A DNA stretch of 14,726 bases from a virus (taxonomy: Duplodnaviria > Heunggongvirae > Uroviricota > Caudoviricetes). This document shows positions 1-14,726 of the stretch, piece by piece. Each line of letters begins with the position of its first letter. Position 1 is the first letter of the stretch. The DNA lies in the IMG/VR virus record IMGVR_UViG_2534681663_000009; one strand, given 5' to 3'. Both the position numbers and the translations under genes were made by a program. The notes under the pieces are model-generated. The model had not been told where the DNA came from. It was given only the letters and a program-made list of their open reading frames with translations, and made no database searches.

Positions 1-306
1 CTTATGAATCGTCCCCCGGCAGACCAGCCACCACGGCAAATCACTCTGCACCTGCAGCCGCCGGTCGGCCTCACTCAGCCAGGGCAGACCACCGGGGTGG
101 CTGTGGACCAGCGCCACAATCTCTCTCTGCATTTCTGCACTCAGCCAGTCCTCCGGCGACATCCGGAAATACTCCTCCGGCTCACCGGAGATATTCACGC
201 AGGGAAAATATCTTTCCTCCTCCGGCGTTCTCACCACGAAGCCGCACGACTCCGCTGGCGCACATCGCCGGGCGTGCGCCAGAATCGCTGATTCTGTCTC
301 TGTCAT
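1..306 (-). CDS. K: Tail tip assembly protein K (lambda gpK-like, MPN/JAMM plus NlpC/P60), 5' part only; 3' end lies beyond window start
   Basis: ATG at 306..304 (minus); frame open for 102 codons to position 1, translated by hand: MTETESAILAHARRCAPAESCGFVVRTPEEERYFPCVNISGEPEEYFRMSPEDWLSAEMQREIVALVHSHPGGLPWLSEAD... containing an intact JAMM motif H-x-H-x7-S-xx-D. Lies directly after L as in lambda. Absent from the ORF track because its stop is outside the window. Confidence 0.85.
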   Translation of the reverse strand, partial: MTETESAILAHARRCAPAESCGFVVRTPEEERYFPCVNISGEPEEYFRMSPEDWLSAEMQREIVALVHSHPGGLPWLSEADRRLQVQSDLPWWLVCRGTIHK

Positions 307-311
307 GGGAT

Positions 312-1010
312 TTACTGCGAAAGTTTGTTAATGGAAAGGAAGCTGCCAAAGTTGCCGACATTATTGCGAAACTTACAGCCACTCAGGCATTTGCTGCATT
401 TATCCTTCGTGATATCGGACGTCGGCTGGTCATATTCATCCGCGACCGCCGGACCGCTATAACCGCACTCATCGCCGCGATAGGTCCAGGTGCAGGTGTT
501 GGCCAGCATGATACGTCCCGGAAAAACAGCGCCATCCGTTTCAGTCGGCGTGGACAGTACAAAAGAGGCACTGACCGCGCTCAGTTCGCTGCACTGCTCG
601 ATGCGCCAGCGGCTGATCACCTCCTGCTCCGGATCGGCTTCGCTGTTTCCGTTGACGAAGTTCACCGCATCCAGAAAGCGGGCGTAAACCTTACGCCGGA
701 CCACCGTTCCGCCGACCAGACTCTGCAGATCTTCCGCCATCCCGGTGATCATGCCGTGCAGGTTAGAGACCGTCAGTGTCGGACGGGCAGCACTGCCCTT
801 GCCGTTCATCTCAAATCCACTCCCCTGAATGGGATAGGCCTGATACTGCCGACTCTGCCAGGTGACAGACTCACCTTTTTCGTTCTGCTCATTACAGAAA
901 AAGTAGCGATCCCCGCCTACCTCGGTCAGGTCGATTTCCCAGAGCACCACGCTGGCCGACTGCTCCGCACGAATGCATTCATTCAGCGTTTCCTGTTGTA
1001 TGTCCTGCAT
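312..1010 (-). CDS. L: Minor tail protein L (lambda gpL-like tail tip assembly protein)
   Basis: 232-aa ORF; start overlaps M stop in an ATGA arrangement at 1008-1012; C-terminal cysteine cluster (KDKCSKCLSGCKFRNN) as in lambda gpL; position between M and K. Near-identity to lambda L is from recall, not a search. Confidence 0.92.
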   Translation of the reverse strand: MQDIQQETLNECIRAEQSASVVLWEIDLTEVGGDRYFFCNEQNEKGESVTWQSRQYQAYPIQGSGFEMNGKGSAARPTLTVSNLHGMITGMAEDLQSLVGGTVVRRKVYARFLDAVNFVNGNSEADPEQEVISRWRIEQCSELSAVSASFVLSTPTETDGAVFPGRIMLANTCTWTYRGDECGYSGPAVADEYDQPTSDITKDKCSKCLSGCKFRNNVGNFGSFLSINKLSQ

Positions 1011-1306
1011 CAGATCACCACTTCGTCAAACTGACACGAAAAATCGGTATAGGTGATATGTTCTGTCGCTGACCACGTTCGACACACCACTCTGATTTTT
1101 CTGTTAATACCCGGCGGGCGCCAAAAAAAAGATTTATAGCCTTCATGCCGGGCTAAAAATTTTTCAAATGAATCACGTTCATTCGCCTCAACTTTGAAAT
1201 CACAGGTGAAAACGCGCAGAGAATGATTAAGTCCATTTGGACTTCGTTGCTCATAACCATCGCCAAATCTTACAGTTTTTATCGATGGTTTATTTTCTGT
1301 TTTCAT
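1010..1306 (-). CDS. M: Minor tail protein M (lambda gpM-like)
   Basis: ORF track starts at a GTG at 1348; the internal ATG at 1306..1304 is preceded by GAGGA about 5 nt upstream and gives MKTENKPSIKTVRFGDGYEQR..., resembling the lambda M N-terminus (VRFGDGY motif) at about lambda M length. Stop overlaps the L start. Confidence 0.82.
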   Translation of the reverse strand: MKTENKPSIKTVRFGDGYEQRSPNGLNHSLRVFTCDFKVEANERDSFEKFLARHEGYKSFFWRPPGINRKIRVVCRTWSATEHITYTDFSCQFDEVVI

Positions 1307-1340
1307 TCCATCCTCTGGTAACCAGTGAAATTCTTCCGTA

Positions 1341-4300
1341 TTAGCCACTTAACATTCCCCCATCACGTCGCATATTTAACAGATTGCCCTGCACCCGCTG
1401 ATCAACCATCCCCATAAGTGCTTTTATTGCCTGAGGGCCAATCTCTCCATTCTGGCCGTCATTTTGAATAGTGATTTGGTATACAGGGGCATAGGTAATA
1501 TCTCCGCCTCCATTACCACTTTTACTATTAATAGCTCTGACACCAAGAGAACCATCGGAAGTTCGTGTTAATGGCATAATGGCTTCCGGTCCAGCCTCAC
1601 CAAAAACACCAGCCCCTTTTGCAAAAGCAAAAAATTGCGGGGAATCATAAATACCGTTCGAATACGTGCTCAATGACGGAGACTCATAAACACCGCCCTT
1701 TGCATTCGGAATAAATTTACTAATAGCACTCCCGATAGTTCCTAAAATCCCCCCAGAAGAACTGTTACTAATGCTGTCGAAAATCCCAGTAATTGAAGCC
1801 TTTAATGCTATTCGACTAAGATCCGAAATCACGGAAGTAGCGAAAGAACGAAAATTTGCCTTGCCTGTCGTGACAAAATCACCCAGCGCATCGGTCATCC
1901 CATCAAACATCTGAGTCGTGGTTGATTTTATCTGCTCACTGATATCCTTAGTGTCATCCAGCCAGTTATTGAATCCCTGGGAGGCACCACTAACCCAGTC
2001 TCCTGCCTGAATATCGAGCTGCTCGTTTTTCTGTCTGACAATTTCTTTTTCCCGTTCCAGAGCATCATTCAGAGCCTGCATTTTCTCTTGAAAAACATGA
2101 TCTGACATTCCACGGGATTTATCTGCATAGTCACGTTCAAGTTGCAGACGCTGATTGTTATATCCATGTTCAATCCGCAGTAATTCCTGCTGGCGTTGCT
2201 GATTTTTATCGCCAACCCCATAACCAGCAATCTGAATATCATACCCCTGCTGACGATTATCAATCGAAGCCTGCAATGAATCACGCCATGCTGTTATTTC
2301 GGCGGATTCCTTGATTAGCCTGTTATTTTTTTCAATCGCAACATTTTTCTCCATCAACGTGGTTATTTCTTCCCGGTGTAAGAGAAGCGATTTCTGATCC
2401 TGGGTTAATTTCGATGATGGTCGTGACTCTAGGTCGGCAATCCGCTGACGCCACTTAACCAGTTCCTGTTCAGAGGAACTTAATTTAACGGTCAACTCAG
2501 CTTGTGAACTTAGTAACGCATTCTGTTGATTCAGATGATCAATCATTCGTTGGGCTGCATCATCAGAATAATCTTTCGCCTTTGGTTGCTTTGGATCTTT
2601 ATAACGCTCATTTATTTGAGCGATAAGATTATTATATTCTTCCTTTGAATACTGATTCTTTAGCTTTTCCAGTTTTGCAAGTTCACTAGCTCTCTGCTGC
2701 TCCCGGGTCTGATATTGTTTTGAAAAGGCATCTGCTCTCTGTCTGAGTTCAATTCCTTCCTGTTGTCGCTTGTTGTAATCGTTTATTGATGAATTTAGTA
2801 CGTCCTGAGCAATTTTTTCTGCTTGAAGTACGCCCAATTGCTGCTTTAATCGTGCCAGCCTTTTATTTTGAGCTCCGCCATCTCCAATGCCACCTAACCC
2901 GAAAACTCCGGATCGGGTATTTTTTTCTATTTCATCAATTTGACGGAGAACATCTGAGATTTTTTGATCAAGGGAGGCCTCACGGCCAATATCCAGCATG
3001 GAATCCCATGCCCATTTTGCGGAGTCTGCGACAGCTTTCCATGCAGTCTCAAGATAACCAAGATTTTCTTTAATCTGGTTGGTGCGCTGGATCATTGAGG
3101 ATGAGTATTCTTCTGTCGCAATGCGGGCGGCCTCCTGCTGGTTCCCTTCATCCTGTAGCGCCTTAATCTGGTTATAAGTCGCAAGTGTCAGAAAATGGTA
3201 CTGATCATTAAGTTTTGATATGGCACTGACAGGATCCTTTGCAATTTCATTGAAGTCATTAACCAGTTGTTCGGTTGATATTCCTGTTACTTCGCTCGTT
3301 TTTACTATCGCTGTCGTCACTTGCTCCAGCGAACTGCTCGCTACCTTTCCCGAACGCACAAGCTGATTTAATACTGCCGCCGCAGCACCAGTTGTCGAAT
3401 CAGCCGCATTCCCGGCACGTTGAGCTAAATCGCCCAATTGCCCGCTGGTTGTCCCCAACTGATTTCCGGTAAGAATAAGAGATTTATTAAATTCGTCCTG
3501 CTCCTGAGAGCCTTTATAGTAAGCCAGTCCTAAGACCCCAACGGCTGCTGCGGCCAGGGTAAAAGGATTAATTAATCCCAGCACATAAGAACCTACCCCT
3601 TTGATCGCCGGGCCAATCCCACCGAACATATCTTTTAGCTGGCCGCCCTGCTGCATTAACACCATAAATGGCGACTGACCAGTGGACAACCCAACAACAA
3701 TATCCGTCATTTGTGCAGGCAACATGCGCATAGCAAAAGCCGTTTGTTTTGCCGACATTCCGGTTTTGCTTAATTGTGATTGAGTAACCTCAAGCTCACT
3801 CCGCATAGCACGAAGTTTTCCAGAAAGCTCCTCATACATTTCAGGAGAAAGCATCCCCTTAGCTTTTGCTTCATTGAGCTGTTTCTGTTGTTCTACCAGA
3901 CGATTAAAAGCAGTTCCGACAGGATCAAGTTGAGCAATCAGACGTTGCAAAGCAACAACCTGTTCATCATGCGCTTTTGCTGCTTCTCGCTCTGCCTGAG
4001 CCTCTCCGGTAAGCTCTCGCCGTGTTTCCTGTATTTTTCGGCTATAATTCTCAAACTGAGAACCATTTATTTTCCCGGATGCAAACGCAGCATTAAGTTC
4101 ATCATGCTGTTGTTCAAGATTTCTTAGCGCCGCAGCCAGAGGGTCGATCTTGTCCAGCATTCTTTGAAAGGCCTGAGCCTGCGCTTCCTGCTGGGCGGCA
4201 GCAAGTTTTCCGGCCTTCTCGGCTTCTCTCTGCGCTTGCGCAACCCCGCTCAATTCCTCTGTGGTTTCATTAAGTTTACGGACAAGAAATTCATATTCTT

Positions 4301-4574
4301 CTTTATCAATAAGCCCTTTATCGAAAAATTTCTTTAATTCAGAATAGCGTCGACCGACAGTATCAATTGCGGCACCAACTGGATCAATAGCTGCTTTTAA
4401 TTTTGCGAGCGCGTTCTTCTCATCTTCTGTTGCCTTAGTCACTTTCCCTGCGCTATTTGCAGCAGTTTCCCCAGCCTGCGTCATTTTGACTAATGAGGAG
4501 GTCAGATTGTCAGCATTATTTTTCGCTCCAGTGCTATCAATAATTATTGCGAGACGCGAGGTTTGCTCTGCCAT
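1341..4574 (-). CDS. Tail tape measure protein (1077 aa; lambda gpH-like C-terminal region)
   Basis: Largest ORF, between the tail chaperone and M; N-terminal coiled-coil region with three tandem ~75-aa repeats, central hydrophobic segments (…FMVLMQQGG…VGVLGLAYY), C-terminal motif [13 protein letters not shown]; ATG at 4574 with AGGAG about 9 nt upstream. Confidence 0.93.
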
Positions 4575-4594
4575 TTATTAAAACTCCTGACAAC

Positions 4595-4620
4595 AAAAAA
4601 CCCACCGCGAAGTGGGTTTC
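4595..4620 (-). terminator. Rho-independent terminator-like hairpin plus U tract in the spacer between the T-frame stop and the tape measure start
   Basis: Minus-strand RNA: AAACCCAC-UUCGCG-GUGGGUUU followed by UUUUUUG; stem of 5-8 bp. Lies 15-20 nt upstream of the tape measure SD. Confidence 0.5.
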
Positions 4621-4739
4621 AGGCGACATAATAGTAGATATAGCGATTACGAGGCCACGCAATGCTTTTCTCCAGGAGCATCATCGATTTAATTAAAGAC
4701 ACCATCACATCTCTGTAACAGAGTGTACGTAATTAACAA

Positions 4740-5509
4740 CTACACACACTGCTCCTGAAAATACTGGTCATCCAGTGCAAAGATCACTGCTTCAAATTCA
4801 TCGCGCTCAATCAATACCGGATGAGTGGCTAAATATTCATTTATCTCTGTCAGAGATAAAGGCAAAGGCACCCCAGCCATTCCAGCATAACGTCGGGCAC
4901 GGGATATTACCGAATAGGCGTACAACAACTCCTTAAGCACCGGGTCTATTTCTGGTTCCGGTATCGGTGGCAACCTGAGTTTTTCTCGCTTCCATCTTGC
5001 CTTTTCCCCCCTTTCTCCCCCGAACTCCGATAACCACCGCTGGGCAGCTATGGCTTTTTTATCGTATCCTGCTTCTGCTGCTCTTTACCCTGGGCGATGC
5101 TGGCTGCTTCTGCAAGGATCTGCCAGTACAACTCTGGATTCTGCTTAAGCAGCGCGATCCCTCGTTCTGCCGTATATTCCAGTGCAACCTCAACACCATT
5201 AACCAGTTCACCAACCCCTTTCCAGTCTTTCAGCAGATAACGAGCGGCATTATCAATGAGTAAATCATCAACAGAATCCACCTCGGAAACCTTTGAAATA
5301 TCAAACTCCTTCGTTCCGACGTGCAAACTGGCATCCATTTTCTCAATGTGGCGACGGATTAATGCATTACGGGAGCGATACTGATCGTTATCGCTGCTTG
5401 CCACCAACAGTTTTAACCCGTCTACAGGTTTTAAGTCCTTCATTGGCGTAAACCAGCGTTCTCCACCAATGATAATTTTCTGATTAAGAATAAACATCCA
5501 TAACCTCAT
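4740..5509 (-). CDS. Tail assembly chaperone frameshift fusion (gpGT analogue) made by -1 programmed ribosomal frameshifting
   Basis: The -1 frame is open from 5084 down to the stop at 4740-4742 and overlaps the end of the G frame; the only slippery heptamer in the overlap is A_AAA_AAG at 5060..5054 (minus). Predicted fusion is about 255 aa. The ORF track shows the downstream part as a 77-aa ORF with an artificial TTG start. Confidence 0.65.
5048..5509 (-). CDS. Tail assembly chaperone (lambda gpG analogue), zero-frame product
   Basis: 153-aa acidic ORF immediately downstream of the major tail gene and upstream of the tape measure; ends two codons after an A_AAA_AAG heptamer. Start could be ATG 5509 or ATG 5497 (the latter has GAGG about 8 nt upstream). 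Confidence 0.75.
   Translation of the reverse strand: MRLWMFILNQKIIIGGERWFTPMKDLKPVDGLKLLVASSDNDQYRSRNALIRRHIEKMDASLHVGTKEFDISKVSEVDSVDDLLIDNAARYLLKDWKGVGELVNGVEVALEYTAERGIALLKQNPELYWQILAEAASIAQGKEQQKQDTIKKP
5054..5060 (-). other. -1 slippery heptanucleotide A_AAA_AAG (X_XXY_YYZ in the G frame)
   Basis: Plus strand 5054-5060 is ctttttt; on the minus strand the G frame reads ATA AAA AAG CCA TAG, so the heptamer is A AAA AAG two codons before the G stop. Confidence 0.6.
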
Positions 5510-5557
5510 TCAATGCGTCCCCCTGTAGGGCAGTACCACAGGAGGAATAACGGAAAA

Positions 5558-6520
5558 TCAACTAATCGCCTCAGCACTGGCTTTTGCGATCACGGCAGCC
5601 GGGGAATTTTTTTTTCTGGTTATCGTAGGTGCTTCATCTGCTGCGGTAATGCTCAATTGAACCTGGATAATGTCGCTATTACCCCCATCAGGCCATTCAC
5701 CTGACACCTGAACCTTCGGGAAACTGAAAGTGTATGCCCCCTCTCCATTCGAAAGCGTGAAGCTGAACGGAACTGTTTCTCCAGTCAGTGTTTTACTCCA
5801 GATTTCCCACGCGGCTTTAGACCATGAAAGCGTCACCGTACCGGACGGTGTAAAAGTAGTCGGAATATTTGCTCCTGCATAAGGCGAGCCAGTCCCGATA
5901 CAACGCTGTGTCTGGAGTTTGTTATCGAACTGAATATCAAAACTGTCGATACAAAAACCGTTACCTCCGGCAACACCATTCAGGCTTACTGCTGAAACCT
6001 CCTTAAACGAATAACGTAGCTTTCCTGCACTATCCACAGGTTCGCCTTTGATAAAATTCGTATCATCGGCCTTTGATTCCCAGTCCAGTCCGGCAAAGGT
6101 TACGGTCGCTGTAATATCGCCGTCGTTAGGGATCTGCATTTTCCATGAGCCAACCTGCGCTCCTCTGACGACAGAGGCAATTCCGACATCGGACGCATAG
6201 GTCGCCAGAGAAAATGTTATTCGCTCATTCCCCATTGTCAGAGAATCGCCTGACCATTCCGCGCCGAAACAGGATGCAAGAAAATCATCATGTTGACCCC
6301 AGCGAAATTTGGTACCAACATCACCGCCGACATCCACAGTGCCAGGCGTCGCCCCCTGAGCCATCCGGGAGCCACCAATCTCATTATTTTCGCCTTTATT
6401 CTGGGTGGGTTTTACTCCCCAGCTTGTGCGTTTTAATAAACTCCAGTCACCACTTGCTGGCGTAGTGCCTGCAACCGTCTCCCGGATAAATGCCGAGATA
6501 ACCTTTGCACCTGAACTCAC
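5558..6520 (-). CDS. Major tail (tube) protein
   Basis: 320-aa ORF between the neck genes and the G/GT chaperone pair; GTG start at 6520 with AGGAGG 6 nt upstream; Thr/Ser/Gly-rich beta-type composition typical of siphovirus tube proteins. Confidence 0.78.
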   Translation of the reverse strand: MSSGAKVISAFIRETVAGTTPASGDWSLLKRTSWGVKPTQNKGENNEIGGSRMAQGATPGTVDVGGDVGTKFRWGQHDDFLASCFGAEWSGDSLTMGNERITFSLATYASDVGIASVVRGAQVGSWKMQIPNDGDITATVTFAGLDWESKADDTNFIKGEPVDSAGKLRYSFKEVSAVSLNGVAGGNGFCIDSFDIQFDNKLQTQRCIGTGSPYAGANIPTTFTPSGTVTLSWSKAAWEIWSKTLTGETVPFSFTLSNGEGAYTFSFPKVQVSGEWPDGGNSDIIQVQLSITAADEAPTITRKKNSPAAVIAKASAEAIS

Positions 6521-6546
6521 AGGAGCCTCCTATGTCATTAATTGCG

Positions 6547-6939
6547 CTAGAGCGCGCGATATGGAATTTGAAGATTAAGCTGGAACCAGCCATTCTTTTC
6601 GCCAACGGCTATTGAGGAAACAGCCTGGTAACTGAGACGATCGTCATCCTGAAACTCAAACAGTTCCCGCAATTTATCGGCTGTCTCAGTAATGAGTTTT
6701 GAACCAGAACCTGCGGGGACAAATAACTGAATAATGATTATCCCCGTGCGATAAACAATCGGCCCCGCGCCAATTTCATTAACTCCAGCCTGCCCGGGAA
6801 TATTACTTAACCGCGCCCAGATTAACTTACCGGAAGGATCGAACGTTGGCGCGTTCGGATACAATACGTCTTTTCCATCAATAATCGTCTGTGCCGTCAT
6901 TCTGGAAATAACCGTATTTCTGATTTCAGTAAACGTCAT
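6547..6939 (-). CDS. Tail terminator / tail completion protein (gpU-position protein)
   Basis: 130-aa ORF immediately upstream of the major tail gene; ATGA overlap with the preceding gene stop (6936-6939). Function assigned from synteny only. Confidence 0.55.
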   Translation of the reverse strand: MTFTEIRNTVISRMTAQTIIDGKDVLYPNAPTFDPSGKLIWARLSNIPGQAGVNEIGAGPIVYRTGIIIIQLFVPAGSGSKLITETADKLRELFEFQDDDRLSYQAVSSIAVGEKNGWFQLNLQIPYRAL

Positions 6940-7316
6940 TTGTAAGCCTGTAAAACACCATGAAAAGCGTTGGCATACACGCCAGTTGGCGCTTGTTGTG
7001 AATGACCGTTTTCAAGAGCCTCTGCATAAGGAAGGTTATTCTGGATATAAATAACTCCGTAATTTGCAGCTTTCGAAATAACCCCGATCCCACGCTGAAC
7101 AGCAATCGTACCGTTCGGATCCACGTTATCAGATATACCAAAATCGGGATGCTGTAACGACACCAGGTTGTTATTTCTGAAACGTCCGGTATCAACCGGA
7201 GCAGCAATATCAATAGCAGTAAGAATCTGAATAGCGATGTAGCGAATCTTCAGCCCTACATCTTCCTCAATCATCCCGGCAAATATTGACGGTTCTATAT
7301 CCCATGCCTTTGCCAT
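6936..7316 (-). CDS. Neck / tail-completion protein, HK97 gp10-like family
   Basis: 126-aa ORF; contains a DTGRFRNN-type motif that I recall as characteristic of the HK97 gp10 family; third of four small connector genes; adjacent TAA-ATG junction with the upstream gene. Confidence 0.55.
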   Translation of the reverse strand: MAKAWDIEPSIFAGMIEEDVGLKIRYIAIQILTAIDIAAPVDTGRFRNNNLVSLQHPDFGISDNVDPNGTIAVQRGIGVISKAANYGVIYIQNNLPYAEALENGHSQQAPTGVYANAFHGVLQAYK

Positions 7317-7700
7317 TTACGCTCTCCTTAACTGGATAGAGTAAACTGATGCGGAAGGATCTACACTTGCTGTAATTACCTCGTATCGTTGTAACTGCCT
7401 TGATACAGGATCATAAATCTCAATAATATGGTCGACAGCTGGTTTATCCGTAACCTCGCATACCAGAGCGGTTAATTTAAGGTCACCATGCAAAATATTA
7501 ATCCCATCAATTCTGCCCAGCTTATAACGTGTCAACACGCCTCGCCCGGTATAGATTGCGGTGGATTCGCCGCCAGTTTCCGTCACAGGATCCCAGTGCC
7601 GGTGCGTAACGTAAGAACCAGAAAAATCACTCACGGCGTCCGCTAAATCCTCATCAAAAGCAGCGGCAACCTCTGACTGAATCTCTTCACGAAGCCCCAT
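7317..7700 (-). CDS. Head closure / head-tail joining protein
   Basis: 127-aa ORF, second gene after the capsid gene; start overlaps the upstream stop (TAATG at 7698-7702). Synteny-based call. Confidence 0.5.
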   Translation of the reverse strand: MGLREEIQSEVAAAFDEDLADAVSDFSGSYVTHRHWDPVTETGGESTAIYTGRGVLTRYKLGRIDGINILHGDLKLTALVCEVTDKPAVDHIIEIYDPVSRQLQRYEVITASVDPSASVYSIQLRRA

Positions 7701-8095
7701 TATCCCCCCCTCACAACCCTGACTTGTGAGCGACTAAGTCCGTACGGTTTCAGCAGTGCTATCGCAAGCTGTAAATCGGGTTCAAGCAATGCAGTGCTGT
7801 TTGCTGGCAACTCAGAAAATGATTTCGATACACTGACCCCGTCAGCCGACACGGCTTTACTGATAACAACGCCAGAATCATTTTTCTGCTGAAACAACTT
7901 ACCGAATGAGGCAATTCTGGCTGCATATGCTCCCGCAAGTTTTACCTCTTCCGGAATACGGGATGGGTTAATTTTCAGGTTGAAGCCATTAAGCCAGGCA
8001 TTAGCCATTAAAACAGCTTTATTTTTAGCGTTCTCACTCGTCCAGGCGTTCCCAAACGCATTATCAACGTCATCACAGGTCACGTAAGTGATCAT
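7700..8095 (-). CDS. Head-tail connector (gp6-like adaptor)
   Basis: 131-aa ORF, first conserved connector gene downstream of the capsid gene; N-terminus MITYVTCDDVDNAFG...AWLNG resembles the gp6-like connector pattern; ATG at 8095. Confidence 0.55.
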   Translation of the reverse strand: MITYVTCDDVDNAFGNAWTSENAKNKAVLMANAWLNGFNLKINPSRIPEEVKLAGAYAARIASFGKLFQQKNDSGVVISKAVSADGVSVSKSFSELPANSTALLEPDLQLAIALLKPYGLSRSQVRVVRGG

Positions 8096-8098
8096 GTG

Positions 8099-8275
8099 TT
8101 ACTCCTGAGTTTTCCAGCCCATAGCCTTCCAGTTGTCAACTTCATCAGGATGAACATTAGCGATAGTTGGTGCGCCGGGAAACATCTGATAATCGGTCAC
8201 CATAACCACTAACTCAATTTGCGTTTTTTGTGCGGCTTCACGCTGTGCTCTTTGCTCTTTAGTTAATCCGGCCAT
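8099..8275 (-). CDS. Hypothetical small head-associated protein (58 aa), not in the ORF track
   Basis: ATG 8275..8273 to TAA 8101..8099, translated by hand: MAGLTKEQRAQREAAQKTQIELVVMVTDYQMFPGAPTIANVHPDEVDNWKAMGWKTQE. Its stop is 3 nt before the connector ATG (8095), so it is translationally coupled; G-rich run (GGGGGG) 3 nt upstream of the ATG. Confidence 0.4.
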   Translation of the reverse strand: MAGLTKEQRAQREAAQKTQIELVVMVTDYQMFPGAPTIANVHPDEVDNWKAMGWKTQE

Positions 8276-8284
8276 ATGCCCCCC

Positions 8285-8307
8285 ATTAAAAATGGGGCCG
8301 AAGCCCC
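8285..8307 (-). terminator. Rho-independent terminator-like hairpin immediately downstream of the major capsid gene
   Basis: Minus-strand RNA: GGGGC-UUCG-GCCCC followed by AUUUUUAAU; begins about 10 nt after the capsid TAA stop (8318-8320). Confidence 0.5.
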
Positions 8308-8317
8308 GTTTGAATGT

Positions 8318-9457
8318 TTAACCAAGAATCAGACAACCATGTGCCGGCTTCACTGATGAAACACCCCATGCCAGTCCAACTTCATAGCGCACCTGGCGAT
8401 ACTGACGATACAGTGCAATCTGGAACGTAATCCCTGAAATCGGGTCCGTAACATTCATTACATCATCAGCATTATCGCCACCTTCCGGCATTGCCGGAGT
8501 ACGGGATGCCAGCAGAAACGCGTTGCGATCAAACGCCATATTTGCCGTAAAGGCCCCAACAACTGTGATGGCAGTATCATCGGCCAGATCCTGACGCAGT
8601 CCGGGCGCTGCAAGAGTAATCAGATTGCTGGTCGCTGCTGCCACAACATACTGATTCGGATCACCAGCGAACGTAACAATCTGACCTGCAGAAATACTCC
8701 CCGAACCAGTATCAATGGAAATAAGAACATCGCCTTCTTTTTTCTCTCCATTCACGAGATAACCAGTTGCAGCAACCTTTGGCGCTCGTTTCACACCTGC
8801 CGAACTGTGAATATTGAATCCCTCCAGACGCCCCAACACGCCCTCACGCAGTAGCTGTTCAGTGCCGGATTCATTCACTTTAAACAATACAGACTGTTTT
8901 CCGCGCAAATTAGCAATGGCAGTGGAGCCAAGCACCATCTGCAGATCGGTTGTCGGTGCGCCGTTATCCTCCAGAACCTGACGAGCCAGAGCAGCATCAG
9001 AAAGATCATCTTTAACACCAAACGGCGTTGTCCCTGCGGTTCCCACGGCGCGGGAAGCACCGAAATACAACGCACCAAGATCAGCCTCAACCTCGTTTGC
9101 AAGGGCGCGAAAAGCCTGCTTGAACTGATCAGCCAGAATGGTGTTGTAAGTCCCTGAAGGGCCAAGAGCCAGTTGTTCTTCACCATTCCATTTAACCGGT
9201 GCCATTTTGGATTTAGTAATTTTTACATCAACAGTGCCAATATTTTGATCACCGGTATTCGGAGCTGACGGCCCCGGTACGATATCTTCGGTTTTCGCCT
9301 CAGGCGCAACTGGCGCGGTTACCGTCTGATCTTTTGCTGCGGCGTCAGCTTTTACGTTTTTTGCTACCGCAGGGATAAAACCTACCTGCTCACGGGATAC
9401 AACATCCAGGGCGGTATAAATAGTCGGGATCAACCCGGTCAGGGTATTTCCAGCCAT
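8318..9457 (-). CDS. Major capsid protein
   Basis: ORF track gives 410 aa from a TTG at 9550 with no SD; the ATG at 9457..9455 has AAGGAA about 9 nt upstream and gives about 379 aa (MAGNTLTGLIPTIY...). Follows the scaffold gene and precedes the connector genes; size typical of HK97-fold capsid proteins. Confidence 0.78.
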   Translation of the reverse strand: MAGNTLTGLIPTIYTALDVVSREQVGFIPAVAKNVKADAAAKDQTVTAPVAPEAKTEDIVPGPSAPNTGDQNIGTVDVKITKSKMAPVKWNGEEQLALGPSGTYNTILADQFKQAFRALANEVEADLGALYFGASRAVGTAGTTPFGVKDDLSDAALARQVLEDNGAPTTDLQMVLGSTAIANLRGKQSVLFKVNESGTEQLLREGVLGRLEGFNIHSSAGVKRAPKVAATGYLVNGEKKEGDVLISIDTGSGSISAGQIVTFAGDPNQYVVAAATSNLITLAAPGLRQDLADDTAITVVGAFTANMAFDRNAFLLASRTPAMPEGGDNADDVMNVTDPISGITFQIALYRQYRQVRYEVGLAWGVSSVKPAHGCLILG

Positions 9458-9555
9458 AATTAAATATTCCTTAAAAATTTGCGTAATTGTGAATAGATGG
9501 AGTAATGAGCTATCCAGCCCTGACACCAGCTCCCATCCGGAAGCTGACAAATGTG

Positions 9556-10320
9556 TTAATCAACGATTGTGATACCGTCTTTCAATGCGTTTTGCTTACC
9601 TGCAACATCCAGTGCATCAAAAGCAGAGCGTTTCATCGTTTTCTGACCAATATCATGCTGTGTCGGACGGGAGCCGCCGCCATTGTTGCCACTGGCTTTC
9701 AGGATGTAGTCTTTCTGAGGGTAATTTTCGACAAGGAACTCCAGCGCCTCATCAAACTGCGCCAGTTCGCCAGGCTTCGCGCGGGAATAAATTTTGTTGC
9801 CGGAAGCGTCATAAGCAACGATCTTCCCTTCTTCCACTTTGAATGCCTGCCCGAAGCGGGCTTGTAATAAATCTGCCGGGATCGCAATTTTATCGGCAAT
9901 ATATTTTGAACCCGCAAAACTACCGCCAATCATAGAATCGTAAAGCTGCGTCTCCAGCATCTGAGAGCGTTGCTTTTCTTCATCTAATTGCTGCTGAAAA
10001 TTTTTCGTAATTTCTGCCTTAACCTGGTCAACCTGTCCCGCATCGATCAGCTTTTTCTGGTCGATTTTTAACAGCATTTCCAGTGCCTCGATCGCCTTCT
10101 TCGGGTCTTCGATAGCGGCAAACTTAGCCAGTTTTTCCTCTGCAGCTTCTTTAGCCAGGCGATGATTTTTTGCCTCGCCATTAAGCTCTGTAATTTTTTT
10201 TATCGCCAGCGGTGCATCGAAGCCGATTTCTTTACCATCGTCGTGCACATAAACTGGCAGGCCAGCAGTATCAATTTCTGCGTATTGTTTTCCGTTAATC
10301 TCGACCGTTTTCAGTTTCAT
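9556..10320 (-). CDS. Capsid scaffolding protein
   Basis: Track ORF starts at a GTG (10392) that lies inside a terminator hairpin; the first ATG at 10320..10318 gives about 254 aa (MKLKTVEINGKQY...). Charged, helical, Lys/Glu/Ala-rich; sits between the head morphogenesis and capsid genes. Confidence 0.6.
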   Translation of the reverse strand: MKLKTVEINGKQYAEIDTAGLPVYVHDDGKEIGFDAPLAIKKITELNGEAKNHRLAKEAAEEKLAKFAAIEDPKKAIEALEMLLKIDQKKLIDAGQVDQVKAEITKNFQQQLDEEKQRSQMLETQLYDSMIGGSFAGSKYIADKIAIPADLLQARFGQAFKVEEGKIVAYDASGNKIYSRAKPGELAQFDEALEFLVENYPQKDYILKASGNNGGGSRPTQHDIGQKTMKRSAFDALDVAGKQNALKDGITIVD

Positions 10321-10380
10321 ATTAGTACCTGGTTTAAGTCTTCCGACAGTTACGCTGCTCACCATCCGGATCGCAGCAAT

Positions 10381-10404
10381 AAAAAAGGCCACCCGAAGGT
10401 AGCC
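10381..10404 (-). terminator. Rho-independent terminator-like hairpin between the head morphogenesis and scaffold genes
   Basis: Minus-strand RNA: GGCUACC-UUCG-GGUGGCC (7-bp stem with one G-U pair, UUCG tetraloop) followed by UUUUUUAUUG; about 20 nt after the upstream gene stop (10425-10427). Confidence 0.55.
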
Positions 10405-10424
10405 TGTTGTAATAAATGATTTAT

Positions 10425-11540
10425 TTAAATCCCTGCTTTTCTGAATACCTGTGCATCACGCTCACGGAGTTGCTTCAGCGTCAGCCATTCGCCTTTATCG
10501 GTGTAAAATTCATCTGGCGACATACCGCCATCCCGAATCAGCTTTGCCCGGGTTTCCCCCACAATCTGTTTTTGTCTGGTGTAAGGCTGACGCAAAAACC
10601 ATTCCCTGTAGGTTGTATCTCCGGCCACCACGCCATCCATGCTGGCCCGCTCAGCCGGGGAAATATCACGAACATCAATACCCAGTTCCTTCGCTGATTT
10701 CAGAATGAACGTTTCCGTTGAGCGGCAGCAGAAATGAATTTTTCCCGGCCCATGCAAATAAGGCACACTGTGACCTACAGGTTTATTATCCAGCGTATAT
10801 TTGAGGAGATCCCTGATTCGACATTGTGGCGTAGTACGATTATCAAGCGTTGATAACCATTGCTTACCCTTAATCAAATCATTATTCGCGCTGGCAAAAC
10901 TCTCACGGGCAGTAGCAGCAAGATGTCCAACCGCTGTTTTTGCAATGCTGGCCGCATTAGCCCGGCTCATCTGCAATGCACCATCCTGAAATCCCTTGCT
11001 GACATGTCCCCGAATTTTTCTTGCGATCTGCTCATTGGTATCCCCCAGCAAAAAACCCTGACGCACCGTATTTGTTATGCGTCTGAGCCGATCCGCCTCA
11101 AGATCCAAGGCCCACTCACTGAGCAGTCGTCCCTGGAATGGTCGCGCCATTGCAGCGGCGTAAAGTGCATCAGAAGATATACCAACCAGAGGGTGAACAT
11201 CAGCAACAAAATCAGGTAGCAGAGAATCAAACAGACTTAACTGATAACCAGCCTCATAAATTGCCAGCTCGTTCAGCTCTCCGGAGAGACTGGTAAACAT
11301 GCTGTTAATAGCAGCGCGGTTAACCTCTCTGACACTCGCCAGAAGTGACTCCAGGCGCGTAACGGTAAAACTACCAGGATCGAGGCTGTCCAGTGCTACC
11401 AGCAGGCGAGCTGTAAGCTCCGCATCGCTGTCATTCAGTATTTTCACCATTCTGGCAGCCACACCAGTGCTATAGCGGGATATCCAGACTGCATGAGCAA
11501 TTGATTCATCACGCAGCCGTTCATTCACGGTTTGCATCAT
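10425..11540 (-). CDS. Head morphogenesis protein (Mu F-like / SPP1 gp7 family)
   Basis: 371-aa ORF directly after the portal gene, overlapping it by about 20 nt; contains an H-x-C-C-R-S motif (GKIHFCCRST) resembling the conserved HxNCRC signature of Mu F-like proteins. Confidence 0.75.
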   Translation of the reverse strand: MMQTVNERLRDESIAHAVWISRYSTGVAARMVKILNDSDAELTARLLVALDSLDPGSFTVTRLESLLASVREVNRAAINSMFTSLSGELNELAIYEAGYQLSLFDSLLPDFVADVHPLVGISSDALYAAAMARPFQGRLLSEWALDLEADRLRRITNTVRQGFLLGDTNEQIARKIRGHVSKGFQDGALQMSRANAASIAKTAVGHLAATARESFASANNDLIKGKQWLSTLDNRTTPQCRIRDLLKYTLDNKPVGHSVPYLHGPGKIHFCCRSTETFILKSAKELGIDVRDISPAERASMDGVVAGDTTYREWFLRQPYTRQKQIVGETRAKLIRDGGMSPDEFYTDKGEWLTLKQLRERDAQVFRKAGI

Positions 11541-12927
11541 TGATTTCCATCAACATTACACTCTGATTTTTTAATTCATCGATCACATCCTCTGGACGGG
11601 AATCCTGATCGATAAATTTCAACGCCTGCAACACCCGAACCGCATCAATCTGACGTATATCACCGCCCTGACGCAATGACTGAACAGCCAGCGCGGAGGA
11701 TGAGTCAAACACCTGGGCAGATACATCCAGTTCAGTGCGCACATCCACATTGCCACCGCAACTCTCTCCGCTCCATTCCGCCATTATCTGGAGAATATTA
11801 TCGAGGGCATCTTCGAGGGAGTTCGCCATTGTATAAAGCGGCGAGTGTTCCTGCATCCGCTCTTCATTAGTCTGATCAACAGATTTGGTGGATGTATTTT
11901 CAGCCCGCAGAAGTTTAGCGCCGGCATGACGCATCTGATTTTCCAGCTTCTCAAGTGATGTTTCGCCAGATTCTATCGCTGCGCCACTATGTTCAACATA
12001 TTCGAGGCCATTTTTTGTTCTGTCCTCAAAAATCGTAGCCGTGGATGCACCAACCGTCAGTTCTTCATTCCTGTCCAGCCCGTAGGCCACCAGCAATGGA
12101 ACGCGGGCAACATGAAGAATATTGTCCTGCTCGCTCTGGCTTTGCCAGTGCTTGATATTCAGCAAGCCAAGATTAAGCAATGGCGGTGTACCACGCATAA
12201 ACCCTGTTTTCTTCGTATACAGTGTTACCAGAGGAATATCATCACGGCTGGTATTCCATGACTCATGAAGCATCCAGACAGATTCGCCATTAGTACCTTC
12301 GCTGCGTCGATAAATTTCTACTCGACGGGGCATAATATGGCGGATCTGCTCCACCTTCTTCTGCCCGAAATCATCACCATCAATAATGATGACCTCTTTT
12401 ATACGCAAATCAGTGAGAACAACTTTCCCTTTTTCAACTTTCGATTTCCATCCAATAACCTGGCGTGGATTCAGCATCGTAACGTACGGGCGACCACCGG
12501 CCGCGTTTTCATCGGCTTTTGTCCGAATCTCGTTCATATCCGTTCGTGGATAGTCCACCAGCGCATGTGCCACACCATACTGAAATGCGAGACTGAAAAA
12601 TTGCTGCGCCCACACATCCAGTCGGCTCCCCTCCATGTCGATATTTTCTGCATATTCCCTGATTTTTTCCGGCGTTTCCTCACTCAATACTGTCGGCTCT
12701 GCAAATATGCGCCCAATATTTTGTTTGATGCTTTCTTCATACACAGGAAGTAACGTAGCCACAGACAGGCGTTTTTTATAAGCGTCTTCATCTTCATTAG
12801 GCCATTTGGGGAGATAATTTTCCCCCTGCCTGCGCATTTCAAGCGTACCGCCCATCAATGCGTCGTTAATATCCCACGCCTCCAGCATATCGTTATAGTC
12901 GAGGTTGGGTGTTGATATATCAGCCAT
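11521..12927 (-). CDS. Portal protein
   Basis: 468-aa ORF immediately downstream of terL (TAA-TT-ATG junction at 12925-12932); size and position typical of portal proteins. Confidence 0.85.
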   Translation of the reverse strand: MADISTPNLDYNDMLEAWDINDALMGGTLEMRRQGENYLPKWPNEDEDAYKKRLSVATLLPVYEESIKQNIGRIFAEPTVLSEETPEKIREYAENIDMEGSRLDVWAQQFFSLAFQYGVAHALVDYPRTDMNEIRTKADENAAGGRPYVTMLNPRQVIGWKSKVEKGKVVLTDLRIKEVIIIDGDDFGQKKVEQIRHIMPRRVEIYRRSEGTNGESVWMLHESWNTSRDDIPLVTLYTKKTGFMRGTPPLLNLGLLNIKHWQSQSEQDNILHVARVPLLVAYGLDRNEELTVGASTATIFEDRTKNGLEYVEHSGAAIESGETSLEKLENQMRHAGAKLLRAENTSTKSVDQTNEERMQEHSPLYTMANSLEDALDNILQIMAEWSGESCGGNVDVRTELDVSAQVFDSSSALAVQSLRQGGDIRQIDAVRVLQALKFIDQDSRPEDVIDELKNQSVMLMEINDANRE

Positions 12928-12929
12928 AA

Positions 12930-14231
12930 TTAAATCCGAAGTGATGTGACTCTTCCGGTCGGTTTGACAATAGGGAATTGCTTAACGATGAAATAACCTC
13001 CGGCATCATTCGGGTGATCATTGCCAGATTTTTTATCAGGCTCCCCCTTATCATCCCAGACCTGTTGCTCCAGAGATTCGGCATATACCGGACAACGCTT
13101 CACATTAACTTTATAGCGACGCTCACCATTGGCATTGCAGAACATTGCATTCATTGAGTTAACGCGATCTTTTACTGGCGGGTTCGAGCTGTTCACCACA
13201 ACGTTAAAACCTGCCTGCTTAAGCTGGGCTATATCCGTCGTACTTGCGTTACTTGATTTTCTGGAATCTCCGGAAGCATCTGGATAAATATAAATCTCCC
13301 TCACTTTCCGGTAATCATGCCCGTCATACAGCCAGAAGCGTTCTTTAATGAGGCGGATCATATCCGGCGTATCGTAGGCATTGATGATTTCAGTTACCGC
13401 ACATGGAAGCCCCAAACGCAGCACATGGACGATTCCCGCCATCTTTCCAACGTTAAAATCCATCCCAATATAAATCGGCTCCCCTGGCTGCTCCACTTCT
13501 TCGCAATTATTCAGTTTCCGGTCAAACTGATGGTAAACAGTACCACTTGTCAGGTTAGTAAACCGTCCTAGAAGATAGGCTTTAATCAGCTCTGGAGGGT
13601 ATGATTCAAGAAGTGAAGGAATGTAATCTGCTGGCAGGTTCTTTTCATTATCGAAAGTAGATGCCTGCACCAGACCATACAGTGAGGCCAGCTCTGTTTT
13701 TTCACGCACGGCTTTAACAAACTGCTCGTAGACAAATTTGAATCCTTCCGGCGTGGTTGTAACGTCAATACCGTTGCGAAGTCCATCAATCTTATAACGC
13801 ATACGCGCAATTATCTTGCGCCACGCCGTTCTGGCTTTTTCCTTCGGCAAAATGTCCAGTTCATCCACCAGCGCATTACCAATTTTGAAACCGACGATCG
13901 TTTGTGGCTTCTCCATCGATCTGCAGATAGTGGTTCCCCGATACTGGCGTCCGTAATAAAAGTGAACCTCTTTATTTCCCTCATTAATTTTTACGTTCAA
14001 TCCCCAGTCAGCAGCAACTTCTTCCACTGTAGGGTAAAAAATATCGCGAATTTGGGGATACGTTGGCGCAAAATATCCCTGATTTATACCTGGATGCTCC
14101 CAAATCCCCTTGCATATGCCGCCACACCCAACCCATGTTTTGCCCGAGCCAAAACCAGCAATATAGGCTTTAAATTTATGGGGCATTGAAAGAAATCGCG
14201 CCTGAGGCACATTAAGCGTCGGAGAGATCAT
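12930..14231 (-). CDS. Terminase large subunit
   Basis: Walker A P-loop AGFGSGKTW near the N-terminus; C-terminal acidic nuclease-type motifs (YIYPDASGDS, GNDHPNDAGG); ATG at 14231 is best placed relative to AAGGAG (8-nt spacer), with alternative starts at GTG 14240 and ATG 14237. Confidence 0.9.
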   Translation of the reverse strand: MISPTLNVPQARFLSMPHKFKAYIAGFGSGKTWVGCGGICKGIWEHPGINQGYFAPTYPQIRDIFYPTVEEVAADWGLNVKINEGNKEVHFYYGRQYRGTTICRSMEKPQTIVGFKIGNALVDELDILPKEKARTAWRKIIARMRYKIDGLRNGIDVTTTPEGFKFVYEQFVKAVREKTELASLYGLVQASTFDNEKNLPADYIPSLLESYPPELIKAYLLGRFTNLTSGTVYHQFDRKLNNCEEVEQPGEPIYIGMDFNVGKMAGIVHVLRLGLPCAVTEIINAYDTPDMIRLIKERFWLYDGHDYRKVREIYIYPDASGDSRKSSNASTTDIAQLKQAGFNVVVNSSNPPVKDRVNSMNAMFCNANGERRYKVNVKRCPVYAESLEQQVWDDKGEPDKKSGNDHPNDAGGYFIVKQFPIVKPTGRVTSLRI

Positions 14232-14535
14232 CTTCATCACTCCTTAATCTGGCATCAACCACATTAATATTGATCGCCACAGGCTGGGGATGTTCATTAT
14301 CCTCCACCGTTTCGATCTCTTTGCGCAGCTTCTGGTTCTCTATTCTGCGCCGTTCAATTTCCAGTTCCTGTAGCCGCTTATCTGCACATAATGCCCCGCC
14401 AGCAGAAAGCAAACGCAACAATTCACGCCGGGCGGCAGCCTTATCCTCCAGCAGGATCTCAACACCGTATTTTCCGAGCTTTGACCCTGCATATAATTGC
14501 CGCGCATCCCCATCAAGCAGTGTGGTATCAGCCAT
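14212..14535 (-). CDS. Putative terminase small subunit
   Basis: 107-aa ORF overlapping the terL start by about 20 nt; coiled-coil centre and acidic C-terminus; first gene of the module. Assigned by synteny only; no HTH motif recognised. Confidence 0.5.
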   Translation of the reverse strand: MADTTLLDGDARQLYAGSKLGKYGVEILLEDKAAARRELLRLLSAGGALCADKRLQELEIERRRIENQKLRKEIETVEDNEHPQPVAININVVDARLRSDEDDLSDA

Positions 14536-14584
14536 ATAAAGCTGTCCTGTTCCCTCACCGCAGCACTTCGGGCAATCAGGATTG

Positions 14585-14726
<142 letters not shown>

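Follow-up and report, generated by a model that had tools for sequence, protein, structure and literature searches.

In phage lambda the tail-tip genes run in the order H-M-L-K-I-J; the M ring docks on the tail tube by one face and stacks on the L/J ring by the other, and the C-terminal helix of gpH is held in the tip by I (PMC10721106). Escherichia phage vB_EcoS-666R9 (ON470614) and Salmonella phage SPF_0923 (ON032529) are deposited full-length relatives of the Rac prophage, and further relatives of parts of the region described here are found in Klebsiella phage 5 LV-2017 (KY271399), ST405-OXA48phi1.3 and other K. pneumoniae prophages, and in Escherichia phage HK639. We compared these systems with a 14,726-nucleotide stretch of DNA (the window), for which an original prediction had proposed recent assembly from three modules: lambda-like K, L and M genes, an A+T-rich tape measure and neck, and a non-lambda head cassette.

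A Rac-type virion operon

The window comes from a full-length Rac-type lambdoid prophage of E. coli and comprises its late (virion) operon, which extends on the minus strand from an insertion-sequence-cut terS to the start of K. All virion genes lie on this strand, in the order truncated K, L, M, tape measure, chaperones, tube, neck, capsid, scaffold, Mu-F, portal and TerL, and positions 2–14592 have 98–100% nucleotide identity to Rac-type phage records as well as to prophages located at the Rac site. Identical copies are flanked by ompN/uspF/pinR/tfaR on one side and by ynaK/trkG on the other; in record ON470614 the structural block is accompanied by intR-ydaQ-ralR-recT-recE-racC-kil-sieB...trkG; and the full-length phage records have the gene order of the window as well as the early genes of Rac. 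The K-12 Rac remnant (ydaY-ynaA), in contrast, keeps only window 3640–5399, at 99.94% identity, comprising ydaY, the T-part of the chaperone pair and the first 311 tape-measure codons, and has lost the rest; the window copy, unlike K-12 Rac, has an additional IS3-family element in terS.

At 98–100% identity over at least 80% of the whole window, the block is present in 693 of 5,426 complete E. coli genomes, and it also occurs in 10 deposited phage records. These records stem from a survey that located phages in the genomes of clinical isolates, and not from demonstrated plaque-formers; judging by them, we assume that Rac-type prophages yield viable particles. The operon is an ordinary and very common lambdoid mosaic, and its mosaicism is of the textbook kind. 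We are confident, short of certainty, in a full explanation by which this Rac-type operon combines three layers of ancestry, the leftmost of them repeatedly exchanged, with its right edge fixed at the M/L junction.

The M/L joint

The sharp joint is the M/L gene boundary, at window 1010–1032, rather than the M/tape-measure boundary originally proposed. Window 1–1032 is 92.6% identical to lambda at the nucleotide level; no lambda DNA similarity was found to the right of 1032, the exact position at which matches to lambda, as to thousands of lambdoid prophages, come to an end. More than 200 lambdoid phage records outside the Rac family match the window at 1–1032 only, most of the 4,202 E. coli genomes matching a probe across the joint (633–1432) do so only up to 1032, and a 60-row spread sample of 4,226 records held no M-only matches. 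An intact joint is carried by 715 complete E. coli genomes, and also by Shigella and E. ruysiae.

Left of the joint, the tail-tip gene K (1–306; its first 102 codons, cut by the window start; G+C 58%) carries a C40 family peptidase annotation in CI5, and its product is 96% identical to lambda K and 98% to PhiR49_1 K, family membership being judged only by the match to lambda K. L (312–1010; Pfam Phage_tail_L, E = 7e-98), a lambda-type minor tail (hub) protein, is 94% identical to lambda L and 99% to PhiR49_1 L. M (1010–1348; Pfam Phage_min_tail, E = 1e-31; G+C 41%, GC3 0.35), the distal tail protein, represents a divergent, Rac-specific lineage with only 42% amino acid identity to lambda M; its last 22–23 nt, which overlap the L start (TGATG), are the sole stretch of the gene common to lambda-type M genes. 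The tail-tip gene order is that of lambda, and the tape measure (Tape_meas_lam_C), M and L belong to the same Pfam families as lambda H, M and L, but the predicted lambda-like character of K, L and M holds at close identity for K and L and, in M, for those last nucleotides only. HK639 M, L and K are more distant (31–38% identity), and the Klebsiella phage is without homologues of all three, having another tail-tip gene set after its tape measure.

We assign window 1–1032 to a lambda-type module for hub and host range, equal in G+C to the left arm of lambda. The module runs on past the window edge in relatives, taking in I and two thirds of J; in CI5 lambda-like sequence spans 4.6 kb, from L into J.

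Repeated exchange of L and K

The L-K(-I-J) allele alone is recent, and it has been exchanged repeatedly. In a detailed comparison of seven Rac copies, L and K together show 92.6–99.8% identity (up to 7.4% difference), and some copies are nearer to lambda or PhiR49_1 than to one another: L and K of the window are nearest to PhiR49_1 (98.8%), those of GPEC1446 to lambda (96.9%). Across M and the C-terminal half of the tape measure, and likewise from tube to neck, identity among these copies never falls below 98.4%. The last 22–23 nt of M are 100% conserved in all Rac copies, and the adjoining L varies. In MMC-J-0085 L diverges within 14 nt of its start codon and M upstream is 99.7% identical, so exchange tracts end at or very near the M/L junction.

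We suggest that Rac-type prophages and other lambdoid phages have repeatedly traded the module, always up to the M/L junction, probably through homologous or short-homology recombination by RecA or by annealases (Red-beta, or Rac's own RecT). Long homology would be offered on one side by J, lom and stf; on the other side, only the conserved ~20–36 nt at the junction would be available, unless the partner were another Rac-type prophage. Homologous recombination between lambda and Rac across 88–95% identical tail-fibre DNA has been measured and is largely Red-beta-dependent, and phage annealases act on short and diverged homology (PMC3945230).

Possibly, though we think it rather unlikely, the joint was instead made once, by illegitimate recombination and selection, and the variation of L and K arose by homologous recombination between Rac prophages or by gene conversion across L-J, with the junction never serving as a crossover. 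Such an origin agrees with the classic Hendrix/Juhala model of lambdoid mosaics, in which selection puts novel joints at gene boundaries; 22 nt is also very short for RecA, and the overlapping stop and start codons together with the L ribosome-binding site can account for the conservation of the junction. Instead of use in crossovers, the 22-nt conservation could reflect translational coupling and the constancy of the C-terminal M residues (F-D/E-x-V-V), and two Rac prophages that differ in their L alleles could exchange them without any crossover at the junction. Against a single origin stand the start of L divergence in MMC-J-0085 so close to an almost unchanged M, and the tolerance of annealases for short, diverged homology (PMC3945230). 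We favor repeated exchange bounded at the M/L junction.

The head-to-tape-measure block

Right of ~2350/2970 and up to 14592 lies what appears to be an old, co-inherited unit, containing terS, TerL, portal, Mu-F, scaffold, a P22-fold capsid and neck, along with a tube not of lambda type, two chaperones linked by a frameshift and the tape measure's N-terminal portion. TerL (12930–14231) is of the Terminase_6 type (Pfam Terminase_6N and Terminase_6C), with Walker A motif GFGSGKT in its translation. Beside it lie genes for the portal (11521–12927; Pfam DUF4055, E = 7e-45; annotated as portal in KY271399 and HK639), a Mu-F-like minor head or head morphogenesis protein (10425–11537; Pfam Phage_Mu_F; phrog_241, E = 1e-179), the scaffolding protein (9556–10320; Pfam DUF6651, E = 2e-61; phrog_206, E = 1e-22), a major capsid protein of the P22-coat family (8318–9457; Pfam P22_CoatProtein, E = 7e-13) and a conserved 58-aa protein without assigned function that accompanies the head cassette (8099–8275; phrog_1514; 62% to HK639 gp07).

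Neck and shaft comprise head-tail adaptor Ad1 (7700–8095; phrog_493, E = 7e-49), head closure protein Hc1 (7317–7700; phrog_161, E = 1.5e-28), the tail completion or Neck1 protein (6936–7316; phrog_169, E = 3e-55), earlier called gp10-like, the tail terminator (6547–6939; Pfam Phage_tail_terminator_5; phrog_179) and the major tail tube (5558–6520; Pfam Phage_tube_2, E = 9e-32), which is not of the lambda V type and has no lambda match. The G-like tail assembly chaperone (5048–5407; phrog_313, E = 1e-37) is annotated ydaY, is the ydaY of K-12 Rac and lies inside the 99.94% match; its T-like extension in the -1 frame (4740–5060; a weak Pfam Phage_TAC_18 match; phrog_1189) has a slippery A AAA AAG at 5054–5060, and the -1 frame stays open from before this site down to the stop at 4740.

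No lambda counterpart was detected for the head, neck and tube proteins, which bears out the predicted non-lambda head cassette: lambda V, G/T, U, Z, FII, W, B, C, D, E, A and Nu1 are unrelated to the tube, chaperones, neck and head module here. The K. pneumoniae prophages named above are instead collinear with the window from terS/TerL to the tape measure, and we conclude from this collinearity that the block is an old unit. Amino acid identities to Klebsiella phage 5 LV-2017 lie at 60–87% (TerL 87%, portal 80%, MuF 74%, scaffold 80%, capsid 83%, adaptor 60%, head closure 71%, terminator 68%, tube 71%, chaperone 75%, T-part 63%), save for two outliers, the tape measure at 42% and the tail-completion protein, which at only 37% is a local outlier; G+C is 50–59% in the Klebsiella phage against 44–51% here. 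HK639 has the cassette from portal, MuF, scaffold and capsid (75%) to the 58-aa protein in common, at 50–75% amino acid identity, but its terminase, adaptor, head-closure, terminator and tube genes are different, TerL being absent and the tail-completion protein matching weakly (38% over 90 aa). Matches to the Klebsiella phages and HK639 are confined to parts of 2350–14592.

Recent assembly from three modules, with joints at the M/tape-measure and chaperone/tape-measure boundaries, is thus very unlikely, although it captured a real G+C step near the left end, a lower-G+C stretch within the tape measure and head genes unrelated to those of lambda. Lambda similarity stops in the last codons of a low-G+C, divergent M; K-12 Rac has chaperone, T-part and tape-measure N-terminus in one uninterrupted stretch and the Klebsiella phages have them in collinear order, leaving the chaperone/tape-measure boundary continuous; neck genes (44–47% G+C) are inseparable from head genes (46–51%), so the A+T-rich neck is not distinct; and the architecture, fixed in the 715 genomes and E. 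ruysiae, is standard for this widespread family of prophages. For all genes the best hit falls on one and the same group of Rac-type phage records, at 98–100% throughout, an outcome that the original prediction had itself named, taken formally, as refuting it. What stands of the original prediction is a lambda-type tip joined to a non-lambda head and shaft, differing in composition and nearest relatives.

M, the tape measure and G+C composition

The G+C profile is not uniform: window 1–1032 has 57.3% and 1033–14592 has 46.8%, with the best change point at ~971 (log-likelihood ratio 23.6; shuffles reached at most 6.7). The sharp shift described from hand-counted lines is thus real, and the counts were roughly right (58.3, 56.7, 33.3, 40.0, 28.3 and 40.0% on recomputation), but the low lines quoted are extremes: 60-nt lines right of the joint have a mean of 46.8% and a standard deviation of 6.4, and 2581–2640 is the lowest in the region. 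Right of the joint only ~1033–2970 stands out, namely M and the C-terminal half of the tape measure (42.4%), and a second change point at ~2971 is weak (log-likelihood ratio 9.1).

The tape measure (1341–4574; Pfam TMP_2, TMP_4 and Tape_meas_lam_C) is a hybrid of the lambda H family, with 1077 aa against 853 aa in lambda. It is 28% identical to lambda H over residues 270–1077 and has the C-terminal motif IGPxAxKA...RDGGxxSG in common with it; the 42% identity to the Klebsiella tape measure covers residues 1–737, with background only beyond. An older, weaker transition falls within the tape-measure gene rather than at its boundary with the chaperone. Its edge is diffuse, as the change point at ~2971 and the end of Klebsiella homology (~residue 740, ~window 2350) do not coincide. 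From 1033 to ~2350/2970, M and the C-terminal part of the tape measure may represent an anciently diverged, A+T-richer, Rac-specific lineage of lambda H/M tip-proximal proteins: among species-representative genomes, M has 97–99% identical counterparts in Escherichia and Shigella alone and other relatives reach at most 44%, and we found no closer relative of this segment outside these two genera. Tape measures diverge fast everywhere, and the segment may therefore be partly a rate effect instead of a discrete joint.

By analogy with lambda, the genetic joint coincides with a physical interface of the tail. Given how lambda M docks and stacks, and that the C-terminus of H sits in the tip, M and the tape-measure C-terminus would act as an adaptor from the non-lambda shaft to the lambda-type tip.

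Could composition reflect gene-specific constraint (A+T-rich tape measures and small tail proteins, or codon use shaped by expression) and not ancestry? Tape measures are biased in composition and rich in coiled coils, and that of the Klebsiella phage is likewise lowest, at 50% against 52–59% for most neighbours (its scaffold is also 50%). However, lambda H (59%) and M (56%) are as rich in G+C as L and K, GC3 likewise, so gene function does not dictate low G+C; L and K here (57%, GC3 0.67, the latter also in L by itself) equal lambda from nu1 to J, its own H and M included. GC3 is 0.35–0.50 over the whole region right of the joint, not in the tape measure alone, and the step falls within ~60 nt of where nucleotide similarity to hundreds of lambdoid phages ends. 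Lambda-type L/K has 57% G+C in every background and Rac-type M 41%. Constraint as the general cause is extremely unlikely, being essentially refuted for the main step, and may contribute to the weak step at 2971. The chance that misassembly produced the mosaic, by fusing two prophages across a shared repeat into a chimeric contig, is negligible: E. coli genomes hold several lambdoid prophages with near-identical L-J (median 3 matching places per genome), and such repeats are a known source of misassembly, but the identical joint recurs in Shigella, in E. ruysiae, in 10 phage records and in the 715 complete genomes, many of which are closed assemblies from long reads.

terS and intergenic hairpins

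The short TerS of the original prediction was rejected: window 14212–14592 is the 3′ third (C-terminal 126 codons of 364) of a 1095-nt terS, the rest displaced by an insertion sequence. The gene is intact in CI5 (L001 31211–32305; Pfam Terminase_2), and the CI5 match stops at window 14588–14592. The IS end occupies 14585/14593–14726, and these terminal 134–142 nt (14585–14726) of an IS3-family element are 100% identical to the ends of two elements in strain GF75 annotated as IS3-family transposase elements. Because terS is interrupted, the window copy would probably be unable to package DNA.

A terminator-like hairpin with a TTCG loop lies on the minus strand at 4597–4620, in the gap between the chaperone and tape-measure genes. 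Similar hairpins occur in other intergenic gaps, at 8294–8307 and 10386–10405, and terminator hairpins are annotated in the same gaps of HK639.

Rac identity of the structural operon

Window positions 2-14592 are matched at 98-99% identity by ten phage records (megablast), and 693 out of 5,426 complete E. coli genomes contain 80% or more of the window (megablast), many of the copies being 100% identical. Positions 16630-18389 of the K-12 MG1655 Rac locus (L010) correspond to window 3640-5399 at 99.94% identity; this 1.76 kb piece, the only part of the structural operon kept in K-12, covers ydaY, its -1 frame extension (T-part) and the first 311 tape-measure codons (annotated ynaA; ynaA/tmpR). 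In relatives 98-100% identical to the window, the block lies between ompN-uspF-pinR-tfaR-stf-lom-J-I-K and ynaK-trkG plus lysis genes, and record ON470614 carries intR, ydaQ, ralR, recT, recE, racC, kil and sieB upstream of its structural block. The identity to the K-12 remnant, the copies at the Rac site and the early genes of ON470614 together indicate that the window in all probability represents in intact form the structural module lost by K-12 Rac. The “hypothetical” genes beside ydaY, found across hundreds of E. coli genomes, are then the intact Rac virion module, and K-12 ynaA the front of a tape measure. Two deletions bound the K-12 piece, one joining ynaK to ydaY, the other joining tape-measure codon 311 to lomR.

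Gene order was established from Pfam and PHROGs scans and the annotation of identical copies; all real genes of the window lie on the minus strand. TerL (12930-14231) has Terminase_6N and Terminase_6C domains (Pfam) and the Walker A motif GFGSGKT, and is followed by the portal (11521-12927; DUF4055), a Mu-F head morphogenesis protein (10425-11537; Pfam Phage_Mu_F), the scaffold (9556-10320; DUF6651), a capsid protein of the P22-coat family (8318-9457; P22_CoatProtein) and a 58-aa protein (8099-8275). For a TerL of the Terminase_6 type, headful (pac) packaging would be one candidate mode. The neck and shaft comprise adaptor Ad1 (7700-8095), head closure Hc1 (7317-7700), tail completion or Neck1 (6936-7316), the tail terminator (6547-6939) and the tube protein (5558-6520; Phage_tube_2), beyond which lie the chaperone pair, the tape measure and the M, L and K genes. 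In several phage records the Mu-F protein bears the name “NAD+--asparagine ADP-ribosyltransferase”; we rejected this function, as Pfam and PHROGs give Mu-F or head morphogenesis alone, without an extra C-terminal domain, and the label looks like annotation carry-over.

A sharp joint at the M/L boundary

The gene order M-L-K, with L and K orthologous to those of lambda, is that of a lambda-type tail tip. Protein identity to lambda falls steeply along the operon, from 96% in K (1-306, first 102 codons) and 94% in L (312-1010; Pfam Phage_tail_L, E 7e-98) to 42% in M (1010-1348) and 28% in the tape measure (1341-4574; 1077 aa), although M belongs to the Phage_min_tail family (Pfam, E 1e-31) and the tape measure carries the lambda C-terminal domain (Tape_meas_lam_C, E 4e-26). 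No further protein of the window has a lambda hit; for the head, neck and tube proteins, blastp gave no match to lambda counterparts below E 0.1; no homology was found to the lambda head and packaging module (Nu1, A, W, B, C/Nu3, D, E, FI, FII), and the Pfam families of the head proteins (Terminase_6, DUF4055, Phage_Mu_F, DUF6651, P22_CoatProtein) differ from those of lambda. The original prediction of a lambda-type tip on a non-lambda head is thus borne out.

The position of the joint was predicted wrongly. Lambda DNA aligns to window 1-1032 alone, at 92.6% identity, and in more than 200 lambdoid phage records the match is confined to the same interval. A joint-spanning probe (633-1432) matches 4,202 E. 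coli genomes and finds the joint intact in 715; in sampled genomes without it, the match ends exactly at window 1032, and this sample gave no match restricted to the M side. An alignment of the two M lineages shows only the last 22-23 nt in common, encoding ...F-D/E-x-V-V and the overlapping TGATG stop/start. From the end of the lambda and lambdoid match at 1032 and the shared end of M, we place the sharp joint, on sequence grounds, at the M/L boundary rather than at the M/tape-measure boundary originally proposed; M, which had been called lambda-like, is not so in its DNA.

Base composition changes at nearly the same point. G+C is 57.3% in window 1-1032 and 46.8% in 1033-14592, and a likelihood change-point scan places the strongest break at ~971 (log-likelihood ratio 23.6, against a maximum of 6.7 in mononucleotide shuffles), followed by a weak second break at ~2971 (42.4% vs 47.6%; log-likelihood ratio 9.1). 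GC3 is 0.67 in L, 0.35 in M, 0.39 in the tape measure and 0.38-0.50 in all other genes. Because lambda H and M, at 56-59% G+C, equal lambda L and K, base composition appears to track lineage rather than gene function. The predicted composition step is therefore real, and the single-line counts behind it were about right, but several were extremes: 60-nt lines right of the joint have a G+C standard deviation of 6.4 points, and line 2581-2640 (28%) is the lowest anywhere in that region. Nor is the neck a separate A+T-rich part, its genes being indistinguishable in composition from the head genes.

An old head-to-shaft block and a probable transition in the tape measure

The two nearest non-Rac relatives of the block are Klebsiella phage 5 LV-2017 and HK639. 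Amino-acid identity to the former is 87% for TerL, 80% for the portal, 74% for the Mu-F protein, 80% for the scaffold, 83% for the capsid and 68% for the 58-aa protein, continuing through Ad1 (60%), Hc1 (71%), tail completion (37%), terminator (68%), tube (71%), chaperone (75%) and T-part (63%), and there are no homologues of M, L and K. HK639 matches the portal (69%), Mu-F protein (50%), scaffold (67%), capsid (75%), 58-aa protein (62%), tail completion (38% over 90 aa) and, at 31-38%, M, L and K; it has no match to TerL, Ad1, Hc1, the terminator, tube, chaperone or T-part. The head-to-shaft block is thus apparently old, and the composite architecture is standard and widespread in Rac-type prophages, contrary to the suggestion of recent overall assembly. 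A discrete joint at the head/neck or chaperone/tape-measure boundary can be set aside, as a G+C change-point scan gave no change point at either and gene order in the Klebsiella relatives runs unbroken through both; the second of these, also a predicted joint, is continuous in K-12 Rac.

An older transition seems instead to sit within the tape-measure gene. Residues 1-737 are 42% identical to the tape measure of Klebsiella phage 5 LV-2017, with identity at background beyond (~window 2350), and the last third has the lambda-type C-terminal domain and the motif IGPxAxKA...RDGGxxSG in common with lambda H. Outside the Rac family, the phage collection holds no relative of the C-terminal half above 36% over most of its length. 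Among 185,579 species-representative genomes, Rac-type M occurs at 97-99% in Escherichia and Shigella only, its next homologues reach 44% identity at most, and the search turned up no partner of intermediate or ancestral type, for example an A+T-rich L beside it. H171, considered as a second joint inside M, proved to be an IS1-mediated tape-measure deletion.

These relationships point to mosaicism at several different time depths, the usual pattern in lambdoid phages. Lambdoid phage mosaicism and lambda-Rac recombination are long established, and sequences of this block are already deposited and annotated; the mosaic feature is real yet ordinary, a standard and widespread Rac-type architecture, and of small importance beyond correct annotation. 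Within the Rac family, the segment from MuF to terS (10421-14588) falls into two allele classes, 95.5-98.9% identical in 666R9, MMC-J-0085 and GPEC1446 vs 99.7-100% in CI5 and GF75, and the neck-to-capsid segment is 99.4-100% identical in all of them, which hints at further within-family exchange.

Repeated exchange of the tail tip

Seven Rac copies share 97.5-100% identity right of 1010, while their L genes range from 91.7 to 100%. Identity among the Rac copies compared pairwise is at least 98.4% in M and the C-terminal half of the tape measure, and likewise from tube to neck. In a pairwise matrix of L and K, identity is 98.8% between the window and the lambda-headed phage PhiR49_1; GPEC1446 stands at 96.9% to lambda vs only 94.0% to the window, and MMC-J-0085 at 92-93% to every other sequence. 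Divergence of MMC-J-0085 begins 14 nt into L, and its M is 99.7% identical. In CI5 a lambda-like tract of 4.6 kb runs past K and I as far as J, at 92% identity to lambda and 98.3% to PhiR49_1, and its identity falls in the receptor-binding end of J. We infer that the tip module of Rac copies has been exchanged repeatedly.

The lambda tail suggests how such a composite most likely works. There, gpM forms a hexameric ring whose beta-sandwich face docks on the tube and whose E-loops stack electrostatically on the gpL/gpJ ring, and a gpI trimer holds the gpH C-terminal helix in the tip lumen (PMC10721106). By this docking and stacking geometry the genetic joint would fall at a physical interface, where M together with the C-terminus of the tape measure would adapt a non-lambda shaft to a lambda-type hub. 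The pattern would be most simply explained if the hub and host-range cassette were traded with other lambdoids by homologous or short-homology recombination. Lambda x Rac recombination has been measured across 88-95% identical tail-fibre DNA and is largely Red-beta-dependent (PMC3945230); Rac itself encodes RecET. The ~22 nt at the junction may be a crossover site or may have been kept solely for translational coupling. A broader proposal, which we regard as rather unlikely, is that the conserved 20-36 nt at M/L are a functional exchange point for plugging lambda-type hub and host-range cassettes (L-K-I-J) into lambdoid prophages whose shafts are unrelated, that the M ring and tape-measure C-terminus evolved as a tolerant adaptor linking a non-lambda tube to many lambda-type tip alleles, and that Rac-type prophages are both a standing reservoir and a recipient of host-range modules in Escherichia. 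The M/L boundary would offer a clean natural case of a module joint at a protein-protein interface, and could guide host-range swap engineering between lambdoid tails.

Predicted chaperone frameshift and operon signals

Between tube and tape measure lies a two-ORF chaperone arrangement of the lambda G/GT type, with an X XXY YYZ heptamer in the overlap: the slippery sequence A AAA AAG (5060-5054) stands two codons ahead of the stop of ydaY (5048-5407; G-like chaperone, phrog_313), and the -1 frame stays open as far as 4740, ~105 further codons (T-part, 4740-5060; Phage_TAC_18). The pair (4740-5407) is predicted to undergo G/GT-type programmed -1 frameshifting, and K-12 ydaY is thus the tail assembly chaperone. 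RefSeq leaves the -1 extension unannotated in CI5; in GF75 only a separate 77-aa ORF is annotated.

Three G+C-rich TTCG-loop hairpins with T tails occupy minus-strand gaps at 10386-10405 (MuF/scaffold), 8294-8307 (capsid/58-aa) and 4597-4620 (chaperone/tape measure), and the HK639 record has terminators annotated in the equivalent gaps. These look like internal late-operon terminators, which would be read through by antiterminated polymerase. The total of terminator-like sites in the window equals chance, only the three gap hairpins being notable; promoter-like sites are fewer than expected (11 vs 20.6 in shuffles), and no RNA families, tandem repeats or tRNA-type genes were found in the window by Rfam at gathering thresholds, Tandem Repeats Finder and ARAGORN.

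Interruption of terS by an insertion element

The phage sequence stops at 14588-14592, and the last 134-142 nt (14585-14726) show 100% identity to the ends of two IS copies from strain GF75, identifying the end of an IS3-family element (14585/14593-14726) whose far end and target duplication lie outside the window. The element breaks terS after ~codon 238 of 364, and terS is continuous in CI5; the “short TerS” of the original prediction is thus a truncated gene, its last 126 codons (14212-14592). Of the 30 top-ranked complete E. coli genomes in the whole-window search, in which such a copy should rank first, not one has the insertion as a single continuous match. A copy so interrupted should be unable to package DNA. 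Another IS-driven decay of the operon is seen in GPEC1446, where IS1A replaces nearly all of the tape measure and the M 5' end (15653-16350 of its locus, L009).

At positions 32496-33428 and 33958-34215 of the CI5 locus (L001), just past the window's right end, a TET-associated glycosyltransferase-family gene (Pfam PF20691, E 5e-35), which also bears the label GREB1-related, lies beside a ParB/Srx-like ynaK. The glycosyltransferase-family gene is directly upstream of terS in intact Rac relatives and deleted in K-12, and may serve Rac-type phages in DNA modification.

What the first reader, a model, noticed from the sequence alone, without database searches (positions are those of the whole stretch)
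4575..4739. A 165-nt non-coding spacer with a strong terminator-like hairpin directly upstream of the tape measure gene
Genes elsewhere in the module overlap or abut, and in lambda T is followed directly by H. Here the T-frame stop (4740) and the tape measure ATG (4574) are 165 nt apart, and the spacer contains AAACCCAC-UUCGCG-GUGGGUUU plus U6 on the sense strand (4595-4620), immediately before the AGGAG SD. It could be a partial terminator or stability element lowering tape measure dosage, the 3' end of a processed transcript, or a recombination scar at a mosaic joint, since the tape measure gene is markedly more A+T-rich than its neighbours.
Basis: seen in the sequence. Interest (0 to 1): 0.5.

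Follow-up and report, generated by a model that had tools for sequence, protein, structure and literature searches.

The report
Terminator hairpin at a prophage cargo slot
The 165-base gap in front of the tape measure gene of this Rac-type prophage is the nearly empty form of a known slot for extra phage genes, closed by an ordinary-looking transcription terminator; this layout was already described for phage HK97.

Summary
The T-frame stop (4742-4740) and the tape measure ATG (4574) are 165 nt apart. A 10-pair hairpin plus U6 (4620-4595, minus strand, -12.8 kcal/mol) sits 6 nt before the AGGAG.

The window is a Rac-type lambdoid prophage, and the spacer is 100% identical to the ydaY-ynaA intergenic region of E. 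coli K-12.

In 170 related loci from at least six enterobacterial genera, the T-to-tape-measure gap ranges from 38 to 3875 nt. The longer gaps carry unrelated extra genes: Ail/Lom, a lipoprotein, zinc-ribbon membrane proteins and KilA-N. Nearly every version ends in a hairpin plus U-run 19-27 nt before the tape measure start, built from at least seven unrelated stems.

Homology with sister phages breaks 19 nt before the end of T and resumes in the 3' arm of the hairpin. The spacer is therefore the variable cassette of a mosaic joint, here reduced to 119 orphan bases plus a terminator. I found no gene, promoter or known RNA family in it.

HK97 has the same layout (gene 15 moron, annotated terminator, tape measure gene). 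A full-length relative encodes a Q-like antiterminator, so read-through during lytic growth is the likely mechanism.

Ordinary; a new member of a known kind.

The parts
5048..5509 (-). G-type tail assembly chaperone gene (homologue of K-12 ydaY). The ORF runs from the first ATG; deposited records start it at 5497.
   Evidence: ORF list; PHROG 313 'tail assembly chaperone' 4e-46; annotated YdaY in relatives
5054..5060 (-). Slippery heptamer A_AAA_AAG for the -1 frameshift into the T frame, 3 nt before the G stop codon
   Evidence: Read directly from the sequence; the frame relation was checked by translation
4740..5057 (-). T (-1 frame) extension of the chaperone, with stop TAG at 4742-4740
   Evidence: Translation; PHROG 1189 at 1.4e-36 and Pfam Phage_TAC_18 at 4.9e-4, below its cut-off
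4604..4757 (-). Lineage-specific variable cassette of the mosaic joint. It comprises the last about 6 codons of T, the 119-nt orphan segment and the 5' arm and loop of the hairpin. Sister phages with 88-96% identical flanks have a 750-800-nt Ail/Lom cassette here.
   Evidence: BLAST breakpoints at T-19 and at spacer nt 132-137; Ail_Lom Pfam hit 3.8e-27 for the sister cargo
4621..4739 (-). 119-nt orphan non-coding segment. No supported ORF, no sigma-70 consensus promoter on the sense strand, no Rfam family. It occurs only at this locus, in 1046 of 5426 complete E. coli genomes.
4597..4620 (-). Stem-loop of the intrinsic-terminator-like hairpin: GAAACCCACU-UCGC-GGUGGGUUUU, or 8 pairs with loop UUCGCG
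   Evidence: Terminator scan with 10 pairs; -12.8 kcal/mol, z -2.5; kept in the 186-nt context fold
4595..4600 (-). U6 tract (U6-U8 in sister alleles). It belongs to the conserved block on the tape measure side, together with the SD leader.
   Evidence: Sequence; alleles; homology resumes at the 3' arm and U-run
4584..4588 (-). AGGAG Shine-Dalgarno of the tape measure gene, 9 nt before the ATG and 6 nt after the U-run
   Evidence: Sequence
1341..4574 (-). Tail tape measure gene (1077 aa). K-12 ynaA is a truncated copy.
   Evidence: Pfam TMP_2 1.6e-81, Tape_meas_lam_C, TMP_4; K-12 annotation
8294..8307 (-). Second punctuation hairpin of the same late operon: GGGGC-UUCG-GCCCC plus AUUUUU, after the coat gene and just before the next SD
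   Evidence: conserved in 104 related loci
10386..10405 (-). Third sense-strand terminator-like hairpin of the late operon: AGGCUACC-UUCG-GGUGGCCU plus U6, between the minor head gene and the scaffold gene
   Evidence: -13.8 kcal/mol, z -5.6

Best explanation
The spacer is the nearly empty state of a cargo ('moron') slot between the chaperone frameshift gene T and the tape measure gene of a Rac-type lambdoid prophage. The hairpin plus U6 is a canonical Rho-independent terminator that closes the slot on its 3' side.

Shown:
- The anatomy of the hairpin.
- The slot varies from 38 to 3875 nt and holds unrelated cargo genes in relatives.
- Nearly every version ends in a hairpin plus U-run 19-27 nt before the tape measure start. 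The stems are unrelated, while the U-run and SD leader are shared.
- In the window the cassette boundaries lie 19 nt before the end of T and in the 3' arm of the hairpin.

Inferred:
- In a lysogen, unmodified RNA polymerase coming from cargo promoters or stray upstream transcription stops here, which keeps the tape measure and distal tail genes silent.
- During lytic growth, polymerase modified by the phage's Q-like antiterminator reads through this terminator and the two other terminator-like hairpins of the late operon. Read-through must happen, because the full-length tape measure gene starts 21 nt after the U-run and no room is left for a promoter.
- The 119 nt upstream of the hairpin are most likely non-functional remains or filler of a former cassette.
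For: Anatomy.

Identity of the flanking genes.

Variable slot: there are more than 40 gap-length classes among 162 IMG/VR, phage and E. coli loci, and 163-3875 nt in eight further species-level genomes. Cargo includes Ail/Lom, DUF2545 plus zinc-ribbon membrane proteins, KilA-N and a PHROG 7441 lipoprotein.

Terminator conserved in position: 51 of 55 distinct upstream sequences (48 of 55 under strict criteria), against 3.6% (0.4% strict) of shuffles and 5.4% (1.8% strict) of random natural windows. There are at least 7 unrelated stems, and loops vary within stem families.

Breakpoints.

Same layout in the deposited HK97 annotation: gp14 ends at 8145, moron gene 15 is 8203-8391, a 'terminator, putative' is at 8398-8422, and the tape measure gene starts at 8435. 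The published moron definition, and the statement that gene 15 lies between the chaperone and the tape measure gene, are in PMC3594210.

Q-like antiterminator (PHROG 753, 2e-79), followed by a tR'-like terminator, in a full-length prophage whose spacer is 100% identical.

The spacer is 100% identical in a deposited phage isolate, SPF_0923, so it is compatible with making virions.
Against: No transcript evidence. MG1655 Term-seq tables list no 3' end at 14264xx, ydaY or tmpR, and other 3'-end data sets either listed nothing for these terms or hold no searchable supplementary files.

No sigma-70 consensus promoter was found in the spacer or convincingly in front of the cargo genes. 'Insulation from cargo promoters' is therefore inference.

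Some E. coli alleles weaken the stem (G139T, T140C) without compensation.

HK022 has an empty slot with no hairpin at all. A terminator at this junction is therefore not a general requirement.

In the 39-nt cargo-less class the most stable fold is an SD-sequestering hairpin, not the terminator.

Within the window alone the hairpin is not statistically exceptional.
Confidence: 0.55

Rival explanations
1. Programmed attenuator. The hairpin terminates a fixed fraction of late transcripts even in lytic growth. The tape measure and tail-tip genes, needed in few copies, then receive less mRNA than the coat, tube and chaperone genes. This would resemble T7 T-phi after the major capsid gene (recalled from the literature, not checked here).
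For: Canonical terminator anatomy just upstream of a low-copy gene. Two cargo-less gap classes (39 nt and 163-165 nt) still have a hairpin plus U-run. A similar conserved hairpin follows the high-copy coat gene.
Against: A Q-like antiterminator is present in the full-length relative. By the lambdoid paradigm, modified polymerase ignores intrinsic terminators. The third hairpin (10405-10386) precedes the scaffold and coat genes, which need more rather than less expression. HK022 and lambda do without any gap here.
Confidence: 0.15
2. RNA stability or processing element. Polymerase reads through, but the hairpin in the mRNA blocks 3'-to-5' exonucleases after downstream cleavage. This would stabilise the coat-to-chaperone segment relative to the distal tail segment. 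Known parallels are intercistronic stem-loops and REP elements in polycistronic operons.
For: Three strong sense-strand hairpins sit in intergenic gaps of the late operon. The post-coat hairpin is conserved across genera. This reading is compatible with Q-mediated read-through.
Against: A pure exonuclease barrier does not need a U-tract, yet every class keeps at least 5 U in 8 directly after the stem. There are no data on processing.
Confidence: 0.12
3. Inert scar. The terminator and the 119 nt are simply what was left when a cargo gene was deleted or replaced. Neither has any present function.
For: The 119 nt have no gene, promoter, RNA family or relative elsewhere. The stem family CCCAC/GUGGG also closes a zinc-ribbon cargo gene in L156. 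Uncompensated stem-weakening alleles exist. Many carriers are cryptic prophages such as K-12 Rac. HK022 needs no hairpin.
Against: Stems are kept while loops vary within several stem families. Both cargo-less classes retain a hairpin plus U-run in many genomes.
Confidence: 0.13
4. Independent small gene. The spacer encodes a prophage small RNA or a micro-protein (29-aa ORF 4708..4619, whose stop TGA abuts the hairpin), for which the hairpin is the terminator.
For: The ORF ends exactly at the hairpin base. The spacer body has the lowest diversity in the region (pi 0.0045). The whole spacer folds somewhat better than shuffles (z -2.4).
Against: No sense-strand promoter, no Rfam hit at E<=1 and no PHROG hit. 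The five variable sites include a nonsense change (TGG to TGA), ATG to ATA and a Pro-to-Leu change. The low diversity is shared by a roughly 700-nt recombination block reaching into T and the tape measure gene. MG1655 annotation and Term-seq list nothing here.
Confidence: 0.05

Closest known systems
HK97 gene 15 moron with its terminator, between gp14 (T) and gp16 (tape measure). Described by Juhala et al. 2000 as cited in PMC3594210; GenBank AF069529.
   Same: Same slot: directly after the chaperone frameshift gene and directly before the tape measure gene. Same 3' end: a GC hairpin plus U-run (CCCGCU-AUCA-AGCGGG plus U8) 12 nt before the tape measure start, annotated 'terminator, putative'. 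Same concept: extra DNA relative to sister phages.
   Different: HK97 carries a 62-aa superinfection-exclusion gene. The window carries no supported gene and no promoter, only 119 orphan bases plus the terminator. The stems are unrelated in sequence, and the phage lineages differ (P22-like coat and Rac-type early region here).
HK022 and lambda T-to-tape-measure junctions (empty slot)
   Same: Same gene order, with G, T by -1 frameshift, then the tape measure gene.
   Different: HK022 has 19 nt and no hairpin. In lambda the genes overlap by 8 nt. In the Rac-type family even the shortest gap (38-39 nt) holds a hairpin plus U-run.
Terminators inside lambdoid late operons that are read through by Q-modified RNA polymerase (lambda tR' paradigm; HK97 record annotates terminators on both sides of the major tail gene)
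   Same: Sense-strand intrinsic-terminator anatomy inside a long late operon whose distal genes are essential. A Q-like gene followed by a tR'-like terminator is present in the full-length relative.
   Different: Read-through by Q was not tested for this phage. The Q-like protein is identified by family membership only.
T7 T-phi, a partial terminator after the major capsid gene (recalled from the literature, not checked here)
   Same: A terminator inside a structural gene cluster that lets a fraction of polymerases continue into low-copy genes.
   Different: T7 uses its own polymerase and has no antiterminator. Nothing here shows partial termination.
Lambda lom and bor morons; Ail/Lom cargo
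   Same: Sister phages of the window carry an Ail/Lom-family gene in this very slot (Pfam 3.8e-27), closed by GGCCCCGCUU/AAGCGGGGCU plus a U-run.
   Different: In lambda, lom lies after J, not before the tape measure gene. The window itself lacks the gene.

Membership tests
Rho-independent (intrinsic) terminator | G+C-rich stem-loop of about 5-14 pairs with a short loop | tested here: met
   8-10 pairs, 4 G-C pairs, loop of 4-6, -12.8 kcal/mol
Rho-independent (intrinsic) terminator | U-tract directly 3' of the stem on the transcribed strand | tested here: met
   U6 at 4600-4595 followed by GUUGU. Sister alleles have U6-U8, or C followed by U5 in the T140C allele. The opposite strand has only UUUC, so the element is unidirectional.
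Rho-independent (intrinsic) terminator | Lies downstream of a transcription unit, in sense orientation, in non-coding DNA | tested here: met
   Located between the T stop and the tape measure SD, on the strand of all genes
Rho-independent (intrinsic) terminator | Actually releases RNA polymerase (3' ends in vivo or in vitro) | not testable with these tools
   MG1655 Term-seq tables list no 3' end here, but the cryptic Rac late region is probably not transcribed, so this is uninformative.
Moron (Juhala/Hendrix sense; definition in PMC3594210) | Extra DNA between two genes that are adjacent in related phages | tested here: met
   165 nt here, against 38-39 nt in L075-L080 and L085, 19 nt in HK022 and an overlap in lambda
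Moron (Juhala/Hendrix sense; definition in PMC3594210) | Carries a gene expressed from the prophage | tested here: not met
   No ORF of 50 aa or more. The 29-aa ORF has nonsense and start-codon variants and no family hit.
Moron (Juhala/Hendrix sense; definition in PMC3594210) | Own promoter | tested here: not met
   No sigma-70 consensus match on the sense strand in or just upstream of the spacer. Other promoter types are not covered by the scan.
Moron (Juhala/Hendrix sense; definition in PMC3594210) | Own terminator | tested here: met
Moron (Juhala/Hendrix sense; definition in PMC3594210) | Base composition different from the flanks | tested here: inconclusive
   GC is 0.43-0.46 across 4200-5000, with no step at the spacer. 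The element is too short for the profile.
Known RNA family (Rfam 15) | Covariance-model match | tested here: not met
   No match at E<=1 anywhere in the window
Translational operator sequestering the tape measure SD | SD pairing stronger than chance and conserved across relatives | tested here: not met
   In the window the SD unpaired probability is 0.01, but 10% of shuffles are as low and the sister allele gives 0.45. Across 26 classes the values run 0.01-0.96 with no trend.

The most novel reading that the evidence does not exclude
In the Rac-type family, a hairpin in front of the tape measure SD is kept whether or not the slot holds cargo, and it may be a regulatory device in its own right. 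In cargo-less forms it could set tape measure and distal tail dosage. One route is attenuating late transcription. The other, seen in the 39-nt class, is switching between a terminator hairpin and a much more stable SD-sequestering hairpin (-19.5 kcal/mol), because GCCCGG occurs both in the 5' arm and in the SD leader. With the conserved post-coat hairpin, this would make the late operon a 'punctuated' transcript whose stoichiometry is partly set by RNA structure.
Probability: 0.12. Interest if true: 0.45.

Novelty: new member of a known kind. Interest (0 to 1): 0.22.

Why it matters
On its own the finding matters little. It is an ordinary terminator at a junction where phages are already known to carry extra genes.

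The comparative result is modestly useful in three ways:
- It documents the T-to-tape-measure junction of Rac-type prophages, present in about a fifth of complete E. coli genomes including K-12, as a busy cargo site. Gaps run from 38 to 3875 nt and hold an outer-membrane protein, a lipoprotein and membrane zinc-ribbon proteins. It is therefore a place to look for prophage-encoded host-fitness or exclusion genes.
- It shows that cassette exchange leaves the U-tract and ribosome-binding leader with the tape measure gene and swaps everything up to the hairpin stem.
- It gives an annotation for an unannotated K-12 intergenic region: MG1655 1426289-1426453, with the hairpin at 1426408-1426433.

Tried and rejected
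1. Rfam search of the whole window at E<=1: nothing.

2. Small ORFs in the spacer. The 29-aa ORF ends at the hairpin but has no PHROG hit. Among only five variable sites it shows a nonsense change, an ATG-to-ATA change and a Pro-to-Leu change. Rejected as coding.

3. A resemblance I saw by eye between the start of the spacer and the start of the Klebsiella gap (AAATCGATGATG). A local alignment gives z <= 1.3 against shuffles, and blastn-short and tblastx found nothing. Rejected.

4. Low diversity of the spacer body as evidence of constraint (pi 0.0045 against 0.013-0.044). Per-100-nt difference counts show a roughly 700-nt low-divergence block from the last 100 nt of T to about 430 nt into the tape measure gene. 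This is a shared recombination block, not specific constraint.

5. Anti-SD pairing (CUCCUG at 4678-4673 with CAGGAG). Not beyond chance and not conserved.

6. Copies of the spacer elsewhere. None in plasmids. It occurs only at this locus in E. coli genomes and only in the same family among phages.

7. 3'-end maps. The Adams et al. MG1655 tables list nothing at these coordinates or gene names. The TERMITe tables list nothing. Two other papers have no supplementary files held. A full-text search for ydaY, tmpR and ynaA gave nothing relevant.

8. Promoters of the cargo genes. The consensus scan was inconclusive.

9. The odd 56-nt match inside a 'J' gene (H50) is just another Rac deletion derivative.

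10. GC content as evidence for a joint at the spacer: no step there.

Full report
**What is there**

All genes of the window lie on the minus strand. The tape measure ORF is 1341..4574 with ATG at 4574 (Pfam TMP_2 1.6e-81, Tape_meas_lam_C, TMP_4). Upstream lie the tail tube gene 5558..6520 (Phage_tube_2) and a G-type chaperone gene 5048..5509 (PHROG 313). A slippery A_AAA_AAG sits at 5060-5054, and the -1 frame stays open to TAG 4742-4740. That frame matches PHROG 1189 at 1.4e-36.

The non-coding gap 4575-4739 is therefore 165 nt, as reported, and it is the longest gap in the module. Its 3' end reads GAAACCCACU-UCGC-GGUGGGUUUU (4620-4597), with U6 at 4600-4595, then GUUGUC, AGGAG (4588-4584), 9 nt and ATG. 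The terminator scan lists it with 10 pairs. It folds at -12.8 kcal/mol (z -2.5) and survives in the fold of the 186-nt context.

Taken alone it is not beyond chance. I count 3 hairpins of this quality in the window, against 1.35 expected in simulated sequence.

**Where the window comes from**

The region is 100% identical to Salmonella phage SPF_0923 and 98% identical to a series of E. coli phage records. The spacer with its flanks is 100% identical to the ydaY-ynaA interval of the cryptic Rac prophage of E. coli K-12. It is present in 1069 of 5426 complete E. coli genomes.

In MG1655 the spacer is 1426289-1426453 and the hairpin 1426408-1426433. Nothing is annotated there. A full-length relative in strain SCU-104, with an identical spacer, has a lambdoid layout: racR, replication genes, NinB-like gene, Q-like antiterminator (PHROG 753, 2e-79), lysis genes, trkG, terminase, portal, P22-like coat, tail. 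A tR'-like terminator follows the Q-like gene after about 85 nt.

**The gap is a cargo slot**

I collected 160 loci from IMG/VR using the chaperone of the window and that of a Klebsiella relative. I added deposited phages, E. coli genomes and ten species-level genomes: Shigella, E. ruysiae, four Citrobacter, Raoultella, Siccibacter and two further E. coli genomes.

The distance from the T stop to the tape measure start takes more than 40 values between 38 and 3875 nt. The longer gaps hold unrelated genes:
- an Ail/Lom outer-membrane protein (Pfam 3.8e-27);
- DUF2545 plus zinc-ribbon membrane proteins;
- a lipoprotein (PHROG 7441);
- a KilA-N protein;
- several proteins with no family.

In the Klebsiella phages each of the two cargo genes has its own hairpin plus U-run.

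This is the moron situation. The first moron ever named, HK97 gene 15, lies in exactly this slot, between the chaperone and the tape measure gene (PMC3594210). The deposited HK97 record annotates a 'terminator, putative' at 8398-8422, 12 nt before the tape measure start.

**The hairpin is conserved in position, not in sequence**

Of 55 distinct 70-nt sequences upstream of the tape measure start, 51 have a hairpin plus U-run ending 19-27 nt before the start codon (48 under stricter criteria). The comparison values are 3.6% (0.4% strict) of shuffles and 5.4% (1.8% strict) of random natural 70-nt windows. The four failures are single-mismatch or weak versions.

At least seven unrelated stems occur:
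- GCCCGG/UCCGGG
- CCCAC/GUGGG
- CCUCGC/GCGGGG
- CCCGC/GCGGG
- GGCCCCGCUU/AAGCGGGGCU
- GCCGC/GCGGC
- GGCCGCG/GCGCGGC

Within stem families the loops vary while the stems stay. The U-run and the leader up to the SD are shared backbone.

**Mosaic joint**

Sister phages have flanks 88-96% identical to the window but carry Ail/Lom in the slot. They lose homology 19 nt before the end of the T stop codon and regain it at spacer nt 132-137, which is the 3' arm of the hairpin. The same pattern holds between the 39-nt class and its cargo-bearing sisters.

The window's variable cassette is therefore about 4604-4757: the last six codons of T, 119 orphan nt, and the 5' arm and loop of the hairpin. The A+T argument is not, because GC shows no step at the spacer and the sharp change is near 1000-1200.

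**The 119 orphan bases**

I found nothing that speaks for a function:
- No Rfam match.
- No sense-strand sigma-70 consensus promoter.
- No similarity to any other gap class at the DNA or translated level, except that the stem family and about 15 nt before it resemble the terminator of a zinc-ribbon cargo gene in L156.
- No copy in plasmids or elsewhere in E. coli genomes.
- A 29-aa ORF ends at the hairpin base, but it has no family hit, and its five variable sites include a nonsense change and a start-codon change.

The low diversity of the segment is shared by a roughly 700-nt block and reflects recombination history. Inside that block the hairpin and leader are the most polymorphic part: a CG loop indel, U6 to U8, and the stem-weakening G139T and T140C changes.

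**How it most likely works**

The anatomy is that of a Rho-independent terminator, including the U-tract that a mere exonuclease barrier would not need. The tape measure gene starts 21 nt after the U-run, so every full-length tape measure message must come from a polymerase that passed the hairpin. The same spacer is found in a deposited phage isolate, so passing must be possible.

The relative carries a Q-like antiterminator and a tR'-like terminator. The simplest model follows the lambdoid paradigm, and this step is inferred rather than shown:
- Q-modified polymerase ignores this hairpin and the two other sense-strand hairpins of the late operon (10405-10386 and 8307-8294).
- Unmodified polymerase in a lysogen stops there, which insulates the distal tail genes from cargo or stray transcription.

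Rivals are a programmed partial terminator, an mRNA stability element, an inert scar and a small independent gene. Their weights are given in the rival section.

Against a dosage role:
- The Q-like gene.
- The hairpin at 10405-10386 precedes high-copy genes.
- HK022 and lambda have no hairpin at this junction.

Against a pure scar:
- Stems are retained while loops vary.
- A hairpin plus U-run is present in both cargo-less classes.

No transcript data decide between these. The curated MG1655 Term-seq tables contain no 3' end at these coordinates, but the cryptic Rac late region is probably silent.

**Loose ends**

In the 39-nt class the whole gap folds best as an SD-sequestering hairpin (-19.5 kcal/mol), because GCCCGG occurs both in the 5' arm and in the SD leader. 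The 'terminator' of that class is therefore ambiguous.

In the window the SD can pair with CUCCUG at 4678-4673. This is neither beyond chance nor conserved.

The post-coat hairpin GGGGCUUCGGCCCC plus U-run is conserved in sequence from E. coli to Klebsiella, Citrobacter and Raoultella, while its flanks diverge. This suggests that hairpin punctuation is a standing feature of this late operon.

**Verdict**

The element is an ordinary intrinsic-terminator-like hairpin closing a nearly empty cargo slot at a mosaic joint. The layout has been known since HK97, so this is a new member of a known kind, of low interest. The comparative picture of the slot is a modest by-product.

Noticed in passing
window 8294-8307 (-): Hairpin GGGGC-UUCG-GCCCC plus AUUUUU directly after the coat gene and before the next gene's SD. 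It is conserved in sequence in 104 related loci from E. coli, Citrobacter, Klebsiella and Raoultella, although the flanking bases diverge.
   Followed up: partly
window 10386-10405 (-): Strong sense-strand terminator-like hairpin AGGCUACC-UUCG-GGUGGCCU plus U6 (-13.8 kcal/mol, z -5.6). It lies between the minor head protein gene and the scaffold gene, that is, in front of high-copy genes.
   Followed up: no
L075 4789-4827 (also L076, L077, L079, L080, L085): The shortest (38-39 nt) T-to-tape-measure gap contains GCCCGG twice: once in the 5' arm of the hairpin and once in the SD leader. The 3' arm UCCGGG can therefore form either a terminator hairpin (-9 kcal/mol) or a much more stable SD-sequestering hairpin (-19.5 kcal/mol, z -3.5).
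   Followed up: partly
window 4673-4678 and 4584-4589 (-): CUCCUG in the spacer is perfectly complementary to the tape measure SD CAGGAG, and the predicted SD unpaired probability is 0.01. However, 10% of shuffles are as low, a sister allele (A to T in the SD leader) gives 0.45, and 26 gap classes show no trend.
   Followed up: yes
L061-L065, L050, L059 (gap 746-796 nt): E. coli sister prophages carry an Ail/Lom-family outer-membrane protein gene (178-185 aa, Pfam 3.8e-27) between T and the tape measure gene. In lambda, lom lies after J.
   Followed up: partly
L005 1620-2455; L081, L078, L156 gaps: Recurrent cargo of the slot in Klebsiella- and Citrobacter-type relatives. One is a small membrane protein with DUF2545 and a C-terminal zinc ribbon. 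Another is a PHROG 7441 lipoprotein. Their functions are unknown. By position they are candidates for exclusion proteins like HK97 gp15.
   Followed up: no
L169 10462-11112: The full-length Rac-type prophage of E. coli SCU-104 has a Q-like antiterminator gene (PHROG 753, 2e-79). About 85 nt downstream lies AAAAAAACCGCUUAAUGCGGUUUUUUUU, which looks like a tR'-type terminator.
   Followed up: partly
window 4758-4740 (-), last 6 codons of T: The C-terminal few residues of the T domain belong to the exchangeable cassette. Homology with sister phages stops 19 nt before the end of the stop codon, so the chaperone tail differs between cassette types.
   Followed up: no
L183 2501-2556 (E. coli Z142-3): A 56-nt piece of the T region (window 4823-4768) is fused to a J gene fragment. 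This is another deletion derivative of Rac, different from the K-12 one.
   Followed up: yes
window 5497-5509 (-): The chaperone ORF can start at ATG 5509 (153 aa), but deposited records start it 12 nt later (150 aa). K-12 ydaY is a shorter, N-terminally truncated version (360 nt).
   Followed up: no

What the first reader, a model, noticed from the sequence alone, without database searches (positions are those of the whole stretch)
5048..5090. Programmed -1 frameshift site A_AAA_AAG joining the tail chaperone ORFs (G/GT analogue)
The chaperone ORF ends at 5048, and the -1 frame is open from 5084 to 4740. Within the 37-nt overlap the only heptamer fitting X_XXY_YYZ is A AAA AAG (5060..5054), the same heptamer used by E. 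coli dnaX and IS911 rather than lambda's G GGA AAG. The conserved G/GT frameshift before the tape measure gene is well established in tailed phages; here it predicts a fusion of about 255 aa. The ORF track misrepresents the downstream part as an independent 77-aa ORF.
Basis: partly seen in the sequence, partly recalled or inferred. Interest (0 to 1): 0.55.

Follow-up and report, generated by a model that had tools for sequence, protein, structure and literature searches.

The report
Tail chaperone G/GT frameshift site
This is an ordinary but unannotated example of the programmed -1 ribosomal frameshift that tailed phages use to make a short and a long tail-assembly chaperone from one gene, here in the Rac-type prophage gene that E. 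coli databases call ydaY.

Summary
On the minus strand the chaperone gene G (149 aa from ATG 5497, stop TAG 5050-5048) carries A_AAA_AAG at 5060-5054 in the correct frame. The -1 frame is open from 5084 to TAG 4742-4740. The locus lies between the tail tube gene and the tape measure gene.

In 101 of 102 related loci the T part is in the -1 frame. The G and T protein matches abut on the final G of the heptamer. The wobble-position variability pattern switches from frame 0 to frame -1 at that point. The 27 codons after the heptamer are conserved as protein although they contain no start codon.

The heptamer is kept in 42 of 43 enterobacterial sequence variants. A Raoultella genome has lambda's G_GGA_AAG at the same place. 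Distant Acinetobacter relatives also use G_GGA_AAG, and one of them (phage TRS1) is already annotated with the joined product.

No stimulatory RNA structure was found, and the nearest SD-like motif is too close to the site.

The mechanism is textbook. What is new is only that this widespread E. coli prophage gene pair (ydaY plus a "hypothetical protein") is mis-annotated.

The parts
5048..5497 (-). Gene G, the tail assembly chaperone, read in the zero frame. It encodes 149 aa from ATG 5497, and the stop TAG 5050-5048 is included in the coordinates. The longest ORF begins at ATG 5509. This gene is the intact form of E. coli 'ydaY'.
5054..5060 (-). Slippery heptamer A_AAA_AAG in X_XXY_YYZ phase. 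The P-site codon is AAA and the A-site codon is AAG, both Lys. The first A comes from the Ile codon ATA.
   Evidence: It is the only in-frame canonical heptamer in G. It is kept in 42 of 43 unique enterobacterial variants, and the 43rd has GGGAAAG. The A-site Lys is invariant across 8 lineages at 26-66% identity.
5052..5053 (-). The dinucleotide CC immediately 3' of the heptamer.
   Evidence: It is invariant in all 43 variants, although 5052 is the third position of the -1-frame codon GCC. A review reports 3' CC as the most shift-prone context for A_AAA_AAG in E. coli (PMC5009743).
4740..5054 (-). T extension read in the -1 frame: 104 codons starting with GCC at 5054-5052, then the stop TAG 4742-4740. 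It has no start codon before TTG 4973.
   Evidence: Translation. PHROG 1189 E=1e-36, and a weak Pfam Phage_TAC_18 match (E=5e-4, below the cut-off). The -1-frame protein is conserved from the first codon after the heptamer. Database gene callers give T homologues arbitrary starts and lengths of 60-138 aa.
4740..5497 (-). Predicted GT fusion product of 252 aa: 148 zero-frame codons up to AAG 5056-5054, then a -1 shift and 104 further codons.
   Evidence: The fused sequence matches PHROG 313 over profile positions 20-246 of 258 at 174 bits, against 158 bits for G alone. tblastn finds two abutting pieces sharing one nucleotide in 101 of 102 loci.
5558..6520 (-). Upstream neighbour: the major tail tube protein gene (context).
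   Evidence: Pfam Phage_tube_2 E=9e-32; PHROG 290.
1341..4574 (-). Downstream neighbour: the tape measure protein gene (context).
   Evidence: Pfam TMP_2, Tape_meas_lam_C and TMP_4; PHROG 24.

Best explanation
Most ribosomes translating gene G terminate at TAG 5050-5048 and release the 149-aa chaperone G. A minority slip back one nucleotide. This happens when the two tRNA-Lys molecules occupy AAA (5059-5057) and AAG (5056-5054) of A_AAA_AAG and re-pair on AAA AAA. Those ribosomes then read GCC ATA GCT... in the -1 frame to TAG 4742-4740 and make a 252-aa GT protein with a 104-aa C-terminal T domain.

By analogy with lambda gpG/gpGT, many copies of G and a few of GT coat the tape measure protein. 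The T domain recruits the tail tube protein so that the tube polymerises around the tape measure. Neither protein ends up in the virion.

What is shown here: the site, its phase, the frame arrangement, frame-specific purifying selection on T starting at the heptamer, conservation or exchange of the slippery site, and the chaperone identity of G. What is inferred: that slippage really happens, its efficiency, the G:GT ratio, and the binding partners. The shift appears to rely on the heptamer and its CC context alone, with no RNA structure and no correctly spaced internal Shine-Dalgarno sequence.
For: Site, phase and frames.

Gene order tube - G/T - tape measure.

Identity of G as a tail assembly chaperone:
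- PHROG 313, E=5e-46.
- BFVD Foldseek hits at probability about 1.0 are annotated tail or tape-measure chaperones.

The fused G+T sequence extends the PHROG 313 match to profile positions 20-246 of 258.

Frame arrangement: in 101 of 102 loci (61 unique sequences) T is at -1, and the G and T matches share the G of AAG.

Junction comparison:
- AAAAAAG in Escherichia, Shigella, Citrobacter, Klebsiella, Dryocola and Entomohabitans loci.
- GGGAAAG at the same codons in a Raoultella genome.
- The zero-frame tail after the site varies (0, 1, 7, 20 or 35 aa), while the -1 ORF is always at least 104 codons.

Column entropy by codon position: upstream, in frame 0, 0.28/0.15/0.90; downstream, in frame -1, 0.49/0.35/1.09.

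The 81 nt after the heptamer, which hold no start codon, show the same -1 periodicity (0.37/0.31/0.86). They differ at 6-10 of 27 residues in frame -1 against 17-19 of 27 in the other frames, at about 29 nucleotide differences.

Codon choice at the site is always AAA-AAG, although Lys codons elsewhere in G are 352 AAA to 213 AAG.

Distant homologues (26-33% identity) in Pseudomonas and Acinetobacter phages keep the -1 arrangement and an invariant Lys at the junction. Acinetobacter phage TRS1 gene TRS1_19 is deposited as a two-piece joined CDS.

Literature (PMC5009743): A_AAA_AAG is the most shift-prone heptamer tested in E. coli, and 3' CC is the most shift-prone following context. The lambda G/GT mechanism and its conservation among long-tailed phages are summarised in the same review.
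Against: There is no direct evidence for this locus: no junction peptide, reporter assay or ribosome profiling was found.

No stimulatory element was found. The local hairpin starts immediately after the heptamer, is rich in G-U pairs (-11.3 kcal/mol) and folds no better than shuffled sequence (z=+1.25). The consensus structure over 15 variants has 4 pairs, -2.6 kcal/mol and no covariation. The conserved AGGA lies 6 nt upstream, outside the 9-14 nt reported for -1 stimulation.

G and T have no significant Pfam match to the lambda G or T families. The functional roles therefore rest on analogy and on a low-Z fold match. The fold matches of T are weak (best E=0.13).
Confidence: 0.9

Rival explanations
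1. Transcriptional slippage: RNA polymerase adds one extra A in the A6 run. A fraction of mRNAs then encode the G-T fusion in one frame, and the ribosome reads normally.
For: The site is a homopolymer (six A), and one extra A would give exactly the same fusion protein (reading). The two routes cannot be told apart from DNA sequence.
Against: Selection against slippage-prone A or T runs in bacterial coding regions becomes evident at about nine nucleotides (PMC1088944). This run has six. Homologues keep the same junction with GGGAAAG (Raoultella, Acinetobacter), GGAAAAG (Pseudomonas) or GCAAAG (Erwinia), which have A runs of only 3-4. What is conserved is therefore a tRNA-slippage motif ending in A_AAG, not a homopolymer.
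Confidence: 0.04
2. T is an independent small gene started at an internal codon (TTG 4973 as in the ORF track and PGAP, or GTG as in the SPF_0923 record). The overlap with G would then be incidental.
For: Database annotations call it this way: a 77-aa or 61-aa 'hypothetical protein'.
Against: The 27 codons between the heptamer and TTG 4973 are under frame -1 purifying selection across genera, although they contain no start codon. Gene callers pick different starts in different genomes, giving 60-138 aa and 39-97% coverage. I see no Shine-Dalgarno sequence before TTG 4973 or the GTG (my reading). The -1 phase and the abutting junction hold in 101 of 102 loci.
Confidence: 0.03
3. Artefact or decay: a sequencing error or a genuine frameshift mutation has split a single 250-aa gene in a degenerating prophage.
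For: Homopolymer runs are error-prone. A few database entries do show indels here or nearby, for example L040 and proteins P0002-P0004. The K-12 Rac copy of this region is itself a remnant.
Against: The same split is present in 1074 complete E. coli genomes, 768 of them at >=99% identity. It is present in isolated phages (SPF_0923, the vB_EcoS series, Klebsiella, Erwinia, Pseudomonas and Acinetobacter phages). It is present in every lineage down to 26% identity. A decaying gene would not keep a -1 ORF of at least 104 codons under purifying selection.
Confidence: 0.01

Closest known systems
Phage lambda gpG/gpGT programmed -1 frameshift, and the conserved G/GT arrangement of long-tailed phages (Levin, Hendrix & Casjens 1993; Xu, Hendrix & Duda 2004, 2013, 2014, as summarised in PMC5009743)
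   Same: Two overlapping ORFs lie between the major tail protein gene and the tape measure gene. The second ORF is at -1 and has no start of its own. A heptanucleotide ending in A_AAG sits near the 3' end of G. No stimulatory structure was found here, and from memory, not checked here, the lambda shift needs none. The downstream genes are lambda-like (tape measure C-terminal domain; M, L, K, I, J order in the matching phage record).
   Different: The heptamer is A_AAA_AAG, not G_GGA_AAG. G and T have no detectable sequence match to Pfam's lambda G and T families. The zero-frame stop follows the site after a single codon.
Acinetobacter phage vB_AbaS_TRS1 chaperones TRS1_18/TRS1_19 (NC_031098), in the PHROG 313 family
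   Same: It is a distant homologue: 38.8% identity over query residues 170-249 (within the T part) by tblastn, 26% identity of the fused sequence in alignment A1. It has the same tube - G/GT gene order and the same -1 arrangement, and the shift falls at the aligned invariant Lys. It is already deposited as a joined two-piece CDS.
   Different: It uses G_GGA_AAG. The zero-frame tail after the site is 26 codons long. Other genes are inserted between T and the tape measure gene.
E. coli dnaX -1 frameshift cassette (and, from my own knowledge, IS911 orfAB)
   Same: Identical slippery heptamer A_AAA_AAG, decoded by the single E. coli tRNA-Lys.
   Different: dnaX adds an internal Shine-Dalgarno sequence 9-14 nt upstream and an 11-bp stem-loop downstream, and it shifts about half of the ribosomes. 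Here neither stimulator is present, so a low efficiency is expected. The biological purpose is also unrelated.
E. coli K-12 Rac prophage gene ydaY (with ynaA/tmpR downstream)
   Same: The K-12 sequence is 100% identical over query positions 162-986. That stretch includes the heptamer, the whole T frame and the start of the tape measure gene.
   Different: The K-12 copy lacks the 5' end of G, which is joined to ynaK, and its tape measure gene is a truncated pseudogene. It is a non-functional remnant. Its 119-aa 'YdaY' model is nevertheless what RefSeq propagates onto intact prophages.

Membership tests
G/GT-type tail assembly chaperone frameshift of long-tailed phages | Two overlapping ORFs located between the major tail (tube) protein gene and the tape measure gene | tested here: met
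   Tube gene 5558-6520, G 5048-5497, T 4740-5054, tape measure gene 1341-4574, all on the minus strand.
G/GT-type tail assembly chaperone frameshift of long-tailed phages | The second ORF is in the -1 frame relative to the first and has no credible start or ribosome binding site of its own | tested here: met
   The -1 frame is open from 5084. T is at -1 in 101 of 102 loci. The first possible start in the T frame is TTG 4973, 27 codons into the conserved region, and I see no SD before it. Gene callers choose inconsistent starts.
G/GT-type tail assembly chaperone frameshift of long-tailed phages | A slippery sequence in correct phase within the overlap | tested here: met
   A_AAA_AAG at 5060-5054 in X_XXY_YYZ phase; it is the only one in G.
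G/GT-type tail assembly chaperone frameshift of long-tailed phages | The arrangement and the shift site are conserved among diverged homologues | tested here: met
   42 of 43 enterobacterial variants keep AAAAAAG and one has GGGAAAG. The junction Lys is invariant down to 26% identity. Codon periodicity switches frame at the site.
G/GT-type tail assembly chaperone frameshift of long-tailed phages | G has the tail assembly chaperone fold or family identity | tested here: met
G/GT-type tail assembly chaperone frameshift of long-tailed phages | Two proteins, G and GT, are made at a fixed ratio with G in excess; both are needed for tail assembly and both are absent from virions | not testable with these tools
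   This needs protein analysis and genetics. No paper on this locus was found.
Lambda gpG / gpT sequence families (Pfam) | Significant match to the Pfam models of the lambda G and T proteins | tested here: not met
   No Pfam family matches G at E<=1. T gives only a sub-threshold match to Phage_TAC_18 (20.6 bits against a cut-off of 27). The locus is therefore an analogue, or a very distant relative, of lambda G/T, not a member of those sequence families.
PHROG 313 chaperone family (includes Acinetobacter phage TRS1 with an annotated frameshift) | Profile match over both the G and the T parts, and homology to a member deposited with a joined CDS | tested here: met
   The fusion matches profile positions 20-246 of 258, E=8e-51. 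tblastn reaches TRS1 and other Acinetobacter and Pseudomonas phages. TRS1_19 carries the j2 (two-piece join) flag.
dnaX-type stimulated -1 frameshift cassette | Internal Shine-Dalgarno sequence 9-14 nt upstream of the heptamer | tested here: not met
   The only SD-like motif, AGGA at 5070-5067, is 6 nt from the heptamer. The required spacing is taken from PMC5009743.
dnaX-type stimulated -1 frameshift cassette | A stable, conserved stem-loop or pseudoknot 5-9 nt downstream (spacing from my own knowledge) | tested here: not met
   Fold energy z=+1.25. RNAalifold gives 4 pairs, -2.6 kcal/mol and no covariation. Other lineages have z between -0.33 and +0.96.
Programmed transcriptional slippage | A homopolymer run long enough for RNA polymerase slippage (about 9 A or T in many bacteria) | tested here: not met
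   The run is A6 here and A3-A4 at the homologous site in other lineages. The threshold is from PMC1088944.

The most novel reading that the evidence does not exclude
The family shows turnover of the shift-site type at one homologous, invariant Lys codon: A_AAA_AAG in most enterobacteria, G_GGA_AAG in a Raoultella genome and in Acinetobacter phages, G_GAA_AAG in the Pseudomonas phiPSA1 group, and C_GCA_AAG followed directly by UAA in Erwinia phage Gungnir39. The last two cannot re-pair the P-site tRNA, have no canonical heptamer anywhere in their overlap, and have no significant downstream structure. If they are functional, frameshifting in this family needs only single-tRNA-Lys slippage on A_AAG. 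In the Erwinia case the adjacent stop codon may help. The family would then be a natural allelic series for testing the minimal requirements of bacterial -1 frameshifting.
Probability: 0.4. Interest if true: 0.35.

Novelty: new member of a known kind. Interest (0 to 1): 0.2.

Why it matters
The value is mainly for annotation. The locus occurs in about one in five complete E. coli genomes (1074 of 5426). In all 30 listed RefSeq records the annotated features are 'YdaY' and, in some, a 'hypothetical protein'. In the one intact-prophage record inspected in detail, YdaY is shortened to 119 aa, as in the truncated K-12 copy.

Recognising the pair as G/GT does three things:
- It gives a function to the K-12 y-gene ydaY, which is a remnant of a tail assembly chaperone gene.
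- It corrects the gene start.
- It replaces a spurious small ORF with a 252-aa frameshift product.

It adds nothing new mechanistically to the established G/GT paradigm. It does add one more case in which the slippery heptamer alone appears to suffice, and a family in which the heptamer type has been exchanged at a fixed codon.

Tried and rejected
- Downstream stimulatory structure. I folded the 74 nt after the heptamer, ran RNAalifold on 15 diverse enterobacterial variants, and folded the equivalent 60 nt of the Pseudomonas, Erwinia, Acinetobacter and Raoultella sites. None folds better than shuffled sequence, and there is no covariation.
- Upstream Shine-Dalgarno stimulator. AGGA is invariant in the 43 enterobacterial sequence variants, but it lies 6 nt from the site, outside the 9-14 nt window. 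Its invariance can be explained by the conserved Gln-Asp/Glu codons, so I do not claim it as a stimulator.
- Sequence match to solved structures, using profiles of G and of the fusion. Nothing relevant was found.
- Pfam and NCBIfam matches for G. None was found. The precomputed Pfam label PF27119 on homologues is not in the local Pfam copy, so its name could not be read.
- Literature on ydaY or the Rac prophage together with frameshifting. Nothing relevant was found. Gurvich et al. 2003 (EMBO J), which from memory tested A_AAA_AAG sites of E. coli genes and may include ydaY, is not held.
- The genome-contig scan with the eight-lineage alignment failed because no stretch was conserved enough. 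The three-sequence alignment returned only 11 loci.
- A combined G+T alignment on the natural fusion P0001 misaligned the T fragments and was not used. G and T were modelled separately.
- The A9 run in the tail tube gene was considered as a second recoding site and set aside. Neither alternative frame extends the protein, and the run is not conserved beyond close relatives.

Full report
**What is in the sequence**

All genes of interest are on the minus strand. Around the finding, the strand reads ...CAG GAT ACG ATA AAA AAG CCA TAG CTG CCC....
- The stop TAG is at 5050-5048.
- The heptamer A AAA AAG occupies 5060-5054. Its first A is the last base of an ATA codon, so it sits in the X_XXY_YYZ phase needed for tandem -1 slippage.
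- The -1 frame has a TAA at 5087-5085 and is then open to the TAG at 4742-4740.
- The ORF list shows the downstream part only as a 77-aa TTG ORF at 4740-4973.
- A scan of all 16 minus-strand genes found 22 in-frame X_XXY_YYZ heptamers in 4500 codon positions. Only one is in this gene, and it is the only in-frame A_AAA_AAG in the window.
- The plain count of AAAAAAG in the window is at chance level (4 found, 4.8 expected). The case therefore rests on place, phase and conservation, not on the motif as such.
- The gene most likely starts at ATG 5497 (GAGG six bases upstream; homologues begin MFILN/MLII). That gives 149 aa for the short product and 252 aa for the fusion.

**Context**

- The upstream neighbour (5558-6520) is a tail tube protein (Pfam Phage_tube_2, E=9e-32).
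- The downstream neighbour (1341-4574) is a tape measure protein (TMP_2, E=2e-81).
- The short product matches PHROG 313 'tail assembly chaperone' (E=5e-46), and the T part matches PHROG 1189 (E=1e-36).
- When the two parts are joined at the heptamer, the PHROG 313 match extends from profile positions 15-149 to 20-246 of 258 and gains 16 bits. That family therefore already contains fused forms.
- In the viral structure library, the named matches of G are tail or tape-measure chaperones at probability about 1.0.
- The T model (pLDDT 74.6, all helical) gives only weak matches (best E=0.13). The named ones among the top hits are long, fused chaperone forms of phages CcrColossus, Loki and Sansa.

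**Where the window comes from**

- The 986 bases around the site are 100% identical to Salmonella phage SPF_0923 and 98% identical to nine E. coli vB_EcoS phages.
- They occur in 1074 of 5426 complete E. coli genomes, 768 of them at >=99% identity.
- The gene is the one E. coli databases call ydaY, from the Rac prophage. In K-12 the copy is truncated at its 5' end next to ynaK. The T frame is unannotated there, and the tape measure gene (ynaA) is a pseudogene.
- RefSeq carries the 119-aa K-12 model over to an intact prophage. There it starts the gene at an internal Met and calls T a 77-aa hypothetical protein.
- None of the 30 listed E. coli records, and none of the close phage records inspected, annotates a frameshift.

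**The comparative test**

I collected 102 homologous loci, giving 61 distinct G-T sequences. They come from viral contigs, species-representative genomes and phage records.
- In 101 of them T lies in the -1 frame. The tblastn matches to G (residues 1-148) and to T (residues 1-104) end and begin on the same nucleotide, the G of AAG. The exception, L040, carries two single-base homopolymer deletions downstream and looks like an error or a decayed copy.
- Among 43 distinct 300-nt enterobacterial variants, 42 keep AAAAAAG. The 43rd, a Raoultella genome, has GGGAAAG at exactly the same codons. That is a coordinated triple change which keeps the X_XXY_YYZ form while changing Lys to Gly.
- The two bases after the heptamer (CC) never vary, although one of them is a -1-frame wobble position. 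A review reports CC as the most shift-prone 3' context for A_AAA_AAG in E. coli (PMC5009743).
- The Lys-Lys codon pair at the site is always AAA-AAG, whereas Lys codons elsewhere in G are 352 AAA to 213 AAG.
- After the site the zero frame runs on for 0, 1, 7, 20 or 35 codons in different lineages, with unrelated sequence. The -1 frame is always open for at least 104 codons.
- Column entropy by codon position is 0.28/0.15/0.90 in frame 0 upstream of the site, and 0.49/0.35/1.09 in frame -1 downstream.
- The 81 bases directly after the heptamer precede any possible start codon of the T frame. They show the same -1 periodicity (0.37/0.31/0.86). With about 29 nucleotide differences they change 6-10 of 27 residues in frame -1, against 17-19 of 27 in the other frames. 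This stretch is therefore translated in the -1 frame, and only a frameshift from G can deliver ribosomes there.

**Distant relatives**

tblastn with the fusion finds two-piece matches in Klebsiella, Erwinia, Pseudomonas and Acinetobacter phages, down to about 31% identity.
- In an alignment of eight fused sequences (26-66% identity to the window), the Lys at the A-site codon of the shift is one of only twelve invariant columns.
- The Acinetobacter phages use lambda's G_GGA_AAG. TRS1 is deposited with a joined two-piece chaperone CDS.
- The Pseudomonas phiPSA1 group has G_GAA_AAG. Erwinia phage Gungnir39 has GCA AAG followed directly by TAA. Neither has a canonical heptamer anywhere in the overlap.

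**Stimulators**

The hairpin that forms right after the heptamer is weak and no better than shuffled sequence (z=+1.25).
- A consensus fold over 15 variants has four pairs and no covariation. The other lineages also show nothing.
- An AGGA motif 6 nt upstream is invariant in the 43 enterobacterial sequence variants, but it lies outside the 9-14 nt spacing reported to stimulate -1 shifts.
- The site therefore appears to work through the heptamer and its context alone. This fits a low-efficiency G/GT shift. The lambda ratio is given as 30:1 in PMC5009743.

**Rivals**

- Transcriptional slippage is unlikely. The run is six A, while selection against slippage-prone runs appears at about nine (PMC1088944). 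Relatives keep the junction with runs of three or four A.
- Independent initiation of T is contradicted by the conserved region without a start codon, and by the inconsistent starts that gene callers choose.
- Sequencing error or decay is excluded by the population and cross-genus data.

**Verdict**

This is a new, unannotated member of a well-known kind. It works like lambda G/GT and belongs to the PHROG 313 chaperone family, in which one distant member is already annotated with the shift. It does not match the lambda G and T sequence families in Pfam, and it lacks the stimulators of the dnaX cassette, whose heptamer it shares. Interest is low. The practical value is in correcting the annotation of ydaY and its neighbour across E. 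coli genomes.

Noticed in passing
window 4597-4620, minus strand: A terminator-like hairpin followed by a T run (GAAACCCACTTCGCGGTGGGTTTT TTGTTG) lies in the 165-nt gap between the T stop (4740) and the tape measure gene start (4574), inside what should be one late operon. In relatives the same gap holds inserted genes, for example HicA/HicB in Acinetobacter phage AM106 and membrane protein genes in Klebsiella prophages.
   Followed up: no
window 5607-5615, minus strand: [quoted passage not shown] Its length is 9, 8 or 7 among near-identical loci, and it is absent in more distant relatives. Either alternative frame gives only a short different tail, so no extension product is expected. It is probably just a hypermutable or error-prone homopolymer.
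   Followed up: partly
protein P0001 (E. coli NB16F79_39920); corresponds to window 5069-5113: This is a natural in-frame G-T fusion of 240 aa. Its sequence ...QILAEA|GYDKKAIAAQ... equals the -1-frame reading upstream of the heptamer. That implies a 35-nt deletion between two GCAGAAGCAG direct repeats (5113-5104 and 5078-5069). This allele would make only GT and no G. P0123 is another deletion chimera, joining the first 26 residues of G to the C-terminal part of T.
   Followed up: partly
L104 (NZ_AP045771.1) 1354-1713 and L105 (K-12 MG1655) 2493-2852: In the intact-prophage record inspected, RefSeq annotates ydaY as a 119-aa protein starting at an internal Met, apparently because the name-giving K-12 copy is truncated at its 5' end. 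The true start lies 30 codons upstream.
   Followed up: yes
L089, L083, L084 and L091 (Pseudomonas phiPSA1 group); L085 (Erwinia phage Gungnir39) 1986-1995: Non-canonical shift sites lie at the homologous Lys codon: CTG GAA AAG CC in the Pseudomonas phages, and GCA AAG TAA in the Erwinia phage, where the stop follows directly. There is no canonical heptamer in the overlap and no significant downstream structure.
   Followed up: partly
window 7703-7709, minus strand: An in-frame G_GGG_GGA heptamer lies directly before the stop of the 131-aa gene 7700-8095, where that gene overlaps the start of the next gene. It was not examined further.
   Followed up: no

What the first reader, a model, noticed from the sequence alone, without database searches (positions are those of the whole stretch)
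10381..10404. Canonical intrinsic terminator embedded in the head operon between the head morphogenesis and scaffold genes
GGCUACC-UUCG-GGUGGCC followed by U6 is a textbook rho-independent terminator in the sense orientation, inside what should be one late transcript. A late operon run by an antiterminator would read through it, so it may serve as insulation from spurious transcription in the lysogen or as a dosage control. It also shows that the GTG start at 10392 given by the ORF track falls inside the stem and cannot be the real scaffold start; ATG 10320 is preferred.
Basis: seen in the sequence. Interest (0 to 1): 0.45.

Follow-up and report, generated by a model that had tools for sequence, protein, structure and literature searches.

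The report
Terminator plus conserved scaffold-gene RNA leader
The hairpin is a real, evolutionarily conserved transcription terminator inside a prophage's head-gene operon, and it is joined to an apparently undescribed folded RNA leader (hairpins with GGAU loops) that precedes both the scaffold and the capsid gene.

Summary
Confirmed. On the gene-sense (-) strand, AGGCUACC-UUCG-GGUGGCCU (10405..10386) plus U6AUU is a canonical intrinsic terminator (T1, -13.8 kcal/mol). It lies 19 nt after the Mu-F-like minor-head gene and 65 nt before the scaffold ATG at 10320.

It is not chance. A hairpin plus U-tract lies upstream of the scaffold gene in 68 of 75 related loci (5% of shuffles), with 59 different stem sequences. 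Its distance to the ATG is nearly fixed; its distance to the upstream stop codon is not.

ATG 10320 is the real start. GTG 10392 lies in the stem and is not conserved.

The new result is the leader between T1 and the ATG: 2-3 covarying hairpins with GGAU/GGAA tetraloops. A model built without the window finds exactly two copies, 10385..10334 (scaffold leader) and 9556..9505 (capsid leader). No Rfam family matches.

The leader appears to leave no room for a promoter, so scaffold and capsid transcription must pass T1. The identical prophage encodes a Q-like antiterminator.

Best reading: T1 admits only antiterminated late transcription into the two most highly expressed head genes, and the leader then controls their mRNAs. 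Both functions are inferred, not shown.

The parts
10386..10405 (-). T1 hairpin: AGGCUACC / UUCG / GGUGGCCU (8 bp, 5 G-C pairs)
   Evidence: Sequence. MFE -13.8 kcal/mol, z -2.8. Top terminator-like site in the window. Positional equivalents in 68 of 75 loci, with 59 distinct stems.
10378..10386 (-). U-tract UUUUUUAUU. U10386 can also close the stem. The tract doubles as the U-rich 5' flank of the leader motif.
   Evidence: T-run columns are at least 90% T in 58 aligned leaders. The model consensus starts UUUUUuugg.
10334..10385 (-). Scaffold-gene leader motif (copy 1). It contains HP1 GCUGC-GAU-CC[GGAU]GG-UGA-GCAGC (10377..10354) and HP2 GUC[GGAA]GAC (10347..10338).
   Evidence: Covariance model R1, built without the window, scores 41.3 bits, E 6e-17. 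The MFE fold gives the same hairpins. Covariation.
10318..10330 (-). Shine-Dalgarno-like AGGU (10330..10327), a 6-nt spacer, and the true scaffold start ATG 10320..10318
   Evidence: AGGUA is conserved at the same distance in the closest leader group.
9556..10320 (-). Scaffold gene (254 aa, DUF6651)
   Evidence: PF20356 E 2e-61, phrog_784, and phrog_206 'head scaffolding protein' E 1.5e-22. The AF2 model has an N-terminal small beta domain, long helices and a C-terminal alpha/beta domain.
9505..9556 (-). Capsid-gene leader motif (copy 2). HP1' CAGCUUCC[GGAU]GGGAGCUG (9546..9527, extendable to 9549..9524) and HP2' GGGCU[GGAU]AGCUC (9520..9507).
   Evidence: R1 scores 33.1 bits, E 4e-13. This is the only other significant hit in the window plus the 42-kb prophage locus. 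Sequence. Present in 29 of 38 relatives that have a long scaffold-capsid spacer.
8318..9457 (-). Major capsid gene (P22-coat-like, 379 aa)
   Evidence: PF11651 and phrog_283 (E 3e-136). PGAP start.
8285..8307 (-). T2: GGGGC-UUCG-GCCCC plus AUUUUUAAU, 10 nt after the capsid stop codon
   Evidence: The hairpin is near-universal in relatives, but only 36 of 70 loci pass the U-tract test. The P22 record annotates an analogous stem-loop after its coat gene.
10425..11540 (-). Mu-F / SPP1-gp7-like minor head (head morphogenesis) gene. Its stop codon lies 19 nt upstream of T1.
   Evidence: PF04233, phrog_241 (E 1e-180), TIGR01641.

Best explanation
T1 is a genuine factor-independent terminator, and it forms one conserved cassette with the structured 5' leader of the scaffold gene.

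The leader fills the space between T1 and the ATG, leaving no evident room for a promoter. The scaffold and capsid genes can therefore only be transcribed by polymerases that pass T1. In this Rac-like lambdoid prophage those are Q-modified, terminator-resistant polymerases that started at the late promoter.

T1 therefore works as a gate. It stops unmodified polymerases just before the two head genes whose products a capsid needs in the largest numbers. Such polymerases could come from spurious starts, or from promoters of accessory genes in the terminase-portal-minor-head block, including in the lysogen. Late transcription passes through.

The read-through RNA carries 2-3 GGAU/GGAA-tetraloop hairpins. 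The same two-hairpin motif recurs in front of the capsid gene. Identical loops on variable stems most likely present sites for an oligomeric RNA-binding factor that sets translation or stability of the scaffold and capsid messages.

Shown: the structure, its conservation, covariation, fixed position, strand specificity, the two copies, and the Q-like gene.
Inferred: termination in vivo, read-through by Q, the gating role, and protein binding.
For: - Canonical terminator anatomy.
- 68 of 75 loci have it, against 5% of shuffles; 59 distinct stems; strong U-tract in 63 of 68.
- The distance from T1 to the ATG has a median of 79.5 nt and is mostly 60-89 nt. The distance from the upstream stop to T1 ranges from -2 to 463 nt. 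Long spacers hold one extra small sense ORF. So T1 belongs to the scaffold side of the junction.
- The commonest stop-to-T1 spacing is 17-21 nt (25 of the 41 short spacers). By my own estimate of the ribosome footprint, not a tool result, that is far enough for the hairpin to fold behind a terminating ribosome.
- The leader is structured RNA. On a MAFFT alignment, 95% of cells pair (79% in shuffles, 28-57% when slid), 13 of 14 pairs show double changes, and 0 of 500 shuffles reach this. Per-sequence MFE loops are GGAU 96, GGAA 21, AGAA 4.
- There is no conserved upstream ORF in the leader.
- The last hairpin ends 0-19 nt before the ATG in all 58 leaders, and no promoter-like site lies between T1 and the ATG.
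- Model R1 gives 109 hits in 507 kb (both strands searched). All are on the sense strand and at the two leader positions. In the window it hits only 10385..10334 and 9556..9505.
- The prophage locus collinear with the window has a Q-like antiterminator, a pR'/tR'-like pair and a series of sense-strand terminator-like sites in the late operon.
- SPP1 shows the same layout: predicted terminators after gene 7, before scaffold gene 11, and after capsid gene 13 (PMC6316719).
Against: - There are no transcript data, so termination efficiency and read-through are inferred.
- The 7 loci without T1 (mostly alphaproteobacteria, plus one planctomycete and one Gilliamella locus) still carry a leader with GGAU-loop hairpins. 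T1 is therefore dispensable for leader function.
- A short U-rich patch also precedes the capsid-leader copy, which has no terminator hairpin. Part of the U-tract conservation may therefore belong to the leader motif rather than to termination.
- In about 10 relatives T1 starts 10 nt or less after the upstream stop codon, where a terminating ribosome could mask it.
- I did not check whether the non-E. coli relatives encode antiterminators.
- The capsid-leader hairpins lie about 45-50 nt from the start codon, so simple ribosome-site occlusion cannot be the whole function of the motif.
Confidence: 0.55

Rival explanations
1. Processing and stability module. The late transcript is cut, for example by RNase E, in the single-stranded U-rich patch between T1 and HP1. 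A similar cut occurs in the UUU patch before HP1' of the capsid leader. T1 then serves as a 3' protective hairpin for the terminase-portal-minor-head segment. HP1/HP2 become a 5'-terminal stem-loop that stabilises the scaffold and capsid messages, and T2 protects the 3' end. This would give high scaffold and capsid output from one promoter. It is compatible with T1 also terminating.
For: - A U-rich single-stranded patch directly precedes HP1 in both leader copies, including the capsid copy that has no terminator.
- The scaffold-capsid segment is bracketed by stable hairpins T1 and T2. T2's hairpin is conserved but its U-tract is weak (36 of 70), as expected of a stabiliser.
- The capsid-leader hairpins sit at the 5' end of the spacer, far from the ribosome-binding site.
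- RNase E prefers single-stranded AU-rich sites (PMC4347634).
Against: - A pure stabiliser does not explain near-invariant GGAU loops.
- It does not explain a full-strength U6-7 tract in 63 of 68 loci.
- No cleavage data exist.
Confidence: 0.22
2. Partial terminator used as an attenuator (dosage control). A fixed fraction of polymerases stops at T1, which lowers expression of everything downstream relative to terminase, portal and minor head protein.
For: Internal terminators do set ratios in some operons (own knowledge: rpsU-dnaG-rpoD). T1 is a sense-strand terminator inside an operon.
Against: - By general knowledge of capsid stoichiometry, the downstream scaffold and capsid proteins are needed in hundreds of copies per particle, whereas portal and minor head protein are needed in about a dozen or fewer. 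Attenuation here works against that need.
- The prophage has a Q-like antiterminator and several other sense-strand terminators that must also be read through.
Confidence: 0.08
3. Module-boundary relic. T1 is simply the terminator of an accessory-gene (moron) slot between the minor-head gene and the scaffold gene. It is kept by hitch-hiking where the slot is empty, as it is in this window.
For: 21 of 68 loci carry 120-463 nt between the upstream stop codon and T1, and 20 of them hold an extra small sense-strand ORF there, always followed by T1.
Against: - T1 is retained with a strong U-tract and 59 different compensated stems in the 41 loci with an empty slot. This indicates selection rather than decay.
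- It keeps a fixed position relative to the leader, not to the upstream gene.
Confidence: 0.08
4. The repeated GGATG elements are DNA sites for a late-gene transcription activator. Under this reading, promoters lie in front of the scaffold and capsid genes, and T1 truly ends the upstream operon.
For: - The GGATG elements are direct repeats spaced about 22-25 bp apart, and they are strictly oriented.
- This would resolve the dosage paradox.
Against: - The flanks covary to preserve inverted repeats while their sequence changes: 95-98% pairing, for example UA 29 / CG 17 / GC 11 at one pair. That is the signature of a folded single strand, not of a protein-contacted duplex.
- In the scaffold leader the last hairpin ends 0-19 nt from the ATG, leaving no space for a -10 element, a start site and a Shine-Dalgarno sequence.
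- No promoter-like site was found there.
Confidence: 0.05

Closest known systems
Terminators inside lambdoid late operons that Q-modified RNA polymerase reads through (tR' and terminators of embedded 'moron' genes)
   Same: A sense-strand canonical intrinsic terminator sits inside a long late operon. The prophage has a Q-like gene followed by a promoter-like and terminator-like pair. The expected behaviour is to stop unmodified polymerase and pass modified polymerase (own knowledge of lambda Q).
   Different: It is not next to the late promoter and does not follow a moron in this window. It is conserved at one precise place, directly 5' of the scaffold leader, in relatives from several bacterial classes, and it is physically fused to a structured RNA motif.
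Bacillus phage SPP1 late gene clusters delimited by predicted terminators (PMC6316719)
   Same: SPP1 has the same gene order. Predicted Rho-independent terminators lie right after gene 7 (the Mu-F family prototype; 4718-4765), upstream of scaffold gene 11 (6780-6824; gene 11 starts at 6917), and right after capsid gene 13 (8775-8815). No late promoters were found between them.
   Different: SPP1 is a lytic Gram-positive phage with no sequence relationship here. No GGAU-hairpin leader has been described for it. SPP1 has three more genes between gene 7 and the scaffold gene.
Stem-loop after the major capsid gene of P22, HK97 and lambda
   Same: T2 (8307..8294) occupies the same place. The P22 record annotates a stem-loop at 6102-6119 as 'similar in location to stem-loops in phage HK97 and phage lambda'.
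   Different: That feature corresponds to T2, not to T1. P22 has only 13 nt between its portal and scaffold genes, no T1, and no hit to the leader model.
CsrA/RsmA binding sites (GGA in hairpin loops, often several per leader, one at the Shine-Dalgarno sequence)
   Same: Two or three short hairpins present GGA(U) in the loop. The SELEX consensus RUACARGGAUGU contains GGAUG (PMC4347634). The last hairpin abuts the ribosome-binding site of the scaffold gene.
   Different: The ACA that was 100% conserved in SELEX is absent. The loops are tight tetraloops closed by the flanking C-G or U-A pair rather than hexaloops. The motif also occurs in prophages of Rhizobiales and other hosts that, to my knowledge, lack CsrA. 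The capsid-leader copy is far from the ribosome-binding site.
P22 scaffolding-protein (gp8) post-transcriptional autoregulation
   Same: This is a precedent for feedback control of scaffold synthesis at the mRNA level (own knowledge: Casjens and co-workers, 1985). A multi-hairpin operator in a scaffold leader is what such a circuit would need.
   Different: No operator is defined in P22. The P22 scaffold protein is unrelated in sequence and its gene has no such leader. Binding of this scaffold protein to RNA is untested, and its predicted fold gave no RNA-binding match.
Lambda nut boxB hairpins (N-dependent antitermination)
   Same: Short G+C-rich stems carry purine-rich GNRA-like loops on the nascent RNA of a lambdoid phage. 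GGAA is a GNRA loop.
   Different: The dominant loop GGAU is not GNRA. I saw no boxA-like element by eye (not formally searched). The hairpins lie downstream of T1 and within ribosome-binding regions. There are two or three per leader, and a second set occurs before the capsid gene.

Membership tests
Intrinsic (Rho-independent) terminator | G+C-rich stem of about 5-14 bp with a 3-8 nt loop | tested here: met
   8 bp with 5 G-C pairs and a UUCG loop; -13.8 kcal/mol.
Intrinsic (Rho-independent) terminator | U-tract directly after the stem | tested here: met
   U6AUU in the window. At least 5 T in the first 6 positions in 63 of 68 relatives.
Intrinsic (Rho-independent) terminator | Sense orientation, in non-coding RNA, far enough from the upstream stop codon to fold | tested here: met
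   It lies 19 nt after the stop codon at 10425-10427. The commonest spacing in relatives is 17-21 nt. GTG 10392 is not a real start.
Intrinsic (Rho-independent) terminator | Structure kept by compensatory change in relatives | tested here: met
   59 distinct stems in 68 loci. The three alignable pairs all show double changes.
Intrinsic (Rho-independent) terminator | Releases transcripts in vitro or in vivo | not testable with these tools
   Needs Term-seq, a reporter assay or in vitro transcription.
Q-overridden terminator of a lambdoid late operon | A Q-type antiterminator with a late promoter and tR' upstream, on the same strand | tested here: met
   In the collinear prophage locus L001: Q-like gene phrog_753, E 6e-79; promoter-like site 32622..32593 and terminator-like site 32565..32546. 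This region lies outside the window itself.
Q-overridden terminator of a lambdoid late operon | Read through by Q-modified but not by unmodified polymerase | not testable with these tools
   Inferred from the apparent lack of promoter room downstream of T1.
Any Rfam family (for the leader motif) | Score at or above the family's gathering threshold | tested here: not met
   No hit at gathering threshold in the window or in 20 diverse loci. The best sub-threshold hits were 19 bits (gathering 37.8) for the L2-Alphaproteobacteria leader and 21.3 bits (gathering 37) for CRISPR-DR12.
CsrA/RsmA binding site | GGA presented in a hairpin loop | tested here: met
   GGA columns are invariant in 58 leaders. 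Loop counts: GGAU 96, GGAA 21.
CsrA/RsmA binding site | Conserved ACA 5' of GGA (RUACARGGAUGU) | tested here: not met
   The base before GGA is C (53 of 58) or U, and it pairs with the base after the loop. There is no ACA. Consensus taken from PMC4347634.
Lambda boxB / nut site | GNRA-like pentaloop on a 5-bp stem with an adjacent boxA, placed upstream of the terminators it overrides | tested here: not met
   The loops are tetraloops, mostly GGAU. No boxA-like element was seen by eye in the alignment (no dedicated search). The first copy lies downstream of T1.

The most novel reading that the evidence does not exclude
The terminator and the GGAU-tetraloop hairpins form a previously undescribed cis-regulatory RNA cassette of a widespread phage head module. 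It is found in about 15% of complete E. coli genomes, and in Enterobacterales, Pseudomonas, Acinetobacter, Burkholderiales, Rhizobiales and a planctomycete. Copies in front of both the scaffold and the capsid gene would serve as operators for a phage-encoded oligomeric RNA-binding factor. The most attractive candidate is free scaffold protein itself. That would supply the missing operator for P22-type scaffold autoregulation and couple capsid synthesis to it.
Probability: 0.2. Interest if true: 0.8.

Novelty: new variant of a known kind. Interest (0 to 1): 0.55.

Why it matters
A terminator inside a Q-driven late operon is ordinary on its own. Three things here are not.

1. It is kept at one exact place across bacterial classes.
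2. It is fused to a covarying RNA motif with near-invariant GGAU loops that matches no Rfam family.
3. The motif marks exactly the two genes whose products are needed in the largest numbers.

How tailed phages obtain the right scaffold, capsid and portal ratios from one transcript is a long-standing question. This cassette offers a concrete mutational target in a prophage carried by roughly one in seven sequenced E. coli. It also corrects a recurrent mis-annotation: in RAST-annotated phage records the scaffold gene is given a GTG start 72 nt too far upstream and is named 'coat protein'.

Tried and rejected
- Chance hairpin: rejected by conservation.
- N-terminal extension from GTG 10392, or a leader peptide: rejected. 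24 of 58 leaders lack an ATG after the U-tract, and ORF lengths (2-28 codons) and frames are inconsistent. Homologue lengths and profile starts agree with ATG 10320.
- Promoter between T1 and the ATG: none found, and no evident room.
- Known RNA family: none in Rfam 15 at gathering threshold in the window or in 20 loci.
- P22 as a model: P22 has neither T1 nor the leader.
- RNA-binding fold in the scaffold protein: the AF2 model (pLDDT 75) gave no PDB fold match (best E 1.7) and no PDB sequence match. This is uninformative.
- Literature searches for a GGAU-tetraloop phage motif, CsrA on prophage capsid mRNAs, and terminators in late operons gave nothing specific. A catalogue of about 10,000 candidate viral structured RNAs (PMC10690425) could contain this motif. 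I searched only its main text, not its motif lists.
- Whole-window enrichment of single GGAW-loop hairpins: not significant. Only the tandem arrangement, or the covariance model, is specific.
- MAFFT could not register the T1 stems or the outer stem of HP1, because their lengths vary. Those rest on per-sequence folds, and the outer HP1 helix pairs in only 72% of cells.

Full report
**Context.** All long ORFs of the window run on the - strand and form a phage structural module:
- terminase large subunit (12930-14240)
- DUF4055 portal (11521-12927)
- Mu-F/SPP1-gp7-like minor head protein (10425-11540)
- DUF6651 protein matching 'head scaffolding protein' (9556-10320)
- P22-coat-like major capsid protein (8318-9457)
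- head-completion and tail genes

The 2.2 kb around the finding is at least 95% identical in 818 of 5426 complete E. coli genomes, and also in ten phage records. In E. coli CI5 the region is part of a Rac-like lambdoid prophage whose order is nin genes, a Q-like gene, lysis genes, trkG, terminase, then head and tail genes, all on one strand.

**The observation.** On the - strand the sequence reads ...UAA-N19-AGGCUACC-UUCG-GGUGGCCU-UUUUUAUUGCUG.... The hairpin (10405..10386) is the minimum-energy fold at -13.8 kcal/mol, z = -2.8. It is the best terminator-like site in the window. The loose terminator pattern is not enriched in the window as a whole (14 found, 14.2 expected), so I looked for comparative evidence.

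**Conservation.**
- I collected 80 loci from one genome per species that encode a relative of the scaffold protein at 43-100% identity. They span Enterobacterales, Pseudomonas, Acinetobacter, Burkholderiales, Rhizobiales and a planctomycete.
- A single hairpin of -7 kcal/mol or better followed by a U-tract lies within 160 nt upstream of the scaffold ATG in 68 of 75 analysable loci, against 5% of dinucleotide shuffles.
- The 68 hairpins have 59 different sequences and a mean of -13.7 kcal/mol. 63 have at least 5 T in the first 6 tail positions.
- The distance from the hairpin to the ATG is narrow (median 79.5 nt, mostly 60-89). The distance from the upstream stop codon runs from -2 to 463 nt.
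- Where that spacer is long it almost always holds one extra small sense-strand ORF of 47-131 aa. The terminator therefore belongs to the scaffold side of the junction.
- The seven loci without it are mostly alphaproteobacterial.

**Start codon.**
- The phrog_784 profile begins at residue 25 of the GTG ORF, which is ATG 10320.
- Homologues from many genera are 250-254 aa and start MKLK.
- PGAP uses 10320, while RAST-annotated phage records use GTG 10392.
- The U of that GTG pairs with A10400. In relatives the pair is C-G, which abolishes the GTG.
- AGGU lies 6 nt before ATG 10320.

**The leader.**
- Printing the sequences between the U-tract and the ATG showed that they are not spacers. They contain two or three short G+C-rich hairpins whose stems differ but whose loops are GGAU, less often GGAA or AGAA.
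- In a plain MAFFT alignment of 58 leaders the GGA columns are invariant.
- RNAalifold recovers two of the hairpins with many compensatory changes.
- For 14 hand-listed pairs, 95% of cells pair (79% in column shuffles, 28-57% when partners are slid). 13 pairs show double changes, and 0 of 500 shuffles reach this.
- Independent single-sequence folds give loops GGAU 96 times, GGAA 21 and AGAA 4.
- There is no conserved small ORF.
- In the window the elements are HP1 10377..10354, HP2 10347..10338, then AGGU and the ATG.

**A second copy.**
- The 98-nt spacer between scaffold and capsid genes holds the same pair of hairpins: CAGCUUCC-GGAU-GGGAGCUG and GGGCU-GGAU-AGCUC (9546..9507). So do 29 of 38 relatives with a long spacer there.
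- A simple scan for two GGAW-loop hairpins 16-34 nt apart finds 171 on the sense strand and 0 on the antisense strand in 514 kb, with 157 of them in these two leaders.
- In 1.46 Mb of viral contigs with 10-kb flanks, the same scan finds 123 sense and 2 antisense, with 117 in the two leaders.
- A covariance model built from scaffold leaders with the window left out hits the window only at 10385..10334 (41.3 bits, E 6e-17) and 9556..9505 (33.1 bits, E 4e-13). Nothing else is significant in the 42-kb prophage locus or in 12 kb of P22.
- In 507 kb of related loci (both strands searched) the model gives 109 hits, all on the sense strand and at the two leader positions. Pairing is 98% for the inner HP1 helix and 95.5% for HP2.
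- No Rfam family reaches its threshold in the window or in 20 diverse loci.

**What this means for the terminator.**
- In all 58 scaffold leaders the last hairpin ends 0-19 nt before the ATG. No promoter-like site lies between T1 and the ATG. Polymerases that express scaffold and capsid must therefore come through T1.
- The collinear prophage encodes a Q-like antiterminator (phrog_753, E 6e-79). It is followed by a promoter-like site, a terminator-like site, and then further sense-strand terminator-like sites before the holin gene, after trkG, at T1, after the capsid gene (T2) and before the tape-measure gene (T3). This is the layout of a late operon transcribed by terminator-resistant polymerase.
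- I therefore read T1 as a gate. Unmodified polymerases stop just before the two most demanding genes, and Q-modified ones pass.

**Rivals.**
- The best rival, which is compatible with termination, is processing. A U-rich single-stranded patch precedes HP1 in both copies, even where there is no terminator.
- T1 and T2 bracket the scaffold-capsid segment. T2 keeps its hairpin but often loses its U-tract, as a stabiliser would.
- A stabiliser alone, however, does not explain invariant loops.
- The loops resemble CsrA sites (GGA in a hairpin loop; consensus RUACARGGAUGU, PMC4347634). But they lack the ACA, they are tetraloops, and they occur in hosts that to my knowledge lack CsrA.
- DNA-level activator sites are unlikely, because the arms covary while the centre is fixed.

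**Comparison with known systems.**
- SPP1 has predicted terminators right after gene 7, before scaffold gene 11 and right after capsid gene 13, with no late promoters found between them (PMC6316719).
- P22, HK97 and lambda have a stem-loop after the capsid gene (annotation in BK000583). That corresponds to T2.
- The placement of T1 therefore has precedent. The fused GGAU-hairpin leader, and its duplication before the capsid gene, do not have one that I could find.

**Limits.**
- Nothing here shows termination, read-through, cleavage or protein binding.
- The scaffold protein's predicted structure (pLDDT 75: small N-terminal beta domain, long helices, C-terminal alpha/beta domain) matched no solved fold.
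- Antiterminators were checked only in the E. coli prophage.

Noticed in passing
window 10334-10385 and 9505-9556 (- strand); L003-L082 at about 2870-2990 and 3707-3912: A conserved two- or three-hairpin RNA motif with GGAU/GGAA tetraloops lies in the leaders of both the scaffold and the capsid gene. It is strictly sense-strand, covarying, and has no Rfam match.
   Followed up: yes
window 8285-8307 (- strand): GGGGC-UUCG-GCCCC lies 10 nt after the capsid stop codon (T2). The hairpin is near-universal in relatives, but the U-tract is often degenerate (36 of 70 loci pass). The P22 record annotates an equivalent stem-loop.
   Followed up: partly
window 4597-4620 (- strand): A third canonical sense-strand terminator-like hairpin with a UUCG loop (GAAACCCAC-UUCG-CGGUGGGUUUU plus UUGUUGU) ends 23 nt before the tape-measure start at 4574.
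   Followed up: no
L007, L016-L023, L026-L028, L034, L036, L047, L049, L055, L056, L068, L069 (between the upstream stop codon and T1): The gap between the minor-head gene and T1 is an insertion slot. It holds one small sense ORF of 47-131 aa in several recurrent families, including a lipoprotein-like ORF in L069. Where the Mu-F gene is about 575-600 codons long (L007, L017, L026, L036), a conserved ORF of about 60 aa follows it, suggesting a toxin/immunity-like pair.
   Followed up: partly
L023 about 2850-2920: Two terminator hairpins with U-tracts lie in tandem directly upstream of the scaffold leader.
   Followed up: no
window 11538-11555 (- strand): A 7-bp hairpin UGUUGAU-GGAA-AUCAAUG at the portal/minor-head gene junction encloses the ATG at 11540. 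PGAP starts the gene at 11537. It could be chance or a translational-coupling element.
   Followed up: no
L001 32546-32622 and 27845-27868 (- strand): A promoter-like site (AAGACA-18-TATAAT) and a terminator-like site lie just downstream of the Q-like gene, resembling pR'/tR'. The trkG gene inserted between the lysis and terminase genes has its own terminator-like hairpin.
   Followed up: partly
phage records ON470614 etc. (L002 6157-6993 and 7026-8138): Deposited phage annotations call the scaffold gene 'coat protein' with the GTG start 72 nt too far upstream. They call the Mu-F-like gene 'NAD+--asparagine ADP-ribosyltransferase'.
   Followed up: partly
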